From an uncultured Gammaproteobacteria bacterium (GTDB lineage: Bacteria > Patescibacteriota > Microgenomatia > 2-02-FULL-39-11): DNA of 64,000 bases. The notes below the pieces were generated by a model. The model made no database searches and had not been told where the DNA came from. It saw only the letters and a program-made list of their open reading frames with translations. The translations under genes were made by a program, and so were the position numbers. Shown here one piece after another: positions 1 through 64,000 of the stretch. Position 1 is the stretch's first letter. Every line of letters starts with the position of its first letter. The stretch covers positions 3,366 through 67,365 of the forward strand of contig CAYGXQ010000005.1 of the NCBI GenBank assembly GCA_964354025.1. The letters run 5' to 3'.

Positions 1-35
1 TAATAAGAGACACAAAAATAATAGGAATCTTTGAA

Positions 36-386
36 ATGAATGAGGATTCTATAGAAATGGGAGGATCTATAGCACGCGGAGGATTAGGAAACATTAAATT
101 ATCTTCACAATTTGCACTAAGTGCAAGTGCAGATGATTTGGCAATTTACTTAGCTCATGAAATTACCCATGTCGAACAATTTAATAAAGATCCCATAAGA
201 GAGCTTTTAAATCCTCTCTTAGGCAAAATTTTCTCAAGTGAATTCAATCATAATCTTGATACAGAAGAAACAGCATACTTATATGAATATTTAATATCCT
301 TAGAAATGAATCATAAAAGTAAGTATACAGAATGGAGTAAAAAACTTTACTCCAGTAGATCGGCATTAGAAGACGTATATCGTTAG
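36..386 (+). CDS. Small protein with an HExxH (HEITH) metallopeptidase-like motif. The frame is open to the window start, so this may be the 3' part of a longer, possibly toxin-tip, gene
   Basis: ORF track; HEITHVEQ seen in translation; no in-frame stop between nt 3 and the ATG. Confidence 0.4.
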   Translation: MNEDSIEMGGSIARGGLGNIKLSSQFALSASADDLAIYLAHEITHVEQFNKDPIRELLNPLLGKIFSSEFNHNLDTEETAYLYEYLISLEMNHKSKYTEWSKKLYSSRSALEDVYR

Positions 387-565
387 CACTAACAATAGCT
401 GTTTCCTAGAAATAAACCGGGGACGGTTCTCAAATAGGTACCGAATTGATAAAAATCATTTGATTACAAGGTTGGACCTTGTTTTGGGGCAGAAAAGCAT
501 GGGGGGATTTTGAGTTTTATAACCATTGACTGACAAGAGTGAGATTAGATAGAATATTATGATCG

Positions 566-781
566 ATGAAATATAATCTTAATCCTCAACAACTAGACAG
601 ATTATCAGAGATACTTGGTAATTTAGGATTGATTTTCTTTGCTTCTATTGTGTTGCCTATACTTCAAGGAAAAGAATCAGTTGATCCATTTGTGATGATT
701 TCTGGAGCAATCACTACCTCTGCTTGTCTATTTATGAGTTTACTTATCTTTGAGTTTACTTATCTTAAAGAAGGAGGTTAA
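566..781 (+). CDS. Small hydrophobic hypothetical protein
   Basis: ORF track only; two hydrophobic stretches. Confidence 0.3.
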   Translation: MKYNLNPQQLDRLSEILGNLGLIFFASIVLPILQGKESVDPFVMISGAITTSACLFMSLLIFEFTYLKEGG

Positions 782-899
782 AATTAAAGTATGAATATTA
801 ATATTAATCCACTTCAGGGCTTTTATCTGATTGGTGCTATTTTGCTTCTTGCGATAGCTATCCTGTTATACCCGACTCTTAAAAATCAATCCAAAAGAT

Positions 900-1060
900 A
901 ATATTCCGGTATTCCGTATTCCGGAACTATTCCGTATTCCGAGACGGTCCTTTAATTGATTGTCACCACCTTCCGGCTTCCGGAAATGAAGAAGTTTCAA
1001 TTATCGCCTGACGGATGACATCAAACGCGGACTGAAGTCCGCTACTCCGGAAATCTATAC
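900..1060. promoter_or_regulatory. Candidate regulatory array upstream of gene 1130-1957
   Basis: Five TATTCCG heptamers (902-941), TTCCGGAA palindromes (919-926, 978-985, similar at 1045-1052) and hairpin GCGGACT-GAA-AGTCCGC (1027-1042) seen directly. Confidence 0.35.
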
Positions 1061-1129
1061 CTTCCTCTTTTTCCCTCTTGACTCGGGATTATTTATACCT
1101 ATATAAATAAATTAGGTAGATAATTTTTC

Positions 1130-1957
1130 ATGAAAAAAAAGCTGCTCGTTGTTGTTTTATTGGGGATTCTTTTTTTGCTGCCTGTAGCTCTATACGCTTT
1201 GAAAAACGCTACTGGCGATACCCGCTCCAAAGCAAGTAATCCTAATATCCCTCCGCAAAACATCACCATCACTAATCTCAATGCTGAAGGTTTCACCGTC
1301 AACTGGCTGACAACTAATCCAACTGTTGGCAAAATATATTACGCCAAAAAAACAGATTTTGACCGGATCAAAATCCCCAACCTGATGGCGGTAGAAAGTT
1401 TTGATACTGATCAATCGCCGCCGAAAGGATTTCTACCAAATACCCACAGCGTCACTTTAACCGGACTTTCCCCCCTCACCGAATATGCCGTCTTCATCTG
1501 CAATTCAAACAGCTGCAACAATAACCAGTTATACGGCATGGGTATCGCCACCGCTACCGGCAGCGCTGTCCGGCAAGGTATTGGCATCCCGATGAAGGTG
1601 AAAACACTCACCCCGATAAATCCGCCTGAAGAATCCAAACCGATTTTCGGCACTTTGAAATTTACCAACAAAAAGATACCAACCTCAATACTAATATTTG
1701 CCACCTTGAAAAAAGGCGCTTCAGTTTCCGCGCCTTTATCCGTCTCGATATTGCCGACTGCCGTCCAGACCGAAATTCCCTTTTCCATTGAACTGGCCAA
1801 CGCTAAACTGGCAGACCTGACCGGCAACTTCCCTATTGAAGAGACTGACCTGATCACGGTCAAAGCCTTTTGGGTCGAAGACGCTAAAGTGAAAACTAAG
1901 CAATTTGTCTATCCGGTTTCCCAAAGTTTCCCGATTAAAGACATTTTGGCATTATGA
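1130..1957 (+). CDS. Secreted or membrane-anchored protein with a fibronectin-III-like segment
   Basis: N-terminal MKKKLLVVVLLGILFLLPVALYA signal; an ITITNL..GFTVNWL..Y motif typical of FN3; ATGA overlap with the next gene. Confidence 0.55.
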   Translation: MKKKLLVVVLLGILFLLPVALYALKNATGDTRSKASNPNIPPQNITITNLNAEGFTVNWLTTNPTVGKIYYAKKTDFDRIKIPNLMAVESFDTDQSPPKGFLPNTHSVTLTGLSPLTEYAVFICNSNSCNNNQLYGMGIATATGSAVRQGIGIPMKVKTLTPINPPEESKPIFGTLKFTNKKIPTSILIFATLKKGASVSAPLSVSILPTAVQTEIPFSIELANAKLADLTGNFPIEETDLITVKAFWVEDAKVKTKQFVYPVSQSFPIKDILAL

Positions 1958-4900
1958 CAGACGTAACCAATCCAATACAAATAAATCCAGTACAACCTAA
2001 TCCGGTCCAATCGCCCGCTCCATCTGAAGAGAAACCGGCAGGATCGAAAATATCCGTGAAAAAGATCGTCCTCAGTCTGTTTATCATTATTATTATCTGT
2101 CTCCTTGTCCCGATATTAGTGCTCTTTTTAAATCCTTTCGGGATACTGACAAACCGTATCAATCAGGCAAAAACAATAACAACTGAGAATAAAACCTCTT
2201 TTGACCGGCTGATAGACAGGGTTGTCCTGATACCGGAAACATTTACCCAAAAATTTATACCGGTGAAAAAACCGGCTGACAGTTTTTTGAACAGAGAGAT
2301 CAAGTCATATTACGAGAATAAAGATAAACCGGATCAAATAAAAATCATTTACAGCAACCAGCCGGAACTGACTACTCCTCAAGCAACTGACAGCGGCAAT
2401 GTCCGGGGAATCAGTACGGACAGCCGGGGCGAAGTCCTCGCGGCTGTCAACCAGTTTTATGTCCAATATATGCCCATGCCCGGCAAGGCCAACTTTTCTT
2501 CCAACCAATTTAACGGTTCCGCTTCTTTAAGTTATCCTCTCAACCTGCCGAAAGGTCCGGGCGGTTTTACTCCCGGTGTCAGCCTGAATTATTCTTCCGA
2601 AAGCGTCGATGCACTGATGCAGCAGACGGATACCAAAAAACTGCAGTATTTTGCCCGGCAAAGCGGTCCGGTTGGTTTGGGCTGGTCGCTTTCCGCCGGC
2701 GAGGGTTCGGTAAATGTGGACCGTCATGGCAGTGAAAATCCCTGTTCATGGAATTATAAATTATCTTTCTCCGGCGGATCGGCGGAATTTTTCAAAGTCG
2801 ATGACAACGGCAATCCGATTACAAGTTGTAAAGACGCCAACACGGTCAGCCCCGAATGGCTAAATTCCAAAAAATGGCGCACCAACCCGGAGCTTTTTCT
2901 CAAAATCGAGCAGGGCTGGGCCAGTGATTTATTCCCCGGCGACTCTGATTTTTCTTTCTCCAGAACCAGGGTCGGCGATGCACAAGTCAACAATCCCGGC
3001 CAGGACGCCCGGGAAGAAAGATTTGATATCTGGAAAGTGACTACTCCGGACGGCTCCGAATACGTCTTCGGCAACGGTAAACAGGAACATTACAGCCAGA
3101 GAGCTCAACCTCAGGGCGATACTTACATCTTTATGATAAAAGGTTTAAATGACAGCCAGATAAATACCTGGAAACAATACCGCGTGAAAAATCTCTTCGG
3201 GCAAAAAATGATTTACCGCTATAATCCGGTTTGGAACGCCTCGGCTCTATGGGTCGGTGAGGGTAACGTTTCCGTCAGTAATCTTGCCGGTATCGAATAC
3301 GGAGTAAACAAGATCGAGTTCCTTTATAACCAGGCAAGAAAGGATACCGGACTGGTAAAAGAAAACGGTCTTTATTGGGCGCAAAATCCTTATGAATACA
3401 CTTATATCGCTCCATATGCCCTTTCGGCCATCAAGGTCTATTCCAAAACCAGCCAGCTTTTGAAAACCTATGAATTAACATATTGGGACGGAAACGCGAC
3501 CGGGAACGGGGCATGGATAGATGCAAATTCGACTGAAGTCGGCCAGCCATGCGGCGGATTCTGGGACTCGGCTCACCCAATCACATATCAGGTAAAAGGA
3601 TATTATAAAATTAACAATGACCAAAATGTCCAGTCATATCACTTAGTCCTCAAATCAATTAAGGAAACTACGCCTTCCGGTGCTTCCCTGCCACCCCAAA
3701 CTTTCACCTATCAAAAAGTTGATGATATTATCAATATGCTTGATCCTTCTCCGCCCGCGGGCAAAAGCAAAGGCTGCTGGCAAATTACTCCCAAAACCGT
3801 AACAAACCGCAACAGTATCTATATCCAAACCGCCGATAACGGCTTCGGAGGCAAGACTGAATATATTTTTGAGACAGCCAGAAAAGCCGACCGGATTTAT
3901 TTGCCTGAGGGTACTAATTTCTTGGATAACGGTTACGACAATCCGGTATTTGATTATAATACTGTTATTGATGACGCGTCGAAAACTGCCTTTTACGAGA
4001 AGTATGAAAGGCCGTTTCGGCAAAGAGGCTTAAGAAGAGCGCGCCTGCAAAGAATCAAAGTCTCCGACGGCCTGAATAATTTTAATGAATCATATTTTGA
4101 TTATGGTACGGCAGAACCGAAAACTGTCCTGAAGCAGATAGGCAAAAGTTACGCTTATGTGGAAAATACTTATGATGATGATTTTGTCGGTTACAGCGGT
4201 GTAACCGTCTATTCCGGTAAGAAAAACCTCGCTCTCAACCCAGGCAGCATTAACTCCTGGGCTTCCAAATCAAAAACTTATTATCACCAGATACTGACTT
4301 CTTCCGGCTGCGCCAAAAAAGATCCCCGGGCCGGTTCCAACTACCGCAGTCAGGGATTTGACGAAAACGGCATCATCTCGGAAAGTGTCCAATACAGCCG
4401 TTTTAAAAATTGGACTGATGTTACCAATAACATCAATTCACTTCCCAATCCAATCGGTGAATCCTGTGCAGACATTCCTCCAAGACCGGTGGTTTTTCAA
4501 TTAAAAACGGATTCTATCACCGCAAAACAGGGTGAAAACGTAGCTTCTCTTTTTGACGCTTGCACGACCACACATCCTTCTTACTGTAATATTATCCAGA
4601 CCGAAGTGAAGAATTATGATTGGGATCCAACGAGTAATACCAATCCGGAAAAAAACAAATTCGGCGCTCTTATAAAGACTGAATCATATTTGAGGAAATA
4701 CGAAAGTGGATCTTATGTCCTGAATAAACTGGCCAGCTCCCAGATCAACTATCTGTCACAGGGCTATAAATACGGAGACTCAAGCACCTACCTTCTCAAT
4801 AAACCTTATGAAACCTGGATTAATAACCCTGTTTCTGACGGTAAAAGATACAAATGGCAAAGAACGTATTATGATAATCAGGCTTTCGGGATACTGAACG

Positions 4901-7900
4901 GAATCGGCAAAAATCTCACCACGAAAACAGAAACCTGTCTCTATGAGAATGCGACATGTAAGATTGCCGGTCAATCGGAAATCCTGCAATATGATAGCTA
5001 TGGAAACGCTCTTCAGGTAAAAGACGGTCAGGGCAATATCAGTAAAACTTCCTATGACGGCACATATAATGCTTATCCGAAGAAATCCATTAATGCTTTA
5101 GGCCAATTCAGCACCACCGAGTATGACTTTGAGACCTCTATCTCTGCTACCAACCCGACCAATCTCGGCTTACCAGTATCAGTAACCGATATTAATGGTC
5201 TAGTTTCCAAAAGCACTTATGACGCTTTGGGCTGGCTGAAAGCTGTTTATAAACCGGGTGACACAACTCCATCAGCAGAATTTGAATATCATCTTAATGA
5301 AAACTCACTCTATGGCGTTCCGATTGCCGTCATGGCCAAAGTCCGGACAGAAAAAGGGACGACTGATGAGGCAAAAATTCTCAAGACTTATGACCTTTAT
5401 GACGGTCTGGGCAACAAAGTCCAATCCCAATCGCTCATACGCAATAATAATATTGACCAATTCATTACATCATACGCCGACGTCGACTACACCTGGAATC
5501 AAAATAATCCCGGAGTCAAAACTATCGCCAGCGAAAATTATGACACGGCAAATTTTGGAAAGCTCAACACCACAATGGTCGGGACGACGACCGGAACCGC
5601 CAAGAAATCTTATGCTTTTGCCAATCTCTCCGGCCAGAACTGGAAAAGCATTGATATGAACGGTAACGTCAGCTACTCATACAGCAATCCGGAAGATTTC
5701 ACCGCTAAAACCGTTTCCCCCAACGGTCTGATCGCTTATGCCGCTGCTGATCCGGTTGCCCGAACACAAACCGGTTCAGTCTGTAAAGACATTGTCAGCG
5801 GTTATACTCCCAATGACGGTACTTTTTTAACTGATAAATTCCTACGCAGCTGTCCCGTCTCCGGAGCAAAAATCTCCACCAAGACCGTCTCCGATTTCAT
5901 GGGTAATACCACCTATGTGTATGACAATCTAGGGATCACCAGCGGCGGAAAGCCTTTAACTACCAATATTTATGACTCACTCGGCCGGCTGCGAACCTCA
6001 AATGATGCTGATTTGGGTATTTCAAACGTCGTCGATTTCGATCTTAACGGCAATATTTTAAAAACTACAAACGCGGCCGGGACCGAATTTAGAACTACCT
6101 ATGACGCTCTTAACCGTCCGTTTGAAAAATATGTCGCTGGACAGCTTCGAAATAAATTCTATTATGACCAACCGTATGATGGCCGGATTTGCGGTACTAC
6201 TAGTACTGCTACTAAAGGCAAACTTTGCAAAAAAGAAGAATGGGGCAATGATCCTTTAAGTCCTTCTTCGCAGGGTAATCTGATCCTTAAATATCTCAAA
6301 TATGACGATCTGGGAAGAGTGCTTGAGGAAAGAGTCAATTACGGCGGGACGCTGGCTTCAAAATTCGGCGGCAGCGACTTTGTCACTTCTTATACTTATG
6401 ACAATATCGACCGGGTTTTGACGGTAAAATACCCCGATTTTGCCGGCTCGGGGATTCCCCCAGAAACTGTCACCAATACTTATACGGGGCCTTATCTTTC
6501 GATGGTCAAAGGGGATAAAAATTATGTTAACAGTTTAGCTTATGATTACTTGGGACGCTTAACTAAAAGATCCTTAAATGGAGGAACCGTTTACCCGATA
6601 ACTGAAGACTATGCTTATGACGTCAACAGAAGGCTTTCACAAATCCAGGTCACCAACGTTTCAAAAGATCAGGGCACTTTCAAAGGGGTTAATTTGGCTT
6701 ATAACAATTATGACAGTGCTACCGGCAATATTTTAGGTATTATGGACAACGCTATCTACGCTAACCCGTTGCTTTCCAAAACCATGAATTATAAATACGA
6801 TAATCTTTCCCGACTGGTTTGCGCTGATTCGAGCACTAATTGTAATAATCCCCAGTTTGCCAATGCCCAAAACACATATTCATATGACGATCTGAATAAT
6901 TTATTAAACAAAAAAGAAGATAAAAATTATGCTTTTGCTATCGACAGCAACTTCCCCTACCACGGAGTGAAAAAAGTGACCGCCGGAACTACTCCCGGAC
7001 CAGGTATTTCTTATGATAACCTCGGCCGGATGACTTCCTATACCGTCCCCGGAGGATACCAGATCGATATCCCGAAAGCTGATGGCTTTGACCTCAATTC
7101 CGGCAAGCCGCAAAAGATAGTTTATACCAATCTGGCTGCTATGCCTACTTTAGCATCAACTCCGATTCCCACCGTCACCAAAACTCCGACTCCGACGGCT
7201 ACCAAAACACTGACGCCGACCACGACCGCCGCCGCACAACCGACACTCACTCCAACCAAAACGCTTACACCAACTATTACCAAATCACCCACTCCGACGA
7301 TAACCGGTCAGGCAGTCAAATCACCCACGCCGACTGTCACCAAAACACCCACACCGACAGCAACAGGTGCGGCTGTCAAAACTCCGACTCCGACTACTGC
7401 TCAAACCCAAACCGGAAACATTTTGACTCTTCAACCTTCTCCGGCCGTAAATAACAATCTATCCCTTAATACATCTCTTTCGCCTTCTGCGATCATGACC
7501 AAAGTCAGAAGCACCTGTTCCGTCACCGAAAACAGTAAACTTTCGTATAACACGGCATCAACAAAATACACTTATTCTGTTGTCGTCATCCTGGGTAAAA
7601 CTTATTCATTTAACAACTTCAAGATTCCCACTATTCCCCCTAATGGAATATTTTCCATTTCTTACTCGGGCGGGAAATCAAACTGCCAGGTCAGCTTCCC
7701 CGCCGCCTTAGGCATCCAGGTCCAAGCCCAAACTCCGAGCAACGCGGTCACCGAAGTCTATTATTACGACGGCGAAGGAAGCAGAATCATGAAAGCGCTG
7801 GTAGGTTCTGACGGTAAACTGTCTAATGAAGTCCTTTATATCAACCAATATCTGGAAAAAGACAGAGGCGGCAAACTTTTCCGGAAAAATTATTACGCCG

Positions 7901-8778
7901 ACGGCAAACTGGTCGCGGTCAGAAATTTTAATTATCTGGACAGTGAACCGGCCATCCCCGCTATCACTGCCGTGCCAACTGGCCAATATAACCCAATTTC
8001 AACTATTACAGCCGGAGCCTATGCCACTGCCGCTCCCTACCGTTCACCGACTCCGTTGCCGCCCGGTGCCGCTACTCTTACCCCAACTCTCCCCCCCGGA
8101 ATCTATCTGAATTCCGGCGGGAATATTTCAACAACAGTAGGAGGAAACGGGCAATTTAAATCCTGTACTTCAGTATGTAATGCTAATAATGGTAAAGTTT
8201 GCGTCAGTGTCGGAACCGATATTTACGGTTCAAATGGGATGCTTAAAACTTGGGATGCCTCAAATGGAGGTACCGGAGAATGTTTTGACGGAAATAACAG
8301 CGGTACGCCGATTAATTGTACTGATATTATTACTGACAAAGGAGGCCGGCCCAAAGCCTGCCCGGACAGCGGACATCTGACCAACTGGACCAATTGCAAC
8401 TGCGCCAATCCTTCTCCTACTGTCACGCCCACAAAAATTCCTCCTACCGCTACCCCCACTAAAACACCCACGCCTACTCCAGCTTTAGTGATAGAAATAA
8501 ATGATGGAACGAAAGCAACAACTTGTACAACTCTCTGTTTAAACTCAACCAAAGCTCCAGGTTCCTCTTGTATCAGCGTAGGAATAAACGCTCAAGCTAA
8601 TGATCGCTACATGATGACTCTGGGTAAAGATGATATCTATGGTCAGTGCATAACATACTCAGATGAGAATCTTAATTGTTCCTCAATTATGGGAAATAAA
8701 TTTAGTATGAGCAAATCTTGCAGTAATACTCTCGGTGAAACTCATATCGCCAACTGGACTAAATGCAAATGTCAATAA
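1954..8778 (+). CDS. Giant (2274 aa) membrane-anchored YD/RHS-repeat protein with a Thr/Pro linker and C-terminal Cys-rich modules
   Basis: Repeated YDxxGR(L/M) motifs (YDSLGRL, YDALNRP, YDDLGRVL, YDNIDRVL, YDYLGRL, YDNLSRL, YDNLGRMTSY); N-terminal TM helix; TPTPT linker; no DPxGL-type RHS core seen. Confidence 0.85.
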   Translation: MTDVTNPIQINPVQPNPVQSPAPSEEKPAGSKISVKKIVLSLFIIIIICLLVPILVLFLNPFGILTNRINQAKTITTENKTSFDRLIDRVVLIPETFTQKFIPVKKPADSFLNREIKSYYENKDKPDQIKIIYSNQPELTTPQATDSGNVRGISTDSRGEVLAAVNQFYVQYMPMPGKANFSSNQFNGSASLSYPLNLPKGPGGFTPGVSLNYSSESVDALMQQTDTKKLQYFARQSGPVGLGWSLSAGEGSVNVDRHGSENPCSWNYKLSFSGGSAEFFKVDDNGNPITSCKDANTVSPEWLNSKKWRTNPELFLKIEQGWASDLFPGDSDFSFSRTRVGDAQVNNPGQDAREERFDIWKVTTPDGSEYVFGNGKQEHYSQRAQPQGDTYIFMIKGLNDSQINTWKQYRVKNLFGQKMIYRYNPVWNASALWVGEGNVSVSNLAGIEYGVNKIEFLYNQARKDTGLVKENGLYWAQNPYEYTYIAPYALSAIKVYSKTSQLLKTYELTYWDGNATGNGAWIDANSTEVGQPCGGFWDSAHPITYQVKGYYKINNDQNVQSYHLVLKSIKETTPSGASLPPQTFTYQKVDDIINMLDPSPPAGKSKGCWQITPKTVTNRNSIYIQTADNGFGGKTEYIFETARKADRIYLPEGTNFLDNGYDNPVFDYNTVIDDASKTAFYEKYERPFRQRGLRRARLQRIKVSDGLNNFNESYFDYGTAEPKTVLKQIGKSYAYVENTYDDDFVGYSGVTVYSGKKNLALNPGSINSWASKSKTYYHQILTSSGCAKKDPRAGSNYRSQGFDENGIISESVQYSRFKNWTDVTNNINSLPNPIGESCADIPPRPVVFQLKTDSITAKQGENVASLFDACTTTHPSYCNIIQTEVKNYDWDPTSNTNPEKNKFGALIKTESYLRKYESGSYVLNKLASSQINYLSQGYKYGDSSTYLLNKPYETWINNPVSDGKRYKWQRTYYDNQAFGILNGIGKNLTTKTETCLYENATCKIAGQSEILQYDSYGNALQVKDGQGNISKTSYDGTYNAYPKKSINALGQFSTTEYDFETSISATNPTNLGLPVSVTDINGLVSKSTYDALGWLKAVYKPGDTTPSAEFEYHLNENSLYGVPIAVMAKVRTEKGTTDEAKILKTYDLYDGLGNKVQSQSLIRNNNIDQFITSYADVDYTWNQNNPGVKTIASENYDTANFGKLNTTMVGTTTGTAKKSYAFANLSGQNWKSIDMNGNVSYSYSNPEDFTAKTVSPNGLIAYAAADPVARTQTGSVCKDIVSGYTPNDGTFLTDKFLRSCPVSGAKISTKTVSDFMGNTTYVYDNLGITSGGKPLTTNIYDSLGRLRTSNDADLGISNVVDFDLNGNILKTTNAAGTEFRTTYDALNRPFEKYVAGQLRNKFYYDQPYDGRICGTTSTATKGKLCKKEEWGNDPLSPSSQGNLILKYLKYDDLGRVLEERVNYGGTLASKFGGSDFVTSYTYDNIDRVLTVKYPDFAGSGIPPETVTNTYTGPYLSMVKGDKNYVNSLAYDYLGRLTKRSLNGGTVYPITEDYAYDVNRRLSQIQVTNVSKDQGTFKGVNLAYNNYDSATGNILGIMDNAIYANPLLSKTMNYKYDNLSRLVCADSSTNCNNPQFANAQNTYSYDDLNNLLNKKEDKNYAFAIDSNFPYHGVKKVTAGTTPGPGISYDNLGRMTSYTVPGGYQIDIPKADGFDLNSGKPQKIVYTNLAAMPTLASTPIPTVTKTPTPTATKTLTPTTTAAAQPTLTPTKTLTPTITKSPTPTITGQAVKSPTPTVTKTPTPTATGAAVKTPTPTTAQTQTGNILTLQPSPAVNNNLSLNTSLSPSAIMTKVRSTCSVTENSKLSYNTASTKYTYSVVVILGKTYSFNNFKIPTIPPNGIFSISYSGGKSNCQVSFPAALGIQVQAQTPSNAVTEVYYYDGEGSRIMKALVGSDGKLSNEVLYINQYLEKDRGGKLFRKNYYADGKLVAVRNFNYLDSEPAIPAITAVPTGQYNPISTITAGAYATAAPYRSPTPLPPGAATLTPTLPPGIYLNSGGNISTTVGGNGQFKSCTSVCNANNGKVCVSVGTDIYGSNGMLKTWDASNGGTGECFDGNNSGTPINCTDIITDKGGRPKACPDSGHLTNWTNCNCANPSPTVTPTKIPPTATPTKTPTPTPALVIEINDGTKATTCTTLCLNSTKAPGSSCISVGINAQANDRYMMTLGKDDIYGQCITYSDENLNCSSIMGNKFSMSKSCSNTLGETHIANWTKCKCQ

Positions 8779-8799
8779 AAATAATCCTACACCGATTTC

Positions 8800-9216
8800 T
8801 TATATCCGCAGATTTTGAGGAATAAAAATGAGGTCCGTTTCCCTTTTGGCCGCCGCTTCGTCTTCTGAGGCATGAATGGCGTTTTGCTGGATGTCTGTCC
8901 CGAAGTCGCCGCGGATGGTTCCTTTACCCGCTTTGGTACTGTCTGTCGGACCGCACAATGCCCGCACGCGGCTGACAACATCTTTTCCTTCCCAGAGCAT
9001 CGCCATGACCGGTGTTTCCTGCATAAATTTTTTCAACCCTGGAAAAAACGGCTTCTCTTTGTGATGGGCATACCACTGATCAAGAAGTTTATCGGAGAGC
9101 CTGACGAATTTGGCCCCTGCCAGGATAAAACCGGCTTTCTCGAAGCGGGAGATAATTTCACCGATCACCTTTTTCTTGACGGTGTCGGGCTTGATGAGAA
9201 TGACTGTCTGTTCCAT
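8800..9216 (-). CDS. ndk: Nucleoside diphosphate kinase
   Basis: Full-length similarity pattern (ILIKPD..GEII..FE..GF, NAIHASD-like, catalytic His region). Confidence 0.9.
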   Translation of the reverse strand: MEQTVILIKPDTVKKKVIGEIISRFEKAGFILAGAKFVRLSDKLLDQWYAHHKEKPFFPGLKKFMQETPVMAMLWEGKDVVSRVRALCGPTDSTKAGKGTIRGDFGTDIQQNAIHASEDEAAAKRETDLIFIPQNLRI

Positions 9217-9220
9217 AAAA

Positions 9221-9276
9221 TTAGCGTTTAGCTCCTAGCGTTTAGCGTTTCGTTTATAACTAGACGCTAGACGCTA
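9221..9276. repeat. Composite heptamer repeat: (TAGCGTT)n half followed by (CTAGACG)n half
   Basis: tagcgtttagctcctagcgtttagcgttt...ctagacgctagacgcta. Copies of the same family lie at 37037-37107 (inverted) and, split, at 37781-37813 plus 37959-37990. Confidence 0.7.
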
Positions 9277-10554
9277 TTTAAATAATTTTCTAAATCTTTC
9301 TTCTTGTTTATACGGTCCTATTATAGCAAGGTTCAGCCGGTTTTGTCCAAAGATATTTTCCGCAACTTCCTGTACTTGGGCCGAAGTCACTTTATCAATT
9401 TTCTCCATAATTTCCTGCGGAGTGCGGATATTTTTTTCCAAAAGTTCGGCCGTCCCGAAAAGCGAAGCGACATTGTGACTGTCTTCCAGTTCGAGAGTCA
9501 GTCTGCCTTTGAGATATTCTTTGGCTTTCCCCAATTCCTCTTCGGAAACCAGTTTATCAGCCATTTTTTGGTATTCGCCAATAATTACTTTGATCGCCTC
9601 ATCAATCCGGCCCACATCCACTCCCGCCTGGGTGACGAAATTACCAACGTCTGTGTATTTTTCTGTAGCTGACCGGACATAATAAGCCAGTCCCCTCTTC
9701 TCCCGCACTTCGATGAAAAGCCGGCTTGACATCCCGCCGCCCAAAACGCTGGTCAAAACTCCCAGAGCGTATCTTTCCGGATGAACCAAAGGATAAGCCC
9801 GCACTCCCAGACAAAGATGCGCCTGTTGGGTGTCTTTGTATTGGACCAGCAATCCCGGTACCTTCTGACCATCATCAACAGTTTCCGCTTTCTCCACTTT
9901 CCTCTTCCCCCACTCCCCAAAATATTTTTTCATTAAATTTATAATTTGTAATTTATAATTTGTAATTTTGTTAATACCTCCCGCAATCACCACCACCGTA
10001 TTCCCCGGCGTATACAATCTGTCCATATAACTAACGAAGTCTTTTCTTTTCACTGACGAAATCACTTCTTTTTTTCCGATAATGTCTCTGCCCAATTTCG
10101 TGTCGCCGTAAAGGAGATTTTCGTAAAGGTCGCCCACTTTTCTCATCGGCAAGTCCTCATACATATTGTATTCTTCGATAATGACGCCTTTTTCTTTAGC
10201 AATCTCTTTTTCATCCAATCGGGAGTGTAACAAAATATCTGATAATATATCAATCAATAAAGGAAGATGTTTCACTGCTGCTTTTATATAATATCCGGTA
10301 TGATCTTTGCTGGTGAAAGCATTGGACTCACCGCCGATGCCATCAACGATCGAGGAAATTTCAAGAGCCGTCGGCCGTTTCTTTGTTCCCTTGAAAGCCA
10401 TGTGTTCAAGAAAGTGCGACAATCCATTGATCCCCTTTTCCTCGAAGCGTGAACCAGCACCGACCAAAACCAAAACCGTCACCGACTCCACCGAAGGCAT
10501 GGGAACAGTGATCAGCCGGAGACCGTTAGTGAGGGTATGTGTTTGGTAGTTCAT
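9274..10554 (-). CDS. M16 (pitrilysin/insulinase) family zinc peptidase
   Basis: Inverted zinc motif HFLEHMAFKGT (HxxEH); length 426 aa; carries an in-frame heptamer tract at 9935-9975. Confidence 0.85.
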   Translation of the reverse strand: MNYQTHTLTNGLRLITVPMPSVESVTVLVLVGAGSRFEEKGINGLSHFLEHMAFKGTKKRPTALEISSIVDGIGGESNAFTSKDHTGYYIKAAVKHLPLLIDILSDILLHSRLDEKEIAKEKGVIIEEYNMYEDLPMRKVGDLYENLLYGDTKLGRDIIGKKEVISSVKRKDFVSYMDRLYTPGNTVVVIAGGINKITNYKLQIINLMKKYFGEWGKRKVEKAETVDDGQKVPGLLVQYKDTQQAHLCLGVRAYPLVHPERYALGVLTSVLGGGMSSRLFIEVREKRGLAYYVRSATEKYTDVGNFVTQAGVDVGRIDEAIKVIIGEYQKMADKLVSEEELGKAKEYLKGRLTLELEDSHNVASLFGTAELLEKNIRTPQEIMEKIDKVTSAQVQEVAENIFGQNRLNLAIIGPYKQEERFRKLFK

Positions 10555-10607
10555 AAGAGGTTTCTATCATACAAAAACGGGGCGGAAAAGAAAAGGAGGA
10601 AGATGGA

Positions 10608-11846
10608 TTAAATCTTTGTACCGCGCTCACCACGAAGATCAGCTTTAATATTAGGATCTTTTGACCACACAGTTATTTTATATTCCAGCAAGTCAAAAGC
10701 TCCTTCCCGTTTTATCTCTCCATCAGTACCGGTGTAATCTTTAAAGTCTGTTCTAATCAGTTCTATATGGGCAACAAATCTGAGTGACTCTAAAACTACC
10801 ACCTGACCTGCTCTGGCCGTTTCAATATTGCCAAATTGATACCTTAAATGCTGTCCCTCAAAAACAGGAATTCTGGCATTTGGAGATGTAATCGTACTGC
10901 AAACATTAGTATGACCTGTATTAGGATCATTTAGCTGAAATATTACTTGATCTGACAGATGAAAAACATAGGCATCGTTTACCGGATTATTTGAAGCATC
11001 ACGAGTTTCAAATAAATTATCTATTCTTAAGAAATTAAATCTTGCGCTATCTTCTTCATCAATAAAAAACATTTGGCTTATATCTGTACCATTATTTGTA
11101 AAACTAACCGAATGGCCAATCTGCCTCCAGCTTGGATCAACCGTTGCCTCATTTTTAGCTACTATCCTGCCAGACTGATAAGTATTTCCCTCAACTATTC
11201 TTAACCTTCCATCGGTTTCTGGTAAACTTGTCAAAAGGTGAGCTTCCTCGCTAGGAATAGGAATCGGCGTTGCCCCTGCCCGTGCCCCTTCCGCGTATCC
11301 GGCTGCTTGGATATCCTGCGTCATCTGCTGTCTCCAGGCAGCCAGAGTACCTGATAATCCCGGAGTTTCCATTGCTAATTTGCGCCAATCGGGGGATAAA
11401 TAATCATCCAGGATTACTAAATCCTCTTCGGTAAAACGATTTTGTTGGGAATCAGCCCTCCATTGTGTCGCCCTATGTATAAGATATTTAAGGTAACTTT
11501 TTAATGGTCCTCCATCTTGTGCCGGATCCTGAAATTGGGCTATTTGTCCGTCAGTAAGTTTATCATTTAAATCTAGGTAAGTTGTTAAAACATCCAACCG
11601 AAAATTTTTCTCGCCATCCTCCAAAGGAGCATTAACCAATAAAGACAGATAAACAGGCTCAATTATGTCATCAGTAACAAGATCTTCCGGCAGTTCTCCT
11701 CCCGGTGGCCGCCGTTTCTCTTGAAGCAGTTCGATTTGATGATTAACAACATTAAATATTGCGTTATGAATAGATAACTGACGAGTCTTCTCCGGTTTTG
11801 GCCGCGGATCTCCTGCTGTAAGTGGTGGATCTCCAATTAGTGACAT
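10608..11846 (-). CDS. Hypothetical protein
   Basis: Long ORF with no recognisable motifs. Confidence 0.5.
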   Translation of the reverse strand: MSLIGDPPLTAGDPRPKPEKTRQLSIHNAIFNVVNHQIELLQEKRRPPGGELPEDLVTDDIIEPVYLSLLVNAPLEDGEKNFRLDVLTTYLDLNDKLTDGQIAQFQDPAQDGGPLKSYLKYLIHRATQWRADSQQNRFTEEDLVILDDYLSPDWRKLAMETPGLSGTLAAWRQQMTQDIQAAGYAEGARAGATPIPIPSEEAHLLTSLPETDGRLRIVEGNTYQSGRIVAKNEATVDPSWRQIGHSVSFTNNGTDISQMFFIDEEDSARFNFLRIDNLFETRDASNNPVNDAYVFHLSDQVIFQLNDPNTGHTNVCSTITSPNARIPVFEGQHLRYQFGNIETARAGQVVVLESLRFVAHIELIRTDFKDYTGTDGEIKREGAFDLLEYKITVWSKDPNIKADLRGERGTKI

Positions 11847-11929
11847 ATATTTAAACTATAACACACCCAAAACCTTCGTCAAAGCCCAGAGGAAAAACCG
11901 CGAATTTAGAAGAAATAACTTGTAGAATA

Positions 11930-12898
11930 CTAAGATATTGGATAATGTATGGCAATAAAAGGAGGCACAGGCAAATCCACGCCCGCCATCTTGGCGGCCA
12001 ACTGTTTCATCTCATAGATTGCTGTCATATCCGGCGGAAGAACCGTTACCGCGGTTTTTGCCGGTTCTTCAAGTCCTGCCGACATATTTTTTGAAACCGG
12101 CGGTAACTGCCTGTATTGCTCTATTAGTTCTGGAGTCAGCTTAGTATAAAACCTTTCGTTAAAATTAAACTTAGCATTGTAACTATTATTTCCAACGCTT
12201 GCATGAACCAATCCGTAGCCTAAATCTTCACCGTATGGTTTTATACCTAATCGTGGAGATCCATCATGTTCATGGACTGCCCCGGAATATTCGGCAGATA
12301 AATTTCTTGTCGCATTTTCCCACTCTGGTTTACTTAAGCCTAAATAATCAGAATATACTCCATTACTTTGAACCGTTAGAATCCGTGCTACCGTATCATT
12401 ATTGCTGGCAATGTTACCCTCATGTATCTCAAGTCTTTCTAATTTTCTATCTTCACTTCCAAATTTTAAAAAGATTTTTTTATATCGTTGCTGTTTATGT
12501 TCCAATGAAAGATTGTCAGTGTGGGTTTTAATTTCCAGAATAGTCAGTTGCCCTTTTGGATCTCTATATACACCAATTTCATATTGTGTGTTTAGATTAC
12601 TCGGATCAGCAAGGATTGCTTTTATCCAGGGAGGAAGAGCTTGAGAATCATCAGGATCAGCAAGTTCTCTTTCTCCTTTAAATCCTTTTAATCCGGGCAT
12701 TAATACTTCAACCGCTTGTGAAGTTTGAAATAAGTCAAAATTCTCACTTAGTCGAGTCAGCGCGCTTCTCCATGAATCCTGTTCCCTGCCGGAAACCATG
12801 GGCGGCATTTGATCTCCCCAATGGTCAGCTTGTGCAACCGGAACTATTTTCGGGGGGGGCAAACCGGCAGTAGCATGTTCAGGAACCAACATTACCAT
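11930..12898 (-). CDS. Hypothetical protein
   Basis: Long ORF with no recognisable motifs. Confidence 0.5.
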   Translation of the reverse strand: MVMLVPEHATAGLPPPKIVPVAQADHWGDQMPPMVSGREQDSWRSALTRLSENFDLFQTSQAVEVLMPGLKGFKGERELADPDDSQALPPWIKAILADPSNLNTQYEIGVYRDPKGQLTILEIKTHTDNLSLEHKQQRYKKIFLKFGSEDRKLERLEIHEGNIASNNDTVARILTVQSNGVYSDYLGLSKPEWENATRNLSAEYSGAVHEHDGSPRLGIKPYGEDLGYGLVHASVGNNSYNAKFNFNERFYTKLTPELIEQYRQLPPVSKNMSAGLEEPAKTAVTVLPPDMTAIYEMKQLAAKMAGVDLPVPPFIAIHYPIS

Positions 12899-12972
12899 AT
12901 TATTTAATCAATATCATATCTTTTACTTATTCACAAGAAGGAATTGAAATGAATACCAGTTTTTGACTATCG

Positions 12973-13224
12973 CTATTTTGCGTAATGGTTGTTGATATCA
13001 ACAATTTCCGCTTCACCATCATCTGTCAGAATAAAAATCGCCCTGTATTTCCTGTCTATCCGGAAAGAATAGATCTTCAATTCTTTTGGCTCGAGAATTT
13101 CCGTGTGTAATGAGGGATGTTTCGGATTGACGGTGAAAAAAGCTATCTGTCTCTCCAGTTTCCGTTCCAGTCTATGTTTTTTGGCGTAATTTAAAAGATC
13201 AGCTCGGAGCGGCTTAACCGGCAT
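12973..13224 (-). CDS. RelE/ParE-family type II toxin
   Basis: 83 aa; RelE/ParE-like pattern; 11 nt overlap with the upstream RHH gene. Confidence 0.65.
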   Translation of the reverse strand: MPVKPLRADLLNYAKKHRLERKLERQIAFFTVNPKHPSLHTEILEPKELKIYSFRIDRKYRAIFILTDDGEAEIVDINNHYAK

Positions 13225-13477
13225 AGGCAGACGACTTTGATAATCCTTTTGTAACGCTGTTGATAAACTTGCTGTTGTATTTACCTGTTTTGGCCATTTT
13301 CTGCCTTACTTCCTCAAGAGGCCGCGGAGTAAAAACTTCCAATTCCAACTCTCCGGAAAAATATTTCCGCAGGAGAGCGCGGATAAATTCAGAACGGGTG
13401 GCATAACCCTGTCTGGAAGTTTCTGTCTCGACTAAACTGGCAACCTGTTCCGGTAAAGAAATCGTAAATGTAGTCAT
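13214..13477 (-). CDS. Ribbon-helix-helix (CopG/ParD-like) antitoxin
   Basis: 87 aa; the N-terminal ..ISLPEQVASLVETE..RSEFIRALLRKY pattern is typical of RHH. Confidence 0.6.
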   Translation of the reverse strand: MTTFTISLPEQVASLVETETSRQGYATRSEFIRALLRKYFSGELELEVFTPRPLEEVRQKMAKTGKYNSKFINSVTKGLSKSSAYAG

Positions 13478-13530
13478 ATAAGAAATTTTAACAAATTTTC
13501 TTATTTATTGTCAAGATAGATTAAAAATAT

Positions 13531-15012
13531 CTATAACACACCCAAAACCTTGGTCAAAGCTTGGGTTTCGAATTGGTTGAAGCTCTCGATATCACCTACT
13601 GCTTGCTGATTCAAGCAGACGAAAATCGAATAAGAACCATCTGGTTTTATAAAGCCTCCCATATCGTGGTGATTCATGCCAACTTTAAATTCACCTTCAC
13701 CGATTATATGAAACGATGAAATGCTACTTGGAACTGGGTATTGCGTCTTAAAATATGCCAATCTTGTTTTATTATCTGTTTGTTCCGCTAAAGCCTGTAT
13801 GATAAAATCTCTGTCTTCATCTTGAAGTAATCGTCTATTAATAATATTCCCAAGTATTTTGCCTAAATCTCCAGCCGTAGTCATAAAAAGTTGATGCGAT
13901 ACACTATAGTCAGTCTTCGTCAGCTCTAGTTCTGTCTGTAATCTTTTTGCAATGATTTTACAGGATGCATCCCAATTTCTTGTGCCTGTCAATTGATAGA
14001 CCAATCCTTCATATACATATTCATCGTGATTCCTCAATAGTCTAAATATCGCCTCCCGAAAGTTTGGGTAAGTATGTCCCATAAAAACCACCGGATTTGT
14101 TAGATTGTATTTTGCCGGATTTTGACGGATATCCCGCAAGGCCAACATTGCTATAGGCAGTGTAATCAAACTCCAGGCTTCAAAGGGGACTTCCGAATTC
14201 ACGGCAATCACTTCACCTTTTTCATTTTGGGCAAAAAAGGCGGACTGCCCGGGCATTTCTTTTGCCAAACCGGCAATCTCCTCCTGCACTTCGGCGATCA
14301 ATACCGTCCTGTCTTTCACCGGTCTGGTCGGCTTTTCCAAAACATGTTCTTCCCTTTCCCGGTAAATGCCTCCTCCGCCATAACCCTGTCCGGGCGGGTT
14401 GACTGTTTCTATGACCGGTGGAGCTTGTATAGCTGAAGGTTTTTCCGGTATAAATTTGGAAAGAATCCATCCCAAACCGGCTGCACCGGCCGCACCTGCC
14501 AATCCGATCACTAATTTCCTTCTCGTTTGACAAAAACGTATCCGGTTATCAACCAGATAACCGAAATTGGCAATTTTCCTTGCGGCTGTCCGGTCAAGTT
14601 GATCAATGCTGATAGCCTGCGGGTCTCCCCATGCCTGACCGTTATATTTTCTCACCGCAAAAGATACCTCATCGCCTTCTATATTCAAGCAATAATATTT
14701 ATCCGGACTGGTTCTGGAAAAATAACCTACTTCGCTCAAAGCCTCACCTTGCAATCTCACTAAAAAACTGTCTCCCTCATCTAACTCCAAAACCGCCTTA
14801 TCTTTCTTAAAAGACACATCTCTGCCCAAAGCAAAAAGAAGAGTATCTTCTTGAGGTTTTTCCGCCACCACCGGCGTTCCCCTGAACAGCTCAAATTCCG
14901 TCAAGGCTTTAGCCAGCGGCCGGCTATGGTCTATCAACCACGAAGTATTTATCCTTTCTTCGCTTTGTGCCGGATTAATGGATAAAGCAGCTATCTCGCC
15001 AGTCATAATCAT
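13531..15012 (-). CDS. Membrane-anchored protein whose C-terminal domain resembles a degenerate class A beta-lactamase or transpeptidase fold
   Basis: Central TM (LVIGLAGAAGAAGLGWIL) and a GYGGGG tract. The C-terminal region aligns by eye with class A landmarks: FEAWSLIT for FxxxSxxK (Lys replaced by Thr), TRN for SDN, KVG for KTG, then a DMGGFIKPDGSYSIFVCL-like strand. Confidence 0.5.
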   Translation of the reverse strand: MIMTGEIAALSINPAQSEERINTSWLIDHSRPLAKALTEFELFRGTPVVAEKPQEDTLLFALGRDVSFKKDKAVLELDEGDSFLVRLQGEALSEVGYFSRTSPDKYYCLNIEGDEVSFAVRKYNGQAWGDPQAISIDQLDRTAARKIANFGYLVDNRIRFCQTRRKLVIGLAGAAGAAGLGWILSKFIPEKPSAIQAPPVIETVNPPGQGYGGGGIYREREEHVLEKPTRPVKDRTVLIAEVQEEIAGLAKEMPGQSAFFAQNEKGEVIAVNSEVPFEAWSLITLPIAMLALRDIRQNPAKYNLTNPVVFMGHTYPNFREAIFRLLRNHDEYVYEGLVYQLTGTRNWDASCKIIAKRLQTELELTKTDYSVSHQLFMTTAGDLGKILGNIINRRLLQDEDRDFIIQALAEQTDNKTRLAYFKTQYPVPSSISSFHIIGEGEFKVGMNHHDMGGFIKPDGSYSIFVCLNQQAVGDIESFNQFETQALTKVLGVL

Positions 15013-17627
15013 ATTCTCACTCCTGTTTGTCTGGCTTGGGCGCGGCGCAGACCAGCTCTTACTGCTTTTTGACCTCTTATCATTTCATTTCGCTTCGCGT
15101 TTGAAACTGCCCGGCTTTCTGCCCGGATACCGGCTCCTTGTTTTTCCTGATATTCTTTCCAACCAACAGGCCTTACCTCTCCTCCGGCTGATTGGGTTAA
15201 AGTGACCGGATGGACAGACTGCAGTCTGGTAGATACCGGTTGCTCGCCGTAATAAGCGGCGCCGGAGAGATATTTCGCCCGCGATTTGACTAATTTGTCC
15301 AAAGTCTTCAAAGCTTCTTTTTCATCTGCGTCCGTCAAAATAGCAATGATCGAGGATTTTTCGTCTGTACCGGCTTTGGCACGCAAAAGATGAAAAAGTT
15401 TGCCGTTAACCATGAAATGGCTAATATCTGCTTGATAACCAAGATCAGGTATTTCCGTTCCACCCTGAAAATCAGCCGGGGTGAGAGTTAAACCCGGACA
15501 AAAGCCGCTGGTACCGATTGCTCCCTTGGTTGAACAAACTTCTTGTCCATCTACTTTTATGCTTTTTATCACCGTCGGTTCCAGATGCCGGCCGCCCAGA
15601 TCAATGGAAAATGCAGTCATTAAATCAAGCATAGAAAATCTGCCTTTCTCTGTTTCTATCAATAAATCAGCTGGAGAAATATTTCCTGCCATAGCACTCA
15701 CCAAACTTGCTTTCTCTTTATCAATAATATCTAAAACCGCGATTGAATTGGTTCCTTTCAATTTAGCCGCTTCTTCAACCGCCACCTTTTGTATCCCCGC
15801 TTCCAGAGTGGTTTGCACCTCCACACTGTAATTGGGAAGATTCTTTCCAAACATCTTCTCCAATTCGCCAAAAACCATGCCATTATAAAAGTTTCTTTCC
15901 TGCGGCACTTCCGGAGTCAGGATTTTTACCTGGTCCAACTCTTTCAATATCTCTGATTTTTCATCCGGATTGACTGCTCCTTTCTTGATTAAATTATCCA
16001 AAACGTCTTTAGCATGATTTAATAAAGCTATCTTACCTTCCGATGTTGTTGGATCATAAGTTGTTGGCGACTGGATCATGGCGGTTAAAAGTAATGACTG
16101 GGCTCTATCTAAATCTTTGGCGTCTTTACCAAAGTAGATTTGGGCGGCTGCTGGTACCCCATTACACTGGTTGCCTAAATAGATTACATTCAAATACATT
16201 TCCAGAATTTTATTTTTCGGATAATTACGAGTGATTTCATCGGCCAACAACCATTCTTTCACTTTTCTTGGTAATGATTCTGTTCTTGCGTATTCCGGGC
16301 TAAATAACAAATTACGGGCTACCTGTTGGGTGATAGTCGATGCTCCTCCTTCTCTGATAAACGGCATGATGCTTTTTATTTGAGAAGGAGTAATCTTGCC
16401 AAAAAAAGCTTTGATGATATCCGGCACGTTATAACCGGCATTGGTGTAAAAAGTCGGATCTTCATTTCCGACTGCATAAGCGATCATATATTGTGATATT
16501 CCATCTATGGAAACATAATTTTTCAAACCGCCTTCGGGAGCAAATCTGACCGTTATCGGAGTGCCTGTACTATCTTCTATCGTCACCGGCTGATTTGCCC
16601 GCGTCTGTTCCGCCAATTCGGTTGTGGGAGGTAAATGCAATTTATCCATAAACATCGGCCTGACCCCCTGAGACCAAGTAGCGTCTAGAACTCCCAGCGG
16701 AAAATCAATTACATAAGGCTTGGTAATAGGACTGGTGGCCAACGCATAAGCCGCTATCGCCATTACCGCCGGACCTTTTAAGCGCAACAATTGCGCCAAA
16801 TATCTCTGATACAAGGCTTCCTGTTTAGCATGAAGAATTCGTGGCGTCGTGGCAGCCTTCCTTTCTGCTTTTTCTCTTGTTTGTTTTTCTTTCCTATCAG
16901 CCACCCTTTTCTCCACATCTGCCACAATCGCTTTCATCTTGCCTGGTTCTCCGGCCGCTCTTTCAACCTCAAAAATCAGATCAGAAGCACTAATGGCTAA
17001 TCGGATATATTTTCTTTCGCCGGCTTCCATCCGTTCTTCTTTTTTCCGCATCACTTCTCCCAAGACTTGGGTTAACCGTATCCTGCCAAGTGTTAAAGAT
17101 CTCTCTACTTCCTCAAGTAAATGTGAAACTGACATGGCCGGTCTGAAGGCGCTAGTAATCTCTTCCCTGAGTTGTTTGACAGCCGGAAAATCTTGGGGAA
17201 AGTGTTCTGTCAGTTGTTTAGTTGGATAAAAGTTAAGAACTCGAAAATCATTTTCGGTGATTGCATATAGAGTAGGATTGTCATGATATTGGGCTAATCT
17301 TTCTTCAAGGTATGCTCTCCAGGCAAGATAAGGAGCCTCTTTGGGATTAGCCGTTATCTGTTCTCTCAAGGCAATTGCCTGATCTTTACTGGCTTTCCCT
17401 TTAGATTCCAATATAGTCAGGATTTGTACATAACCTGCCGGTTCTACGCTGGTCACTATCAGGGCCAGAAGACTATCAGGATAAGGTTGTTCAGGATGAC
17501 TTTTCTGGCGTTGGATCTGCTCTGTTAAACAACCAAAGGCAATGTCTGACCGAGTGAGTGTTGGTCTTACCTCAGGTTCTACGTTTAGTCCTACCCTTAG
17601 TGGTGAAGTTAATTCAGCTGATATCAT
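15009..17627 (-). CDS. Large protein with an internal GT51 peptidoglycan glycosyltransferase (transglycosylase) domain; no transpeptidase motifs
   Basis: All five GT51 motifs seen: GNEDPTFYTNAGYN, GGASTITQQVARNL, RKVKEWLLADEITRNY, KNKILEMYLNVIYLG, RAQSLLLTAM. A TM segment precedes the domain. The N-terminal extension is about 285 aa. ATGA overlaps on both sides. Confidence 0.8.
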   Translation of the reverse strand: MISAELTSPLRVGLNVEPEVRPTLTRSDIAFGCLTEQIQRQKSHPEQPYPDSLLALIVTSVEPAGYVQILTILESKGKASKDQAIALREQITANPKEAPYLAWRAYLEERLAQYHDNPTLYAITENDFRVLNFYPTKQLTEHFPQDFPAVKQLREEITSAFRPAMSVSHLLEEVERSLTLGRIRLTQVLGEVMRKKEERMEAGERKYIRLAISASDLIFEVERAAGEPGKMKAIVADVEKRVADRKEKQTREKAERKAATTPRILHAKQEALYQRYLAQLLRLKGPAVMAIAAYALATSPITKPYVIDFPLGVLDATWSQGVRPMFMDKLHLPPTTELAEQTRANQPVTIEDSTGTPITVRFAPEGGLKNYVSIDGISQYMIAYAVGNEDPTFYTNAGYNVPDIIKAFFGKITPSQIKSIMPFIREGGASTITQQVARNLLFSPEYARTESLPRKVKEWLLADEITRNYPKNKILEMYLNVIYLGNQCNGVPAAAQIYFGKDAKDLDRAQSLLLTAMIQSPTTYDPTTSEGKIALLNHAKDVLDNLIKKGAVNPDEKSEILKELDQVKILTPEVPQERNFYNGMVFGELEKMFGKNLPNYSVEVQTTLEAGIQKVAVEEAAKLKGTNSIAVLDIIDKEKASLVSAMAGNISPADLLIETEKGRFSMLDLMTAFSIDLGGRHLEPTVIKSIKVDGQEVCSTKGAIGTSGFCPGLTLTPADFQGGTEIPDLGYQADISHFMVNGKLFHLLRAKAGTDEKSSIIAILTDADEKEALKTLDKLVKSRAKYLSGAAYYGEQPVSTRLQSVHPVTLTQSAGGEVRPVGWKEYQEKQGAGIRAESRAVSNAKRNEMIRGQKAVRAGLRRAQARQTGVRI

Positions 17628-20600
17628 ATTCGGCCTCTCCCCTGGTTAAACGTTCTTGCTTGTTGTCTGACAAATCTAGTTTGCGCTTTTTGGGCTGCCA
17701 GTCTTTGTGTCTTATCCCGGGCCGGCGTGCTGATCCCGTATGTTGCTCCCCTGGCCGGAGGTACTATCGAAGAAAGCTGGTCCTGCTCAAAAGCGGAAAT
17801 GACCGTTTTTATCCTCTCCTGAAGTTTTTGCAAAGGAATGGTACTGTTTTCCGTCTGCACTGTCACAATGGGTTGTCCCCGCACATCCGGCACTGCCTGA
17901 ATAAACAACTTACGGCCATCTTCTATTAAGAAACTCATCCCATCGGCAATCGATTCGTTCAGCGCATTCAACATCGGTGGGCTTAGATGCTGGCCTTTAT
18001 AAATTTCCTGCACCAAACCGGCAATATCAAAAGTACTGGTTTTGAAATGCAAGCGCCCATACGCATCATAATAATATTCGCTTTTTGACATCCGGTTGTT
18101 AGTCAGCAGGTATCGGTTTAATTTAACGGTATCTACTTTAAAAGGCCCGGTAGACGAAGCAAAACCAACCCGGTTAGCCAATGCTTCGATATATCTTTTA
18201 CTGGACGGATCGCCTTTGGCCGCCTGCACCACTGCTTCCCGGATGGAATATTCTTGTAATCCCGGGACATAAGTCCAAAACGCGGCAGAACCGCCGGCTT
18301 GGCTGGCAACCCAGATTTTATCGTCATAAGTAAGTTTATGATCTGAAATTAGCTTGTTAATTTCATCTAAAGAAACCAACAAAAGCATTTCCTGTGAAAA
18401 TCCGCCTGCTTCAAACTGGTTTGACGCATTAGCTTCAATTATCTTGCTATTCCTGTCTATGGCCACCAAAGAAGCTTGTCCTCCCGAAGCTTTCAGCGAT
18501 TCTGACAAGGTAAATTGCGCTGAAACCAGAGATTTTCCCTGACTATTGAGACGCAGATTGCCTTCTTTAAGGTCGGAAAGATCCGGCAGTTGGTTAAAAG
18601 AAACCGGCTGGACATTTTCGTTGAAACCTCTCGGGCCGTAGTAGTAATATTTACCATCCTGACCAACGAAGACATTGGGCGCTTCCAATTTTACCGGAGA
18701 TTTATCAACTCCCATCACTTCACCGTCAATCGGCCCAATGGTATAAGCCCTTATTTCTCCGGAAGAATCATAATAAATTATTTGATCCCGCACTAATGTC
18801 GGATTAGTCAGATTTGCCAACGAATCCACCGGCTGCCTTTTGGTTTGTTCTGAAGTGGCAAATAACTGATAAATTGTTTTCCCTTTTCCCGTTCCCCATG
18901 AAAAAGTAAAGGCTGTCTTTTGCGCCACCAGGTAATATTCGCCGCCGTTCCTCGGGAGCCAGACTTCTATCACACCATCCTGCAGTCTTTCATTATTTAC
19001 CACCCTGACCGGCTGTCCTTTTTGCAGATTGCCGTCAACCAGCGCCCAGACTGATTCCGTATCTCCAACGACGCCACCGCCGATTACACCTCCGCTTTGA
19101 AGAGTAGTCTGTGGCCTACTGGCTACTAACAAATTTTGTATGAGAATATATTTCGGGCCTTCTCCGATAGCCACCACTTCCAGTTTGCCTGAAGCGGGAT
19201 TGACGATAAAAAACCGGTCAGTCGCCACTTCCTTACCGTCTTTCCCTCTTTCGAAGTACCGGTAAACCGAAGCCGTATAACCGGGTTTGACATTTAATAC
19301 CCCGCCAAAATTTGCCAAGTCAATGGTCATCTTTATATCTTTCTGGCCTACCAGATAGCCGCCGTCTTTTGTCACCAATACTTGCGGTTCATATAAATAA
19401 TCAGCGAGACTGACTTCTGTTGCTTTGGTTCTTTGCAAAATCTCGGCTAAAAATTGAGTTCTTCCCAAATCCTCCGGTCTTCTTCCATGCGACCTTGATA
19501 ATTCTCTGATATTAATTTCTTCTTTAAACTGTTTTTTGGGATCGAAATCACCTCTGAATCGGGCTTTCCCCAACTCTTCCGGTTTTCCATCACCGGCTCC
19601 CAAAAAGATCCCGTTTTCCAAAACATAAATAGTCGGCAAACCGTCGTGCGCGGCAATGGCGTAAATATTCTGGTTGCCATAAACGAAGCTGGTAGCCTGG
19701 GCCACCAACTGGTTTCCTTCGGCATCAACCCCAAAATCCACATAGACAGTTTTGCCGGCGGCATTGGTATAAATCAAAATCCCTTTATCATTTTCGGTGA
19801 TGATATTTAAACCCCAAGCTGGATCCTGCAGGGTATAAGTCGTTGAATCGAAGATGCCGTCATTGCCAAAACCGGCTCTCATATCGTCAAATTGCTCTTT
19901 GGTCTTGATATCTTTGGCAAAAAATACTTTTTGCCCCGGTTTAACCAGTTCAATCTGCTGGTAATTATTCGGATCACTAGACCGAGTCCAACCGACGATC
20001 TCTCCAGTTCTTAAAATCAAAAACTGGGGAACCGGTTGGCCTTTATCGTCACTACGGAAAGGCGTCCGGTAAATCGGTTTATCCGGATTATTATCCAAAA
20101 TCAGCTTACCACCCTCATCCAAGACTTTTACCGGACTGCCATCTTGCATCTTACCGAAATCCGGATAACTGCCATCGGGATTAGTCAGGTATCTCACAAA
20201 CTGGGTGGCTCCCGCAGTCTCCGTTGCAGTCCGCTCAAGATATGGCACCGGCCTTTGGGAACCGTAAAGAGCATTTTTTTCCCCTTCAAAATTGTCAATA
20301 TCCAACCTTATGCCAACCCCTGCCGGAATGAAATGATTCGGATCCTGTGCGGTGGTCGTACGGGCTGGCAGCTGATAGCCTTTTTCCGGATAAGCGATTG
20401 CTTGTTCAACGCCTGGCAAAACTTTAACTGAATGGCGGGGTACTGTCACCAGGTCATATCCGACTACTTTTTTAGTAACTCCCTCATCTGTCCGATCAAT
20501 GCTTACCATCGGCACCACTCTTGTCTGCGCTTCGACTTCAGCGGTTGTATATGGCTTGTAAGGAGTAAGTAATTGGGCGGCGGTAAAAACCGCAGTCGAA

Positions 20601-23600
20601 GCCACAGCCGGTATTACTTTGGCTGCCAGTTTTTTTCTTTTTTCTCTTACTTGTGCTCCGCGTTCTCTGATTCCAACTACTAATTCCTGATCATCTTCTC
20701 TGATCGGCCGCAAACCGGTCCCGGTGTTGACGATTGAGCCAACCGGGAAATTTGGATTGAAACTGCTGTCTCTGACGATACAAACTAACTCCTTCGTCTG
20801 ATGATCCTCAATGATAATTACTTGGGCAATGTAATCACGATGGAAAAGAGCGTCCACAGCCAGCATCGCTTCCTGCAGGATGGGAGAGGCAAATCGTTTC
20901 CGCGGGTCACGCGGATAACGTTTGATAGCGACAGCATAAACCTGATTTTTAGGATCCATCAGTTTTGACTTTACCATTTGTGACTCAGCCACCGCGGGAA
21001 TATTTAAGAGATCCGTCCTTGCAAACATGGTAGTTGCTCCTTTCCCCACTGGATGAAGCTTCATGCTTTTCTCTGTTGTAATGTCGTAGGCGGCAAAAGA
21101 CGATCTTGTTTTTCCTTTTTTATCGGTTACCGGTTGCCTGGTAATCACCAGTTCCGCCTGCCGTCCATCTCCCAACATAGAACCAATGGCTACTCCCGCT
21201 GCTTCAGAACCGGCTGAATAATAACCGGTCGACGTATGATCCCTCCAACCGCGGATGATTTGTTGATAATCAACAGATGGCAATCTTTCAACCGGAATCG
21301 GGTCTTCTTCCTGACAATTATTCGCGGCGGCCGGATCAATCACAAAACACCTGATCCTTCTTTCTTCACCTTCCATCATCTCATACAAAACCACACTGGG
21401 ATGTCTCAAAGGGCTATTTGGTCTGGGAGCGATAACCGCCTCTAATTTTTGTTCACCGGCCGTATTTGTTAAAACTGAAAATCCAAATTGCTGGGCAATG
21501 CCGGGTTTATTTCCTTCTGATCCGATCGGATTTAATTGGTGAATCGGCCCGTAATTTTTCTCCAATGTATCCTCTGTTGCGCTTTCAAATCTCGCTATAT
21601 CTCTTTTTCCGCCCGACTCGTCATAAACTACCGGCCGGTTTTGGTCCGGATCCCAGACGATCCTAAAATACATACCATCAACCGTTATTTCAAACACCTC
21701 CCCGAAAGCTTTCCGTCTTTTCTCCAGATTTGTCTCGAGTAATTTTGCCGTTGCCTTAGCGGTCACTTCCCGGGCTGAAGATAAAATTCTCTCTTCAAGT
21801 ATTTCTGATAGAGGACTGGAAAACCCTATTCCCAAGGCAAAAGCTTTATTACCCGGCTGTCTGCTCCGGTCAATGGCCACCAGTTCTTTCCGGCCGCCCC
21901 CCCGCTCGATGATAAAGACTTCGCCAATCGCGGCGGCTCTTCCGGCCATTTCATCTGTCACCAGTTCCGGCCTTTCTCCGCTGGCTATAAATCTCAAATG
22001 ATAGATATTATCTGACCCGCCCAAATGGTATTCCTGTTTCAACCTTGAAAACTCTGAACTTTCCGCAAATCCACCTCCCTGCCAGACTCTGGTAGGCACT
22101 CTGGTGATTTTATACTGGTTTCCCTGTCCGTCAATCAAAACAACCTCATGCCGGAGAGCGGCCTTCGAAGGCGGAATATAAAGTTCCAAAGTTTTGTCAC
22201 CCAAAATATCAAGTTGGACAATTTCATCCGGTTTAAAAACGGCACGGGCTATGGCCGGATGAAAAGGTGTCCCTTCAACATATCCTCTGTCGAAACCGGT
22301 ACAAAGCTTTCTCGGGTCATCATCTTCAAGCGGCGCAATATCCGGATCTGTCCCCTCAGGATAAACAAAAGATAAAATCGGTACGTTTACTCCTTCTACA
22401 CGGGTATTAATAAGCTGGACTCTCGGTAAATGTCGTGTTCTCCGGTTATATGGTAAATATTGTGGATTGCCATCAGGATCGCGGGTTATGCAAACAGCGT
22501 AAATTTCTTCATTTAAGGGATTAACGGCCATATCTCTAACCGGATGAAAAGAGATATAACCCAACCCCGGATCAACCAGTCTCACTTCTGTCCTATTTCC
22601 CTCGGTTCTGGCATCAACCATGAATTCAATTCCCTGTCCCGTTTGTTCTTCCAGCCTGACCAAAGTCGGTTGCGTTAAAGATAATTCTTCGCTTGGCATA
22701 CCTGCTTCAACCTGAATCTGACTTTCCCGTAAAAGGCGTTTTTCTACTTCATTTCTCAGAGCTTTTTCCGCTCTTTGCGCTAAGTCAGAAGTAGCTGCCC
22801 GGAAAACCGCTTCCGCGCCTTTTTGCACCCCCGCTTGGGCGACTTGAGCCACAGTTTTGCCTGCTTCGCCCAACCAAACACCGGCGTCAAACAAAGCTGT
22901 TCCTGTTTCCCTTGCCCGCTCCACAACCTCTTTTCCGGTGAGCAGCAAGGCTCCCTGGGCACTTGGTAGAATCGGAACAGGATGAACTAAAAGTGGCAAT
23001 TCCTGTTGGTAAAACACAAAGTACGGATCATTAGGCGGCATCCGCTCTAAAACTTCCCGGTAACGTTCCGTCACCCAGGCAGCCATCACTGCTTCTGACG
23101 GGCTAACCGTCCGGCCGTTTTCATGTCCAGCCTCCCATACCCTCGGCCACAAATACTTGGATATCACCCGGGCGTTGGTGTCGGTCATGGCTAAATCCGG
23201 CGAAACAGCCGGACCCAGCATCCTTCCAATCAGTTCGTCTCTGACAAAAGAGATATCGTCTACCTCAAAAGTTTTCGGTAAAAGATAAAGAAGGGCAGCC
23301 GTCTTTCCGTCGATCGGCCGGTTACTCGTCCGATACTCAAGCACGGTCTCCAAAATGGCGCGAAGCAGCGGCTGTGAAATCTCATTTGAGCCAAAACCGG
23401 CGCGCGGTTCTGTCCGGGGGGCTAAAAATTCATCACCGATGGCTTTGTAATAAGCGTAAATTCTATCGTTTCGAAGCTCATCGTGGCGGTTGAGGATATC
23501 AACGCTGATACCTATCATCTTACAGTCCACCTCGTTTAAATTTCCGCCGTATAATTCCAGATAACCGGCCCGCAATCCCAAATGCCCGGTGATGATCCCC

Positions 23601-23743
23601 AGCATCCGCCGGTCTCTTTCCTGTCTGTCCAAACTGGCGCAATCCATGAGGTGTTGTACTGTTACCTGCTGGTCAAGAGAAGGTAGAGGTAAAGGCAATG
23701 GCCGGGCTTCCGCTGGCGGCGGTGGGGCAGGTGTTTCCATCAT
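17624..23743 (-). CDS. Giant (2039 aa) hypothetical protein, first gene of the overlapping operon
   Basis: Uninterrupted ORF; Pro-rich N-terminus; no recognisable catalytic motifs. Confidence 0.7.
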   Translation of the reverse strand: MMETPAPPPPAEARPLPLPLPSLDQQVTVQHLMDCASLDRQERDRRMLGIITGHLGLRAGYLELYGGNLNEVDCKMIGISVDILNRHDELRNDRIYAYYKAIGDEFLAPRTEPRAGFGSNEISQPLLRAILETVLEYRTSNRPIDGKTAALLYLLPKTFEVDDISFVRDELIGRMLGPAVSPDLAMTDTNARVISKYLWPRVWEAGHENGRTVSPSEAVMAAWVTERYREVLERMPPNDPYFVFYQQELPLLVHPVPILPSAQGALLLTGKEVVERARETGTALFDAGVWLGEAGKTVAQVAQAGVQKGAEAVFRAATSDLAQRAEKALRNEVEKRLLRESQIQVEAGMPSEELSLTQPTLVRLEEQTGQGIEFMVDARTEGNRTEVRLVDPGLGYISFHPVRDMAVNPLNEEIYAVCITRDPDGNPQYLPYNRRTRHLPRVQLINTRVEGVNVPILSFVYPEGTDPDIAPLEDDDPRKLCTGFDRGYVEGTPFHPAIARAVFKPDEIVQLDILGDKTLELYIPPSKAALRHEVVLIDGQGNQYKITRVPTRVWQGGGFAESSEFSRLKQEYHLGGSDNIYHLRFIASGERPELVTDEMAGRAAAIGEVFIIERGGGRKELVAIDRSRQPGNKAFALGIGFSSPLSEILEERILSSAREVTAKATAKLLETNLEKRRKAFGEVFEITVDGMYFRIVWDPDQNRPVVYDESGGKRDIARFESATEDTLEKNYGPIHQLNPIGSEGNKPGIAQQFGFSVLTNTAGEQKLEAVIAPRPNSPLRHPSVVLYEMMEGEERRIRCFVIDPAAANNCQEEDPIPVERLPSVDYQQIIRGWRDHTSTGYYSAGSEAAGVAIGSMLGDGRQAELVITRQPVTDKKGKTRSSFAAYDITTEKSMKLHPVGKGATTMFARTDLLNIPAVAESQMVKSKLMDPKNQVYAVAIKRYPRDPRKRFASPILQEAMLAVDALFHRDYIAQVIIIEDHQTKELVCIVRDSSFNPNFPVGSIVNTGTGLRPIREDDQELVVGIRERGAQVREKRKKLAAKVIPAVASTAVFTAAQLLTPYKPYTTAEVEAQTRVVPMVSIDRTDEGVTKKVVGYDLVTVPRHSVKVLPGVEQAIAYPEKGYQLPARTTTAQDPNHFIPAGVGIRLDIDNFEGEKNALYGSQRPVPYLERTATETAGATQFVRYLTNPDGSYPDFGKMQDGSPVKVLDEGGKLILDNNPDKPIYRTPFRSDDKGQPVPQFLILRTGEIVGWTRSSDPNNYQQIELVKPGQKVFFAKDIKTKEQFDDMRAGFGNDGIFDSTTYTLQDPAWGLNIITENDKGILIYTNAAGKTVYVDFGVDAEGNQLVAQATSFVYGNQNIYAIAAHDGLPTIYVLENGIFLGAGDGKPEELGKARFRGDFDPKKQFKEEINIRELSRSHGRRPEDLGRTQFLAEILQRTKATEVSLADYLYEPQVLVTKDGGYLVGQKDIKMTIDLANFGGVLNVKPGYTASVYRYFERGKDGKEVATDRFFIVNPASGKLEVVAIGEGPKYILIQNLLVASRPQTTLQSGGVIGGGVVGDTESVWALVDGNLQKGQPVRVVNNERLQDGVIEVWLPRNGGEYYLVAQKTAFTFSWGTGKGKTIYQLFATSEQTKRQPVDSLANLTNPTLVRDQIIYYDSSGEIRAYTIGPIDGEVMGVDKSPVKLEAPNVFVGQDGKYYYYGPRGFNENVQPVSFNQLPDLSDLKEGNLRLNSQGKSLVSAQFTLSESLKASGGQASLVAIDRNSKIIEANASNQFEAGGFSQEMLLLVSLDEINKLISDHKLTYDDKIWVASQAGGSAAFWTYVPGLQEYSIREAVVQAAKGDPSSKRYIEALANRVGFASSTGPFKVDTVKLNRYLLTNNRMSKSEYYYDAYGRLHFKTSTFDIAGLVQEIYKGQHLSPPMLNALNESIADGMSFLIEDGRKLFIQAVPDVRGQPIVTVQTENSTIPLQKLQERIKTVISAFEQDQLSSIVPPARGATYGISTPARDKTQRLAAQKAQTRFVRQQARTFNQGRGRI

Positions 23744-23939
23744 AAGACAACCTAACTATATCTTTGTAATATCAAAAATATCTATTTTCAAAAAAATCAG
23801 TGATAATTTTATAGTAAGCAGATTTTGTGAAAAAAACAAGAGAGGAATTTAAAGGAAATTAGAGGATTGTATTGAATATCACTTCAATATATCAAAATAT
23901 AATTATTAATAACAAAAATTGAAAAAATGCGAGTAGAAT

Positions 23940-24278
23940 TTATTTCTTAGGTGGCTGGGCTTTTGTCTGAAGTTCTGGAAATAGATAGTTTTTGGAGATG
24001 GTGTCACGCAGTTTCTCTACAAATCCTTCAATCGTCACCCCTGTCCGATCCTGAAACCTTTTCCTGATCTCCTCTTCCTGCCCTTTGGTATCCGTGATCT
24101 GTTCGATAGCCGTCAAATCCTCGTCAGTGAGAAAATAGAATAGAGCCATGTAAAGCTGGGCGGCGGAAAACTTCATGGCCGCGGCGATGAATTGCCCAAC
24201 CTCTTCTTCGCTTTTCTCCGCTTTCAGCTTATCGATAAATCCCAGATATAAATCGTCTTGCGCCATATATTTTCTCAC
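23940..24278 (-). CDS. Small acidic hypothetical protein
   Basis: ORF; 4 nt overlap with the upstream gene. Confidence 0.45.
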   Translation of the reverse strand: MRKYMAQDDLYLGFIDKLKAEKSEEEVGQFIAAAMKFSAAQLYMALFYFLTDEDLTAIEQITDTKGQEEEIRKRFQDRTGVTIEGFVEKLRDTISKNYLFPELQTKAQPPKK

Positions 24279-25630
24279 GGTTTTAAACTTGTTAATACGG
24301 CATTTGCTGATTGAAATAATCTTGCTAAACCATCATATGTCAGTAAATTCGGTATGTCACCTCTCGCATGCATGGCCTTTAACGCGGCATCCGCTTGGTC
24401 CGGATTAGCCGGTATCATTTTAAGTACTTCATTAACTGTATGCAGAACTCTTTCTGCCGAAGCTTGTTGCATCGCCGGTGTCATATCAACTGTACTTGGA
24501 ATATTTGTTCCATAAATTTGTTCTGCTACATCCTTGACCGCATCCCGCCATACATTAACGATATCACCCGTCATTCCATATTGACGAACAAGTGAATCTG
24601 TTGCTTTTATTCCTACATTCCAGGCATCTTGCGCACCGGTGATACTGGTTGATAAATGTGATTCTGCACTTCCCGGACCGGCTCCCGGAATTGTAACTCC
24701 GGTAACTCCACTATCAGGCGCACCCGGCGGCGCTACAGACCCAACATGTCCTCTGGCTCCGGGAACATCTATACCGGCTACGGCTCCCGGTGGTGGTGCT
24801 CCTCCTCCACTCGGCGCTCCTCCACCAGCTGGAGTTGTAAGATCAGCACGTCCTATTGCATGGATCGCATCCGCTCTTGATACGGCTCCTACTCCCTGTG
24901 GTAAAACTTTTTCAACGTTAGTGACATCAATCCCTCTTCCTGTCCCGCTACTTAATCCAGCATCAACCTTTCCAAGATCTTGTCTTGCTAGGTTGTCGGC
25001 CGCAACTACACGGAAATGCTGACCGATACCGATACCGATTCCTCCTCCTATCCCCCAAAATAAAGCAATTTGTTTAAAAATATTATCAATCGCTTCAATT
25101 CCCTTAATACGTTTTTCGAATGCTTCTAATCTTGGAGCTTTTTGTTCATCAGATAATGCCTTCCAACCTTTCGGTCTTCCTATTGGTTCTGAAATTCTTG
25201 CGATAGAAGAAGGCTTCAACAAAGCTACGGTAACCAAAGCGGCATCAGTAAGCGCTAAAGAAACATATCCCGCCGTTGTTCCGGCAACGTATGTGATAGC
25301 CCCTTCGAACACAGCGGCGGCGGCGACTGTGCCGACTGCCGGTAAACATCTTTTTGCATATTCTCCAAGTTTCGGTAGATTACTTTTTACCCAACCACCA
25401 AATCTTTCACCCGCTATTTCGAGAGGATCTCTTTCTTCTTTTTCTCCCGCCACGGCTGGCGTCACAGATAAGGGTACTTCTGTAGCAGGTGTGGGAGGAG
25501 TATAGTCTGCAGGAAGCATTGATCGAATTGAGGGAGCTGCTAACACTGGTTCTTCGACTACAGGAGGAACATACCCCCTGGGGAGCATGTCATTGATAGA
25601 TAAACGAGAAGGTGCTGGAGCATCTGTCAT
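24275..25630 (-). CDS. Pro/Gly-rich membrane protein, hypothetical
   Basis: TM segments; GGGAPSGGGAPPPG-type low-complexity tracts. Confidence 0.5.
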   Translation of the reverse strand: MTDAPAPSRLSINDMLPRGYVPPVVEEPVLAAPSIRSMLPADYTPPTPATEVPLSVTPAVAGEKEERDPLEIAGERFGGWVKSNLPKLGEYAKRCLPAVGTVAAAAVFEGAITYVAGTTAGYVSLALTDAALVTVALLKPSSIARISEPIGRPKGWKALSDEQKAPRLEAFEKRIKGIEAIDNIFKQIALFWGIGGGIGIGIGQHFRVVAADNLARQDLGKVDAGLSSGTGRGIDVTNVEKVLPQGVGAVSRADAIHAIGRADLTTPAGGGAPSGGGAPPPGAVAGIDVPGARGHVGSVAPPGAPDSGVTGVTIPGAGPGSAESHLSTSITGAQDAWNVGIKATDSLVRQYGMTGDIVNVWRDAVKDVAEQIYGTNIPSTVDMTPAMQQASAERVLHTVNEVLKMIPANPDQADAALKAMHARGDIPNLLTYDGLARLFQSANAVLTSLKP

Positions 25631-25662
25631 ACATAATTTCTCATTTCAATATTAAATCAATA

Positions 25663-28296
25663 TTATCCCTGCGGGTGAGCCGCCTGTGCTTGTGATGCTT
25701 CTTCCTGGAATAGCGCTTGACAAGCCATCATCAATACTACCCCTATACTGGCGCCTGCTTCCCACCTAAAACCGGCTTTTTTCTCAAGTATTTTCAACAA
25801 TCCTTTCATCTTATCTGGATTTGTGATACCTAAATCTCTGAATGCTTTAAAGATTGGATGCAAGGGTGATTTTTGTTGCTGTAATTGATCAATAAAAGCT
25901 ATTCTCCAGGCATCGTCATGATCTGTATTAACAAAATCAACTATTACATTGCGTAATTCTCTTTGATTCCGCGCCTCTTCTAATGATGCGCGAACCATCT
26001 CATAATCTTGTGACTCGTAATATGCCTGCAATTCAGCATTGATCGTATCTAGGCTATCTGCATGATCTTGTCCAACAGTCGCATCAAGGATTTCATTTCT
26101 TGTCACCGGTGGGCCTTGTGTTTCCGCCGCTGTTCCCGCTTCCGGTCCGACCGGAGGGACTCCAGGCACTCCCGTTTCCGGAGGAGTCGGCGGTCTTGCC
26201 GGCGGTGCCGGCGGAGCTTCAACTAACTTGGCATTTTCTGCTTCTCCTATTTCCACATTCAACACTCTTCTTGCCAGCTCTTCAGGTGAACCGAGGAAAG
26301 TATTACCATTAGCAAGGACTGTTGTTATTTGTATGTCAATATCTCCACCTATTTCCCGCATCATATCTCTGACTGTATTTAAAGACACCTGAACACCATC
26401 ATCTCTAAGCAATGCTTTTATTATCGCATCAGCGTCTATCTTCGGCATTTTACCTTTTGCTCCCCCTAAATTAACCTCAGACAACGGATTAAGAATGGTG
26501 ACTATTTGTCCTACCAGGGCTTGTCTCTCCGGAACTGATGCATCCACTGACTGACTCATTAATCTTAATAATTCTGGTTCTCTGCTTAAGGCTTTTCCAA
26601 ATTTTTTAGTCGCTGATTCGGCAAGTTTTCTAGTTTGCTCAACCGCCTCATCAAGTTCCGCAATATCTTTCCTTACTCCAGTAATTTTTTGAACCTCACC
26701 ATCCGGAGGCATTGCATATTTCTCTAGATACGCTTTCATGACCGCAGCCCGGACATAACCATGTGCAGTATCATATAATTTCGTTTGAATACCATAAGCT
26801 TCACTGTATCCTTTACCCACACGCTTCCCTTCTCCATCTACTCTCCATCTTTCAGCTTTTGTCTGGGCGTCTTTGTAATCTTCTTGACGTTTCCCCTGTA
26901 CAGCTTTATCAGTATCTAAGGCTGTAGACAGAGCTACGTAATCTGCTAAATCATCATCTGTAATTCTTGCTTGTAAATATCGAGAAACTCCCCCAATAGT
27001 ACTCAAATCATGCCCTTGTTTTGTCTGCCTGTCAGATAAATTAATCTTAGCTGCTACCGTTAAAATATCTTTAATCTGCTGTGACTTGTGTTCTTTTGTT
27101 ATTTTCCACTCTTCGGTTGGTTGCAATAATCGTTTTACTGCGTCAGCAATCACGTCCGGCGAATCTGTGGTAGAAATTCGCATCATCTGTAATAACTCCA
27201 CTTCCGCATCGTACGAGTCTCTCTTACCTGAAAATGCTTGTATAGCTTGCTCATCTGCAGTTATTCTTGCATCTGCCTGATCTAACACTGCTTTTGCTTT
27301 TAATACTCCGGCTGACTGCTCTATGTCATATTCATACCTTGTGCGCGTTTCTGCTGCTGGTTGACTTGGATCTTCAACCTCTTTTGTCCCACAAGCAACA
27401 ACTTTGTAATCAATCCCTTCTTCTCCTCCTGTTGGAGGGGTGGTTGAAGGAGTCCATGTAGGTATTTTTGTCTTATCTGGTATATTTCTGGCTCCTCCCA
27501 TTCTTCCCTTTGGTGGATATGTCGCTATTATCCATTCCGTCGGTTGTGTTGGATCTGAAACTCGCATCGTCCTAACCTTTGTCACTTCCTCTATCTCGAC
27601 CTGTGGAGCGGAAAATTCTGCCGCTTCCTTTTCCAATGCCGCTAATTTTTCCCGCAAATCTTGGATAGTTTGTGCGGTTTTTAATTCATGTCCTTCACAA
27701 ACAACCACTGCAGTCTTTAAATTTTCTTGTTGAGGCTTTGTTAATTCTGCAAGCGCGGTCTCCAAAAGATATGTTGCTTCTTCAAGTGGTATCGCCACTC
27801 CGCTCTTTACTTCATCTCTTTTTCCTTGCTCTAAAGCGGCTATTCTCTTTCTCAATTGAGCAGCATCTAGCACCTGTACTGGACCTGCTTTATCGGAAAA
27901 ATCATAACCTGTCCCTGTTAACACCTGCTTATTTACTATCCGTGGTGTGGCTAAACTAATGATATTCTGATCTACCGCTGCCGGTTGGGCTGGCGGGGGT
28001 GGTGGAGCTTCTGCCTCTAGTGGAGTTATTACTATTACTGGTTCTGGTGCTCTTGGAGCCGCTGGTGCTATTGCTTCAAATTGCGGTGGTTCTGCTGGTC
28101 TGGCCGGAGCCGCCGGTTCTGTCCGTCTGGAAACCGCGGGAGAAGGAGGTGCCGCTGGCGCGGCAGGTTTCGCGGCCGGGGCAGTTGGTGGTAATAAAGT
28201 ATTTAATTGTCTACCTAAATCTGCTGTATTTCCTGGTGCTGGTGGTGGTGCATCTGCTGATCTCATAAAATCCTCCTTCAATAGATTTTTGGGCAA
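25663..28296 (-). CDS. Large (877 aa) Pro/Ala-rich hypothetical protein
   Basis: Long ORF; N-terminal PAAP-rich region. Confidence 0.6.
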   Translation of the reverse strand: MPKNLLKEDFMRSADAPPPAPGNTADLGRQLNTLLPPTAPAAKPAAPAAPPSPAVSRRTEPAAPARPAEPPQFEAIAPAAPRAPEPVIVITPLEAEAPPPPPAQPAAVDQNIISLATPRIVNKQVLTGTGYDFSDKAGPVQVLDAAQLRKRIAALEQGKRDEVKSGVAIPLEEATYLLETALAELTKPQQENLKTAVVVCEGHELKTAQTIQDLREKLAALEKEAAEFSAPQVEIEEVTKVRTMRVSDPTQPTEWIIATYPPKGRMGGARNIPDKTKIPTWTPSTTPPTGGEEGIDYKVVACGTKEVEDPSQPAAETRTRYEYDIEQSAGVLKAKAVLDQADARITADEQAIQAFSGKRDSYDAEVELLQMMRISTTDSPDVIADAVKRLLQPTEEWKITKEHKSQQIKDILTVAAKINLSDRQTKQGHDLSTIGGVSRYLQARITDDDLADYVALSTALDTDKAVQGKRQEDYKDAQTKAERWRVDGEGKRVGKGYSEAYGIQTKLYDTAHGYVRAAVMKAYLEKYAMPPDGEVQKITGVRKDIAELDEAVEQTRKLAESATKKFGKALSREPELLRLMSQSVDASVPERQALVGQIVTILNPLSEVNLGGAKGKMPKIDADAIIKALLRDDGVQVSLNTVRDMMREIGGDIDIQITTVLANGNTFLGSPEELARRVLNVEIGEAENAKLVEAPPAPPARPPTPPETGVPGVPPVGPEAGTAAETQGPPVTRNEILDATVGQDHADSLDTINAELQAYYESQDYEMVRASLEEARNQRELRNVIVDFVNTDHDDAWRIAFIDQLQQQKSPLHPIFKAFRDLGITNPDKMKGLLKILEKKAGFRWEAGASIGVVLMMACQALFQEEASQAQAAHPQG

Positions 28297-28361
28297 AAAA
28301 GATTGCCTGTTTCCAGCTTAGGATATTTTTTCAACCCCTGTCAAGTGGCAGTTTGCCCGAT

Positions 28362-29726
28362 TTATCCCCACAGCCACCAGGGGATAAGATAAACCGGTAA
28401 ACCGTCTGCCTTGATAAATTGCAAATCTCCATTGTATACGACCACTCCTGCTTTTATTCCTTTTTGTGTTTTCGCGTAGAACCTTAAATTATTGATTTTT
28501 TCTTTCTCAACTCTTTCAGACATCGTCATCTCAACAGGAATTCTTTCGTTTTCACCCCAGCGGATGATTAAATCAATTTCCCGTCCGGCATAGTTGCGGA
28601 AATAATGGACATGAGGCTCAAAAATTTCATTTTTAGCGAAAGCCAAAAAACTGTTTAGGATGATTGTCTCAAAAATTCCGCCGCTTGAACGTGAGTCTAA
28701 AACATTCAGAAGTGTTTCCCGGCCTGCCAGGAAATTGGTTATTCCTGTATCAAATAAATAGCACTTCGGGCTTTTGACTATTTGGGAGTAAGGATCAATA
28801 TCAGGGGTCAACGTCTGCAGTACAAAAGTATTTTCCAGGATCTGCCGGTAATTTTTGACTGTTTTCACGTTAATCTGCGTTTGCCGGGAATAGTTCTCAT
28901 AATTTAATATCCCTCCGGCATTCAGGCTGAAAATCTGCAGAGTCTTTTGGAAATTTGATAATTCATGGACCAGACCCGCCTGGCGGATATCTTTTTCCAA
29001 ATAGGTGGTAACCGCGCTTTTTAGGAGCTCAAATTTGCTGTTTTTATCGTCCTTCTGCCAGATGCCGGGTAGAGCGCCATAAACTAAAAGTTCGTCGCGG
29101 ATAAGTTGGATTTCTCTTTTATACTTAAAAAGCAAGGCGTTTTTCTCCCGCAAAAAATCCTCATTTAAATTATCGAGTTTCCCGGGGAAAAGCGAAGGTA
29201 ATGTCAGGTTTAATTTACTTGACAATATTTCTCCGATTGAAAGCGGTTGGAGATAGACATATTGCGCCCGCCCTGCCATTGATTCGGCGGTTTTTTTCTG
29301 GATTTCCAAAGACGCGGAACCGGAAAGAATCACTTTAATCTTTTCCCCAATCGTATCATGCCAGATCTTTACTAAGTCAAAAACATCAGGTGCTTTTTGC
29401 GCTTCATCAATCACGACTAAAATTTCGCTTTCCAGACGTTCAAAAGTAGTACCCAGTTGGGACTCTATCTGTTTTTGCAGGAAATAGAAATCACTTTTAA
29501 CTTGGTTTTGCAAAAGGATATCATCGAAAAGAAAATAAAATGTCTTGAGTTTGCTCTTTTTGGCAAAGTTTTTTACCAGCGTAGTCTTGCCTGTCTGTCT
29601 GGCTCCTAAAACTGCTACAATGTAGTTTTGTGACAAATAGTGCTCGACTATTTTCTCAGCGGTTCTTCCGAAATATTGTTTAATTTCCGCCATAATAATT
29701 ACGTATTTTAAACAAAATTCAGTCAA
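28362..29726 (-). CDS. AAA+ ATPase of the type with a C-terminal DUF4143-like region
   Basis: Walker A VLGARQTGKTTL; Walker B-like LVVIDEAQ; the true start is probably the internal MAEIKQY. Confidence 0.75.
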   Translation of the reverse strand: MTEFCLKYVIIMAEIKQYFGRTAEKIVEHYLSQNYIVAVLGARQTGKTTLVKNFAKKSKLKTFYFLFDDILLQNQVKSDFYFLQKQIESQLGTTFERLESEILVVIDEAQKAPDVFDLVKIWHDTIGEKIKVILSGSASLEIQKKTAESMAGRAQYVYLQPLSIGEILSSKLNLTLPSLFPGKLDNLNEDFLREKNALLFKYKREIQLIRDELLVYGALPGIWQKDDKNSKFELLKSAVTTYLEKDIRQAGLVHELSNFQKTLQIFSLNAGGILNYENYSRQTQINVKTVKNYRQILENTFVLQTLTPDIDPYSQIVKSPKCYLFDTGITNFLAGRETLLNVLDSRSSGGIFETIILNSFLAFAKNEIFEPHVHYFRNYAGREIDLIIRWGENERIPVEMTMSERVEKEKINNLRFYAKTQKGIKAGVVVYNGDLQFIKADGLPVYLIPWWLWG

Positions 29727-29739
29727 ATGTCAAGAGAGT

Positions 29740-29798
29740 ACCTTGCAAGGTTGAACCTTGCAAGGTTATTGACAATCAATCTTTCGCTTTCTACACTG
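29740..29798 (+). promoter_or_regulatory. Tandem 12 bp palindromes ACCTTGCAAGGT, separated by TGA, abutting a sigma70-like promoter for gene 29807-31273
   Basis: ACCTTGCAAGGT at 29740-29751 and 29755-29766; TTGACA at 29770-29775; 17 nt spacer; TACACT at 29793-29798. Confidence 0.5.
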
Positions 29799-29806
29799 GA
29801 TTTACT

Positions 29807-31273
29807 ATGGCATCTTTAGCTCCTGAAGAACCTCACGGAGCGTCTAAACCAATAATTGAGCTTAAACCAGTCATGCCTTTTCGCTCCGCCGGTGAATTGA
29901 TGGCCCGAGTGGTCGCCGGCGACCTGCAAAAACTTCGGGAAAGACTGTTCGGGATCAAACCGGATGTAGAGGAATTGCAGATAATGGCCCGTTTCTGGCC
30001 GGATGTTTTTGACACAGAACAAAGAGAGGGGTTATTGGACCAACAACATCCGCTTTCCAGTACGTTCGCGCTAAATACTCTGGTTAGAGCATCTTTTGGA
30101 TTTGGCAACACCAAATACGGTTTGGAAACAAAAATAGATAACATTTTGACTGAAGAAGAAAAAAGAGTATTCCTGACTCTTTCCCAACTGCTTAACTCTT
30201 TAAATCCCCGACCCGCGCAAACAGCAGCACAACTTGAATCGATTAAGTCCTTGATAGCTTCTCCCCAACGATCTAAAGCTGGTCCGGCTGAAGAGATCAG
30301 AGAAGATGTGCTCCGTAATCCGGCTGACGCCAGACAATTTCTTCTCGATAATAATTCTACCGCCGGCGGCCTTACTCCTGAACTTTTGGCGCGTCTGATA
30401 CTATTTTCCGGCGATGTTGATATCGAAAGGTTTATCCAGACAGCGCTGGGTCTTGAGTCAGAAGATCCCAAAATAGCCGGAATCACAAAAGAGCTGCTCC
30501 CTGCCCTTCGGGAATGGTTTAAAACTAACAGTCCTTATTCTGCCGAAGCTGATTCAAATTATCCGGCCGGCCGGGTTTTAGGTGTGCTTCGGGATTTTTT
30601 TCCGGACAAGTTTACTGAAGAGGCAACTCTCGCTTTCAGGGTAGATATGGATCTGACCAGAGCCTCCCAGATTCTCCTTTTACATTTAACGGATAATAAA
30701 GATATTACTGAAGAACAATTTTTACCTTTTCTAAGTAGTGGTCCTTACTTCGGTCAAGAATTTGTAAGCCTGGGAACTATCCAAACACCGGCGCAACTGA
30801 TCGCGGAAGCAGCAGAACAGGCAGCATTTTCCCACCCCACTTTATCTTTAAGAAGCGGCGGTCCGTCTCCGGCAACAACTTTCGGAGTCAGTCTTTCCCC
30901 TAACGAGACAGCATCACTCTTTCCTTCCTTAGCTTCGGAATCTGAAGGAGCACGAACAGTACTTCAGCGATATACTGACGGAGATTTATCTTTATTCACT
31001 CAGGAAAGTCATCTTTCACCGGGACTGCGACGATACGCCGGAATTCTTTTAAAATCAGGCTCTTTCAGTGAAGATACCGCTAGTCTTGAAAGAGATGACG
31101 CGACAGTGGCTGATTTTCTTCAAAAAGGTAGCTGGAGTGATAATCCTACCGTGAAACAGACGGAAATAATTGATAAAATCCAGGCGCTGGAAAGAAAGGC
31201 CCAAAGAGTGAAATGCGTCCAATTTGCCCGTCTGGCAAGCCGTTACAGAAATTATTCGAAAAGTGCACCTTAG
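29807..31273 (+). CDS. Hypothetical protein
   Basis: Long ORF. Confidence 0.55.
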   Translation: MASLAPEEPHGASKPIIELKPVMPFRSAGELMARVVAGDLQKLRERLFGIKPDVEELQIMARFWPDVFDTEQREGLLDQQHPLSSTFALNTLVRASFGFGNTKYGLETKIDNILTEEEKRVFLTLSQLLNSLNPRPAQTAAQLESIKSLIASPQRSKAGPAEEIREDVLRNPADARQFLLDNNSTAGGLTPELLARLILFSGDVDIERFIQTALGLESEDPKIAGITKELLPALREWFKTNSPYSAEADSNYPAGRVLGVLRDFFPDKFTEEATLAFRVDMDLTRASQILLLHLTDNKDITEEQFLPFLSSGPYFGQEFVSLGTIQTPAQLIAEAAEQAAFSHPTLSLRSGGPSPATTFGVSLSPNETASLFPSLASESEGARTVLQRYTDGDLSLFTQESHLSPGLRRYAGILLKSGSFSEDTASLERDDATVADFLQKGSWSDNPTVKQTEIIDKIQALERKAQRVKCVQFARLASRYRNYSKSAP

Positions 31274-31312
31274 AGCTAAATCTCTATTTGCACCTTGGGT
31301 ATTCAGATTAAA
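31262..31312. repeat. 46-50 bp dispersed repeat, copy 1
   Basis: gtgcaccttagagctaaatctctatttgcaccttgggtattcagat; second copy at 32150-32196 with about 90 percent identity. Confidence 0.7.
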
Positions 31313-31373
31313 ACCCTTTTTTCAGCCAGTATTTTTTCCATTCTTCGCTATTTTTGACTTTACCGTGTAAAAT

Positions 31374-32141
31374 ATGGGCCTTATGAGGGCATTACACGAA
31401 TTAGTTACCCATAGAAGGCATGAGACTTTTCATCCCGATCCTGTCCGGGAACTTTCCCTTATGAATCTGGTCGAACGGAATTTTTCACCTGTTGATATGG
31501 ACTTTCCTAAAGATAATCCTGAGGACTTTCTCCAAATTGGCGATATCCTGCAGATTGGTCTAGATGGAAAAGAAGGCCCTGTTTGTTGCGCCTGGATGGT
31601 AACCGGACTTAAACCCCAGACTTCCGGCCTGACACCGCAACTCCATTTTTTATATGGTCTTGAAAACTGCGGTTTGTTTCGTCCGGAAGATCAAGTCTTA
31701 CATAATTACAAACATCCCTGGGAATTAAAAACACAACCAAAAATCATAGAAATGGTACAAAAACCGGCTCTTTTTCCTATTGCTTCCAGAAAGTTTGTAA
31801 ACGCCGATGTGTCTCTTTTGAGATTGGTAAATATGGATTTTTCCATGATGCAGGCTGATTACGCAGAAACTATGGATTACGCCGCAATCGCTCATCAAGC
31901 TGCGATGGTTTGGGCAAGTGTGGGAATTCTTGCCGGCGGTGTTGGTATGATATTTACACCTGATCCGGGTTTTTTAAAATCTATGTCAATCGGCGCTGAT
32001 ATTTCTTTTATCACTTTCTCTTTAGGTCTTTTACGTATGAAAAATATCTTAGAAAAACAGGCTGATGAAACAAAATCTCTTATCATCCAGACTCTTGGAG
32101 ATATTTCCCCTAAACTATGTGAATGTTTCTTTTCCGAGTGA
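31374..32141 (+). CDS. Hypothetical protein with a C-terminal membrane region
   Basis: ORF; hydrophobic C-terminal third. Confidence 0.5.
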   Translation: MGLMRALHELVTHRRHETFHPDPVRELSLMNLVERNFSPVDMDFPKDNPEDFLQIGDILQIGLDGKEGPVCCAWMVTGLKPQTSGLTPQLHFLYGLENCGLFRPEDQVLHNYKHPWELKTQPKIIEMVQKPALFPIASRKFVNADVSLLRLVNMDFSMMQADYAETMDYAAIAHQAAMVWASVGILAGGVGMIFTPDPGFLKSMSIGADISFITFSLGLLRMKNILEKQADETKSLIIQTLGDISPKLCECFFSE

Positions 32142-32149
32142 AATACAAA

Positions 32150-32196
32150 GTACACCTTAGAGGTGAATCTCTATTTGCACCTTGGGTATTCAGATG
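32150..32196. repeat. 46-50 bp dispersed repeat, copy 2
   Basis: gtacaccttagaggtgaatctctatttgcaccttgggtattcagat. Confidence 0.7.
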
Positions 32197-32210
32197 TAAT
32201 AACTGTAATA

Positions 32211-32243
32211 ACAACCCCTCCCCCTCTCCAGCGGGGAAGATTA
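32211..32243. repeat. Hairpin repeat family CCCCTCYCC..TTTCCGGCGGGGRA, copy a, at the 3' end of a minus-strand gene
   Basis: Four related copies: 32211-32243, 33201-33237, 33779-33809 and 34124-34150. Confidence 0.6.
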
Positions 32244-32918
32244 TTCTTTTGGCTTAATCCGAAGAAGTAGTTTGCGGGAAAGATTTTCATAGAATTTCAC
32301 AAAGTCAGTTTTATTTAACGGTATTTTTAATTCAGGAATAATGTTCATCTGTCTTGTATCTGCCATGCAATTGACAAAATGAAATTCAGATAAACCTGTA
32401 TCTTTTTGCCTGGACAGTTCAAACATCTTGTCAAAAGATAAATCAGTTTTTTTAAAAATCATATATAAATCTATATAATCTTTCGGTTCCAGTCTGCCGA
32501 AAACAGCCAGTATCTTATTGGAGGCAATATTAATAAGCGAATCCACTCTTACTCCTTCAATAGTGACAATCTCTCCAAAATGCCTCGGTTGTTCATGTAC
32601 GAAATCGATTCTTTGAATCCAGCGGTTATTTTTCTCCTGAAGGTAAACTTCATTATATGTTTTTGTCTGAACTTTTATGGAAACGAGAGAATTAGTCTTA
32701 TCGGCAATCTCTTTTAATACATCTGACAAAACTTCCGTGTTATATTCATCAAGAGAAAAAAAGTCAAAATCTTGACTTTTCCTGTGACCTAAATAAAAAG
32801 CCGCGAGGGCGGTTCCCCCTGTCAAGAAAAACTGCCGGCTAATCGGATAAGAAAAGAAAAGTTTAAGTATTTCTACCTGATGCGGAAGTAATACCGGATT
32901 ATTTTTAAAATTAAACAT
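32241..32918 (-). CDS. Nucleotidyltransferase of the AbiEii/DUF1814-like (GGTAL) type
   Basis: FFLTGGTALAAFYLGHRKSQDFDFFS motif; 8 nt overlap with the upstream small WDYD gene. Confidence 0.65.
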   Translation of the reverse strand: MFNFKNNPVLLPHQVEILKLFFSYPISRQFFLTGGTALAAFYLGHRKSQDFDFFSLDEYNTEVLSDVLKEIADKTNSLVSIKVQTKTYNEVYLQEKNNRWIQRIDFVHEQPRHFGEIVTIEGVRVDSLINIASNKILAVFGRLEPKDYIDLYMIFKKTDLSFDKMFELSRQKDTGLSEFHFVNCMADTRQMNIIPELKIPLNKTDFVKFYENLSRKLLLRIKPKE

Positions 32919-33159
32919 GGTATCCCCATACGCTTAACGCTTGCTCCCATGTGTTTTTTAATTGCGTATCCATACGAAGTTTGCTAAAGTTTGTGACAAT
33001 ATCTTCAACGGTGACGTATTTCCAGACATCATCGTACCTGGCGTGCGTTAATATTCTTCCCATCAGCCAGATCTTCTCCGTCTCATTTTTCCCGTGAAGG
33101 ATAGACCGAACCTGATCTTCGGACAGATCATAATCCCAAAGAAAATAAGGTCTTTTCAT
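32911..33159 (-). CDS. Small 'WDYD' protein, putative partner or antitoxin of the downstream NTase
   Basis: Homologous to the N-terminal part of ORF 44859-45170 (xWDYDxxE...), which also precedes a GGTAL NTase. Confidence 0.45.
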   Translation of the reverse strand: MKRPYFLWDYDLSEDQVRSILHGKNETEKIWLMGRILTHARYDDVWKYVTVEDIVTNFSKLRMDTQLKNTWEQALSVWGYHV

Positions 33160-33200
33160 AAGAATTGGATCTATTGTAGCATTCTTTTTTACCGAAGAAC

Positions 33201-33237
33201 AATCCCCCTCCCTCTTTCCGGCGGGGGGAAAAAATTA
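33201..33237. repeat. Hairpin repeat family, copy b
   Basis: aatccccctccctctttccggcggggggaaaaaatta. Confidence 0.6.
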
Positions 33238-33422
33238 TTTCAATTTTTTGGAGATGAAATTAACGATTTCTTTGGCGATTTCATAAGCTTCTTCCGCTTC
33301 ATCTCTTGTATATTTATCCAATTCTGAAATATCAGGATATCTTGTCTGGATATTTTATATTTAACTCAGTCCACTTAAGATCATCTTCACTTTTATCAAG
33401 CCAGATTTGCCACTCTTTATTA

Positions 33423-33761
33423 TTATTTCCCTTCATAGATCACTTCTCCTTTGCTTAATATTTCCCTGAAAAAGAAACTCTTTTTCAATCTCTCATCCAG
33501 CTCTTTTTGAGTCAGTACAAAAATATCATAAGGATAATCTAAAGAGAGCGCCAGTCTAGCATCGCAAAAACGGTCAGATAATTTTTGGTAAGTATTTTTT
33601 ATGATTAAAAGATCAACATCGCTTTTTCCATCAATAAATCTGCCGTTTGATAATGATCCAAAGAGAATAATCTTTTGGGGCTTAAGAGGTATAAGATCTG
33701 AAACAATTTGCTGCTTTATCTGATTAATCTTAGTCATTTTCCATATTATAGCATAGAACAA
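33423..33761 (-). CDS. Minimal nucleotidyltransferase (MNT/Pol-beta superfamily), possible solo TA component
   Basis: ILFGSLSNGRFIDGKSDVDLLII matches the GSx(9-13)DxD motif. Confidence 0.65.
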   Translation of the reverse strand: MFYAIIWKMTKINQIKQQIVSDLIPLKPQKIILFGSLSNGRFIDGKSDVDLLIIKNTYQKLSDRFCDARLALSLDYPYDIFVLTQKELDERLKKSFFFREILSKGEVIYEGK

Positions 33762-33778
33762 AAAAGATACTTGAATAA

Positions 33779-33809
33779 CTTCCCCTCCTCCCTTTCCGGC
33801 GGGGAAAAC
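33779..33809. repeat. Hairpin repeat family, copy c
   Basis: ttcccctcctccctttccggcggggaaaacc. Confidence 0.6.
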
Positions 33810-33814
33810 CGTAA

Positions 33815-34063
33815 TCAGTTTGAGGGAATTTCCAGCACTTTTTCTATCTTGCAGAGGCGGGTTTCGTGATCTTCAAGAGTATCGGAGTGTTCGGAGAGCT
33901 TACCAGTAGAAACTTCCTGTTCCTCACGAATGGCTTTTAATTCACCCATTACCTTACCCATACTTTCATAGAACTCATCTTTAGTGGGAAGATGTTTTAT
34001 CTCTTCCTTGACAATATTTCTGGTTAATTTTTCTATTTCATCGAGATTTTTTTGCGTAAGCAT
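33815..34063 (-). CDS. 82 aa coiled-coil protein, paralog A
   Basis: Paralog of 35590-35838: shared LPTK(D/E)EF...REEQ...LSEHSDTL(E/D)DHETRL.K(I/V)EK.L.I.SSN C-terminal region. About 50 bp of 5' leader is also shared. Confidence 0.5.
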   Translation of the reverse strand: MLTQKNLDEIEKLTRNIVKEEIKHLPTKDEFYESMGKVMGELKAIREEQEVSTGKLSEHSDTLEDHETRLCKIEKVLEIPSN

Positions 34064-34123
34064 AGAATCATCTTAGCAAGTGAAAAAATACCTGTCAATG
34101 TAACAAAGTACATCAACTCCCCT

Positions 34124-34150
34124 CTCCCCTTTCCGGCGGGGAAGAAGAGA
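34124..34150. repeat. Hairpin repeat family, copy d
   Basis: caactcccctctcccctttccggcggggaagaagag. Confidence 0.6.
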
Positions 34151-34216
34151 AAATAGAGAAAAAAAGAGAGATCTTCTTGTTGACAAATAATATACTTTTT
34201 TGTATATTATCTGTAA

Positions 34217-34780
34217 ATGACATTTCTTGAACTGCGAAAGCGGATAAAAGCCAACATCTTCACCTACCTGGACGTCGTGAAGCTATTCCCGGAAGATAAT
34301 CCGGAGCTGGTCAAAACCCAGCTTAACCGCTTCAGCACCAAAAAACTGATCATCGGCATCAAAAGAGGGCTTTACTGTTTTGAACCTGAAACGGTAGACG
34401 AATTTGAATTGGCAAGCCGGCTTTATCAGCCTTCTTATATCAGTCTTGAAACGGCTCTGAACTATTACGGAATTATCCCAGACGTACCACAGGCTATCAC
34501 TTCGATCACCCTGACCACAACCAAGAATCTCACTAATGCCTTTGGCAATTTTTATTACACGAAGATCAAACCTGTCCTCTATTTTGGCTTTTCCAAACTG
34601 AAATCAACCGACAGCGAAGGATATTTTAATCTTGCCAAAAAAGAAAAAGCCCTGCTGGACTACTTTTACATCCGCAAGATAAAAAGATTGGATAGCTTGA
34701 GATTAAATCTGAAAGAAATTAATCTGGCCCAATACCGAAGATACAGAACCATTTTCCCAAAATGGTTGCCGCAATTATGA
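34217..34780 (+). CDS. AbiEi-family antitoxin/transcriptional regulator
   Basis: SYISLETALNYYGII-type motif; 19 nt overlap with the following AbiEii-like gene. Confidence 0.65.
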   Translation: MTFLELRKRIKANIFTYLDVVKLFPEDNPELVKTQLNRFSTKKLIIGIKRGLYCFEPETVDEFELASRLYQPSYISLETALNYYGIIPDVPQAITSITLTTTKNLTNAFGNFYYTKIKPVLYFGFSKLKSTDSEGYFNLAKKEKALLDYFYIRKIKRLDSLRLNLKEINLAQYRRYRTIFPKWLPQL

Positions 34781-35574
34781 ATTACCTTATTGACTCTTTT
34801 AACCAAATTCTGGAATTTGCCGGTCGTTACAGCCTACCTCCCACTAAAAAGCGGGCTATATTGCGCGAATACCTCCAATGCAAAATACTCGAGCAAATCT
34901 ATCAGGAAAAAGAATCTCTGAATATTCTTTTTATCGGAGGGACATCTCTTCGGCTACTTTATGATCTCGACAGGTTTTCCGAAGATTTGGATTTTGACGT
35001 GCAAAATATTTCCTCCGGTTGCGTTGATCTACTGATTAAACGTATCTGTAAAAATCTGGTTAAAGAAAATATCGAAACTTCTCTCTATAAAAACGTGACT
35101 GACAAAAAAGTCTATTATGAACTTCGCTTCAAACATGTCCTTTTTCCGCTTAATATCAGCAAAAATATAGAAGAAAATTTAAGCATCAAGCTGGATTTTG
35201 AAAAATATTGGTTGGCGGAAAAAAAAGAGATAAAGCTATTAAACCGATACGGCTACCTGGTCAATTGCCTGACAATTCCCCTTGAACAGCTGCTGGTACA
35301 GAAACTTCACGCCTATCTTAGCCGGACGCAGACGCAACCAAGAGATCTTTACGATATTACCTGGCTTGTTTCTCATGGAGCAACGCTTGATAAAACTTTT
35401 ATGAAAAAGAATAAAATGGATAAAGATGCCGTCAATTTAGCTAAACAGAAATTTGAGAAAGAAAAAGGAATGCTTGCGACACTGAAACAAAAATTAAGAC
35501 CGTTTCTGATAGATGAAAATAATATCCGGAAACTGGATCTGTTTAACCAAGTTTTAGCTACCTTGCAAGGTTGA
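34762..35574 (+). CDS. AbiEii/AbiGii-family nucleotidyltransferase toxin
   Basis: ILFIGGTSLRLLYDLDRFSEDLDFD motif; its stop codon lies in the TGA spacer of the ACCTTGCAAGGT-TGA-ACCTTTAAAGGG palindromes. Confidence 0.75.
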   Translation: MVAAIMNYLIDSFNQILEFAGRYSLPPTKKRAILREYLQCKILEQIYQEKESLNILFIGGTSLRLLYDLDRFSEDLDFDVQNISSGCVDLLIKRICKNLVKENIETSLYKNVTDKKVYYELRFKHVLFPLNISKNIEENLSIKLDFEKYWLAEKKEIKLLNRYGYLVNCLTIPLEQLLVQKLHAYLSRTQTQPRDLYDITWLVSHGATLDKTFMKKNKMDKDAVNLAKQKFEKEKGMLATLKQKLRPFLIDENNIRKLDLFNQVLATLQG

Positions 35575-35589
35575 ACCTTTAAAGGGTAA

Positions 35590-35838
35590 TCAGTTTGAAG
35601 AAATTGCCAACGTCTTCTCTACTTTTCCGAGGCGGGTTTCGTGGTCATCAAGAGTATCTGAGTGCTCGGAGAGTTGTCCTACTAAGACCTTCTGCTCCTC
35701 ACGGAAGTCCTTAACTTCTTTCATGAGTTCATCCATTTTAGCGAAGAATTCTTCTTTGGTAGGAAGATGGCTAAATGCTTCTCTTATTCTTTCCCATTGC
35801 TCACGAAAAACATCTTTCAGATCATCTTTGGTCAGCAT
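35590..35838 (-). CDS. 82 aa coiled-coil protein, paralog B
   Basis: See paralog A. Confidence 0.5.
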   Translation of the reverse strand: MLTKDDLKDVFREQWERIREAFSHLPTKEEFFAKMDELMKEVKDFREEQKVLVGQLSEHSDTLDDHETRLGKVEKTLAISSN

Positions 35839-35926
35839 GAGGTCATCTTAACAAGTGAAAAATATCATGTCAATGTATAAAAATCCAATGGTAAAATAAA
35901 GAGAAAAATGGTAAAATAAAATTTCT

Positions 35927-35964
35927 GAGATTGCTTCTCCCGACTAAGTCGGGATCGCAATGAC
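35927..35964. mobile_element. Partial copy (one arm) of the MITE-like GTCATTGCGA-TIR element
   Basis: gagattgcttctcccgactaagtcgggatcgcaatgac matches the reverse complement of the left half of the 37851-37944 element, with the 16 bp palindrome replaced by a short hairpin. Confidence 0.5.
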
Positions 35965-35988
35965 AGATAACCGCGTAACTACTAATAT

Positions 35989-37002
35989 ATGATTACTTTT
36001 CTCAAAAAACGCTATAAGTTGATCCTCATCATCGCCCTCCTGGTTTTCGGCGGCTTTCTCTGCTACCGTAATTTCTTCGCGGCCAAAAACGGCAAGAAAG
36101 TCGACTCCGTCAAAGTCAAAAGAGGCACGCTTGAGGAAATACTGACCATTTCAGGCCAAGTTGAAGCCGACGAGAAAGTAACTCTCCGTTTCCAAACCTC
36201 CGGCAGACTGGCCTGGGTAGGGGTCAAGGAAGGCGACTACGTCAAAAAGTATCAAAGTATCGCCTCGCTGGATCAGCGCGAGATGAAAATGAACCTCGAT
36301 AAATACCTCAATACCTACATGAGCGAAAGATGGGATTTCGAGCAGACCAGAGATGATTATAAAGACACGTTCATTACCGACAAAATCAAGCGGATCAAGG
36401 AACAAACCCAGTTTGACCTGAATAATACGGTGACCGATGTTGAGATCAAAAACCTGGCCATCGAACTGGCCAATATGTTTACCCCGATCGAAGGGATAGT
36501 CACCCGGGTGGCTTCCCCTTACGCCGGGGTGAATGTCACCGCTACCCAGGCGGAATTTGACATCGTCAATCCCAAGACGGTCTATTTTTCTGCCCTGGCC
36601 GACCAGACGGAAGTGACCGAACTCTTCGACGGCAAGCCCGGCGAACTGACTCTCGATGCTTATCCGGAATCAACCTTCAGCGGAACGATCAAGAACATCT
36701 CTTTTAACCCCAAAAGCGGCGAAACCGGCACTGTCTACGCGGTGAAGTTTCTTTTTGACGGCGACAATACCGGCTACAAATACCGGTTGGGCATGGCCGG
36801 TGATTTGAGCTTTGTCACCAAAAGAAAAGAAGACGCCTTATACCTGCCGACAAAATTTGTCAAAGATGATAAATCAAAAAAATATGTCCAAATAAAGAAA
36901 AACGGCCAGACGGAAAAAGTTTACGTGGAAACCGGCATGGAGACGGACAGCAGTATCGAGATTACGAAAGGCGTGACGGAAGGAACGATTGTTTTCGATT
37001 AA
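35989..37002 (+). CDS. Efflux periplasmic adaptor (HlyD/MacA family)
   Basis: N-terminal TM; biotin-lipoyl-like and beta-barrel pattern; first gene of an ABC transporter operon. Confidence 0.7.
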   Translation: MITFLKKRYKLILIIALLVFGGFLCYRNFFAAKNGKKVDSVKVKRGTLEEILTISGQVEADEKVTLRFQTSGRLAWVGVKEGDYVKKYQSIASLDQREMKMNLDKYLNTYMSERWDFEQTRDDYKDTFITDKIKRIKEQTQFDLNNTVTDVEIKNLAIELANMFTPIEGIVTRVASPYAGVNVTATQAEFDIVNPKTVYFSALADQTEVTELFDGKPGELTLDAYPESTFSGTIKNISFNPKSGETGTVYAVKFLFDGDNTGYKYRLGMAGDLSFVTKRKEDALYLPTKFVKDDKSKKYVQIKKNGQTEKVYVETGMETDSSIEITKGVTEGTIVFD

Positions 37003-37036
37003 ATACCACACTCTATAAACATAAGAAAATATAAGA

Positions 37037-37107
37037 GCGTCTAGCGTCTAGATACTAGCGTCTAGTTAAGAAAAACTAAACGCTAAACGCTAGAAGCTAA
37101 ACGCTAA
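37037..37107. repeat. Composite heptamer repeat (inverted orientation) immediately upstream of the ABC ATPase gene
   Basis: Reverse complement equals ttagcgtttagcttctagcgtttagcgtttagttttt..ctagacgctagtatctagacgc. Confidence 0.7.
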
Positions 37108-37111
37108 ATTC

Positions 37112-37783
37112 ATGATACAACTCCAACACATCCATAAAGAATACAAGCTTGACGGGGATGTTTTCGTCGCCCTTAAAGACATCAATTTAAAAATCTCAGA
37201 CGGCGATTTTACGGCCATCGTCGGGCCATCCGGCTGCGGCAAATCCACCCTCATGCACATCATCGGCCTTTTGGATAATCCCTCAAGCGGAAAAATCACC
37301 ATTGACGGTAAAGATGTTTCTAAAATCACCGACGACGACCTATCCAAACTCCGCAACGAATTTGTCGGCTTTGTTTTCCAGCAGTTTAACCTGATAAATA
37401 AACTGACGGTAGCTGAAAATATTCTCCTGCCGACAATTTACTGCCGCAAAAAACTGGATTTTGTCCCCCAGCAAAGAGCCATGGAGCTGATGAAACGCTT
37501 TGAAATAGACTCCAAAGCCAAATCATACCCCAACAAGCTATCAGGCGGTCAGCAGCAGCGCGTCGCCATCGCCCGGGCTCTCATCAATAAGCCGAAACTT
37601 ATCCTGGCTGATGAGCCGACCGGAAACTTAGACTCCAAAACCGGTGAAAAAATCCTTGCTCTTTTGAAGGAGCTAAACGGCCACGACAAAATCACCATCG
37701 TCATGGTCACCCACGACAACCACATCGCCGAAAGGGCTAAAACTCACATCCATGTGCTGGATGGGGAGATCGTTGATAATTAG
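37112..37783 (+). CDS. ABC transporter ATP-binding protein (MacB/LolD type)
   Basis: Walker [10 protein letters not shown]; signature [15 protein letters not shown]; Walker [12 protein letters not shown]. Confidence 0.9.
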
Positions 37784-37813
37784 CGTTTAGCTTCTAGCGT
37801 TTAGCGTTTAGTT
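37781..37813. repeat. Composite heptamer repeat, first half (TAGCGTT)n. A perfect 33 bp inverted repeat of 37074-37106
   Basis: tagcgtttagcttctagcgtttagcgtttagtt; overlaps the stop codon of the ATPase gene. Confidence 0.7.
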
Positions 37814-37850
37814 AATGACAGTAGTTATGCAATGAATATTGATTTAGATT

Positions 37851-37944
37851 GTCATTGCGATCCCGAGTCCGCCAGCTGGCGGATCGAGGGAGAAGCAATC
37901 CCGTCCGAGATTGCCACGGCCAGTCAGACTGGCCTCGCAATGAC
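37851..37944. mobile_element. MITE-like element with 10 bp terminal inverted repeats GTCATTGCGA / TCGCAATGAC, carrying the 16 bp palindrome TCCGCCAGCTGGCGGA
   Basis: TIRs at 37851-37860 and 37935-37944; palindrome at 37868-37883; internal gaagcaatc / gattgcc inverted repeat. Homologous copy at 55998-56078. Confidence 0.6.
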
Positions 37945-37958
37945 ATAGAATAGCATGA

Positions 37959-37990
37959 CTAGACGCTAGCTTCTAGACGCTAGACGCTAA
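37959..37990. repeat. Composite heptamer repeat, second half (CTAGACG)n, separated from the first half by the MITE-like insertion
   Basis: ctagacgctagcttctagacgctagacgctaa. Confidence 0.65.
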
Positions 37991-37993
37991 TTT

Positions 37994-39202
37994 ATGACTT
38001 ACTTTATCTTCATCTTCAAATCCGCTCTTGAGGATTTCAGAAGGAACAAAATCAGGACTTTTCTGACTTCTCTCGGCATCCTCATCGGAGTTTCTTCCGT
38101 CGTCCTTCTCATCTCTTTTGGCTTAGGGCTAAAACAATATATCAAAAACCAGTTTGAATCCTTAGGCACCAACCTTATCATCATCATGCCGGGGAAAATA
38201 CTGGAAGGCGGCAGTTTCAGCTCAGGGGGCGGCGGCATCGGTGGCATCCGCTTTGACGAAAAAGATATTTTGGCTATCAGGAAAGTGAAAAATACCGCTT
38301 ATGTCGTCCCTGTTTACACCAAATCGGTAACCGTTTCAGGCGAAGGAAAGTCGGAAACCGGTACTCTTTACGCCACCACCGCAGACATCTTCCCTATCCG
38401 CAATCTTGAAGTCGAATACGGAAGCTTTTTTGATAAAAACGATGTCGAGAAAAGGAGCAAAAAACTGGTCATCGGGCCGAAACTGGCGGAAAAAGTTTTT
38501 GGCAGTAGCGATGATGCCCTCGGCAAAATCGTCAAGATCGAAAAACAGGCTTTCACTGTTGGCGGCATCTTAAAAAGTAAAGGCGGCGGCGGCTTCGGCG
38601 GGCCCGACTTTGACACTTTCGTCTATATGCCTTATAAATCTGCCCTGGCTTTTAATCCGGAAAAGCAATTCTATACCATCCTCATCAAAGCAAACAACGA
38701 AGAAGCCATCCCGCAGGTAAAAGACGACCTGAAAACCGCTCTTTTGAAAACCTACAAAGAAGACGACTTTTCCGTTGTCGAACAGACGGAGATCTTAAAC
38801 GCCGTCGCCTCAATCTTTGCCATCCTAAATACAGTTTTGATAGCTATCGCCGCAATCTCCCTGGTGGTGGGAGGTATCGGCATCATGAATATCATGTATG
38901 TCTCAGTCATTGAAAGAACCAGGGAAATCGGTATCCGACGGGCTATGGGAGCAACCGGCCGGGATGTGCTAATGCAATTTATTTTGGAAGCGGTCATCCT
39001 CTCTCTCATCGGCGGGCTGATGGGACTGGGATTATCTTTTCTGGTTGTCCTTCTCATCCAACCGTTTTTCCCGGCTTATGTGGACACCACCGCCGTCGCC
39101 ATCGCCATCGGCGTCTCTTCGGGGATCGGCATCATCTTCGGCGTGTTTCCGGCAAAAAGAGCGTCTGATCTGTCTCCGATTGAGGCGATAAGATATGAAT
39201 AA
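37994..39202 (+). CDS. ABC transporter permease, FtsX/MacB family
   Basis: N-terminal TM, large periplasmic domain and three C-terminal TMs; conserved GIMNIMYVSV.ERTREIG.RRA.GA segment. Confidence 0.85.
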   Translation: MTYFIFIFKSALEDFRRNKIRTFLTSLGILIGVSSVVLLISFGLGLKQYIKNQFESLGTNLIIIMPGKILEGGSFSSGGGGIGGIRFDEKDILAIRKVKNTAYVVPVYTKSVTVSGEGKSETGTLYATTADIFPIRNLEVEYGSFFDKNDVEKRSKKLVIGPKLAEKVFGSSDDALGKIVKIEKQAFTVGGILKSKGGGGFGGPDFDTFVYMPYKSALAFNPEKQFYTILIKANNEEAIPQVKDDLKTALLKTYKEDDFSVVEQTEILNAVASIFAILNTVLIAIAAISLVVGGIGIMNIMYVSVIERTREIGIRRAMGATGRDVLMQFILEAVILSLIGGLMGLGLSFLVVLLIQPFFPAYVDTTAVAIAIGVSSGIGIIFGVFPAKRASDLSPIEAIRYE

Positions 39203-39253
39203 GCAACCACTTCATTTCCGGAAGGTGATGACAATCTCTCGAAGGACCGTCCC

Positions 39254-40633
39254 CTATAGGTTCATAGAAAATAAAAATAGCTCAACGGGTATTAAACAAA
39301 GGTTTTTCCTCTGCAGATAATCATTTTTCGTAACAACAGTAAGCTTTTCTTTAGGAAATTTATCCATAAACCAGGAAAACTCGGCAGGATTAACGCGGTT
39401 TTGGAATTTTACCTCAAAATAAGACAGTTTCTGTTTATCCCTACCGATAAAATCAATCTCTCTGTCTTTTAACCGGCCGTAATAAAGATTTGGGAAGATA
39501 CGCCATAAATGCATCGCTGTCAGATTTTCAACTAAATGTGAAAGAAAAACCGGTTCAGTCAGTTTTTTCCTGGTAAACGAATACTGTTCATCGCGCATGT
39601 TTTCAATCTTCGCTAAAAAGCTCATGAGGATAAACGTGTCATTAAAATAAAACTTGTGGTTTTTCTTATAATCAGCCTTCCTTTGCGCCAGTTCAAAATA
39701 ATCCAGGTTGAAAACGGAAAACATTTGAGTCAGAAGATCAACATATTCAACCGCGCTCACATAAGAGGACAGACCGGCATTTTTGGCTAATTCGTAATAT
39801 GAAACCGGTGTCGTCAGCGAGCTGATCATTTTGGCAAAAATCAAATCGGCGGTTTTTTCCTGTTTGCCGAACTTATGCAAGTCGCCTATCACCCAGGAAG
39901 TGTAAATATCGGCAATCTCCGAGCTGATAAATCCTTTCTCGTAAAATTCGTTGATGACTGCCGGGAAGCCGCCGGTAAGAAGATAATCTTTAAAAAGGGC
40001 TTTTAATTTCGGCAGATGCAGCTTTTCCCGGCCCTTTTGCCAATCCCTGCTTTCAGGATAAACCATCTTCGCGAAATCCTTAAACAATAAAGGCAGAAAA
40101 ACAATGTCTTTTTCTTTGATATTGCCCCGCCTGCCGGGAAGCCTTTCTGAGGAAAACTTCAAATCAACGGTTGATGAGCCGGTCAGGAAGAAAAGCGTTT
40201 TTTTGCCCCACTGGCTTTCCGCGAAATCCTTGATTGTTCTTTGCCATTCTTTTACAAACGAGATTTCATCCAGAAAAACATAGTGAAAATCAGCCGTTTC
40301 TCCAAATTCCTGAAAATACGCATTGATGATATCAGAAAGCTCAAGAAAGGAAGAAACCGTGTTCAGGGAATAATAAAAAATGCCTTTGGGATTGACTTTA
40401 TCCTCCAGAAGAAGTTTTTTTATTATCTGCTTTGAGAGAGTGGTTTTACCTATTTGTCTAGGTCCGCGCAAAGTCATGACACCCGGCTCGTTTTCCGGAA
40501 AAGCGGAAAGAAGAGGGTGGATGAACTGAAATTTGCGGCCGGCGACTTCTTTAAGCTTATCGTCAGCCAAAATCAGCTCTTTCTCTCCCCACCAGGGATT
40601 TTTCTGGTATAAGGATAAAATATCAGGCGACAT
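39254..40633 (-). CDS. AAA+ ATPase with a DUF4143-like C-terminal region (second paralog)
   Basis: Walker A LRGPRQIGKTTL; Walker B VFLDEISF. Confidence 0.75.
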   Translation of the reverse strand: MSPDILSLYQKNPWWGEKELILADDKLKEVAGRKFQFIHPLLSAFPENEPGVMTLRGPRQIGKTTLSKQIIKKLLLEDKVNPKGIFYYSLNTVSSFLELSDIINAYFQEFGETADFHYVFLDEISFVKEWQRTIKDFAESQWGKKTLFFLTGSSTVDLKFSSERLPGRRGNIKEKDIVFLPLLFKDFAKMVYPESRDWQKGREKLHLPKLKALFKDYLLTGGFPAVINEFYEKGFISSEIADIYTSWVIGDLHKFGKQEKTADLIFAKMISSLTTPVSYYELAKNAGLSSYVSAVEYVDLLTQMFSVFNLDYFELAQRKADYKKNHKFYFNDTFILMSFLAKIENMRDEQYSFTRKKLTEPVFLSHLVENLTAMHLWRIFPNLYYGRLKDREIDFIGRDKQKLSYFEVKFQNRVNPAEFSWFMDKFPKEKLTVVTKNDYLQRKNLCLIPVELFLFSMNL

Positions 40634-40774
40634 ATATAACTATCACTTATGCTTTTATCACAAAAAAGCATAATTGTCAAATAGGTAATATTGAGGAGGT
40701 TATATCAACATCTCAAAGGACTGTCCCCTATTTGTACTATGTCCCCTATTTGTACTATTTGTTTATTATTCTCC

Positions 40775-41257
40775 TTAATCATTTAACCATGTACAATTTG
40801 GTGAGGTAGCACCGTACTTTTTTCCACATTCATTTCTAAAAAATTGATAAATTCCATCTTTTTCTTCCCGCTTAAGGGGCTTTCCCTCTATGCCTTCCAC
40901 CTTAGATATAACTGATTTACAATTTGCAACTGTATTATTCCCATTCAAGCAATTTATTCCTGCCTCTTTGAAGTTCTTTATTATCTCTGCTGTTTGTCCA
41001 AGCTGATTACCTGCGTCTTGTATTGCACCACCCGCTGTTTGACCTGCCTGTACGATTTGTTGTCCTGCTTGTTGTACCGGAGTGCTCGGAGAAGAAGTAG
41101 AAGATCCTCCCCCACAGGCTATAAGCCCACTATCGGTTTTCCCGCTTCTCACTGGATGATCACCAACATCACATGATTTTGCAAAATATTTTATTGGTTC
41201 TTCTGCTGGTGGTGCTGGAGCACAACTGCTTAGTATACTTGCTGCCAATCCGGCCAC
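40775..41257 (-). CDS. Putative secreted protein or lipoprotein (GTG start) overlapping the 3' end of toxin gene 1; candidate immunity protein, or the result of a frameshift
   Basis: ..AASILSSC lipobox-like sequence followed by a Cys-containing Gly/Gln-rich region; 89 nt out-of-frame overlap with 41169-41900. Confidence 0.4.
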   Translation of the reverse strand: MAGLAASILSSCAPAPPAEEPIKYFAKSCDVGDHPVRSGKTDSGLIACGGGSSTSSPSTPVQQAGQQIVQAGQTAGGAIQDAGNQLGQTAEIIKNFKEAGINCLNGNNTVANCKSVISKVEGIEGKPLKREEKDGIYQFFRNECGKKYGATSPNCTWLND

Positions 41258-41900
41258 TACTAATGTTGTACCAAAATTTAAAACTGCTTAATGTTGCACT
41301 GCCTAGGATCACCGCGGCGCTCACCAAGGCATCCTTTCCAGTAATTGCTGCTCCTTTGCTTCCTGTTCTCTCAAAAAATTTAGGATAAGATTCCTGCGCT
41401 TCTTTACCTACCCATATACCCTGTCCGGTATTATTTCTTTTTCTGCAGTTTTCCTCTTCTCCATAAGCACATTCCCAATTTCCTGAAGGATCATTTCTTA
41501 TAATGGGATTTCCTTCGACGTAGGCAAACCGGTTTGGCGAGTCCGCCAGCTGGCGGACGGAGTCCGCGGAAACGAAACGGGAAAGAACAGGATCGTAGTA
41601 GCGGGCGTTATAGTAAGAAAGAGTTGTTTTATCATCTTTAATTTGACCAGTGTAGGCACGTTCAGTGGCGGGATTTGAGGAATTTGGGGAACCGTAGGGA
41701 GAATATTTGGATTGGGAGATATTGTTTCCTTTATCATCCGAGACAGCAATCACTGATCCCAGATTGTCGGTATGAATATAGTAAGTAGATTCGGTGTAGG
41801 AAGCGTGAACAGGATGAGCAATGATAAATGATAAATTATAAATTACAAATGAAATTACAAATGACAGAATGCAAAATTTAGAATTTAGTAATTTAAACAT
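41169..41900 (-). CDS. Sec-signal + RHS-core + short variable tip protein (polymorphic toxin cassette 1)
   Basis: N-terminal hydrophobic signal ending AHPVHA/SY; RHS core motifs YYIHTDNLGSVIAVSDDKGNN...YNARYYDPVLSRFVSADSV...NPIIRNDPSGN. The last ~30 codons look like read-through in a wrong frame. Confidence 0.7.
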   Translation of the reverse strand: MFKLLNSKFCILSFVISFVIYNLSFIIAHPVHASYTESTYYIHTDNLGSVIAVSDDKGNNISQSKYSPYGSPNSSNPATERAYTGQIKDDKTTLSYYNARYYDPVLSRFVSADSVRQLADSPNRFAYVEGNPIIRNDPSGNWECAYGEEENCRKRNNTGQGIWVGKEAQESYPKFFERTGSKGAAITGKDALVSAAVILGSATLSSFKFWYNISSGRIGSKYTKQLCSSTTSRRTNKIFCKIM

Positions 41901-41938
41901 TTAATTTAGCATTTATAATTTATAATTTGTAATTTATT
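41822..41938. repeat. A/T-rich heptanucleotide-periodic tract spanning the start codon and signal peptide of toxin gene 1
   Basis: gataaat gataaat tataaat tacaaat ... tataatt tataatt tgtaatt; 7 nt periodicity over about 115 nt. Confidence 0.7.
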
Positions 41939-41947
41939 AACAGTATG

Positions 41948-42397
41948 TCACGAAGACAGAAGGGGTGTCAATTTTTCGATCAATTCCTTCGGGGAAACGA
42001 TGTGGAAATCCCTGATCTTTTTCCGCAGGATCAATAAATGTTTTTTATCCAAAGTCACCAAATAATCTGCTTCATTTTCACTGCAGGAAGCCAAAACATG
42101 GGAATCTCCCCTGTCGATAACTATTTTGTCGAATAAGGAAATAATTGATTGCTCGGGCGCTTCGGCTATTTTGGAAAATATCTTCGTGACTTCTGTTTTT
42201 GCCTTTTGGGGTGTCTGTTTTATCTTCGGCGCCCGGCGGCATACTTCATCAAGAATAATCTCGCTGATCAAACCGCTGATCTTCCCCTTCTTCACCCACG
42301 ACAGCAGTTTTCCCGACCCGCCTGAAGGAGAATGAAGTCCCGCCAGAATCACCGAAGCATTGAAAAAAACTACCGGAGCATGACTGTGTCGTCTCAT
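41948..42397 (-). CDS. PIN-domain toxin (VapC-like)
   Basis: N-terminal VVFFNASVILAGL; C-terminal DSHVLASCSENEADYLVTLDKKHL pattern; start abuts the stop of the AbrB-type gene. Confidence 0.65.
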   Translation of the reverse strand: MRRHSHAPVVFFNASVILAGLHSPSGGSGKLLSWVKKGKISGLISEIILDEVCRRAPKIKQTPQKAKTEVTKIFSKIAEAPEQSIISLFDKIVIDRGDSHVLASCSENEADYLVTLDKKHLLILRKKIRDFHIVSPKELIEKLTPLLSS

Positions 42398-42666
42398 TAT
42401 AATAAATGTTTTTTCTTTAAGATTTTCGAGTCTTCCCGGTCAAGCGCCAGAAACCCGTTTATTTCTTTACCGGAATAACTTCTTACCGGATAAGAAAGAG
42501 TCCTGACCGGCTCCAATATCAGTCTTCCCCGGTCTTTCCTCACCCTCACCAATCCTCTTTCCTCCAAACCAATCTCATCCCGCAGTTTTTTAGGGATGGT
42601 CAGAAGTCCCTTAGGCTGGACTTTGATGATTTCTTCAAAAGGAATAGTCTGCATAATTTTCTGCAA
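42397..42666 (-). CDS. AbrB/SpoVT/MazE-type antitoxin
   Basis: QPKGLLTIPKKLRDEIGL swapped-hairpin motif. Confidence 0.65.
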   Translation of the reverse strand: MQKIMQTIPFEEIIKVQPKGLLTIPKKLRDEIGLEERGLVRVRKDRGRLILEPVRTLSYPVRSYSGKEINGFLALDREDSKILKKKHLL

Positions 42667-42802
42667 TTCTAACTTTCTATATTATAGAATATTTGGATAA
42701 ATGTCAACTTCTATAAGCGAACGCAGACTAAAGTCTGCTCTTCCAAATAAAATCGCGTTTGAAGCCATCCGGCAGCCGACGAAGAAAAGGCAACGAAGAA
42801 GT

Positions 42803-43090
42803 TCATACTCCTGCCAGTTGAGGATGTTTATCGCCAATTTTCTCCATAACCCACATCCGGATAAGTTGTGTCGGGCCTAAACCTTTCTTTTTTGCCTGAT
42901 TTCTGACGTCATTCAGAGTATCAGCGTCCAGACGGATGTTGAGTGTTTCTGACAGGTTTCTCGCAAACTTAACTTTTGCGGATTTACCATTATCCCACGC
43001 TTTATCAAAGTGTTTTTCCCAATAATCAGCTTCTTTTGTGCGGTTCTTAAATACCGATATATCAGGCATAGATGGTTTGACTTTATTCAT
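42803..43090 (-). CDS. brnA: BrnA-like antitoxin
   Basis: C-terminal NIRLDADTLNDVRNQAKKKGLGPTQLIRMWVMEKI RHH-like tail; 4 nt overlap with the upstream BrnT. Confidence 0.65.
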   Translation of the reverse strand: MNKVKPSMPDISVFKNRTKEADYWEKHFDKAWDNGKSAKVKFARNLSETLNIRLDADTLNDVRNQAKKKGLGPTQLIRMWVMEKIGDKHPQLAGV

Positions 43091-43353
43091 GATTTAACCT
43101 CCTTTATAAATGCTGTAATAACATAATATGTTCCGTTACTGTAAGGTCGCAGATTCCGATCTTCAGGTGATAATACAATAGCGAGTTGCTTACCTCTCTT
43201 TGTCTTACCGGTGATAAGAATCCTTTTCCGGTAACTTTCCCTGACTTTATGTTTTCCGTGACAAACTTCTTCAATATCTTCCTGTGTAATTCCATGATGA
43301 TTCATGTGCTTTCTATTCCAATCATCCCAAATCAGTCTCTTTACCACGATCAT
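43087..43353 (-). CDS. brnT: BrnT-like (DUF497) ribonuclease toxin
   Basis: IWDDWNRKHMNHHGITQEDIEEV...YYVITAF pattern. Confidence 0.65.
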   Translation of the reverse strand: MIVVKRLIWDDWNRKHMNHHGITQEDIEEVCHGKHKVRESYRKRILITGKTKRGKQLAIVLSPEDRNLRPYSNGTYYVITAFIKEVKS

Positions 43354-43538
43354 AAGTTATCAACATTGTAACACATTGTGCTACAAAGTCAATCCCGGGA
43401 TAGCAGATAAAAAAAGTGAAGCAGGCCGAACTGATTGAGGAAAAAGTGACGAAATAACTTCATTTCCGGAAGGTGGTGGCAATCTCTCAAAGGACCCCTA
43501 TTTCTTTTTCTATTTTTTCCAATATTGTCATGTTTATG

Positions 43539-44789
43539 TTATGGAGTCACCAATGTATTTATCCATAACTTGGTTAAATTGGGATAATGAAGATTATATT
43601 TTTCTGCTGTACCAATATTCGCGACCCATTTACGCCAAACATCATTTCTCCCACTATAACTAAAAATCCATGATTGTCCTTGATGTATCTCTGGCATAAA
43701 CCAACCTGTAAGTTGGCAGGCCGCACTTTCCTTTATGTCTTGTTGGTAATCAGAAATGGAATTATCAATATAATAAGAACCATAATCTTCTTGCGGTCCA
43801 CTCTTTTGTTTATTCGATTTGGGAGGAATCGCCAACTTACCATAAATATTTTCCCAATATACAGAATCTTTTGTTGCTGCTTCTTGGTAGCTTTCTTCAT
43901 TAAAATTCTTCAACATAAGATAATGCGTTGCTTCATGAACAAACTCGTGTTCCTGCTGCCATTGAGGTAGTGTAAATGTTCGTGGATCCAAAAAAACTGA
44001 TGAAGGGAAATATTCACCTTCTCTTTCGAAACTATTATTTAAATAATTTTCGCCTATATCTGTTCGATTAATATACAATCCCTTCAGGATATTTGGATTA
44101 TGGGTTATATATATTATTCTTTCGATGCTTTTTTCAATCGATTTAATTTCATTTGTACGCCATGCCCACATACTTCGATAGTATGGATTATTTTTATAAC
44201 CTGGCCATCTATCCGGATTATTTATATCTTCTTCTTTTATTTCCTGGTCTACATTATAAGCAAAGGAAACACCATATTTTTTAGAAATTTTTTGTGCTAA
44301 TTGGAATGATTCATTTGTATCCTTTACATAAGATTCAAATTGTAAATCTATACCTTCATCTGCCCTTTGTCCTCCCGGATCATTCATCATGATCGGATTA
44401 CCACCCACATAGGAGTATCTGTTCAGCTGGTCCGCCAGCTGGCGGACGCTATCAGCCGAAATAAATCTGGATAAAACTGGGTCATAGTACCTCGCGTTAT
44501 AATATGCCAGTTGGGTGTTCTTATCCGCAATTTGACCTGTATATTCTCTTTCAGTTGTAGGTTGTAAGTTGTAGGTTGTAAGTTCATTTCCATATGGAGA
44601 ATACTTGGTTTGTGAGACATTGTTTCCTTTATCATCTGAGACAGCTATCACTGACCCCAGATGATCCTGATGGATATAGTAGGTGGTTTCGGTGTAAGCG
44701 GCGTAGACCGGAGAAATGAATAATCCAATAAACAAATAACCCAATAATCCAATGAATATAACAATGAAACAATGTAGCAATTTATCCAT
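43539..44789 (-). CDS. Sec-signal + RHS-core + HExxH metallopeptidase-like tip (polymorphic toxin cassette 2)
   Basis: Signal peptide; core YYIHQDHLGSVIAVSDDKGNN..YNARYYDPVLSRFISADSVRQLAD..NPIMMNDPGGQ; tip contains HEFVHEATH. Confidence 0.75.
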   Translation of the reverse strand: MDKLLHCFIVIFIGLLGYLFIGLFISPVYAAYTETTYYIHQDHLGSVIAVSDDKGNNVSQTKYSPYGNELTTYNLQPTTEREYTGQIADKNTQLAYYNARYYDPVLSRFISADSVRQLADQLNRYSYVGGNPIMMNDPGGQRADEGIDLQFESYVKDTNESFQLAQKISKKYGVSFAYNVDQEIKEEDINNPDRWPGYKNNPYYRSMWAWRTNEIKSIEKSIERIIYITHNPNILKGLYINRTDIGENYLNNSFEREGEYFPSSVFLDPRTFTLPQWQQEHEFVHEATHYLMLKNFNEESYQEAATKDSVYWENIYGKLAIPPKSNKQKSGPQEDYGSYYIDNSISDYQQDIKESAACQLTGWFMPEIHQGQSWIFSYSGRNDVWRKWVANIGTAEKYNLHYPNLTKLWINTLVTP

Positions 44790-44790
44790 A
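44712..44790. repeat. Heptamer-periodic tract spanning the start and signal peptide of toxin gene 2
   Basis: aataatc caataaa caaataa cccaata atccaat gaatata acaatga aacaatg tagcaat. Confidence 0.6.
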
Positions 44791-44791
44791 T

Positions 44792-44846
44792 GGATTAGCG
44801 GATTTTAATCCGCGCAAATTAACGCGCAATAAATTGCGCTATTCCA
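44792..44846. promoter_or_regulatory. Two-palindrome operator-like module upstream of toxin gene 2
   Basis: GCGGATTTTAATCCGC (44798-44813) and GCGCAATAAATTGCGC (44824-44839). The same module recurs at 46782-46869 and, reordered, at 48160-48248. Confidence 0.5.
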
Positions 44847-44858
44847 ATTTGTAATCTA

Positions 44859-45170
44859 ATGCCATTGTGGCATGAAAACGGAAGAACTGTCAAACCGGGT
44901 TTGTCTATACTTCCCTTCTCTGCTACAATAATAATCACTATGGCTCATATCTGGGACTACGATATCAACGAACTTAAAAAGACAGAGCAAGGCAGGCTCC
45001 TTATCCTTGAACGGATGATCAATTTCGGTCCCGACAAGAGAGAAAAGATCAGTCTTTCACAAGTTAAAAAAAATTGGGATAAATTGCATCTGTTCCCGAG
45101 TGCCAAAAAGCTTCTGGAACTTCTGATATGGGGAAAATATCTGTCCTCACCGGAAAACAAAAGATCGTAA
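44859..45170 (+). CDS. Small 'WDYD' protein (probable true start at MAHIWDYD), partner of the decayed NTase gene
   Basis: Homologous to 32911-33159. Confidence 0.4.
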   Translation: MPLWHENGRTVKPGLSILPFSATIIITMAHIWDYDINELKKTEQGRLLILERMINFGPDKREKISLSQVKKNWDKLHLFPSAKKLLELLIWGKYLSSPENKRS

Positions 45171-45478
45171 TAGATGAGATAAAGAAGGAAAAAAACCTGG
45201 CTTCCCGATTCTATCTCACGGGCGGGACCGCTCTTTCGGCATTTCATCTTCAGCACCGCTATTCTGATGATCTGGATCTTTTCAGTGATGATGCCTTTGA
45301 TAAGGAAAAAATCGTTAATTTCATCAAGAGACTGGCCACTCAAAGATTTTTTCCGGAAGCAGGCGGAACTGATAGGGAAAAAGGTGACAAGATAAACTTC
45401 ATAAGGTGTCAAGCCGGTACACCTGGAAGGTGTACGAGTGGACATCCGGCAGGCCGCAAAGAATCTAGAGGAAAATAA
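45128..45478 (+). pseudogene. Truncated or frameshifted GGTAL nucleotidyltransferase (AbiEii-like) gene
   Basis: N-terminal FYLTGGTALSAFHLQHRYSDDLDLFSDD matches 32241-32918; after about 80 aa the sequence diverges into low-complexity residues and stops early. Confidence 0.5.
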
Positions 45479-45521
45479 GATCGTATATAATAAGGGAAAT
45501 AAACTACTTCATTTGGAAATT

Positions 45522-53653: not shown

Positions 53654-54976
53654 TTATAAGTCCGCGAGTATTCTGAAATATTCAGAGATGACCGGCCCGA
53701 TAAATCCGGCTAATTTTTCCTGTCCTGCCCGGATAACTTTCCCGTGATCAACCTCAAAACTTCCTCCTCCGGCTCTCGGATCAACCAAATCTGTGGCTGC
53801 CACAATGGCTAAATACGGCAATCGTCTGTCAAATGGAGTTGAAGAAGGCTTGGACATCTGGTGATAGGCGGCAAGTTCCGGAGCCGTACCCATACCATGG
53901 GCTATCGCAATAGGCGTATTTGGAAATCTTCTATCTTCAACTGGTGTTTGAACCTCTAATTCCTGTATCTGCCGTGCAACTACCCTTGCCAAAGCCCAAT
54001 CAGCAGCATCCTCAAAACTTGGTGGTTTATGACAGTCAAAAAGAAACGCCAAATGTCTTGAGGGTTGTGGGTCTTCCGGCCGATAAGCGGCATTAGCATT
54101 AATTAACGATTCAAATAAATTAATCAAACTCTGATCAGATGTCCTGTCTGCACCCGTCTGGAATGGCCCCCCGAAAACAGAACCCAACAGCGTCTGGTCA
54201 CCGCAACCCGGATCTGTTCTGGATATTCTGCCGACTAGATCATCATTTAAGACAACATATCCTATATCTCCGATTTGGGGACGGGCAATTCCTTCTCCTT
54301 CCACCGCATCCATGCCTGAAGCGAAAGTGGTAAAAACTGATTCTACTCCCAAACCTTTCAATACTCTGGGCACTAAAGCCAGACTGTGTTGTGGCCATGG
54401 AGACCCTTCTATCGAATAATCATGTTCCCGGCCTTCCCAGACTAAAACAGTAGCTTTATTCCCACTCCCACGCTTTCCCGTGACTTCATAGACATGCATT
54501 TTCCCTCCGGTATGACCGGCCACAGTAGGTTTGGCCAGATAAGCAAGCGGTTGCTCACCATATGCCAGTTCAAATACTTTCCGCAATCCCTCACCCTCTT
54601 TCGGTAATGGAAATCCGGTACCCGGCTGGTAGGATAAAATCCGCTCCGGTAATTTATGTTGTATCAAAGCTGCTTTTATCCCCAAAGTCATCTCACACAC
54701 CTGTTCAAGATGGACATACTGAGCAACCATATCCATTTTCCTTTTCCCCTGAATCGTCATCCATTCTCCGGCAGAAATTCCATGTTGTCTTAGCCTTTGC
54801 AATTCATCATAATCTACTCCATTTTCTCGTAAGGTAAGTGATGATCTGTCCAATACCCCGCAAACCATATTAAGAATAGGCTTAAGCTTCTTCATTCCTT
54901 CAGCGTCAAGCGGTGCAGTAGGAGAAATGTCTAGGGAATGTCTCACATTAGAGGTAGCTATTGTTTCTGTATGCAT
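53654..54976 (-). CDS. Hypothetical protein (440 aa), GC-richer than its surroundings
   Basis: Long ORF; composition differs by eye from the flanking AT-rich TA genes. Confidence 0.55.
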   Translation of the reverse strand: MHTETIATSNVRHSLDISPTAPLDAEGMKKLKPILNMVCGVLDRSSLTLRENGVDYDELQRLRQHGISAGEWMTIQGKRKMDMVAQYVHLEQVCEMTLGIKAALIQHKLPERILSYQPGTGFPLPKEGEGLRKVFELAYGEQPLAYLAKPTVAGHTGGKMHVYEVTGKRGSGNKATVLVWEGREHDYSIEGSPWPQHSLALVPRVLKGLGVESVFTTFASGMDAVEGEGIARPQIGDIGYVVLNDDLVGRISRTDPGCGDQTLLGSVFGGPFQTGADRTSDQSLINLFESLINANAAYRPEDPQPSRHLAFLFDCHKPPSFEDAADWALARVVARQIQELEVQTPVEDRRFPNTPIAIAHGMGTAPELAAYHQMSKPSSTPFDRRLPYLAIVAATDLVDPRAGGGSFEVDHGKVIRAGQEKLAGFIGPVISEYFRILADL

Positions 54977-55043
54977 ATATTTGGATTTTGTATTAATTGA
55001 GGCAGGCGGTAAGAATTATACTTAACCAATTATCATAATGCAA

Positions 55044-55107
55044 CGCTATCCTCGCCGCCATCGTCATCGCCCTCATCTCCAGTATCCTCAACGTGATCTT
55101 CCAGTAA
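55044..55107 (+). repeat. Duplicated 3' end of the holin-family gene (last ~18 codons plus stop), near-identical to 52880-52943
   Basis: 54 nt identical (gccgccatcgtcatcgccctcatctccagtatcctcaacgtgatcttccagtaa), plus a similar 10 nt before it. Confidence 0.75.
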
Positions 55108-55179
55108 TATATGCTATTTCTTATCCGGCCGGACAGATGATAACATATATTGACAATCTCGGGGATTAAATATTGTTAA

Positions 55180-55404
55180 TCACGTCATTAATTTATATTC
55201 TTCCGGGTCTAAATTAATATCTCTTAATATTTTTCTCAAAAGTCCTCTTCCTATTTCTTCTCCTTTATGCATAGGTACTACTGTTTCTCTTCCGTCTGGA
55301 TGTTGAAGAATCAGATGACTGCCTTTTTGTCTTACAGGAATAAATCCGAGTTTATGCAGTATTTTGAGCAATTTAATTGCCTTAACTGGGGATAATTTAG
55401 GCAT
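55180..55404 (-). CDS. hicA: HicA mRNA-interferase toxin
   Basis: KGSHLILQHPDGRETVVPMHKGEEIGRGLLRKIL pattern. Confidence 0.75.
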   Translation of the reverse strand: MPKLSPVKAIKLLKILHKLGFIPVRQKGSHLILQHPDGRETVVPMHKGEEIGRGLLRKILRDINLDPEEYKLMT

Positions 55405-55654
55405 ATTGGATTTTTATATCCTCTATCCCGAAGAAGTTGATCATTGATTGCGGAGACTTGATTTTTTCCTTCTTTAATTCCTTGTGAACTTCCAGATACA
55501 AATCTATCGCCTCTTTTATCCTATCCCGTACTTTTTCCAGCGTCTTGGCTTGGGTATGACAACCGGGTAACTCAGGCACTGAAGCAATATAATATCCATC
55601 TTCATCCTGTTCTAAAAGTATTTTAAATTGTAAATAATTATTGGATTTTGACAT
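55397..55654 (-). CDS. hicB: HicB-like antitoxin
   Basis: EQDEDGYYIASVPELPGCHTQAKTLEKV pattern; 8 nt overlap with hicA. Confidence 0.7.
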   Translation of the reverse strand: MSKSNNYLQFKILLEQDEDGYYIASVPELPGCHTQAKTLEKVRDRIKEAIDLYLEVHKELKKEKIKSPQSMINFFGIEDIKIQYA

Positions 55655-55708
55655 ATAGGGAATTATAGCATATTAATTCTAATAAATGGCAACTCTGAGG
55701 ATCGAACC

Positions 55709-55796
55709 ATTCCATGTCTCCTCCTTCGGCATGGCCATCCTCGCCTCCATCGTCATCGCTATCCTCTCCAGCATCGTGAATGTGATTTTCCAGTAA
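55709..55796 (+). repeat. Second, diverged copy of the holin-gene 3' end (about 85 percent identity to 52856-52943)
   Basis: ttccatgtctcctccttcggcatggccatcctcgcctccatcgtcatcgctatcctctccagcatcgtgaatgtgattttccagtaa. Confidence 0.7.
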
Positions 55797-55997
55797 TGGA
55801 TTTCCTGTGTGGATTGTATATATAGGCCTATATCTTTTTTGATTTTTATGGTATAATCCTCATCACTATAAGGTATTCTCTCAAATCCGTTCTTCAAGCG
55901 ATCTGATCTTGGTGGAATATCTTATTTTTTTGCTCTTTAAAAAGACAGCAAGCCGTACCGCAGGAAACCGGAATAGAAGGTAGTAATACTTTATGCC

Positions 55998-56078
55998 GTC
56001 ATTGCGAGCAAAACGAAGTGAAGCGAAGCAATCTCTTATAAATTTAGATTGCCGCGTCGCTACGCTCCTCGCAATGAC
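55998..56078. mobile_element. MITE-like element, second full copy (TIR GTCATTGCGA / TCGCAATGAC)
   Basis: TIRs at 55998-56007 and 56069-56078; internal gaagcaatc..agattgcc as in the 37851-37944 copy. Confidence 0.6.
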
Positions 56079-56262
56079 AATGAAGAAGGTTTTTATATAA
56101 GTTCTAAACTTACTATCTCCTACTTCGGTTTTCTGCGTGTAATATTACCCCTTAAAGGAGAAAGGGTGTGGTCACCAAATTTAAACCACAACGCAACGAT
56201 ACTAAAAAGTCGCAATCACCGAATGCGGCTATACAAAAATCCGAAAAGAGAAAGAGGAAAAA

Positions 56263-56793
56263 ATGAGAACGCGACAAATCGTGAGTCTGCTTGTCTTGGT
56301 TTTGGTCGTCGTTGCCAGCCTTGTCACGTCGGAATCTACGTGTGCCCAAAGTCTGGCGTGCGATGCCGACGTGAATAACGACGGCGTTGTGAATATCTTT
56401 GACCTAGCCATCGTCGCCGACAATTTCGGCACCACGACTAGCGACGGGCGCTTTGACGGGGACGTCAACGGCGATGGCATTGTGAACATCTACGATCTCA
56501 CCGTTGTGGCAGGCCAATTTGGCCATATTTGCCAAGGGCTCGAGTTGTTCGACGTCAAAATTGACGAGCCTTTTAACGTCCTGATCGACGGAAATTGGAA
56601 GTACGTCTGGATTAATTCCGGTCACCAGGGGCGCACTAATGTCCAGGGAACCAACTTGGTGACTGAAGAGATTGGGCCGGATCAGTATCGGGTCACCAAT
56701 TTCGAACGACAATGGTTCGATATCTTGTACCTGGGAGGTGGAAAATTTCGTATAGTCACCGACAATTGGCTGATACACGTCCCTCCCCAATAG
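56263..56793 (+). CDS. Secreted dockerin-domain protein
   Basis: Signal peptide; two dockerin Ca-binding repeats DVNNDGVVNIFDLAIVADNFG and DVNGDGIVNIYDLTVVAGQFG. Confidence 0.7.
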   Translation: MRTRQIVSLLVLVLVVVASLVTSESTCAQSLACDADVNNDGVVNIFDLAIVADNFGTTTSDGRFDGDVNGDGIVNIYDLTVVAGQFGHICQGLELFDVKIDEPFNVLIDGNWKYVWINSGHQGRTNVQGTNLVTEEIGPDQYRVTNFERQWFDILYLGGGKFRIVTDNWLIHVPPQ

Positions 56794-56805
56794 GTGTGGT
56801 CCCCC

Positions 56806-56847
56806 GGGAATCCCGCACCGCACTTATGTGCGGGATCCCTTTTGGGG
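56806..56847 (+). terminator. Rho-independent terminator-like hairpin after the dockerin gene
   Basis: gggaatcccgcac...gtgcgggatccc stem followed by ttttgggg. Confidence 0.55.
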
Positions 56848-57028
56848 AATGCAGCGTTACACCCACACTTGGTGTGTAAAGCTGCCCTTTTGGGGAAGAA
56901 TTCGGCTGAAAAAGTCGATAAAAATCCCGTTTCGCGGGACCAAATTTATCCTTTTTCGCCTGTCGGCTTGCTGTCTTTCCCATTATTCTCTCTACAATTA
57001 TCAACCCCGAAGATTGTCCACTCCCGCC

Positions 57029-57331
57029 TCAAAGTTCAATTCTGATTTTACCCAAGGCAAAACGGTGCAAGAGGGTGGAAATTAATGTCTGGTAAGGCAG
57101 CATATTCTCCGCGGCTTTTGCCCTAATAGCAACCAAATCACGGCTATTTAACCTAATACTGACCCTTTTGTCTTTTTTGGCTGCTGATTGAAAGATTTTT
57201 GTGATCCTTGCTTTTTCTGCCTCCATATTTTTTACCTGTTTATATTCTCCGCGTTCTATGGCGTCATTTATTTCCTTCTCTTCCGGATCAAGTTTAAGAT
57301 TGGCAAACGGATCGAATTTCTTATAATTCAT
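57029..57331 (-). CDS. brnA: BrnA-like antitoxin (pair 3)
   Basis: C-terminal VSIRLNSRDLVAIRAKAAENMLPYQTLISTLLHRFA. Confidence 0.65.
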   Translation of the reverse strand: MNYKKFDPFANLKLDPEEKEINDAIERGEYKQVKNMEAEKARITKIFQSAAKKDKRVSIRLNSRDLVAIRAKAAENMLPYQTLISTLLHRFALGKIRIEL

Positions 57332-57615
57332 ACTGTCTTCTCCTTCCTTTTAATAAATAACTTTGTATATTTTCTGCTGGGAAATGCCGTCTTTAAAAAG
57401 ATCTTTTCCTCATCTTCCGTAAACGGTACGGCATAAGCGTAGTTATCTATCTTTATAATAAACAATTTCTGCCCCGGATAACGTTTCTGATTTGGATTAT
57501 CAACGATGGCTAACATGTTTCCCCTATTTATTGCCTTCTTAACCGCTTCAAAAGAAACCCCGCGTTCCTTTTTCAACAATAGATTTTTTTCTTTACTGTA
57601 TTCAATTCTCTTCAC
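57328..57615 (-). CDS. brnT: BrnT-like toxin (pair 3)
   Basis: IEYSKEKNLLLKKERGVSFEAV...YAYAVPFTEDEEKIFLKTAFPSR; 4 nt overlap. Confidence 0.65.
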   Translation of the reverse strand: MKRIEYSKEKNLLLKKERGVSFEAVKKAINRGNMLAIVDNPNQKRYPGQKLFIIKIDNYAYAVPFTEDEEKIFLKTAFPSRKYTKLFIKRKEKTV

Positions 57616-57904
57616 TAATTCAGTATAAATAATTATACATCCAATGTCAATACATAGTCAACATAGAACCTACAACGAGCGTGTTTGGTGAATTGATGAT
57701 ATAATTGGCATAAAATGGAGAGGTCGCCTAGCACTGTATTTCGTTAATTTCGCGGCATTATCAGTGTTATGATAGATCGGTACAAAGGTTCAAAGAAAAA
57801 ACTTTATACCGTAATATTCACGAAATACAGTACTAGTGGTTTATGGCGGTAGGCTCACTCGTTTGAATAGTAACTCGAATTAATCCCGCTCTGCGGGAAA
57901 AACT

Positions 57905-57988
57905 GGAGGGTTCGCCTAATGGTATGGCACTAGTCTTGAAAACTAGCGGGAGAAATCCCTTGCAGGTTCGAATCCTGTACCCTCCGCC
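57905..57988 (+). tRNA. tRNA-Ser (anticodon TGA), type II with long variable arm
   Basis: Acceptor GGAGGGT/ACCCTCC; D arm GCC..GGC; anticodon stem CTAGT/ACTAG with loop CTTGAAA; variable arm cgggagaaatcccttg; T arm GCAGG-TTCGAAT-CCTGT; discriminator G. Confidence 0.7.
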
Positions 57989-58168
57989 GCGTAAGAACGT
58001 TGATTTTGCATTGCAAAATCTTACGTTCAACGCGGCTGTCGCGTTTAAATCGATGATTTATTACGCGACGCTGGTTGACTTATCCCAATTTCTCCAGAAT
58101 CTCTTTTCTCTTTTTGGAAAAAAAGTGGGGGTTTACGCCTATTTCCTTTACTTCTTTTATTTTCATAC

Positions 58169-58762
58169 TTATAAACCTAACTGTCCTTTGATCCTACTTA
58201 TTACTGCTTCTCTGTATTCATTACCATACCACTGCGGCAGATTCCACAAATCGGCAAAAATCTGCGCCGGAGGGGTCTTTTTATAAACGCGAAGAAACGG
58301 GTCCTGCTTCAAAATATAAATATTAGCCTCTTTTTTTATGTTTAGGGGAAACCGAGCCATAATCTCTTGCGGATTTAGGGAATAAAAATAGACCGTTTCA
58401 TAATCAGCCGGCATTTGGGAAGAATAAAATCTGACGGCCGAATAAGCTGTCGGTAAAACATCGGAGGGCATGGAAGCCTCAATGGCAAAAACCGTCATCG
58501 GATTATATGTCTTATAAACAATATCCCCGACGACGTCCCGCCTGGTGGCCCAAAAAAAGAGTAATCTATAGGCATCAACTACTTTAGAATTGTTTTTCCC
58601 CACCTGAACCATCCCGGCCTTTCTTAATGGATATAGAGCGTGGGAAACCATGCTAGTAGAAAGGCCGAATTTCTCCGCCAGTTCCGAAAGACGGAAATCC
58701 GCATTTTTCTCCTCTATCGACCGGTAAAGAAGCTCCCTCCAGATATATTCTATTTTATTCAT
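58169..58762 (-). CDS. Putative winged-helix transcriptional regulator
   Basis: N-terminal LSELAEKFGLSTSMVSHALYPLRKAGMV HTH-like segment. Confidence 0.45.
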   Translation of the reverse strand: MNKIEYIWRELLYRSIEEKNADFRLSELAEKFGLSTSMVSHALYPLRKAGMVQVGKNNSKVVDAYRLLFFWATRRDVVGDIVYKTYNPMTVFAIEASMPSDVLPTAYSAVRFYSSQMPADYETVYFYSLNPQEIMARFPLNIKKEANIYILKQDPFLRVYKKTPPAQIFADLWNLPQWYGNEYREAVISRIKGQLGL

Positions 58763-58841
58763 TTTCTATTTATATGAAAATTTATAACGGATATTTTCTA
58801 TTATAGTAGAAAATAGAGGAGTTTGTCAAATGAAAAAAGGG

Positions 58842-60917
58842 TTACATCTTCTCTACCGTTTCGATCCCGAGGATGAAAAGACCTCTTTTGATAAGGTTTG
58901 CCGTAGTTTGAGTCAGAACCAGACGGAAATCGGATTCCAATATCGTGTGTTTCTGGTAAAAGAGGCTGTAGCTTTGCGCCAGCTCAAAAAGATAAGCACA
59001 GAGAAGGTGCGGCGAGAAAGCCGCGGCCGCCTCGGCGACCACCTCCGGGAAGCGGTAGAAAAGACGGAGAAGTGATAACTCTTCAGTATTAGGTATTAGG
59101 TATTTGGTATTAAGTATTTTTTTGTTTTCTTCTTTTATACCTGATACCTGATACCTGATACCTGATACCTTCTCAGCTTTTCTCATCACGCTCATACACC
59201 TCGCGTAGGCATACATGAGGTACGGCCCGCTGTCGCCTTCGAAGGAAACTGACTTGCCGAAGTCGAAGACGATGTCATTGCCGATGTTGTTTTTGAGAAG
59301 GGCGTATCTGATGGCTCCGAGGGCCACTTTTTCCGCGATTTCTCCAATTTCGGTTCCCCCTTCTGCTTTTCTGTCTGTTTTTGCGATAATCTCCAAAACT
59401 CTTTTTTTAGCCTCCTCCAGAAGCCACTCGAAGGTGATGACGTTGCCCGAGCGCGAAGACATCTTGCCTTCCGGCAGCCTAACCATGCCGTGGGCGATGT
59501 GATAGGCTTTCTCCCCCAATTCCGGCTCGATCTTTTTCATGGCCGCCTTCACCACTTTGTAATATTCGTCTATTTCTTTACCGAAAACATTAATTGATAA
59601 ATCGTATTTGAAATCTTGATATTTGGCCATAGCCAATCCCAAGTCTTTAGCCTCATAGGTAGGCAGACCGAGTTTATTGACAAAAACCCTGGTATGCAGG
59701 CCGTCCTGTTCACCCCGGTAGACGACTCCCCCTTCGCTTTTTTCCAAAACGCCCAGCTTCAAACCCTTTTCCACCAGCTTCATCCCGTACTCGCCCACCC
59801 ACGACTCCGGATAATAGCCGTCGAACTTCGTTCCCAGCCTTTTGTAGATCGTCTCAAAATATTCCAGGCTCCACTTCAAACCTGCCCCGTAGACCTCCCT
59901 GACCTCCTCCAGACGGTCTTCTTTACCATGAACATACTGTTTATAGTCAATGATCGGCTGCCAGCCTTTGTCTTTCTTCAAAATCTCCTGCGCGGCCACG
60001 TAAATAAGGGAATTGATCTCCTTAACCTCTTCCGCAACCTTCTTATCCTCATCAAACTTTATCGTCCCCAAAGCATAACCTTCCCCAAGCAGTTTCTGCC
60101 TTTCGGATATGGGTAACTTCCCAAGCTCGTGAATGTATTTTCTTAATTCTTCTAAATATTCTTTCCCTTTCAGAATTTGTAATTTGTCATTTGTAATTTG
60201 TAATTTAGCTAAAAGTCCGTATAGACTTTTAGCGATATGCATCCCTACATCTCCGTAAAAATCTCCCCGCCAGACGGTTGCTCCGCAGGCTTCAAACAGC
60301 CTGGCGATAGCCTCGCCGATGAAGTTGGAATACATATGCCCGAGGTGAAACTCCTTAAAAGGGTTGGGGTCTGTATATTCAACGGCAATTTTCTTTCCCG
60401 TCATTTGGGCTGTTATGACCGGATATTTCATATCTAGCACTCTCTCCATCTGACTGATAATGCATGGGGTAGCCACAACCAGATTTAAGAAGCCACAGCC
60501 TGCAATTGATACATTCTCCAGGATACTTTTTGGAGAAATAGTCAGATCCGAAGGTACATAACTATCAGCTTTAACTGCTATCGTTTGATCTTGTCCTATA
60601 TATTCATCTATTTTTCGTTTTAGCTTCTCCGCCAACTCAATCGGCTTCATTTTTAGTCTTTTAGCCATGATCATGGCGATATTAGAAGAATAGTCCCCAT
60701 AACCTTTATTTATAGGATGTTCGATAAAAATAGCGGAAAAAGGGATTTTTTCGCCTGTTTCCCCCAAAACCTCCCCTACGGCCTGGCGGATGACGCACCG
60801 CAGCTGGAAAGCAAGAGAGTGCGGATCATCGGTGATGATCTTGGGGAATTTCCTTTCTGTTCTCGGATCAATGGCAAATTTCATAATATATCCTGACACG
60901 CTGGGTGACTTTCTCAA
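58842..60917 (-). CDS. argS: Arginine--tRNA ligase (class I)
   Basis: VEYTDPNPFKEFHLGHMYSNFIGEAIARL (HIGH region) and KMSSRSGNVITF (KMSKS region). Long, at 691 aa, with an in-frame heptamer tract at 60174-60206. Confidence 0.9.
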   Translation of the reverse strand: MRKSPSVSGYIMKFAIDPRTERKFPKIITDDPHSLAFQLRCVIRQAVGEVLGETGEKIPFSAIFIEHPINKGYGDYSSNIAMIMAKRLKMKPIELAEKLKRKIDEYIGQDQTIAVKADSYVPSDLTISPKSILENVSIAGCGFLNLVVATPCIISQMERVLDMKYPVITAQMTGKKIAVEYTDPNPFKEFHLGHMYSNFIGEAIARLFEACGATVWRGDFYGDVGMHIAKSLYGLLAKLQITNDKLQILKGKEYLEELRKYIHELGKLPISERQKLLGEGYALGTIKFDEDKKVAEEVKEINSLIYVAAQEILKKDKGWQPIIDYKQYVHGKEDRLEEVREVYGAGLKWSLEYFETIYKRLGTKFDGYYPESWVGEYGMKLVEKGLKLGVLEKSEGGVVYRGEQDGLHTRVFVNKLGLPTYEAKDLGLAMAKYQDFKYDLSINVFGKEIDEYYKVVKAAMKKIEPELGEKAYHIAHGMVRLPEGKMSSRSGNVITFEWLLEEAKKRVLEIIAKTDRKAEGGTEIGEIAEKVALGAIRYALLKNNIGNDIVFDFGKSVSFEGDSGPYLMYAYARCMSVMRKAEKVSGIRYQVSGIKEENKKILNTKYLIPNTEELSLLRLFYRFPEVVAEAAAAFSPHLLCAYLFELAQSYSLFYQKHTILESDFRLVLTQTTANLIKRGLFILGIETVEKM

Positions 60918-61000
60918 GTATACAATATTCGTCCTCTTTGTGAATAGAAGAAAAGAGACGAGCCTTAATAAAGGAATTTAGAGGAACTTAGGGGAACTTA

Positions 61001-61744
61001 ATGCGGAAATGTAGTACACTGGTTTCAATGGGAAAATTATTAAAGCCCAAGTTTAGCTTGAGGCTGACTCTCTTTCTTCTTGTTTGCCTGATTATATCAA
61101 TCTTTCTCAATATTTTCCTGATTTACCAAAATCTCGAAAGAAGCCGGGTGACGAGGGTTGTCGACGGAGATAGTCTGGAACTTTCCGACGGGCGGAGAAT
61201 AAGACTATTAGGACTTGACGCGCCGGAGAAAGGAAGGTGCATGGGGACGGAGGCTCGGGAACGATTGAAGGCCTTGGCGGCAAACAGGTTTGTCCGCCTG
61301 AAAGACGAAGTAACTGACGATTACGGCCGGATATTGGCTAATGTCATCCTCCATCCTACTCTCTATGAGTGGCGGGAATACCTTTGGCAACGGTTTATAG
61401 TCAAAAGCGAATCTTTGAAGACTCCCTTCCTAAACGGAACAATGGTGATGGAAGGTTTGGCAAGATTTAATAGCGTCGCCAGCCCCTATAAAGAAATCCT
61501 CACTCAAGCGCAGGAGAAGGCTAGACGGGAGAAACGCGGCATCTGGAGCGAGGCTTGCCGGCAAACTACTCCTGAAACGGATTGTTTGATTAAGGGAAAC
61601 ATAAGGGCGGAAGAGAAAATTTACCACTTGCCGGATTGCCCCAACTACCCGGAAGTAATCATTGATCAGTCTTTCGGCGACCAATGGTTTTGCACCGAAG
61701 AGGAAGCAGCATCTCAAGGATTTCGGAAAGCGCAGGGGTGCTAA
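61001..61744 (+). CDS. Thermonuclease (SNase-like) family protein with N-terminal TM
   Basis: RVVDGDSLELSDGRRIRLLGLDAPE motif; C-terminal KIYHLPDCPNY...WFCTEEEAASQGFRKA tail common in this family. Confidence 0.8.
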   Translation: MRKCSTLVSMGKLLKPKFSLRLTLFLLVCLIISIFLNIFLIYQNLERSRVTRVVDGDSLELSDGRRIRLLGLDAPEKGRCMGTEARERLKALAANRFVRLKDEVTDDYGRILANVILHPTLYEWREYLWQRFIVKSESLKTPFLNGTMVMEGLARFNSVASPYKEILTQAQEKARREKRGIWSEACRQTTPETDCLIKGNIRAEEKIYHLPDCPNYPEVIIDQSFGDQWFCTEEEAASQGFRKAQGC

Positions 61745-63666
61745 ATTACCAAAGGTGTCCTATCTGGGACACCTCTAAGGTGTACTCTGTATTGACAGGC
61801 TGGCAAATAGTCTGTAGTCTGGAATTAGACGTGAAAAAGATAATTTCTTATATCACGGTTTTTGTTTTTTTTGTCATTTCTGCCCTTCTCGTCACAATCA
61901 CCAAATCAGGGAAACCCGTTTTTGCTCTTGTTGGTACGTATTATAATTATGCTTCTGGTATATCCTGCGATACAGTCTGCAGTAGAAATGAAGGGTATTG
62001 TGTTGGTACAAGCAATATGCATAAATGGGATCCAAATGGTGATGGTGCCTGCGCAGAGTATCCTTCAAGTTGTACAGATTTGATGACGGCCGGATATGGA
62101 ACATGCGGAGGTTATCAAAATCGTTGGAATCAGTGTACTTGCAGCAGTAGAAGTATTAAAGTCAATGAAGCATCCGGCAAGTCCTGCAATCAGATATGCG
62201 GCAGCGGCAACTGCGTCACTGTTGGCAATGATTCTTTGGCAAGGAATGGATTGAAATATCAATGGGACACTGGAGGAAACGGTTGTAATGCTCCTCCTCC
62301 GTCAAGTTGTTCCGACGTTATAAGGGAGCAGGGGGCCAACAAAACAATGTTTTGTGGAGGCCGTCATGTCGAATGGACCAATTGCTGGTGTGAAACGGCG
62401 CCGCCGGCAACGCCGACACCGACTGTTAGTTGTTCCTGTTCAGGTACAAATGACTGTATAGGCAAGTCGCCTCCCTGTGGAGGCACTTCCTGTGTCATCG
62501 GCACTTGCGGTTCGGTTCAGACGCCAACTCCCACCGCCACACCGACTGTCACAACGACACCGACGCCAATAAGAGGTACTTGTACCGATTCCGATGGAGG
62601 TTTAAATTACTATGTAAAAGGAGTAGTAACTCATAATGGCGTTGAGATCCCCACGGATTGGTGCAAAACCGCCACTACGGGAATAGCTAATACAATACCG
62701 GTGCTTGCAGGAAGATATTTGAATGAAGGAATTTGCCCTGATGCATATACTTTTTCAACTGTGAATTATGAATGTCCGAACGATTGTTATGATGGTGCGT
62801 GTTTATCAACCTTAACACAAACTCCCACTCCTACCCGGACACCTACACCAAGCCGTACAAATACACCTACTCCTACCAGAACGCCAACACCGGGAAGTTC
62901 GTCTTCTTATAATTGGGTAGATGTTTATCCAATACCAAATATGAAATCATGTAATACTATATGTCAGGAGCAGACCCCTTCCAGCCAATGTGGTAATGTA
63001 TGTGATGGTGGGTATGGATTCAAAATAGGTACATTTAACAGTTCATGCAATTACAGCGTGGATGTCATCAATTGCACTTCGTGCGCCGGTCTTCACCTGT
63101 ACTGTTGTTGCAATTCCTCAATTTCTCTTACCCCTACTCCAACCCCAACCACACCGGCCAATATTTCCCCAACGATTACGCCAACCCCTTATTGCCAATG
63201 CGACCTTTGGGCGGTGGTAGACGACCATTGCGCACCCAAATTTGCTTCCTGTACTGCCAAATATACCTGTGATTGTCTTAATCAATTGCCAACTGTCACT
63301 CCAACACCATCCGGATCAATCAGTCTCACACCAACTCCAACCATACCTGCCAATATCACTGTAACCCCTTCCCCTACCACGAATCCAAACATCTCTCCTA
63401 CCGTGACTCCCTCCCAGCCTCCAATCTCCGTCACTCCTACCATCACACCTCCGGCATCATGTACCCCTTGTGTAAAAAAGAACCAGGGTGACGCGGACTG
63501 CAACGAAGTGATTAACGGTGCTGATTACACTATCTGGAAATCTGATTTTCTTACCGGAGCAAGATTTACCAATGGCTGTCCGGCTTCGGATACGGCTGAT
63601 TTCAACAATAACGGCAGAGTGGACCTTCAGGACTTTGAGATCTGGCGGAAAAACAGTTATTTATAA
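61684..63666 (+). CDS. Secreted Cys-rich modular protein with Thr/Pro linkers and a C-terminal dockerin domain; probable start at the GTG near 61832 (VKKIISYITVFV...)
   Basis: Signal-anchor; repeated Cys modules (C.x.C...W..C.C) similar to the C-terminus of 1954-8778; C-terminal DCNEVINGADYTIWKSDF and DFNNNGRVDLQDFEIWRKN dockerin repeats. Confidence 0.65.
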   Translation: MVLHRRGSSISRISESAGVLNYQRCPIWDTSKVYSVLTGWQIVCSLELDVKKIISYITVFVFFVISALLVTITKSGKPVFALVGTYYNYASGISCDTVCSRNEGYCVGTSNMHKWDPNGDGACAEYPSSCTDLMTAGYGTCGGYQNRWNQCTCSSRSIKVNEASGKSCNQICGSGNCVTVGNDSLARNGLKYQWDTGGNGCNAPPPSSCSDVIREQGANKTMFCGGRHVEWTNCWCETAPPATPTPTVSCSCSGTNDCIGKSPPCGGTSCVIGTCGSVQTPTPTATPTVTTTPTPIRGTCTDSDGGLNYYVKGVVTHNGVEIPTDWCKTATTGIANTIPVLAGRYLNEGICPDAYTFSTVNYECPNDCYDGACLSTLTQTPTPTRTPTPSRTNTPTPTRTPTPGSSSSYNWVDVYPIPNMKSCNTICQEQTPSSQCGNVCDGGYGFKIGTFNSSCNYSVDVINCTSCAGLHLYCCCNSSISLTPTPTPTTPANISPTITPTPYCQCDLWAVVDDHCAPKFASCTAKYTCDCLNQLPTVTPTPSGSISLTPTPTIPANITVTPSPTTNPNISPTVTPSQPPISVTPTITPPASCTPCVKKNQGDADCNEVINGADYTIWKSDFLTGARFTNGCPASDTADFNNNGRVDLQDFEIWRKNSYL

Positions 63667-63965
63667 TATATTAAAGTCAGCGGAGTACCGCTTCTATCCG
63701 TAATCACCTTCCGCGGTTTGTTTCTCTCGTAATATTCACTCAAGCGGAACAGGGGGAAAAGAGACGGCCGGTTCAAAACCACTACCACTTCGCTTTCTTC
63801 AGGCGGTTTGGTATTTAACTTCTCCCAAAGATCAGGACGCAAATAATATCTTGCCAGAAGATCGGCCATCCGGCAGGAAACAACCGCTCCCTTCGGCGCA
63901 ACTTGGTTGACATAACCAATCGCCTCTTTGTAAGAAGATGCCCAGAAATCCGGATCCCTGTTCAC
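63657..63965 (-). CDS. Hypothetical ORF at the window edge
   Basis: ORF track only. The start is taken at the ATG at 63965, but the frame may continue past the window end. Confidence 0.3.
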   Translation of the reverse strand: MNRDPDFWASSYKEAIGYVNQVAPKGAVVSCRMADLLARYYLRPDLWEKLNTKPPEESEVVVVLNRPSLFPLFRLSEYYERNKPRKVITDRSGTPLTLIYYK

Positions 63966-64000
63966 CGCCAGGGCGTTATAGTAATTTATCTGGTAGGGAT

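What the first reader, a model, noticed from the sequence alone, without database searches (positions are those of the whole stretch)
8176..8778. A shared cysteine-rich module family links the giant YD-repeat protein and the dockerin protein
The last ~200 aa of 1954-8778 contain two modules of the form C(T/D)x(V/L)C...C..VG......W(D)..G..C......C.......(W)TNC.C, which follow a TPTPT linker. Very similar modules separated by TPTPT linkers build most of protein 61684-63666: CDTVCSRNEGYCVGTSNMHKWDPNGDGAC...WNQCTC and CNQICGSGNCVTVGND..YQWDTGGNGC...WTNCWC. That protein ends in a dockerin. A second dockerin protein lies at 56263-56793. This suggests a lineage-specific extracellular binding module deployed on different scaffolds, and possibly a cohesin-dockerin-like surface assembly.
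Basis: seen in the sequence. Interest (0 to 1): 0.6.

Follow-up and report, generated by a model that had tools for sequence, protein, structure and literature searches.

The report
New cysteine-rich surface module family
Two surface proteins of an uncultured Microgenomates (CPR) bacterium share an undescribed eight-cysteine domain of about 80 residues; the same domain caps pilins, proteases and cohesin/dockerin proteins in other ultra-small bacteria and archaea, so it is a candidate host- or glycan-binding head.

Summary
The giant YD/RHS protein (1954-8778) ends in two copies of an eight-cysteine module, and the dockerin protein (61684-63666) begins with two more. BLASTP of G1 against D2 gives E=2e-9. 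A profile built only from foreign family members recognises all four copies (E 1e-7 to 3e-16), and nothing else in the window matches.

An exhaustive HMMER search of 1.84 billion proteins found 23 further carriers, in CPR bacteria (Microgenomates, Parcubacteria) and in an archaeon. All eight Cys, one Gly and one Trp are invariant. The signature is C-x3-C...C-x-SVGTD...NG...C...C...C...G-x4-WTNC-x-C.

No match was found in Pfam, NCBIfam, PDB sequences, or Foldseek against PDB and BFVD, despite confident AF2 models (pLDDT 85). The module sits at chain ends of secreted or anchored proteins. It is fused to type IV pilins, an archaeal-type pilin, a T4SS pilin, cohesin, dockerin, subtilase and LamG. 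It also occupies the PilY1 slot of a Parcubacteria minor-pilin operon.

The best reading is a distal adhesin or ligand-binding head; this function is inferred, not shown. No cohesin lies in the window.

The parts
1954..8778 (+). Giant membrane-anchored YD/RHS-repeat protein (2274 aa) carrying two terminal modules
   Evidence: ORF and translation. Pfam RHS_repeat E=1e-14, weak SpvB hit at aa 185-217. Seven YDxxG[RN] motifs and no DPxG / PxxxxDP RHS-tip motif.
2065..2139 (+). N-terminal transmembrane anchor of the giant protein (aa 38-62), preceded by KK, which implies N-in/C-out topology
   Evidence: Sequence. Hydropathy 3.58 over 17 residues. Coordinates. The topology is inferred from the positive-inside rule.
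7135..7410 (+). Internal T/P-rich linker inside the YD region (aa 1728-1819)
   Evidence: Sequence. Coordinates.
7942..8100 (+). P/T/A-rich linker between the last YD-like segment and module G1
8101..8403 (+). Module G1 (aa 2050-2150). The eight-Cys core is nt 8164-8403. There is an insertion of about 12 aa between the conserved LNS strand and Cys1.
   Evidence: AF2 pLDDT 84.9, pTM 0.73.
8404..8487 (+). TPTPT-type linker between G1 and G2
8488..8775 (+). Module G2 (aa 2179-2274). It is the most divergent copy and ends at the stop codon.
   Evidence: Foreign-only profile E=3e-9.
61831..63666 (+). Multi-module dockerin protein. The longest ORF starts at 61684. The likely start is GTG 61831 (MKKIISY..., signal anchor nt 61834-61899), behind a promoter-like TTGACA-17 nt-TAGTCT.
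   Evidence: The choice of start codon is an inference.
61936..62142 (+). Module D1 (aa 85-153 counted from 61684). It is a short variant with a trimmed SVGTD..NG loop.
   Evidence: E=0.004 against G1; E=8e-8.
62155..62391 (+). Module D2 (aa 158-236), the copy closest to the family consensus
   Evidence: E=2e-9 against G1; E=3e-16. AF2 pLDDT 85.6.
62431..63276 (+). Four other Cys-rich modules between TP linkers that do not belong to this family: CSCSGTNDC... (62431-62508), CTDSDGGLNYY... (62581-62802), a 10-Cys module (62950-63111) and a 6-Cys module (63193-63276)
   Evidence: Not detected by the module profiles. The first small module is shared with P0021.
63460..63663 (+). C-terminal dockerin-like domain with two Ca-loop-like repeats
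   Evidence: Pfam Dockerin_1 E=0.007, 17 bits, below the gathering score of 22.9. The same GDADC...DY.IW type occurs in P0018.
56368..56511 (+). Dockerin domain of the second, small dockerin protein (ORF 56263-56793). This protein has no module.
   Evidence: Pfam Dockerin_1 E=2.3e-8, 34.6 bits, above the cut-off.

Best explanation
The four segments are copies of an undescribed extracellular domain of about 75-95 residues with eight invariant cysteines, so presumably four disulfides.

Signature: [LV]-N-x-A-x-G-x-S-C-x3-C-x(4-10)-C-x-S-V-G-T-D-x(4)-N-G ... C-x(6-16)-C-x3-M ... C-x(3-9)-G-x4-W-T-N-C-x-C.

Predicted fold: a short helix carrying C-x3-C packs on a small antiparallel sheet whose last strand carries C-x-C. 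The long loops between Cys3-Cys4 and Cys4-Cys5 vary in length.

Proposed function: a ligand-binding (adhesin or lectin-like) head held at the far end of surface structures.
- In this Microgenomates bacterium, one carrier is a membrane-anchored YD/RHS giant protein. A TP-rich stalk projects two heads from its C-terminus.
- The other carrier has two heads at its N-terminus and a C-terminal dockerin that would dock it to a partner.
- In other CPR bacteria and in archaea the same head sits on pilins, cohesin and dockerin proteins, and proteases.

Shown: the family exists, its signature, its absence from the libraries searched, its terminal position, its fusion partners and its gene contexts.

Inferred: disulfide formation, the extracellular location, the binding function, and the nature of the ligand (host envelope glycan or protein).
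For: Family membership.
- Four copies in the window, mutually significant and recognised by a profile built from foreign members only.
- 23 further carriers in 1.84e9 representative proteins.
- 34 aligned modules share invariant 8 Cys + Gly + Trp, with fixed C-x3-C and C-x-C spacing.

Structure.
- Two independent AF2 models have pLDDT 85 and pTM 0.73 and share one topology. The helix covers Cys1 and Cys2 and the last strand covers Cys7 and Cys8.

Location.
- 23 of 25 carriers have an N-terminal hydrophobic signal or anchor.
- 16 of 25 end with the module and 4 start with it.
- CPR genomes are enriched in MdbA-like oxidoreductase and VKOR for extracytoplasmic disulfides (10.1101/335083). A DsbA-like gene lies about 5 kb downstream of the module gene in L012.

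Pilus links.
- P0025 is a type IV pilin (KGFTLLELL) next to another pilin.
- P0005 and P0014 start with archaeal class III signal peptides (AQAGLEYLMTYGWA) on an archaeal contig.
- P0008 is a T4SS pilin fusion within a pilin array.
- The three-module Parcubacteria protein P0004/P0033 follows PilD, a major pilin and three minor-pilin-like genes. That is the slot PilY1 occupies in classical operons.
- Type IV pili mediate host adhesion in Saccharibacteria (PMC10633639, citing PMC9894109).

Other partners.
- Cohesin, dockerin, subtilase+LamG, PPC, PKD.

Other features typical of binding modules.
- Tandem copies.
- Length-variable loops on a fixed Cys frame.
- Only 31% identity to the matching pair in a sister genome whose ArgRS is 87% identical.
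Against: - No ligand, binding site or structural analogue was identified, so the function rests on architecture and context alone.
- Only 25 carriers were sampled, with a weak four-sequence profile, so partner statistics are thin.
- The strongly conserved SVGTD..NG and WTNC motifs could be purely structural.
- The window itself holds no pilus genes next to either carrier.
Confidence: 0.6

Rival explanations
1. Self-anchoring module. The domain binds the cell's own wall or S-layer polymer and retains proteins at the surface, as SLH or cell-wall-binding repeats do, rather than contacting a foreign target.
For: It sits at the extreme C-terminus in 16 of 25 carriers, like many sorting or anchoring domains. 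It occurs on secreted enzymes such as subtilase P0010, which need retention.
Against: Many carriers already have another anchor at the opposite end. These include the N-terminal TM helix of the giant protein, pilin N-termini, and dockerins in D, P0023 and L120. A pilin subunit anchored back to the wall makes little sense. In D and P0021 the modules are N-terminal.
Confidence: 0.15
2. Purely structural cap or spacer. It would be a protease-resistant, disulfide-locked terminal plug or oligomerisation knob with no specific ligand.
For: The residues that never vary are mostly structural (8 Cys, Gly, Trp). No catalytic or recognisable binding motif was seen. The composition is N/S/T/G-rich.
Against: Promiscuous shuffling onto unrelated scaffolds in two domains of life, tandem multiplication, and placement in the tip-adhesin slot of a pilus operon are all typical of functional binding modules.
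Confidence: 0.13
3. Toxin or antimicrobial cargo. The C-terminal modules would be the polymorphic-toxin tip of the RHS protein, perhaps an enlarged defensin-like peptide with a cysteine-stabilised alpha/beta (CS-alpha/beta) core.
For: RHS proteins classically carry toxins at the C-terminus (established knowledge). The module has C-x3-C in a helix and C-x-C in the last strand, the hallmark spacing of the CS-alpha/beta motif.
Against: - The giant protein lacks the RHS-tip cleavage motif, and Pfam finds no PF03527 core in it. ORF 45522-46853 in the same window has that motif.
- About 50 residues of P/T-rich linker (nt 7942-8100) and a further TP linker before G2 separate the modules from the last YD segment.
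- No candidate immunity gene follows. The only ORFs downstream are 8800-9216 on the minus strand, which looks like nucleoside diphosphate kinase by inspection, and an overlapping 119-aa plus-strand ORF (8872-9231) that I read as spurious.
- Most carriers are not RHS proteins.
- The modules are neutral to acidic, with median net charge -1.5.
- hhalign against five defensins gives a probability of 0.3%.
Confidence: 0.08
4. Chance resemblance between unrelated cysteine-rich, low-complexity segments.
For: Cys-rich sequences align easily, and both proteins contain several other Cys-rich modules.
Against: BLASTP with composition adjustment gives E=2e-9. A profile from foreign sequences finds exactly these four segments and not the other Cys-rich modules. 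Non-Cys positions are invariant. The AF2 models are confident and concordant.
Confidence: 0.01

Closest known systems
Cysteine-stabilised alpha/beta (CS-alpha/beta) motif of defensins and scorpion toxins
   Same: C-x3-C lies in a helix and C-x-C in the final beta-strand. Both spacings are invariant in 34 of 34 modules, and the secondary structure agrees in two AF2 models. One module nested inside another (P0014) implies that the N- and C-termini are adjacent, as this pairing would predict.
   Different: The module is twice the size (75-95 aa against 35-50 aa) and has about 50 residues of extra loops and strands between the helix and the last strand. It is neutral to acidic rather than cationic. 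It is a domain of large proteins, not a free peptide. There is no profile similarity (hhalign probability 0.3%) and no Foldseek hit to any defensin. The disulfide pairing is unverified.
Carbohydrate-binding modules and lectin heads of cellulosomal and surface proteins
   Same: Small, autonomous, non-catalytic extracellular modules joined by P/T linkers. They are often in tandem and shuffled among enzymes and cohesin or dockerin proteins.
   Different: No sequence match to any Pfam CBM or lectin family. Four disulfides are unusual for bacterial CBMs. Carbohydrate binding was not tested.
PilY1 / minor-pilin-associated tip adhesins of type IV pili
   Same: In Parcubacteria the three-module protein is the last gene after PilD, a pilin and three minor-pilin-like genes. 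Other members are direct pilin fusions.
   Different: There is no sequence relation to PilY1. The similarity is positional and functional only. The two window carriers are not in pilus operons.
C-terminal polymorphic toxin domains of RHS/YD proteins
   Same: They sit at the C-terminal end of a YD-repeat protein.
   Different: No RHS-tip motif, a long linker, no immunity gene, and occurrence mostly on non-RHS proteins.

Membership tests
Any described protein family (Pfam-A 2025, NCBIfam 20.0) | A profile HMM match covering the module | tested here: not met
   Window proteins at E<=1 gave no hit on the modules. The 34 isolated modules at E<=10 (Pfam) and E<=1 (NCBIfam) gave only scattered single hits, with no family matched by more than 2 members. 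The 24 full-length carriers matched only their partner domains.
Any solved structure (PDB) | Sequence-profile or fold similarity to a solved chain | tested here: not met
CS-alpha/beta defensin-like fold | C-x3-C in an alpha-helix and C-x-C in a beta-strand | tested here: met
   The spacing is invariant. DSSP of the models places helix 10-16 / 10-14 over Cys1-2 and the last strand 86-90 / 73-79 over Cys7-8.
CS-alpha/beta defensin-like fold | Disulfides Ci-Cj and Ci+4-Cj+2 linking helix to strand | not testable with these tools
   Model coordinates are not returned. The only support is indirect: the nested module in P0014 implies adjacent termini.
CS-alpha/beta defensin-like fold | Sequence or profile homology to defensins, compact size of 35-50 aa, cationic charge | tested here: not met
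   hhalign probability 0.3%. Length 73-94 aa. Median net charge -1.5.
Dockerin type I (C-terminus of 61684-63666) | Pfam PF00404 above the gathering score, with a duplicated Ca-binding loop plus helix | tested here: inconclusive
   17 bits against a cut-off of 22.9, E=0.007. Two loops, DADCNEVINGAD and DFNNNGRVDLQD, are visible in the sequence. Calcium or cohesin binding was not tested.
Dockerin type I (56263-56793) | Pfam PF00404 above the gathering score | tested here: met
   34.6 bits, E=2.3e-8.
Cohesin-dockerin assembly in this genome | A cohesin-bearing partner protein | tested here: not met
   Pfam scans of 32 of the 37 non-overlapping window ORFs of at least 150 aa found no cohesin. phmmer and an HMM built from the cohesins of P0007, P0009 and P0018, run against the whole six-frame translation of the window, gave E>0.19. 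Only 64 kb of the genome was available.
RHS/YD-repeat protein (giant ORF) | Multiple YD/RHS repeats | tested here: met
   Pfam RHS_repeat E=1e-14, three stretches. Seven YDxxG[RN] motifs.
RHS polymorphic toxin (giant ORF) | Conserved RHS core tip (PxxxxDPxGL-type motif, PF03527) preceding a toxin domain, plus a downstream immunity gene | tested here: not met
   The motif is absent by regex and there is no PF03527 hit. No plausible immunity gene follows: the downstream ORFs are 8800-9216 on the minus strand (NDK-like by inspection) and an overlapping 119-aa plus-strand ORF 8872-9231 read as spurious.

The most novel reading that the evidence does not exclude
The module would be a previously unrecognised fold built on a defensin-like cysteine-stabilised helix-strand core. 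It would serve as the interchangeable host-recognition head of ultra-small episymbionts. It would have been exchanged between CPR bacteria and DPANN-like archaea and mounted on pili, RHS cocoons and cohesin-dockerin scaffolds. Its hypervariable loops would set host range.
Probability: 0.2. Interest if true: 0.7.

Novelty: new member of a known kind. Interest (0 to 1): 0.45.

Why it matters
How CPR bacteria and DPANN archaea recognise and attach to their hosts is largely unknown. Type IV pili and dockerin-bearing envelope proteins are already implicated in Saccharibacteria (PMC10633639). This work points to a compact, disulfide-locked domain that recurs at the tips of pilins, a pilus-operon tip-adhesin slot, a giant YD protein and cohesin/dockerin proteins in both domains of life. 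Its absence from Pfam, NCBIfam and the PDB gives a concrete, expressible target of about 80 aa for binding assays and structure determination. It also provides a sequence signature for annotating hundreds of 'hypothetical' surface proteins. Finally, it shows that this giant YD protein is more likely an adhesin stalk than a classical RHS toxin.

Tried and rejected
- Word-indexed homologue searches returned nothing or almost nothing: four-module alignment, 34-module alignment (one hit, P0026), family consensus. The index is unsuited to this divergent short domain.
With D1-D2 as a single query it found no relative in GTDB genomes.
Only L101 and L120 (plus a doubtful L022) are real modules.
- The exact window proteins are not retrievable through the look-up of encoding contigs.
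- Homology to defensins was rejected.
- Classical RHS toxin cargo was rejected.
- The fifth Cys-rich module of the dockerin protein (aa 423-476, starting KSCNTIC) was considered as a degenerate copy, but no profile supports it.
- Literature searches for a prior description found none. Coverage is limited to open-access text.
Full report
**1. Observation**

ORF 1954-8778 (+) encodes a 2274-aa protein. Its parts, in order, are:
- an N-terminal transmembrane helix (aa 38-62);
- RHS/YD repeats (Pfam RHS_repeat E=1e-14, with a weak SpvB-like stretch);
- an internal T/P linker;
- two segments after a further P/T-rich linker, each with exactly eight cysteines: G1 (aa 2050-2150, nt 8101-8403) and G2 (aa 2179-2274, nt 8488-8775), separated by a TPTPT-type linker.

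ORF 61684-63666 (+) carries two segments with the same cysteine frame directly after its signal anchor: D1 (nt 61936-62142) and D2 (nt 62155-62391).

The resemblance is not a by-product of cysteine richness.
- BLASTP with composition adjustment gives E=2e-9 for G1 against D2 and 0.004 for G1 against D1.
- An HMM of the four copies finds only those four in the six-frame translation of the 64-kb window.
- An HMM built exclusively from 30 modules of other organisms recovers G1, G2, D1 and D2 at E=1e-13, 3e-9, 8e-8 and 3e-16. It ignores the other Cys-rich modules of the dockerin protein.

- D1+D2 are only about 25% of the dockerin protein.
- D1 and D2 are joined by a short non-TP spacer.
- The remaining four Cys-rich modules (nt 62431-63276) are of different kinds.

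The gene probably starts at GTG 61831 (MKKIISY...), behind a TTGACA-17-TAGTCT promoter-like site.

The second dockerin protein (56263-56793) passes the Pfam cut-off. The C-terminal dockerin of 61684-63666 scores below it (17 against 22.9 bits) but shows the duplicated Ca-loop motif.

**2. Organism**

The window's arginyl-tRNA synthetase is 87% identical to that of 'Candidatus Microgenomates bacterium isolate PFL108'. The next best matches (35% and 30%) are to Parcubacteria and Woesebacteria. The window therefore comes from a Microgenomates (CPR/Patescibacteria) genome. Its proteins trace to an NCBI contig of 75,523 bp.

**3. The family**

The exhaustive HMMER search of 1.84e9 representative proteins used the four-copy profile. 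It returned the two window proteins and 23 others at E<=1e-3.

Re-profiling gave 34 complete modules.
- Eight Cys, one Gly (in SVGTD) and one Trp (in WTNC) are invariant.
- Thr of WTNC is present in 31 of 34.
- C-x3-C and C-x-C spacings never vary.
- Cys3-Cys4 ranges over 16-28 residues and Cys4-Cys5 over 6-16 residues.

Names given by sources are only 'hypothetical protein' (Parcubacteria ADurb.Bin316) and 'PPC domain-containing protein' (Microgenomates).

No Pfam or NCBIfam model covers the module. This held for the window proteins, for the 24 full-length carriers and for the 34 isolated modules at permissive thresholds. PDB sequences give no hit with either profile.

**4. Structure**

AF2 with the 34-sequence alignment gave confident and concordant models for G1 (pLDDT 84.9, pTM 0.73) and D2 (pLDDT 85.6, pTM 0.73). 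Both show the same order of elements:
- a short N-terminal strand;
- a helix over Cys1-x3-Cys2;
- a strand with Cys3 (C-x-SVG);
- a hairpin;
- a strand with Cys4;
- loop-rich segments with Cys5 and Cys6;
- a final strand W-T-N-C-x-C.

The helix C-x3-C plus strand C-x-C arrangement is the spacing of the cysteine-stabilised alpha/beta motif of defensins. That comparison draws on established knowledge. The similarity stops there.
- hhalign against five defensins gives a probability of 0.3%.
- The module is twice as large.
- It is neutral to acidic.

One archaeal protein (P0014) has a complete module inserted into the Cys3-Cys4 loop of another. This implies that the module's termini are adjacent and that this loop is a permissive surface loop.

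**5. Where the module sits**

Of the 25 carriers, 23 have an N-terminal hydrophobic signal or anchor. The two exceptions are truncated gene calls. Sixteen carriers end with the module and four begin with it right after the signal.

Partner domains are:
- cohesin (P0018 E=1.5e-13, also with a dockerin; P0009 weak);
- dockerin (P0023);
- subtilase plus LamG (P0010);
- PPC (P0021);
- PKD, Flg_new and fn3-like domains.

Four independent links lead to pili.
- P0025, read from its true start, is a type IV pilin (KGFTLLELL) next to another pilin gene.
- P0005 and P0014 begin with archaeal class III signal peptides (…AQAGLEYLMTYGWA…). P0014 lies on a contig with ribosomal proteins S19e and L31e and with Rpr2, so it is archaeal.
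- P0008 is a T4SS-pilin fusion inside an array of T4SS pilin genes.
- The three-module Parcubacteria protein P0004/P0033 is the last gene of an operon. The operon runs prepilin peptidase, a 464-aa protein, a pilin and three minor-pilin-like proteins before it. That is the position PilY1-type tip adhesins hold in classical minor-pilin operons (the PilY1 comparison is from established knowledge).

Two extra members recovered from metagenomes also end in the module, one behind a TP linker and one behind a dockerin-like half-site.

**6. Mechanism proposed**

The module is best read as a disulfide-locked binding head displayed at the distal end of surface structures.

In the window, the giant protein is anchored by its N-terminal helix (N-in by the positive-inside rule, inferred). 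Beyond the YD region it projects two heads on P/T stalks. The dockerin protein presents two heads at its N-terminus and would be held by its C-terminal dockerin.

Extracytoplasmic disulfide formation is plausible in CPR. These genomes are enriched in MdbA-like oxidoreductases and VKOR (10.1101/335083), and a DsbA-like gene lies about 5 kb downstream of the module gene in L012.

Type IV pili and a dockerin-domain envelope protein are implicated in adhesion and are essential, respectively, in Saccharibacteria (PMC10633639).

The matching N-terminal tandem pair in the sister genome PFL108 (P0021) is only 31% identical, against 87% for ArgRS. That fits fast-evolving recognition surfaces, although paralogy is not excluded.

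The ligand is unknown. A host-envelope glycan or protein is the working guess.

**7. Rivals**

- Classical RHS toxin tip. This is unlikely.
  - The giant protein lacks the RHS-tip motif and PF03527 core, both of which are present in the separate ORF 45522-46853.
  - The modules are separated from the YD region by long linkers.
  - No candidate immunity gene follows. The ORFs downstream are 8800-9216 on the minus strand (NDK-like by inspection) and an overlapping 119-aa plus-strand ORF that I read as spurious.
  - Most carriers are not RHS proteins.
- Self-anchoring role. This conflicts with carriers that already have an anchor at the other end, and with the pilin fusions.
- Purely structural cap. 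This cannot be excluded, but it explains the shuffling and the pilus-tip position poorly.
- Chance similarity. This is excluded.

**8. Cohesin-dockerin idea**

No cohesin was found in the window. Pfam scans covered 32 of the 37 non-overlapping ORFs of at least 150 aa. Profiles made from the family's own cohesins, run against the whole six-frame translation, also found none. Only 64 kb of the genome could be examined. The idea remains open, and the module itself is neither partner of such a pair.

**9. Verdict**

This is a genuine domain family that, as far as these searches reach, is undescribed. It belongs to a familiar kind: a modular extracellular cysteine-rich head.
- The family and its architecture are well supported.
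- The function is inferred with moderate confidence (about 0.6).
- Interest is moderate. It offers a concrete handle on host attachment in CPR/DPANN and re-reads a giant 'RHS' protein as an adhesin stalk, but nothing here overturns current concepts.

Noticed in passing
window 45522-46853 (-): This 443-aa ORF has an N-terminal hydrophobic segment and a canonical RHS C-terminal tip (YYIHTDNLGS..., YYNARYYDPVLSRFISADS, NRYSYVGGNPIMRNDPGGD; Pfam PF03527 E=9e-5). About 300 aa follow, containing an HEYAH (HExxH) motif. It looks like a stand-alone RHS-tip / metalloprotease-like toxin cassette without a YD shell. The giant YD protein lacks this tip.
   Followed up: partly
L017:620-1696 (protein P0014, archaeal contig): One complete eight-Cys module is inserted inside another. 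The outer module supplies Cys1-3 and the SVGTD..GTDG loop, then comes the whole inner module, then outer Cys4-8. The protein starts with an archaeal class III (pilin-type) signal peptide.
   Followed up: partly
window 61792-61833: A promoter-like TTGACA-17 nt-TAGTCT lies just upstream of GTG 61831. The annotated or longest ORF start at 61684 overlaps the upstream SNase-like gene (61001-61744) and is probably wrong. The transcript may be nearly leaderless.
   Followed up: partly
window 62431-63276 (+): The dockerin protein carries four further, mutually different Cys-rich modules, including CTDSDGGLNYYVKG... and CSCSGTNDCIGKSPPCGGTSCVIGTC. The latter is well conserved in P0021 of the sister genome. 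None has a Pfam match.
   Followed up: no
window 7135-7941 (+): The YD region of the giant protein is interrupted by a 92-aa T/P linker and a beta-rich segment of about 115 aa with two Cys. A last YD-like stretch follows (YYYDGEG...YYADGKLVAVRNFNY). This is an unusual insertion for an RHS shell.
   Followed up: no
window 1130-1957 (+): A 275-aa fn3 / purple-acid-phosphatase-N-like protein overlaps the start of the giant gene by 4 nt, so the two are likely co-transcribed. Family member P0013 has a weak sub-threshold hit (E=0.004, 18 bits against a cut-off of 30) to the same domain type upstream of its module.
   Followed up: no
window 13531-23743 (-): A 2039-aa ORF without any Pfam hit (17624-23743) lies in an apparent operon with a transglycosylase (PBP-like, 15009-17627) and a beta-lactamase-family protein (13531-15012).
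   Followed up: no
window 28362-40633: A cluster of defence and mobile-type genes: two AbiEii toxins (32241-32918 on the minus strand, 34762-35574 on the plus strand), two AAA_14/DUF4143 ATPases (28362-29726 and 39254-40633, both minus strand), and a HlyD-ABC-MacB/FtsX export system (35989-39202). A second MacB-like gene lies at 46917-48146.
   Followed up: no
L138 (GCA_022866885.1, Microgenomates PFL108) 5145-7203: P0021 has the same N-terminal tandem module pair as the window's dockerin protein, but at only 31% identity, in a genome whose ArgRS is 87% identical. A pilin-like (N_methyl) gene and an AbiEii gene lie upstream on the same 7.2-kb contig.
   Followed up: partly

Follow-up and report, generated by a model that had tools for sequence, protein, structure and literature searches.

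The nearest described counterparts of the repeats reported here are the STRR of heterocystous cyanobacteria and the long SSRs of Mrazek et al. 2007, which reportedly consist of tandem 7-nt units, with several families per genome; both are said to over-represent period 7, to be dispersed chromosome-wide and to be of unknown function and origin. Elhai et al. 2008 reportedly described small dispersed repeats, structured elements of 21–27 nt inserted within tandem heptamers. The genic repeats of the Borg study are said to form long arrays whose units are multiples of 3 nt. Borg tandem repeats evolve quickly at the DNA level within ORFs, add protein segments that are often disordered, thus making new intrinsically disordered regions, and are virtually absent in the host (PMC9879509). 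The heptamers GGGAATC of Xanthomonas and GGGGA(C/T)T of Nostoc form arrays of ~26 nt that are mostly intergenic, with 7–11% in ORFs; they lie near gene ends and occur also as paired inverted copies, and among related genomes their position is conserved while length and sequence vary (Rehm et al. 2015, PMC4692102). Direct TAACTGA repeats of 2–6 copies are found in Beggiatoaceae, Cyanobacteria and Bacteroidetes; one orientation contains stops, the other is translatable (LSVISYQ), and their patchy distribution across phyla suggested horizontal spread (MacGregor 2015, PMC4679880). Literature searches for heptamer repeats in CPR bacteria and for KLQITNY, ITNYELR and LSVISYQ yielded this last study alone.

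The window, by which we mean the whole 64-kb stretch of DNA analysed, belongs to a Microgenomates (CPR) bacterium, and the homologs of its arginyl-tRNA synthetase (ArgRS) and M16 peptidase come from Microgenomates and Gottesmanbacteria. Its arrays are an additional member of the known heptanucleotide-array (STRR/long-SSR) class, the mechanism of which is unexplained: the 7-nt units run head to tail, period 7 is over-represented, and several unit types are dispersed. STRR are alike in unit length, multiplicity of families and dispersal; however, the present host is not a heterocystous cyanobacterium, so that the arrays fall outside STRR in the strict sense, and they differ in a copy number held tightly at 4–5 and in several copies lying in frame in essential genes, where they are translated. 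Rehm et al. examined the Xanthomonas and Nostoc heptamers, which are rich in G, for quadruplex formation and did not analyse translation of genic copies (PMC4692102); the window units are A/T-rich or mixed and have no G4 potential. The TAACTGA repeats occupy phyla that overlap those of the AATTTGT arrays found here, but they represent a single favoured heptamer located mainly in 5' untranslated regions and proposed to regulate translation (PMC4679880); the window has many units, with copies embedded in housekeeping enzyme genes. Compared with the Borg repeats, these arrays have a 7-nt unit and a ceiling of ~35 nt, and they are chromosomal and cross-phylum.

Several counts establish the period. 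First, a search for AATTTRT x3 that allowed up to 2 mismatches found 17 overlapping matches at 5 places, and 100 shuffles yielded none. Second, 8 stringent period-7 arrays are present against 0.0 in shuffles, and the other periods within 4–12 give 0–1; at 24 nt or longer there are 10 arrays of period 7 and none of periods 5, 6, 8 or 9. Third, the density of such arrays per 100 kb is 15.6 in the window, 13.5 in relatives and 1.3 in control loci, a 12-fold excess over the controls, with 7 as the only enriched period. In total, the window carries ~17 period-7 arrays of at least 8 unit types, nearly all of 30–34 nt and 14 of them with 4.3–4.9 copies (TRF), and about 10 of the 17 overlap ORFs; dozens of heptamer unit types are present in relatives and other phyla. 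The shuffles rule out chance. An assembly artefact is ruled out as well, because the tract and its surroundings, 2281 nt in all, are identical in an independent assembly (Logan ERR3804374). The mode at 4–5 copies is likewise not a TRF threshold effect, as a threshold-free run-length count is bimodal only at period 7, where it falls above 35 nt.

Table 1. Heptamer arrays of the window and the two enzyme genes that host them.
Feature	Position	Strand	Context and remarks
(TATTCCG)x6 array	902..941	.	intergenic; TRF
Hairpin doublet (TTAGCGT)n-loop-(CTAGACG)n	9221..9276	.	intergenic, between ndk and M16 genes
M16 (insulinase-family) peptidase gene	9274..10554	-	426 aa; tract host; PF00675 and PF05193 in homologs
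Heptamer array inside M16 gene	9936..9968	-	33 nt, 4.7 copies (TRF); frame and peptide checked
Hairpin doublet, 9221 family, reverse orientation	37036..37108	.	in 109-nt block between HlyD-like and ABC ATPase genes
Third doublet copy	37780..37989	.	arms 37780-37811 and 37959-37989; between ABC and MacB genes
Composite inverted pair, A/T heptamer arrays	41820..41937	-	5' end of RHS-tip-like ORF 41169..41900
(AGTTGTA/GGTTGTA)x4.6	44553..44584	-	inside RHS-tip ORF 43539..44789, between PYGNE and EREYTGQ
(CTTNACG)x4.4	46549..46579	-	in paralogous RHS-tip ORF 45522..46853
Inverted pair (AAATTAT type + AATTTGT x3.7)	49248..49329	-	5' end of ORF 48265..49344; in-frame reading MNDKLQITNYKFGILTFVISFIIYNLSFIISSSVFA
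ArgRS gene	58842..60917	-	691 aa; 3 arrays; PF03485, PF00750 and PF05746 in homologs
ArgRS site 2, second arm	59086..59118	-	GTATTAG-type on + strand, imperfect; encodes KILNTKYLIPNT
ArgRS site 2, first arm in sense	59137..59170	-	(ATACCTG)x4.9 on + strand, perfect; encodes VSGIRYQVSGI
ArgRS site 1 array	60174..60206	-	33 nt, 4.7 copies AATTTGT, one CATTTGT variant (+ strand; TRF)

The original prediction that one and the same A/T heptamer tract lies in frame in two housekeeping genes holds as to the presence of heptamers in both, by TRF, reading frames and shuffles, but not as to their sameness, since AATTTGT is one of many unit families and the M16 array alternates two units. The latter reads (AATTTAT/AATTTGT)x4.7 on the + strand, or ACAAATT/ATAAATT in sense, and constitutes a perfect 14-mer, AATTTATAATTTGT, repeated 2.4 times (TRF). 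It encodes K196–L207 (KITNYKLQIINL; wider context ..GGINKITNYKLQIINLMKKY..), in frame and stop-free; the span first proposed, 9935–9975, took in a degenerate tail. ArgRS site 1, for which the predicted coordinates and frame were borne out by TRF (4.7 copies) and translation, encodes K238–I248 (KLQITNDKLQI; wider context ..LLAKLQITNDKLQILKGK..), again in frame and stop-free. The two site 2 arrays (59086–59170), which had been overlooked, form an inverted pair and together encode VSGIRYQVSGIKEENKKILNTKYLIPNT; the hairpin has a dG of -28 kcal/mol in sense (z -8.7) and -37.7 in antisense (z -11.3). In AF2 models, the M16 tract forms a turn and the N-terminal half of helix 200–212 (pLDDT 94–95) and ArgRS site 1 a helix (pLDDT 90–94), while the site 2 loop has pLDDT below 50. 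The idea that the tracts are mere loop insertions is thus not borne out for M16 and ArgRS site 1, and these helices could have gained a structural role.

Codon choice within the arrays bears on whether they are expressed. Units free of sense stops are near-perfect within genes, those with stops on either strand occur only intergenically, and in four cases stop-prone units inside ORFs depart from consensus at precisely the phase that would create the stop. In one M16 unit a C at that phase yields TTA CAA instead of TTA TAA; in the second ArgRS arm the variant unit AATACCA reads ACC AAA, in place of the ACC TAA of the consensus; and the pair at 49248–49329 has the stop-avoiding variant TTA TCA. 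The last pair (fold z -5.4 on the + strand and -3.4 on the - strand) is probably translated too, and its ORF does start with MNDKLQITNYKF, in agreement with the tract-like N-terminus previously proposed for it. In relative L002, the Tyr and Leu of the M16 tract are kept through synonymous TAT/TAC and TTA/CTC changes, and relatives differ in length by multiples of 3 nt, which keeps the frame. Given the stop-avoiding units, the synonymous changes and the modelled helices and disordered loop, the M16 and ArgRS tracts are evidently translated and subject to selection at the level of translation. The tract peptides include KLQITNDKLQI, KITNYKLQIINL and VSGIRYQVSGIK.

Two explanations that assign the tracts a purpose can be weighed on this evidence. 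One is that a heptad-like feature of 7 residues is favoured in the protein, with DNA periodicity as its by-product. The confident helices modelled at the M16 tract and ArgRS site 1 and the peptide conserved through synonymous changes in the M16 clade would fit this; yet the period is 7 nt rather than 21 nt and perfect in DNA, as in (AAACTCA)x5 of relative L004, the identical array type lies also between genes, units differ freely among orthologs, and the segment is missing from most orthologs and all solved homologs, which makes selection for a protein motif very improbable. More improbable still is a contingency locus, in which slippage of the tract would switch the gene on and off by frameshift. 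Heptanucleotide SSRs are described as driving phase variation in some pathogens; here, however, the hosts are not dispensable genes of the surface or restriction-modification type but a single ArgRS and a single M16 gene, as counted within the 64-kb window, both apparently essential for housekeeping, two independent assemblies are identical, and changes between relatives keep the frame, with copy number staying at 4–5.

Comparison with homologs agrees with the earlier proposal that these segments do not represent conserved enzyme sequence. Against PDB 3hdi, the structural match of this peptidase (E=2e-77), the M16 tract stands out as 6 inserted residues, and the shortest M16 orthologs, like 3hdi, lack 6–7 residues there; ArgRS orthologs and solved structures (structural matches PDB 2zue and 5yym) are shorter or different at every tract site. 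Distant orthologs either lack the tract peptide or carry other units, and among them the peptide was not seen as an ancestral feature. At ArgRS site 1, orthologs show other 7-aa-periodic peptides. Footprints in which residue i equals residue i+7 were detected 27 times, spread over 22 of the 120 ArgRS homologs (~1 in shuffles), and concentrate at query residues 238–248, 580–609 and 661–663, three hypervariable sites with lineage-specific units; in M16 homologs, 7-residue-periodic footprints concentrate at a single hypervariable site, 195–206, again with units that vary by lineage.

The same alignments argue against recent colonization. The M16 tract is common to a clade reaching down to 72% protein identity, and ArgRS site 1 matches, unit by unit, an ortholog of 69% core identity (L126); site 2 is homologous unit by unit with L125. 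The solo tracts therefore appear to be partly old and vertically inherited, and no close-range presence/absence pair revealing their insertion was found. Conserved codons beside several tracts resemble the units: GAC AAA ATT precedes the M16 tract, whose flank GACAAAATT nearly spells ACAAATT, GCT AAA TTA flanks ArgRS site 1, and AGA AAA TCC is conserved ahead of (AAATCCG)n in L126 and L127 (AGAAAATCC for AAATCCG). Because of this resemblance, the arrays could have grown from the genes' own sequence. This is the core of a purely in situ explanation, in which slippage expands a chance 7-nt seed, nothing is inserted, and similarity between loci is convergence. It would fit the identical perfect arrays of L126 and L127 at 68% core identity and the M16 tract of L001, which grew by an irregular 12 nt, and Mrazek 2007, as cited in PMC4692102 and PMC4679880, ascribed the over-representation of heptamer SSRs to polymerase slippage. 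However, slippage of a single unit shifts the frame, and stepwise growth and homogenization are therefore difficult in a coding region.

Occurrence in other phyla also bears on in situ growth. Arrays of at least three AATTTGT units are present at more than 120 genome loci across phyla, with a median of 4.6 copies; the exact tract is found also in Nostoc, Tolypothrix, Microcoleus and Umezakia. Of 126 tracts whose flanks are unrelated, 71% begin and 67% terminate in preferred phases, and numbers fall sharply above 34 nt. The strongly non-random phase and the ceiling of ~34–35 nt speak against growth from chance seeds. Of 125 tracts, 29 lie at least 40 aa deep in ORFs, with in-frame hosts including GlmS, TopA, PriA, IleRS, MltG, UvrD, a ValRS-like protein, LeuRS, Pol III alpha and LigA. 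The occurrence of the class at intergenic and other coding sites of the window, and in unrelated essential genes across phyla, largely upholds the proposal of a repeat family that can colonize coding sequence, although not its corollary that the two solo tracts are actively mobile. The AATTTGT tract is also present in 47 viral contigs, many of them AT-rich giant-virus MAGs with microsatellites of several periods, and for this reason part of the cross-phylum count may reflect generic slippage; the viral scan is uninformative on mechanism in bacteria.

One of the inverted doublets lies in the block at 37003–37111. This block is absent from L001, where TAA abuts ATG, and a tight junction is the rule in the operon's relatives (14 of 15); its 109 nt include 31 nt of non-repeat sequence placed at a zero-spacer junction. 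The doublet within it (fold z -7 to -9) belongs with those at 9221 and 37780, the last being split by a nested GC-rich element of ~147 nt. The imperfect 32-nt arm of the 9221 doublet recurs in two copies near 37 kb with 2 mismatches, so that three hairpins in the window have a common internal imperfection, which indicates that the doublets are copies of one element. On alignment, the hairpin doublets are demonstrably derived insertions into otherwise tight operon junctions. Both the 109-nt block in its tight junction and the arm in triplicate argue for an origin at the DNA level and against in situ growth, which we regard as a rather doubtful explanation overall. In five of six pairs, the more stable strand of the doublet is antisense to the local genes (G.U versus C.A asymmetry). 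Arrays 44553..44584 and 46549..46579 occupy the equivalent site of paralogous RHS-tip ORFs with different units, and the RHS-tip-like ORF 41169..41900 has a weak PF03527 match. An Rfam scan in and near the arrays detected no RNA family except a tRNA-Ser at 57905, and the imperfect arm had 0 matches in a metagenome scan.

Like REP/BIME/REPIN elements, the doublets have inverted arms of ~33 nt, form stable hairpins between operon genes, and are multi-copy with common variants. REPs, however, are extragenic by definition. Here a 7-nt period runs through each arm, the solo tracts within genes lack palindromic symmetry, and the inverted-doublet hairpin is confined to 9221, 37036, 37780 and 59086–59170. 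The likeness raises the question of a non-autonomous mini-element mobilized by a protein supplied in trans (REPIN/RAYT-like, IS200/IS605-like or a reverse transcriptase), with the genic copies as transpositions. Apart from the REPIN-like arms, the imperfections shared by dispersed copies and the insertions into operon junctions, such mobilization would account for insert types at ArgRS site 2 and M16 that are incongruent with protein trees, and for one family lying at different sites by lineage, as at site 2 of P0036. Nevertheless, Pfam searches of 20 window ORFs found no transposase, RAYT or RT, and each of dozens of unrelated units would need to be recognized. At the 109-nt block no convincing target-site duplication and no evident terminal repeats were found; a 'TAAAT' at both ends of the insertion was dismissed as a duplication because it belongs to the array unit. 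Nor were terminal inverted repeats or target-site duplications found at the M16 and ArgRS tracts, contrary to the view of solo tracts as mobile mini-insertions, and these genic tracts are inherited vertically across considerable evolutionary distances. Solo arrays show no secondary structure (z about 0), and those in M16 and ArgRS site 1 are no more stably folded than shuffled sequence (z -1.3 to +2), which rules out a hairpin function for them. Enzymatic mobilization of the arrays is thus unlikely.

On balance it is moderately probable that both tracts belong to a genome-wide class of heptanucleotide arrays (STRR/long SSR) and are translated, having been generated at the DNA level and carried as passengers. 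An array of this class comprises whole units, typically 4 or 5 (28–35 nt), of one of many 7-nt sequences and occurs either solo or as an inverted doublet folding into a hairpin. Under this explanation, arrays would arise independently of the receiving gene and then be inherited vertically for long periods, while slipped-strand pairing and/or gene conversion between arrays would maintain or restore periodicity and may exchange the unit type at constant length. Homogenization or replacement is suggested because (AAATTAC)x5 of the window and the perfect (AAACTCA)x5 of L004 have equal length (35 nt) and identical flanks, and because window arrays are more perfect than their degenerate homologs in L125 and L002. 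In relatives P0005, L003 and L127, GC-rich mini-inserts sit within the tracts and may be analogous to the elements reported by Elhai et al. 2008. Retention in a gene would need a sense strand that is stop-free or whose stop-making unit is mutated, a net length that preserves the frame, and a site tolerant of extra residues. The translated tract would then add a segment of ~11 residues, helical in M16 and at ArgRS site 1 but a disordered loop at ArgRS site 2, and would probably be neutral for the enzyme, with no part in catalysis.

Selection is expected to remove repeats from essential genes when their unit length is not divisible by three, since slippage by a single unit disrupts the reading frame; nonetheless, such repeats reside in ArgRS and M16, and in TopA, LigA, PriA, UvrD, Pol III alpha and several further aminoacyl-tRNA synthetases of many phyla. 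These tracts inflate and diversify CPR protein lengths, and the recurrent low-complexity peptides (KLQITNY, ITNYELR, KLKTQNS) can confuse homology searches and gene prediction. Should the regularities observed here, namely 4–5 whole units, fixed phase, the ~35-nt ceiling, unit swapping at constant length and zero-spacer insertion, hold genome-wide, they would constrain the long-open question of what makes bacterial heptamer arrays and would open it to testing by phyletic correlation. A bolder and only tentative reading, to which we give limited credence, is that a conserved DNA-level process writes quantized 4–5-unit arrays into chromosomes, tight operon junctions and essential genes included, across CPR, Cyanobacteria, Bacteroidota, Acidobacteriota, Chloroflexota and others, with conversion between arrays overwriting unit types. 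Translated copies would then steadily supply new protein segments as helices, disordered loops and possibly Sec signal peptides (49248–49329 and 41820–41937).

In-frame heptamer tracts had been claimed for the M16 (insulinase-family) peptidase and arginyl-tRNA synthetase (ArgRS) genes, and TRF, the reading frames and the translated peptides bear out both. The host ORFs lie on the minus strand at 9274..10554 (M16) and 58842..60917 (ArgRS). ArgRS also holds a second site with two arrays that the original prediction missed, and the proposed tract-like N-terminus is indeed present, in ORF 48265..49344, which begins MNDKLQITNYKF. A separate assembly matches the sequence without difference for 2281 nt across the M16 tract and the adjacent hairpin. 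On balance, we lean towards reading the M16 and ArgRS tracts as translated passengers of a DNA-level class of heptamer arrays, shaped by entry, persistence, re-homogenisation and filtering.

Heptamer arrays, their variants and neighbouring features in the window
Feature	Position	Strand	Description
M16 heptamer array	9936-9968, 33 nt	gene (-)	TRF: 4.7 copies, perfect 14-mer AATTTATAATTTGT x2.4; encodes KITNYKLQIINL
ArgRS site 1 array	60174-60206	gene (-)	(AATTTGT)x4.7, one variant unit; encodes KLQITNDKLQI
ArgRS site 2 arrays (doublet)	59137-59170; 59086-59118	gene (-)	(ATACCTG)x4.9; GTATTAG-type; joint peptide VSGIRYQVSGIKEENKKILNTKYLIPNT
Stop-avoiding variant	M16 unit 4		TTA CAA
Stop-avoiding variant	ArgRS site 2 right arm, unit 2		ACC AAA
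Stop-avoiding variant	arms at 49248 and 41820		TTA TCA
Other doublets within ORFs or at ORF 5' ends	49248-49329; 41820-41937		5' ends of ORF 48265..49344 and of RHS-tip ORF 41169..41900
Doublets between genes	9221-9276; 37036-37108; 37780-37989
Solo arrays, RHS-tip paralogs	44553-44584; 46549-46579		AGTTGTA; CTTNACG
HlyD-like, ABC and MacB genes	35989-39202
ABC ATPase gene	37112-37783
Perfect 32-nt inverted repeat	37076-37107; 37780-37811	(-); (+)	brackets the ABC ATPase gene
GC-rich element, ~147 nt	37812-37958		terminal inverted repeat TTGTCATTGCGA...TCGCAATGACA
RHS-repeat protein, 2274 aa	1954-8778		Pro/Thr-rich linkers
Three orphan RHS-tip/toxin cassettes	41169-46853	opposite to 1954-8778	PIN-domain gene nearby (41948-42397)
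Longer-unit perfect tandem duplications	48170-48216; 40722-40758; 735-766		19-mer x2.5; 18-mer x2.1; 16-mer x2

TRF finds ~17 period-7 arrays, built from at least 8 distinct units, in the 64-kb window; 14 of them have 4.3–4.9 copies. Enrichment is confined to period 7, with 8 stringent arrays versus 0 in shuffles and 0–1 at other periods; a count of arrays 24 nt or longer gives 10 at period 7 and none at periods 5, 6, 8 or 9. Density per 100 kb is 15.6 in the window and 13.5 in Microgenomates relatives, whereas unselected control loci totalling 234 kb have 1.3. Three AATTTRT units with at most 2 mismatches occur at 5 places in the window and at 0 in 100 shuffles. Solo arrays lie in the ORFs for M16, ArgRS (site 1) and two RHS-tip paralogs; they showed no folding beyond shuffles. 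Folding is strong (z -4 to -11) in the doublets, which are inverted pairs of arrays. The two paralogous RHS-tip cassettes with solo arrays carry unrelated units at an identical RHS core position (PYG.E-[tract]-EREYTGQ), the array at 46549-46579 keeping one AGTTATA unit at its edge. The longer-unit duplications all fall outside the greedily called ORF set.

The exact 21-mer (AATTTGT)x3 occurs in at least 120 stretches of species-representative genomes, where ~1 is expected by chance. Hosts among the matches listed include Bacteroidota, Acidobacteriota, Ignavibacteria, Chloroflexota, Thiotrichaceae, many Patescibacteria and the Cyanobacteria Nostoc, Tolypothrix, Microcoleus and Umezakia. Of 47 viral contigs with the tract, many are giant-virus MAGs, which are rich in multi-period microsatellites and for that reason less informative. 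Among the matches listed, 29 of 125 tracts are set 40 or more residues into an ORF, and the (AATTTGT)x3-bearing loci hold 142 further period-7 arrays with dozens of units. Pfam-confirmed hosts are GlmS, TopA, PriA, IleRS, MltG, UvrD, a ValRS-like enzyme, LeuRS, Pol III alpha and LigA. In a Sungiibacteriota MAG, IleRS (L040, 1118-4747, minus strand) has a histidine-phosphatase domain (PF00300) between its catalytic and anticodon-binding domains, and about four heptamer-type peptides.

Size and phase are constrained. Among the matches listed, median copy number is 4.6, and threshold-free period-7 run lengths are bimodal, with a second peak at 24–35 nt and a sharp drop beyond it (33 runs of 33–35 nt, 6 of 36–38 nt); no second peak was found there at periods 6 or 8. 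Tracts in the same matches start in three adjacent phases in 71% of cases (43% expected), end at ..AATT(T) in 67% (29% expected) and peak in length at 27–28 and 30–34 nt; a tract thus usually consists of 4 or 5 complete GTAATTT units, a pattern that the M16 tract and ArgRS site 1 both fit. This fixed phase and size cap tell against seeded slippage as the sole origin of the arrays, as do imperfections shared among arms and insertion into zero-length spacers; flanking seeds speak for it, and we regard it as unlikely. Beside several arrays, conserved codons come close to spelling the unit (GAC AAA ATT, AGA AAA TCC, GCT AAA TTA), and it is possible that they act as local seeds.

That doublets enter DNA as insertions is evident from the HlyD-like, ABC and MacB genes, whose spacers of 109 and 210 nt both bear doublets. 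The close relative L001 has no spacer between HlyD and ABC, stop codon meeting start codon directly (TAA|ATG), and its ABC|MacB spacer holds different heptamers, while in 14 of 15 other relatives (45–76% identity) all scorable junctions overlap or span at most 8 nt. Given these tight junctions, sequence comparison identifies the spacers as insertions rather than remnants. The 32-nt arm TTAGCGTTTAGCTTCTAGCGTTTAGCGTTTAG, with its imperfect unit, occurs in the window as two exact copies and one with 2 mismatches, and its partner as two copies; such common imperfections indicate that doublets are copies of one element and not products of independent slippage. The prediction of a repeat family colonising coding sequence is largely right. 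Entry into DNA independent of the host gene is demonstrated for the doublets and would extend to the solo tracts.

The inverted repeat around the ABC ATPase gene comprises the inner arms of two doublets and could pair in mRNA or promote inversion. The strongly folding GC-rich element, within the TTAGCGT/CTAGACG hairpin loop of the ABC ATPase-MacB gap, is absent from L001 and had no Rfam match. In the doublets at 9221, 37036, 49248 and 59086 (37780 is an exception, 41820 marginal), a single position in each unit distinguishes the two arms, giving G.U pairing on one strand and C.A mismatches on the other; of 6 doublets, 5 have their more stable strand antisense to local genes.

Comparisons of orthologs, from Microgenomates/Gottesmanbacteria-like CPR bacteria, suggest how arrays behave once in place. 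First, they persist by vertical descent. A neighbour-joining (NJ) tree of M16, built without the variable segment, places the query, P0122 and P0125 in a single tract-bearing clade. At ArgRS site 1 the window and L126 (69% core identity) align unit for unit, down to the variant third unit AAATGxx; at site 2, L125 (77%) has a degenerate counterpart of the same length. Second, they may be re-homogenised or overwritten, through slippage or inter-array conversion, at constant length: the 35-nt slot of site 1, with identical flanks, holds (AAATTAC)x5 in the window and perfect (AAACTCA)x5 in L004, each unit differing at three matching positions. Third, turnover and incongruence are apparent. At site 2, L003 (93% core identity to the window) has an unrelated period-8 AATGAAAC insert shared with L004 (75%), and L126 and L127 (68%) have identical perfect (AAATCCG)x4.6. 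P0124 has the query-type M16 peptide yet clusters with proteins lacking it, and in the ArgRS P0036 an ITNDKLQMTN tract occupies site 2, not site 1. The L001 M16 tract is irregular and 12 nt longer, an in-frame length change.

The M16 tract sits in a hypervariable segment (AGGI to KYLGxW), reduced to AGGIK-ESKDLV in the shortest orthologs and 6 residues shorter in PDB 3hdi. Similar peptides occur in P0122 (88% identity), P0125 and P0124 (72% each); remaining orthologs have different periodic or hairpin-type inserts. ArgRS inserts gather at three sites. Period-7 footprints (residue i identical to i+7 at 4 or more positions) number 27 in 22 of 120 ArgRS homologs versus ~1 in shuffles, with 1–3 at periods 5, 6, 8 and 9, and 6 in M16 homologs; they cluster at query residues 238-248, 580-609 and 661-663 of ArgRS and 195-206 of M16. 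Their units vary (KLKTQNS, KFKVQNA, EIRNPKS, NYELRIK, NTKYKIL, GIRNQES and others), and a protein motif under selection is a highly improbable explanation. GC-rich palindromic mini-inserts, translated in frame, are nested in relatives' heptamer or octamer tracts (P0005, ArgRS site 1; L003 937-1053 and L127 ~9745-9885, site 2; P0145, M16), with peptides such as KLKT|SRISGIPSVAGQNSLLRQGFGGQA|KLKT, ..FDSAQGRQ.. and CHPERSEGPHG..SSLRMT, and recall small dispersed repeats within cyanobacterial heptamers.

Selection would filter arrays for stop-free orientation, retained frame and a tolerant site. Units stop-free in sense (AATTTGT, ATACCTG and AGTTGTA on the plus strand, the genes being on the minus) are near-perfect within genes, and units with stops both ways (TTAGCGT, CTAGACG) are intergenic only; all four stop-prone-unit arrays in ORFs depart from consensus exactly at the TAA-making phase. 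The L002 M16 tract retains Tyr and Leu via synonymous changes (TAT/TAC, TTA/CTC). These codon patterns, with support from AF2 models, indicate that the tracts are translated. Alignment had been proposed to test for lineage-specific surface-loop insertions; the segments do vary among orthologs, but AF2 models M16 residues 196-207 (pLDDT 94–95; overall 91.6) as a turn and the N-terminal half of helix 200-212, and ArgRS site 1 as helical (90–94; overall 85.3), with site 2 a loop below 50. As modelled, the M16 and site 1 tracts are therefore now ordered parts of the fold, not floppy loop decorations. Sec-signal-like N-termini lie in frame at doublets 49248-49329 (MNDKLQITNYKFGILTFVISFIIYNLSFIISSSVFA|AD) and 41820-41937 (MFKLLNSKFCILSFVISFVIYNLSFIIAHPVHA|S), where the stop-avoiding variant units suggest recruitment of repeat DNA as signal peptides.

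Cyanobacterial short tandemly repeated repetitive (STRR) heptamers have been known since 1990. Heptamer arrays are described in Xanthomonas and Nostoc (a perfect 26-mer in the Nostoc example), 89–93% intergenic with frequent inverted-repeat pairs in xanthomonads and few such pairs in Nostoc, in a paper stating that detailed literature on heptameric repeats was absent (Rehm et al. 2015, PMC4692102). TAACTGA repeats of Beggiatoaceae, Cyanobacteria and Bacteroidetes have stop-codon asymmetry and a translatable LSVISYQ orientation, and horizontal spread was suggested (MacGregor 2015, PMC4679880). A literature search found nothing on heptamer arrays in CPR bacteria or on KLQITNY-type peptides. The window tracts share the head-to-tail 7-nt repeats, the period-7 excess and the variety of units that define this heptanucleotide-array class. 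They lack those of REP/REPIN sequences, solo tracts not being palindromic, and those of MITEs and contingency loci. Mobilisation of a REPIN-like element by an enzyme seems doubtful, and phase variation can be given almost no credence.

The finding is real and non-trivial, and the class to which it belongs is already known and poorly understood. Three points lend it interest: in essential genes of different phyla, arrays with a unit length not divisible by three are both tolerated and translated; their size is quantised and their phase fixed; and the doublets are demonstrably insertional.

Follow-up and report, generated by a model that had tools for sequence, protein, structure and literature searches.

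The DUF1814/AbiEii/MenT nucleotidyltransferases (NTases) are a widespread family of toxins, and how structurally unrelated antitoxins control them is actively studied. A current proposal is that very different antitoxins all make the toxin phosphorylate itself. The members of the family characterised so far are toxins (PMC3985639, PMC7450476); they are controlled by diverse, unrelated antitoxins, and antitoxin-induced auto-phosphorylation is known (PMC10435456, PMC11375011, bioRxiv 10.64898/2026.01.19.700257). In AbiE of Lactococcus and Streptococcus agalactiae, a type IV/VII toxin-antitoxin (TA) and abortive-infection system, the toxin belongs to Pfam family PF08843 (DUF1814 NTase), and its partner AbiEi consists of an N-terminal wHTH and a C-terminal neutralising domain. 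In MenAT1 of Mycobacterium tuberculosis (MenA1-MenT1, Rv0078B-Rv0078A), a short antitoxin without a DNA-binding domain is encoded upstream of a short DUF1814 NTase; MenA1 is the precedent for a short antitoxin that is not AbiEi (PMC10435456).

Here we describe two modules, contained in a 64,000-nucleotide stretch of Patescibacteria DNA (the window), in which the gene of a short NTase of this family is preceded by that of a small WDY protein. The best reading of the data is that the WDY proteins form a new family of antitoxins, directed at toxins of a known family.

The WDY modules compared with AbiE and MenAT1

The two modules, designated type A (32241-33159) and type B (44940-45478), and the canonical AbiE module of the window consist of the following genes.

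32241..32918, minus strand: short AbiEii/DUF1814 NTase of type A, 225 aa, intact, predicted toxin (Pfam AbiEii 3.9e-14, above cut-off; PADLOC AbiEii 5e-14)
32911..33159, minus strand: 'FLWDY' small protein of type A, 82 aa, predicted antitoxin; the gene has an 8-nt overlap with the start of the NTase gene
44940..45170, plus strand: 'HIWDY...ILERMINxGP' small protein of type B, 76 aa, predicted antitoxin, gene intact; none of its 741 homologs has an annotation other than hypothetical
45128..45478, plus strand: short AbiEii NTase of type B, decayed (Pfam AbiEii 6.1e-10, residues 23-85 only)
34217..34780, plus strand: canonical AbiEi antitoxin, 187 aa (PADLOC AbiEi 7.4e-44)
34762..35574, plus strand: canonical AbiEii toxin, 270 aa (Pfam AbiEii 5e-22; PADLOC AbiEii 2.2e-40)

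The type A small protein matches no model in Pfam, NCBIfam or PADLOC. Its homologs include 25 close ones and 433 cluster representatives, and the source annotation of these proteins is 'hypothetical protein' only. The protein is conserved (mean identity 50%). An AF2 model predicts a fold of five helices with high confidence (pLDDT 93.3), for which a Foldseek search of the PDB found no solved counterpart (best E 1.8). Comparison of 24-36 partner NTases showed no variation in T33GGTAL, S48-x-D50-x-D52, K135, K146D147 and D150 (numbering of the type A NTase) and almost none at D105 and N134. The catalytic pattern of AbiE/DUF1814 is thereby complete: hG[GS], [DE]x[DE], a third acidic residue, the catalytic Lys and a Ser/Thr phospho-acceptor, which stands two residues before the first Asp of the [DE]x[DE] pattern. 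With its catalytic motifs intact, the type A NTase is predicted to be active. A terminator-like hairpin lies just after its stop codon.

In the type B NTase, the N-terminal ~85 residues are intact and are followed by a frameshift and stop codons; according to tblastn, the homology runs on in another frame with stop codons. The two small proteins share ~22% identity and are linked at the profile level only: hhalign gave 87% for the type A profile against the type B protein of the window and 89% (E 2e-6) for the type A against the type B profile. The sequence-only reading had taken the two pairs for copies of each other, one of them decayed. Two pairs are present and one NTase is decayed, but the small protein beside it is intact, and a decayed duplicate was rejected on account of the ~22% identity and of the type B protein's own family of 741 homologs. 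As judged from these sequence comparisons, types A and B are two distantly related module types.

The WDY modules resemble AbiE in several respects: the toxin is of the same Pfam family, its catalytic motifs are the same, and both operons are bicistronic, the gene of the partner preceding and overlapping that of the toxin. The canonical AbiE module is located 1.3 kb from the type A module. Unlike AbiEi, the WDY partners (82 and 76 aa) are all-helical and lack a wHTH. When compared with AbiEi/COG5340, they matched neither the PADLOC AbiEi nor the NCBIfam TAA_AbiEi model, nor any in Pfam. The earlier statement that the WDYD partner is much smaller than a canonical AbiEi holds (82 versus 187 aa), and with the AbiEi models unmatched it is indeed a different partner. 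A truncated AbiEi was considered and rejected, since the AbiEi models remained unmatched and the fold search of the PDB gave no match. The partner NTases have 215-235 aa, as against 270 aa in the canonical AbiEii of the window; the NTase of the WDY module falls 45-50 residues short of the latter.

The closest functional analogue is MenAT1, whose short antitoxin without a DNA-binding domain likewise lies upstream of a short DUF1814 NTase. MenT1 displays the pattern T/S-x-D, followed by K and, 15 residues on, by D; the spacing of its T39/D41/K137/D152 agrees with that of S48/D50/K135/D150 in the type A NTase, a match of motif spacing as published and not of aligned structures (PMC10435456). At the level of the small partner the likeness ends. 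MenA1 consists of two helices arranged in a V, and its tail is disordered; for the WDY protein, five helices packed into a compact domain are predicted. A search of all PDB chain sequences, MenA1 included, with the type A small-protein profile yielded nothing at E<=10, and Foldseek revealed no likeness of fold to MenA1. MenT1 was not detected by the NTase family profile at E<=1. Among solved structures, JHP933 of Helicobacter pylori (4O8S/4OK0) is closest to the partner NTases, with E 7e-11 against the family profile; its R-x-S-E-D-L-D-F and N-K motifs align with those of the partner NTases, and its identity to the window NTase is remote.

Recurrence of the pairing

In considerably more than a hundred other genomes, WDY small proteins adjoin an NTase. 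The recurrence had been proposed as a check of the sequence-only reading, and the pairing does recur in independent genomes. For type A, the small gene lies directly upstream of an AbiEii/DUF1814 NTase of 215-235 aa, usually overlapping it, in 39 of 48 species-level genome loci (35 with full, same-strand NTase ORFs of >=200 aa, 4 cut by contig ends); 4 further loci carry decayed NTase fragments. For type B, 80 metagenome loci were examined, and in 75 of the 77 informative ones an NTase is located downstream (63 full, 4 cut by contig ends, 8 fragments); only 2 loci lack an NTase despite sufficient room. Three look-ups agree for type B, as do three independent ones for type A. Small protein and NTase are co-inherited as a unit: the more alike two small proteins are, the more alike their NTases tend to be (r = 0.69 between the pairwise identities, a value reached in 0 of 2000 Mantel permutations).

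It is highly improbable that the adjacency is incidental, with the small ORF being unrelated to the NTase or non-functional beside it in related genomes. Some distant homologs (P0203, P0198) have no NTase neighbour, and shared ancestry could inflate the locus counts because many loci come from related Patescibacteria. However, type A pairs occur in Patescibacteria and Chloroflexota in very different flanking contexts, two families only ~22% identical maintain the pairing, fusions of the small domain to the NTase exist, and the small protein is conserved and confidently modelled. The locus counts of both types already largely refute a chance arrangement.

Intact small genes were found beside decayed NTases in the window (type B) and at four other loci (L007, L008, L041, L054), at two loci that have lost the NTase (L021, L053), and with NTase fragments at 8 type B loci. 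A decayed small gene beside an intact NTase was not seen among these loci; this asymmetry is subject to bias, as the small protein was the query with which the loci had been collected. No relatives of the small protein were found on viral contigs, which is uninformative either way on a role in defence, and tblastn of plasmids with both small-protein types gave nothing. On Campylobacter plasmids, small ORFs upstream of short AbiEii genes proved to be unrelated to the WDY families (hhalign 0.2%).

Domain architectures of the relatives

Some relatives of the WDY proteins carry N-terminal DNA-binding domains of the HTH_3/XRE, CopG/RHH_1 or MarR/HTH_24 (wHTH) type. In an extended form of 140 aa (P0194), the AbiEii gene also comes next. 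The N-terminal extension of the ~143-aa relatives looks RHH-like; its best PDB profile match, to NikA, is non-significant (E 0.96). In three proteins (P0045, P0112, P0076) the small domain and the NTase are fused in a single chain, in an N-to-C order that corresponds to the gene order of the split pairs. These are 3 among the 150 representatives listed, and the split two-gene forms are vastly commoner. The fusion P0045, folded without an alignment, yielded an unusable model (pLDDT 41.5). A related domain is found at the C-terminus of STAND NTPases of ~1300 aa.

The WDY families are possibly linked to DUF6922 (PF21956, a model of 52 positions whose family lacks an assigned function) by sub-threshold profile matches. 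Weak matches were obtained with 5 of 94 type A relatives (best E 1.7e-5) and with 16 of 40 type B members. Among the relatives tried singly, only P0105 gave a weak match, and one close homolog has a precomputed 'faint' match. The single score inspected was 14.4 bits as compared to the gathering cut-off of 27 bits, which none of the proteins with inspected scores reached; the two small proteins of the window gave no match even at E<=10. In a literature search, no paper mentioned DUF6922 or the pairing of the small protein with an NTase.

A tentative and rather unlikely extension of these findings is that the WDY/DUF6922-like five-helix domain serves as a portable control module of AbiEii-type NTase toxins, including the STAND form. 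The domain would occur as a free antitoxin, fused to RHH, XRE or wHTH domains, or in cis on the NTase, in which case the protein would be a single-chain, auto-inhibited toxin. At the C-terminus of STAND NTPases its role would be to tether an NTase effector encoded by a separate gene, or to regulate it. If this is true, DUF1814 toxins and STAND-type immune sensors would be connected through an architecture that has not been described so far.

The fusions could also mean that the pair is an ancestral NTase split from an N-terminal auto-inhibitory or sensor domain and acts as a single, phage-triggered abortive-infection switch. A phage factor would displace the small domain in a manner resembling CapRel, an example of a fused toxin-antitoxin, and classical antitoxin turnover would play no part. 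Such a switch agrees with the N-to-C order of the fusions, with the related domain on STAND NTPases, a typical class of immune sensor, and with the position of the modules in an island that contains AbiE and other defence candidates. We nevertheless regard it as improbable, given that two-gene forms vastly outnumber the fusions and that no phage trigger is known.

Proposed function of the WDY proteins

We consider it probable that the WDY small proteins are the cognate antitoxins of the short AbiEii/DUF1814 NTase toxins. The modules bear hallmarks of TA systems, namely a small upstream gene that overlaps the toxin gene and DNA-binding domains on relatives of the small protein. The intact small genes next to decayed or lost NTases lend further support. 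Each module would be a two-gene operon, with the small gene first and its end overlapping the start codon of the toxin gene, so that translation of both is probably coupled. The NTase would add nucleotides to tRNA 3' ends and block translation, by analogy with MenT and AbiEii, and direct binding of the five-helix small protein would hold the NTase inactive. The small protein might cover the active site, as MenA1 does, or induce the NTase to phosphorylate itself at the invariant Ser48, a mode of action reported for MenA1, MenA3 and AbiEi. The data show a recurrent pairing, a conserved operon layout, intact NTase motifs, a fold of the small protein's own and domain fusions among its relatives; toxicity, neutralisation, binding mode and the tRNA target are what we infer in the antitoxin reading. 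Standalone small proteins have no DNA-binding domain and therefore no transcriptional autoregulation on their own. The earlier suggestion that the WDYD protein may be an undescribed type of antitoxin for the NTase is supported by the recurrent pairing and by the lack of AbiEi and PDB matches; its function is predicted on that basis.

Several observations do not fit easily. Constitutive antitoxins are not usually fused covalently to their own toxins, and a regulatory or sensor domain explains the fusions at least equally well. The C-terminal domain of STAND NTPases suggests a more general role in protein interaction, and the distant members P0203 and P0198 stand without an NTase.

The small protein might instead be a positive accessory subunit, either a substrate or specificity adaptor or a folding partner, and the pair a two-subunit enzyme. 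The single-chain fusions, the tight co-inheritance, the shortness of the partner NTases relative to the canonical AbiEii and the absence of a DNA-binding domain from the standalone proteins are all compatible with such a subunit. We judge it unlikely, because the RHH, XRE and wHTH domains of the relatives are what antitoxins, unlike enzyme subunits, typically carry, the NTase is repeatedly decayed or lost while the small gene is kept, and the characterised members of the NTase family are toxins (PMC3985639, PMC7450476).

The surrounding toxin-antitoxin island

The region of 44.6 kb (12973-57615) contains 10 two-gene TA modules in the genome of a tiny-celled, CPR-type member of the Patescibacteria; four giant genes occupy ~15 kb of it. 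Inspection of the other 19 kb of the window by eye revealed no TA modules. Besides the genes listed above, the region encodes the following.

12973..13224, minus strand: RelE/ParE/HigB-like toxin, 83 aa (Pfam HigB-like_toxin 1.2e-4, ParE_toxin 1.8e-3, both sub-threshold)
13214..13477, minus strand: RHH (CopG-type) antitoxin, 87 aa (Pfam RHH_1, 23.7 bits, above the 20.5 cut-off)
28362..29726, minus strand: standalone AAA_14 + DUF4143 ATPase (Pfam DUF4143 1.6e-29, AAA_14 4.9e-27; PADLOC PDC-S01 3.4e-65)
~33235..33418, minus strand: HEPN toxin pseudogene with internal deletion and frameshift (phmmer, HEPN protein TT1696, 1UFB, E 0.009)
33423..33761, minus strand: MNT minimal nucleotidyltransferase, orphan antitoxin (Pfam NTP_transf_2 8.7e-7, Polbeta 2.3e-6)
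39254..40633, minus strand: standalone AAA_14 + DUF4143 ATPase (Pfam AAA_14 4.2e-23, DUF4143 1.2e-17; PADLOC PDC-S01 1.3e-34)
41948..42397, minus strand: PIN-domain toxin, VapC-like (Pfam PIN_3 3.7e-11, above cut-off)
42397..42666, minus strand: AbrB/MazE-fold antitoxin, VapB-like (Pfam MazE_antitoxin 3.1e-5, 24.3 bits, cut-off 24.7)
42803..43090, minus strand: BrnA/CopG antitoxin, pair 1 (CopG_antitoxin 36.1 bits, above the 28 cut-off; 4-nt overlap with the toxin)
43087..43353, minus strand: BrnT-like toxin, pair 1 (DUF4258 8.5e-5, BrnT_toxin 2.4e-3, both sub-threshold)
51922..52230, minus strand: BrnA/CopG antitoxin, pair 2 (CopG_antitoxin 28.2 bits, cut-off 28)
52214..52522, minus strand: BrnT-like toxin, pair 2 (only DUF4258, E 0.038)
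55180..55404, minus strand: HicA toxin (HicA_toxin 1.3e-19, above cut-off)
55397..55654, minus strand: HicB antitoxin (HicB_lk_antitox 1.4e-9, above cut-off)
57029..57331, minus strand: BrnA/CopG antitoxin, pair 3 (CopG_antitoxin 1.2e-5, just under cut-off; 4-nt overlap with the toxin)
57328..57615, minus strand: BrnT-like toxin, pair 3 (BrnT_toxin 2.1e-4, just under cut-off)

The sequence-only reading had emphasised the density of TA and abortive-infection genes, and every pair that it listed was recovered among the ORF calls, at the coordinates given. Scans with Pfam, NCBIfam and PADLOC models, at curated cut-offs where given, back the family assignments, some with matches below the cut-offs. 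HicA/HicB (8-nt overlap) was confirmed for both partners. For AbiEi/AbiEii (19-nt overlap), AbiEii passes the Pfam cut-off and AbiEi is recognised by PADLOC; AbiEi has no Pfam match and scores 45.6 bits (5.8e-12) with NCBIfam TAA_AbiEi, whose cut-off is 150. Both ATPases pass the Pfam cut-offs and match the PADLOC candidate PDC-S01. Other assignments stand in part. In the RelE/RHH pair (11-nt overlap, RHH gene upstream) only the antitoxin is above its cut-off, and in the PIN/AbrB pair (1-nt overlap) the antitoxin falls 0.4 bit short. The three BrnT/BrnA-like pairs are present and their gene order, with the toxin upstream, and their 4-17-nt overlaps fit; two of the three antitoxins exceed the CopG_antitoxin cut-off, but the third and all three toxins are below theirs. 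The pair 2 toxin is 47% identical to that of pair 3, and PDB sequence searches provided no support for the BrnT-like pairs. The MNT gene is present, with NTP_transf_2 above cut-off; what had been overlooked is the decayed HEPN toxin gene after it. The remnant spans two frames, 'KEWQIWLDKSEDDLK...' and then '...RYPDISELDKYTRDEAEEAYEIAKEIVNFISKKLK'; it is frameshifted and its middle part is missing, so no intact HEPN RNase with an Rx4-6H motif adjoins MNT.

Gene order and overlaps of 1-17 nt (19 nt in AbiEi/AbiEii) are compatible with operons in every pair. A repeat of the tRNA-Ser 3' end, sought as a sign of an integration site, was not found, and homologs of two 82-aa coiled-coil paralogs were absent from every fetched locus. 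The region is best explained as a chromosomal TA island of a Patescibacteria (Microgenomates-like) genome, which taken by itself is ordinary.

Significance

A third class of partner would put the proposal of toxin auto-phosphorylation directly to the test. The WDY proteins are a candidate for this class: they are abundant and compact, they bear no similarity to AbiEi or MenA1, and their toxins keep the invariant Ser in S-x-D-x-D. PADLOC and Pfam recognise only the toxin half of the WDY/NTase modules. Under the antitoxin reading, hundreds of small proteins of Patescibacteria and Chloroflexota that are now called 'hypothetical' would receive names, and defence and TA finders would then recognise the WDY modules as complete AbiE-like systems.

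The toxin-antitoxin island

The sequence-only reading had described 12973-57615 as unusually dense in toxin-antitoxin (TA) and abortive-infection genes, and an ORF listing together with Pfam, NCBIfam and PADLOC profile scans found all the elements it had named where it had placed them.

Island elements supported by profile scans (above the curated cut-off unless stated otherwise)
13214-13477, RHH_1
28362-29726, AAA_14+DUF4143 ATPase, also PADLOC PDC-S01
32241-32918 (-), AbiEii NTase
33423-33761, MNT-type NTase
34217-34780, AbiEi (PADLOC AbiEi, 7e-44; no match in the Pfam scan)
34762-35574, AbiEii NTase
39254-40633, AAA_14+DUF4143 ATPase, also PADLOC PDC-S01
41948-42397, PIN_3
HicA and HicB
CopG/BrnA-type antitoxins, two of them

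PDC-S01 is a PADLOC single-gene defence candidate. The AbrB/MazE antitoxin scored 0.4 bit under its cut-off, and profile support for the RelE/ParE-like toxin, all three BrnT-like toxins and the third BrnA was likewise found only below the cut-offs. These elements gain support from their context because the pairs overlap in the expected gene order (by 1-19 nt in all TA pairs) and because BrnTA pairs 2 and 3 are paralogs (47% and 36% identity). The 44.6 kb hold ten two-gene modules, with four giant genes taking up about 15 kb. Compared with roughly one module per 50 kb in Mycobacterium tuberculosis, which is famously TA-rich, the local density is therefore high; the TA island in itself is ordinary.

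Two of the modules combine a small protein carrying a WDY motif, the predicted antitoxin, with a short nucleotidyltransferase (NTase):
32911-33159 (-), type A small 'FLWDY' protein, 82 aa
32241-32918 (-), type A short AbiEii/DUF1814 NTase, 225 aa
44940-45170 (+), type B small 'HIWDY' protein, 76 aa
45128-45478 (+), type B short AbiEii NTase, decayed

Neighbouring elements

Directly downstream of the MNT gene lies a HEPN pseudogene (about 33235-33418, -), its remains distributed over two frames; its match to the HEPN protein TT1696 (1UFB) has E 0.009. The remnant still has the 'W..DK.EDDL' helix at its N-terminus and the 'RYPD...YT.DEAEEA' motif at its C-terminus, whereas its middle, including the catalytic Rx4-6H motif, is gone. 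As its HEPN partner has decayed, the MNT gene is an orphan antitoxin. Just upstream of it sits the first of two paralogous genes for 82-aa coiled-coil proteins (33815-34063 and 35590-35838, both -; 53% identical), which lie on either side of the AbiEi/AbiEii module and are preceded by similar TTGACA-17-TAAGAT promoter-like sites. Neither paralog matched a family, and the fetched loci contained no homolog of them.

Three short genes are dispersed among the PIN/AbrB, BrnTA and type B modules:
41169-41900 (-), RHS-tip gene
43539-44789 (-), RHS-tip gene
45522-46853 (-), RHS-tip gene

Their N-terminal 140-190 residues are about 60% identical and include an RHS core-tip motif (YYNARYYDP..RF.SADS) besides a TM/signal segment, whereas the C-termini are unrelated; these sequences suggest orphan RHS/YD polymorphic-toxin cassettes. 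A YD-repeat protein of 2274 aa is encoded at 1954-8778 (+), and in a Gottesmanbacteria locus (L001/L002) YD-shell and RHS-repeat genes likewise come after the type A pair. The only tRNA gene of the window, tRNA-Ser (TGA; 57905-57988, +), lies 290 bp past BrnTA pair 3, on the border of the TA-rich region; within the window we saw neither a repeat of its 3' end nor an integrase gene. Just past the tRNA, a 197-aa protein (58169-58762, -) has an N-terminal winged-helix region with weak ArsR/IclR/MarR-type matches and an uncharacterised C-terminal half.

Two families of small proteins

The type A small protein had no match in Pfam, NCBIfam or PADLOC. A word-indexed search yielded 25 close homologs, one of them from Candidatus Gottesmanbacteria, and an exhaustive profile search 433 related representatives of 50%-identity clusters. 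Residues F6, L7, W8, D9, Y10, L12, W31, R35, L37, L61 and W71 are invariant, and AlphaFold2, run with the 25-sequence alignment, predicts a compact five-helix domain (pLDDT 93.3, pTM 0.80). With this model Foldseek found no similar fold in the PDB (best E 1.8, TM <=0.42) or among viral models, and the family profile retrieved nothing at E<=10 from all PDB chain sequences. The profile, PDB-sequence and Foldseek negatives thus rule out a fragment of AbiEi, and the latter two a relative of MenA1. The NTase half of the modules belongs to the AbiEii/DUF1814 family, but the small partner sets them apart from both AbiE and MenAT1. Among catalogued families the small protein is linked only to Pfam DUF6922 (function unknown), by weak resemblance in 5 of 94 type A relatives and in 16 of 40 type B members; the small proteins of the window did not match DUF6922. 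The literature mentions neither DUF6922 nor the pairing with an NTase.

The type B ORF starts at the Met of 'MAHIWDYD', in agreement with the public gene call P0242. Its family is separate, with 741 detected homologs annotated as hypothetical throughout, and is linked to type A at the profile level (hhalign probability 87-89%, E 2e-6 to 4.5e-6). The type B NTase gene ends about 45 bp short of the opposite-strand RHS-tip gene, and its homology runs on in another frame with stop codons. Of the earlier description of the two pairs as copies, one decayed, the decay of the second NTase stands; the small protein beside it is intact, and the pairs, with small proteins of about 22% identity from separate families, are not copies. 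In three genomes a type B module on the minus strand (L015 3950-4854, L022 3907-4808, L051 3882-4759) meets a type A module tail to tail, and hence these related module types travel together.

Pairing with the NTase across genomes

In the co-occurrence check suggested with the sequence-only reading, the pairing recurs elsewhere. In the type A census one genome per species was scanned and the ORFs of 48 loci were searched with an NTase profile; the record titles name Patescibacteria/Microgenomates and Chloroflexota/Anaerolineae, and many read 'uncultured Gammaproteobacteria' by third-party assembly title. The type B census covered 80 metagenome loci.

State of the NTase beside the small gene
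Type A, full ORF of at least 200 aa (most 214-235 aa), same strand, beginning inside the small gene or right behind it: 35 of 48
Type A, cut by contig end: 4
Type A, fragments: 4 (L007, L008, L041, L054)
Type A, small gene intact and alone: 2 (L021, L053)
Type A, uninformative or decayed: 3 (L024, L040, L050)
Type B, full, about 219 aa: 63 of 80
Type B, cut by contig end: 4
Type B, fragments, as in the window's own copy: 8
Type B, downstream room absent: 3
Type B, NTase absent: 2

Single-protein look-ups agree with the type A pairing, also for a 140-aa form with an N-terminal extension, and three further look-ups agree with that of type B. Pairwise identities of small proteins and NTases are correlated (r = 0.69), a value reached by none of 2000 Mantel permutations. 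Two distant homologs (P0203, P0198) had no NTase among their neighbours; that the adjacency is incidental is largely excluded.

In the partner NTases T33-G-G-T-A-L, R46, S48, D50, D52, K135, K146-D147 and D150 are invariant, with near-invariance at D105 and N134. In both pattern and spacing, S-x-D ... K ... D agrees with T39/D41/K137/D152 of MenT1 (PMC10435456). The Ser/Thr equivalent to S48 is the auto-phosphorylation site of MenT1 and MenT3 (PMC11375011), and auto-phosphorylation has likewise been reported for AbiEii (bioRxiv 10.64898/2026.01.19.700257). Among solved structures JHP933 (4O8S) is the closest relative (family profile, E 7e-11); those of MenT and AbiEii lie too far away to be picked up by sequence.

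Relatives and predicted function

Domain architectures of the relatives
Free small proteins: 80-105 aa
Proteins of about 143 aa: N-terminal strand-helix-helix extension of RHH-like appearance, RHH similarity not significant
DNA-binding fusions: HTH_3/XRE, CopG_antitoxin, RHH_1 or MarR/HTH_24 winged helix, with firm Pfam support
Single chains, small domain followed by AbiEii NTase: P0045, P0112, P0076

The pair is best read as a two-gene TA module, its function being predicted from sequence, because the small gene precedes the NTase gene and runs into its start, DNA-binding domains occur in relatives, the small domain is also found fused to the NTase, and the NTase has repeatedly been degraded or lost at loci that keep the small gene. 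A decayed small gene beside an intact NTase was not seen among these loci, a sample biased by having been found via the small protein. A rival explanation makes the small protein an activating or adaptor subunit of the NTase. In another, the pair would correspond to a single-chain auto-inhibited sensor-toxin split in two. A distinct 'IWEYD' branch has 19 representatives, in most of which the domain is found at the C-terminus of proteins reaching about 1300 aa; among the members scanned two match nSTAND_NTPase5 and one AAA_16. STAND-type NTPases not encoded in the window (about 1200-1330 aa; P0137, P0140, P0144, P0148, P0150, P0162, P0167, P0170) carry a WDY-related end domain with the motif 'IWEYD...RIWAIGRVLKYA'.

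According to the TA reading, the five-helix protein would bind and silence the short DUF1814 NTase toxin. By analogy with MenA1, MenA3 and AbiEi, silencing could occur through occlusion of the active site or through induced phosphorylation of S48.

Small overlapping hypothetical ORFs also precede AbiEii NTases on Campylobacter plasmids (L073 1208-2145, L074 1122-2343), and a relationship of these ORFs to the WDY proteins was ruled out (hhalign 0.2%). Antitoxin diversity in the DUF1814 toxin family, including the short MenA1, is already established; since the Campylobacter ORFs fall outside the WDY families, it seems that several other small partners of the AbiEii toxins still lack a name.

Follow-up and report, generated by a model that had tools for sequence, protein, structure and literature searches.

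Three overlapping genes lie on the minus strand of the 64-kb stretch of DNA that was analysed (the window). The first gene of this operon encodes a giant protein of 2039 aa (17624..23743), the second an 872-aa protein that carries a GT51 peptidoglycan glycosyltransferase domain according to Pfam (15009..17627), and the third a protein of 493 aa (13531..15012). The ORF coordinates bear out the 4-nt ATGA overlaps that the initial annotation had described at both junctions: the stop of the giant gene overlaps the GT51 start at 17624..17627, and the GT51 stop overlaps the start of the third gene at 15009..15012 (both on the minus strand). Each of the two internal starts is preceded, at a distance of 5-7 nt and within the upstream gene, by an SD-like sequence (GGGGAGAGG and AGGAGTGAG). 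NCBI and Logan assemblies independently yielded all three reading frames without interruption (2039, 872 and 493 codons), and on a Logan contig from this organism an independent gene caller chose the identical start for the giant gene.

On the same strand, a block of Pro-rich coding sequence lies upstream of the operon (23940-28296); its size had been given as 14 kb and is in fact 4.4 kb. The gap of 196 nt between this block and the giant gene contains promoter-like sites, including the candidate TTGATA-18-TACAAT (23866..23895, minus strand), which was identified by a consensus scan only. All three operon proteins have a positively charged N-terminal flank beside the TM helix, and we infer that each spans the membrane once in the N-in/C-out (type II) orientation, with a large N-domain in the cytoplasm.

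The GT51 protein

The GT51 protein starts with a helical N-domain, predicted to be cytoplasmic, which ends in the TM helix (residues 1-300, TM at ~280-300; 16728..17627, minus strand; AF2 and hydropathy). The long region before the TM helix that had been noted earlier is predicted to be helical, with one long helix at residues 228-298 and pLDDT values mostly between 45 and 83 in the AF2 model. Behind the TM helix, as in class A PBPs and as originally proposed, lies the GT51 domain (residues 369-544; 15996..16523, minus strand), which scored 150.2 bits for the Pfam Transgly family (PF00912; cut-off 27, E 5e-44). The hallmarks of GT51 enzymes are motif 1 with the catalytic Glu (ED..F....G), motif 2 (G.STITQQ) and motif 3 (RK..E) with a second Glu. 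The complete motif set reported in the initial annotation was confirmed: the protein has E389/D390, GASTITQQ at 428-435 and R454-K455..E458, and in an alignment of 30 sequences the columns E389, D390, F393, G398, G428, S430-Q435, R454, K455 and E458 were invariant. Structure prediction had been named beforehand as a result that could overturn the GT51 assignment. The AF2 model of the domain was confident (pLDDT 85-97) and has the GT51 fold, with Foldseek TMt values of 0.83-0.88 to the GT51 structures of Aquifex PBP1A (3d3h, 2oqo, 3nb7); 2olv was also among the matches.

Downstream of the GT51 domain, hhalign detected a remnant of the class A PBP interdomain linker (residues 578-655; 15663..15896, minus strand), which extends up to a '..SAMAG' strand. 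When the alignment of the two lineages carrying the operon (see below) was compared with 28 class A PBPs, the match had a probability of 95.7% (E 9e-9) and the homology stopped at about residue 655. The remaining C-terminal region (residues 656-872; 15012..15662, minus strand) ends in a basic Q/R/A-rich tail, did not align to transpeptidase profiles and was modelled by AF2 with pLDDT below 45; conservation with the relative extends over residues 656-782. The transpeptidase family PF00905 was not matched by the protein, and a motif scan of residues 570-872 found neither [KH][TS]G nor SxN, with two SxxK strings located in the tail. The earlier claim that this region lacks transpeptidase motifs therefore stands, and a bifunctional class A PBP was rejected on the same observations. 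Since the similarity to class A PBPs ends directly behind the linker, the transpeptidase core is lost, and the sequence comparison indicates a class A PBP ancestor, of which the GT51 domain and the linker were kept. No transpeptidase partner was found within the window.

The third protein and the giant protein

The third protein consists of a predicted cytoplasmic domain with a TM helix at residues 167-185 (residues 1-185; 14458..15012, minus strand) and a predicted extracellular domain of the beta-lactamase fold (Beta-lactamase2, PF13354; residues 259-463; 13624..14238, minus strand). The Pfam match (E 6e-11) scored 42.5 bits, with the cut-off at 22, and covers profile positions 3-209 of 214. 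The catalytic motifs of class A beta-lactamases are Ser-x-x-Lys, S-D-N and K-T/S-G. A motif scan of residues 190-493 found neither SxxK nor [KH][TS]G: in a tentative register Ser281 is kept, and the Lys of SxxK is replaced by Thr (SLIT, S281-L-I-T284). This agrees with the original description of a membrane-anchored protein with a degenerate beta-lactamase-like fold, and the domain is likely a pseudo-enzyme, judging from these motifs. A phmmer search with the third protein found no PDB beta-lactamase, and among 5.8 billion clusters it had no homologue beyond itself.

The giant protein had been described as lacking a recognisable domain, and indeed it matched no Pfam or NCBIfam family, either as a whole or in five segments; PHROG and PADLOC searches also gave no match. 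A Kyte-Doolittle scan located a single TM helix at residues 1041-1059 (AKVIPAVASTAVFTAAQLL; 20567..20623, minus strand), which is preceded by the positive-inside flank REKRKK and separates a predicted cytoplasmic half (residues 1-1040; 20624..23743, minus strand) from a predicted extracellular half of ~980 residues (1060-2039; 17627..20566, minus strand). The first 25 residues are Pro-rich. Residues 1-1040 had no detectable homologue (no Pfam match at E ≤ 1 and no PDB sequence match) and contained no internal repeats. The extracellular half gave 0 matches among 1.84 billion cluster representatives; its single-sequence AF2 model, with a mean pLDDT of 31, was unusable, and the mostly beta structure predicted for it is of low confidence.

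Near its C-terminus the giant protein has a probable beta-lactamase-fold domain without SxxK/KTG (residues 1731-2009; 17717..18553, minus strand). Compared with the beta-lactamase-like domain of the third protein by hhalign, it aligned in register over 148 columns (E 5.5e-4, probability 30%), and the Smith-Waterman z for this domain match was 3.8 for the giant proteins of both the window and the relative. The relative's giant protein also matched PF13354 weakly (E 0.057), and a profile search picked the PDB beta-lactamase 8eo7 weakly and co-linearly. This moderate evidence with weak statistics suggests that the two domains are probably paralogues.

The operon in a related lineage

Only one related lineage was found, likewise from groundwater; beyond it, none of the collections searched yielded a homologue of either the giant or the third protein. 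Its operon was joined from contigs L004, L002 and L001 (DNA overlaps of 100% and 99.9%) and consists of a giant gene, a GT51 gene, an LCP (LytR-CpsA-Psr) gene and a 625-aa gene, all with 4-nt overlaps; the overlap of the giant and GT51 genes lies on L002. In both lineages the giant gene comes first, the GT51 gene after it and the terminal gene last, with 4-nt overlaps, and thus the three-gene arrangement first seen in the window is conserved in a relative; its absence from every relative had been named beforehand as a refuting result. Residues 969-2033 of the giant protein aligned to the product of the gene 5' of the relative's GT51 gene (29% identity, E 4e-93, BLASTP), so the extracellular half is kept, and the relative's giant protein has a TM helix at the aligned position. 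An M16 peptidase gene lies downstream of the operon in both genomes at 68% identity, and for this reason the two loci look orthologous. The operon proteins themselves are much less similar than this neighbour, with 33% identity for GT51 and 29% for the giant. The operon is thus very rare, fast-evolving and lineage-specific, and, as it was seen in two lineages only, the evidence for its conservation is thin.

The terminal genes of the two operons differ in their heads. Residues 1-185 of the third protein matched the relative's terminal protein (BLASTP E 1e-7), and the Smith-Waterman comparison of residues 38-185 with residues 47-203 of that protein gave a score of 88 (z 14). The extracellular heads, however, are unrelated (z -1.3): in place of the beta-lactamase-like head the relative has one containing HExxH. 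The LCP gene, inserted after the GT51 gene, encodes a bitopic protein (PF03816, E 7e-27) that shares the N-terminal 166 residues and the tail of the GT51 protein. In addition, the relative contains an exact junction repeat of 300 nt, the copies of which are exactly one GT51 gene length apart. The LCP gene was probably added via duplication of this junction cassette.

The loss of the transpeptidase and beta-lactamase-fold motifs, and the presence of orphans with almost no homologues, could also be read as a degenerating PBP locus or a mis-assembly. This reading, already disfavoured, is scarcely credible: the long ORFs are intact in two assemblies, the catalytic residues of GT51 are kept, and the order, the overlaps and the long ORFs persist in the relative at 29-33% identity, which implies long-term purifying selection.

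The conserved cytoplasmic domain and variable outer head of the terminal protein could instead suit a transmembrane envelope sensor. In such a system, the SxxK-less domains would sense muropeptides, D-Ala-D-Ala or beta-lactams by the logic of BlaR1/MecR1 or PASTA kinases, and GT51 would be the regulated output. Both the third protein and the giant join a non-catalytic fold of the penicillin-binding type to a sizeable cytoplasmic domain via one TM helix. We regard a sensor as improbable, given that searches of the cytoplasmic parts detected no signalling domain (kinase, M56 protease, HTH or other), no regulator gene is adjacent, and the putative sensor head is swapped for the HExxH domain in the relative. 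BlaR1 and MecR1 combine a multi-pass M56 metalloprotease domain with a C-terminal acylatable sensor domain containing SxxK. A sensor of this type was rejected on the single TM helix, the lack of SxxK and the lack of a Peptidase_M56 match.

The operon is surrounded by RHS, toxin-antitoxin and Abi genes. A phage element was rejected, as the sole PHROG match was a generic one of GT51 to phrog_33002, a viral contig scan found nothing and tblastn of the giant protein against phages and plasmids gave no hits; a known defence element was rejected because the operon had no PADLOC match. Together with the fast divergence, the setting among RHS, toxin-antitoxin and Abi genes suits a role at the surface or in interactions no less well than one in core wall synthesis. 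The operon could then encode a surface apparatus for cell contact, with which an episymbiont would attach to its host or remodel the interface; the extracellular half of the giant protein and the heads would act on or bind the partner's wall instead of serving growth in general, and GT51 would build or thicken the cell's own wall locally at the contact site. The relative's contig comes from 0.1-µm-filtered groundwater, in which Patescibacteria make up ~68% of reads (PMC8672522). The neighbourhood rich in RHS toxin, toxin-antitoxin and Abi genes, and an operon that diverges far faster than a neighbouring gene, would also be in keeping with such a role, as would the cassette-like swapping of heads, since the near-identical junction repeat would promote recombination. 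We nevertheless consider a contact apparatus unlikely. GT51 enzymes use lipid II, a substrate that lies in the producer's own membrane; moreover, every head is membrane-tethered and none is secreted, Pfam and NCBIfam searches found no adhesin, pilus or toxin domain, and the episymbiotic lifestyle is an assumption.

Proposed function

We give an even chance to the reading that the operon encodes a lineage-specific, translationally coupled, membrane-anchored complex for cell-wall synthesis or remodelling in an uncultivated groundwater bacterium, probably of the CPR/Patescibacteria. The cell-wall theme of the initial annotation is strengthened, because the relative carries an LCP gene within the operon; the idea of a split PBP with a downstream transpeptidase found no support. 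The third protein is unlikely to supply the lost transpeptidase, as it belongs to PF13354 and not PF00905, lacks SxxK/KTG and is replaced by the unrelated HExxH domain in the relative.

With GT51 intact and the transpeptidase core lost, the GT51 protein should build glycan strands from lipid II but leave them without cross-links. The beta-lactamase-fold domains of the third protein and the giant may serve as non-catalytic stem-peptide binders or regulators, which would position or control the polymerase, and the cytoplasmic domains may tie the complex to some intracellular partner. The architecture appears to be modular, with a cytoplasmic domain, a TM helix and an exchangeable extracellular wall-active head. 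A more far-reaching version, which we put forward as a rather doubtful speculation, is that the giant is a scaffold that assembles interchangeable adaptor-TM-head proteins (GT51, LCP, pseudo-beta-lactamase, HExxH hydrolase), with stoichiometry fixed by translational coupling and heads reshuffled at the junction cassette. An intracellular cue would thereby be converted into localised wall growth in ultra-small bacteria, in a manner distinct from SEDS/bPBP and aPBP/Lpo.

If the proposed wall complex is real, a class A PBP has been rebuilt in an uncultivated groundwater lineage into a transpeptidase-less polymerase, which works together with a 2039-residue scaffold and pseudo-enzymes of the penicillin-binding fold in a complex of its own. 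The folds of beta-lactamases and PBPs would be reused as non-catalytic modules, and the exchange of heads between the two lineages would illustrate the way in which envelope machines become diverse. Practical consequences are limited, as the operon occurs in two lineages only, neither of them cultivated.

Comparison with known systems

LCP ligases, which attach glycopolymers to peptidoglycan, are connected with the operon by its context in the relative only, and no LCP gene is present in the window. The third protein resembles the class A beta-lactamase-like serine hydrolases (PF13354) in spanning nearly the full profile, but differs from them in lacking SxxK/KTG and in being anchored in the membrane behind a cytoplasmic domain of 166 residues.

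Bacterial alpha-2-macroglobulins have MG/A2M/TED domains, a thioester CxEQ (type I) and a lipoprotein or periplasmic location. The giant protein was rejected as a member of this family (YfhM/ECAM, MagD) on the TM helix at residue 1041, the lack of Pfam and NCBIfam matches and the lack of a C[GL]EQ motif. In E. coli yfhM-pbpC, an alpha-2-macroglobulin gene is co-transcribed with that of PBP1C, and a joint action of the two products on the wall has been proposed (PMC4498604). As in yfhM-pbpC, the gene of a very large envelope protein lies directly 5' of the GT51 protein gene, and the low-confidence model of the extracellular part of the giant is mostly beta. The operon could thus be a divergent analogue of this pair, in which the giant traps hydrolases and the GT51 protein repairs the wall. 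We find this very improbable: the giant shows none of the features of A2M, MG or thioester proteins and is not a lipoprotein but a bitopic protein with half of its length, 1040 residues, in the cytoplasm; a third, beta-lactamase-fold gene is present; and two domains of PBP1C, the transpeptidase and BiPBP_C, are missing from the GT51 protein. PBP1C itself was rejected on the scores for TIGR02073 (106.1 vs 494.2 bits) and NF008414 (66.5 vs 1121 bits) and the absence of PF06832 (BiPBP_C).

Like the monofunctional glycosyltransferases (MtgA, S. aureus Mgt), the GT51 protein would be functionally GT51-only, and Foldseek aligned its domain to 3vmq, 6ftb and 3hzs with TMt values of 0.64-0.74. Mgt enzymes are stand-alone proteins of ~240-270 aa; in contrast, the GT51 protein has 872 aa, has kept the class A linker and is encoded within an overlapping operon, and it scored 88.8 against 182.65 bits for TIGR02070. 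Its best sequence matches were PBP1A-family proteins from Chloroflexota and CPR MAGs, with 30-36% identity in the GT51 part, and all its NCBIfam scores were far below the family cut-offs (PBP_1a_fam, 175.6 vs 508.75 bits). With the class A PBPs (PBP1A, PBP1B and PBP1C; GT51 plus PF00905) it shares the N-terminal TM anchor, the GT51 motifs and the linker up to the 'AMVG' strand. Unlike them, it has a cytoplasmic N-domain of ~280 residues, and ~200 residues plus the basic tail in place of the transpeptidase core with SxxK, SxN and KTG. If the proposed complex is real, it would be a new architecture among the few known assemblies of peptidoglycan synthases.

Operon architecture and the GT51 protein

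The three minus-strand ORFs were found as initially described (13531-15012, 493 aa; 15009-17627, 872 aa; 17624-23743, 2039 aa), with an ATGA overlap at each of the two junctions. The SD sequences GGGGAGAGG and AGGAGTGAG, both rated good, lie 5-7 nt 5' of the two internal ATGs and within the upstream genes. Together with the overlaps they form the classical layout of translational coupling, from which we infer that coupling occurs, and expression of the operon appears to be stoichiometrically coupled. The start of the 2039-aa protein (hereafter the giant) is the one also chosen by a separate gene call for a Logan contig from this organism, and the 196-nt gap upstream of it holds promoter-like hexamers (consensus matches only). 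No direct repeats were found between the junctions of this operon.

The GT51 domain proposed for the middle protein was recovered as a Pfam Transgly match at residues 369-544 (E = 5e-44). When the protein was aligned with 29 homologues, the positions for catalysis and substrate binding in GT51 (E389, D390, G428/S430-Q435, R454-K455 and E458) proved invariant. AlphaFold2 modelled the domain with a pLDDT of 85-97, and Foldseek matched it to solved GT51 domains (TM-scores up to 0.88, 36% identity); its best sequence matches are from Chloroflexota and CPR MAGs. The N-terminal 300 residues are predicted to be helical, with the TM helix at their end. A profile of the region following GT51, built from this protein and its counterpart in a related groundwater lineage, aligned to class A PBPs (probability 95.7%) over residues 578-655 only, an alignment that comprises the interdomain linker alone and ends at the strand before the transpeptidase core. 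As the initial annotation had stated, the C-terminal region is without transpeptidase motifs: past residue 655 neither KTG nor SxN was found, and there was no match to PF00905 (the transpeptidase domain of class A PBPs). Residues 654-872 had a pLDDT below 45 (AF2), and the model is unreliable there. Transpeptidase-like sequence was found nowhere in the 64-kb window. Because the GT51 domain is intact, the linker is kept and homology ends before the transpeptidase core, the middle protein is, as judged from its sequence, a class A PBP derivative in which the polymerase survives but the cross-linking domain is gone. It is also the sole predicted active enzyme of the window's operon. The substrate of GT51 enzymes is lipid II on the outer face of the membrane of the cell that makes them; for an operon with such an enzyme, even with large extracellular domains, we consider a role at the cell-cell interface unlikely.

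The basic C-terminal tails of the giant and the GT51 protein were compared for kinship, which was not significant (z = -0.6). The terminal "GRGRI" and "GVRI" residues are encoded by the SD sequence of the downstream gene.

A beta-lactamase-like domain in the third protein and a probable second one in the giant

The beta-lactamase fold suggested for the third protein was supported by a match to PF13354 (Beta-lactamase2) at residues 259-463, covering almost the full profile and exceeding the curated threshold. The motif scan of its extracellular part found neither SxxK nor KTG, and the site equivalent to SxxK reads S281-L-I-T (the alignments are weak and the register tentative). The pairwise score of TEM-1 was not significant even against the Pfam-positive domain, and this comparison was therefore set aside as a test. 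A word-based search among clusters returned only the protein itself. The TM helix at residues 167-185 has a positively charged N-flank, from which we predict N-in/C-out orientation and a cytoplasmic domain of 166 residues. A sensor role for the operon seems improbable to us.

The giant is indeed without a recognisable domain, since neither the whole protein nor its five segments matched any family in Pfam, NCBIfam, PHROGs or PADLOC, and it has no internal repeats. The PDB, searched by sequence and by profile with the third protein, the two halves of the giant and a three-sequence profile, yielded nothing significant. The sole TM helix of the giant (residues 1041-1059) is preceded by REKRKK, so that some 1040 residues are predicted to be cytoplasmic and some 980 extracellular. 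A bitopic layout with a large cytoplasmic domain is predicted for all proteins of the two operons. The extracellular half had a mean pLDDT of 31 in single-sequence AlphaFold2. Its last globular domain (residues ~1731-2009) aligned in register with the beta-lactamase-like domain of the third protein (hhalign E = 5.5e-4, probability only 30%), and the Smith-Waterman z to that domain was 3.8 for this giant and for its homologue in the related lineage alike. The homologue matched PF13354 weakly (E = 0.057), and at two co-linear positions the three-sequence profile had weak matches to a beta-lactamase of the PDB. These alignments suggest that the C-terminus of the giant is probably a second beta-lactamase-fold domain devoid of SxxK. 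An NlpC/P60-like motif suspected in the C-terminal extension of the homologue had no Pfam support. Although the catalytic motifs are missing from the third protein, the GT51 active-site residues are invariant, and we find it hardly credible that the operon represents decay or an artefact.

A related operon in a groundwater lineage

In 5.8 billion clusters the GT51 protein has a single non-canonical relative (P0002/P0121), which is 860 aa long and has no PF00905 domain; it is 33% identical over query residues 367-782, a span that takes in the GT51 domain and what follows it. The relative's contigs (L004, L002 and L001) could be joined through overlaps of 100% and 99.9% DNA identity into a single operon, in which a partial giant homologue (29% identity to residues 969-2033, E = 4e-93) is followed by the GT51 gene, a 676-aa LCP protein (PF03816, E = 7e-27) and a 625-aa protein with a HELFH motif, with a 4-nt overlap at every junction. 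Over its cytoplasmic domain and TM helix, this last protein is homologous to the third protein of the window (z = 14), whereas the extracellular domains of the two are unrelated. The "split PBP" idea finds no support: the downstream domain is not PF00905, is without catalytic motifs and is swapped out in the relative.

The tails of the relative's GT51 and LCP proteins are homologous (z = 13), the only such pair. For each of these two proteins, the DNA encoding residues 1-166, together with the tail-coding DNA that precedes it, forms one copy of a near-identical direct repeat, exact over 300 nt (L002 3142-3441 and 5721-6020, before the GT51 and LCP genes) and 97% identical over 737 nt (blastn). 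Because the copies are spaced by the length of the GT51 gene, the repeat suggests that a duplicated junction cassette gave rise to the LCP gene, in which case we infer the window's three-gene order to be the ancestral core. The junction repeat may also mediate recombination that swaps the heads, i.e., the extracellular domains. MAG contig L001 breaks within this repeat. Across the lineages, the downstream genes look alike in their first ~10 residues, in stretches too short for significance testing: MISAELTSPL of the window's GT51 protein (start at 17627) resembles VISADVQLPV of the 625-aa protein, and MIMTGEIAAL of the third protein (start at 15012) resembles MTGGEMILPS of the relative's GT51 and LCP proteins.

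An M16 peptidase gene (426 aa), preceded by a 412-aa orphan (together 9274-11846, minus strand), lies a few genes downstream, where the flank of the locus is conserved. The peptidase is 68% identical between the genomes, as against 33% for GT51 and 29% for the giant, so that the loci are probably orthologous and the operon, by these identities, is fast evolving. The orphan may be the inactive partner subunit of the peptidase; on Logan contig L005 an NDK gene follows the M16 gene.

No further relatives were found. The word-based search with the whole giant returned no match, not even itself; its exact sequence is absent from the collection. Exhaustive HMMER with residues 1041-2039 gave 0 matches in 1.84 billion representatives; the relative's giant fragment was likewise missed, and therefore truncated products apparently have no entry in this set. 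The scan of species-representative genomes with the giant C-terminal alignment found only another contig of the relative's MAG. JGI metagenomes scanned with motifs of the giant and of the GT51 C-terminal region, the viral contig scan, and tblastn against phages and plasmids yielded nothing. As far as these searches reach, the operon is confined to two uncultivated lineages.

Genomic neighbourhood and host

Upstream on the same strand, the block at 23940-28296 measures 4.4 kb and not the 14 kb given initially; the relative's contigs end short of the matching region. It encodes three orphans, p877 (Pro/Ala-rich N-terminus, long helical middle, C-terminal TM at 845-863), p451 (Pro-rich N-terminus, 2-3 TM segments, Gly/Pro-rich stretches) and p112, which matched no family except for a weak SpiroCoCo coiled-coil hit. 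Immediately upstream of this block is an AAA_14/DUF4143 ATPase (28362-29726, minus) that PADLOC assigns to its candidate defence family PDC-S01 (E = 3e-65); a second such ATPase lies at 39254-40633 (minus). Directly 3' of the operon is a type II toxin-antitoxin pair (12973-13477, minus), consisting of an RHH/CopG antitoxin (13214-13477; PF01402, E = 4e-5) and its HigB/ParE-like toxin partner (12973-13224), with a strong promoter-like site beside it (13514-13485). A 2274-aa RHS-repeat protein follows a fibronectin-III/purple-acid-phosphatase-N protein (1130-8778, plus), and two RHS core fragments occur at 41169-41900 and 45522-46853 (minus), which suggests polymorphic toxin loci. Together with an AbiEii nucleotidyltransferase toxin gene (32241-32918, minus) and an AbiEi antitoxin-like gene (34217-35574, plus), the toxin-antitoxin and RHS genes give the region a variable-island character.

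At 691 aa, the ArgRS of the window (58842-60917, minus) is of unusual length. Among solved structures it is most closely related to Pyrococcus horikoshii ArgRS, and E. coli ArgRS aligns to it over the C-terminal 287 residues only. The NCBI title "Gammaproteobacteria" of the relative's MAG conflicts with this archaeal-best ArgRS and was not adopted. The relative's ENA contig derives from the 0.1-µm filter fraction of the Hainich aquifer, and fractions of this type yield reads of which ~68% are from Patescibacteria (PMC8672522). We regard an origin in CPR, or in another deep-branching group, as likely. Possible taxonomic hints come from a thermonuclease-like protein with a "sunset domain" at its C-terminus (61001-61744, plus; NF051437, E = 1e-11) and from a protein whose signal peptide is of the SipW-dependent type (50691-51677, minus; TIGR04088).

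Interpretation and comparison with known systems

All extracellular domains identified in the two operons belong to or resemble wall-related families (GT51, LCP, the beta-lactamase fold and possibly an HExxH peptidase). In the best-supported reading, to which we give moderate confidence, the operon encodes a complex for cell-wall synthesis or remodelling that is specific to this lineage, with a giant scaffold and pseudo-enzyme penicillin-binding-type modules. The giant would organise the complex, and the pseudo-enzyme domains could act as binding or regulatory modules.

The gene logic is similar to that of yfhM-pbpC (PMC4498604); by their defining tests, however, the operon encodes neither PBP1C nor an alpha-2-macroglobulin, and a defence-repair pair of the A2M/PBP1C type is very improbable. 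The defining tests likewise set it apart from bifunctional class A PBPs, active class A beta-lactamases and BlaR1-type sensors. Functionally, it would be nearest to a class A PBP or a monofunctional GT51 enzyme, here placed within an accessory complex.
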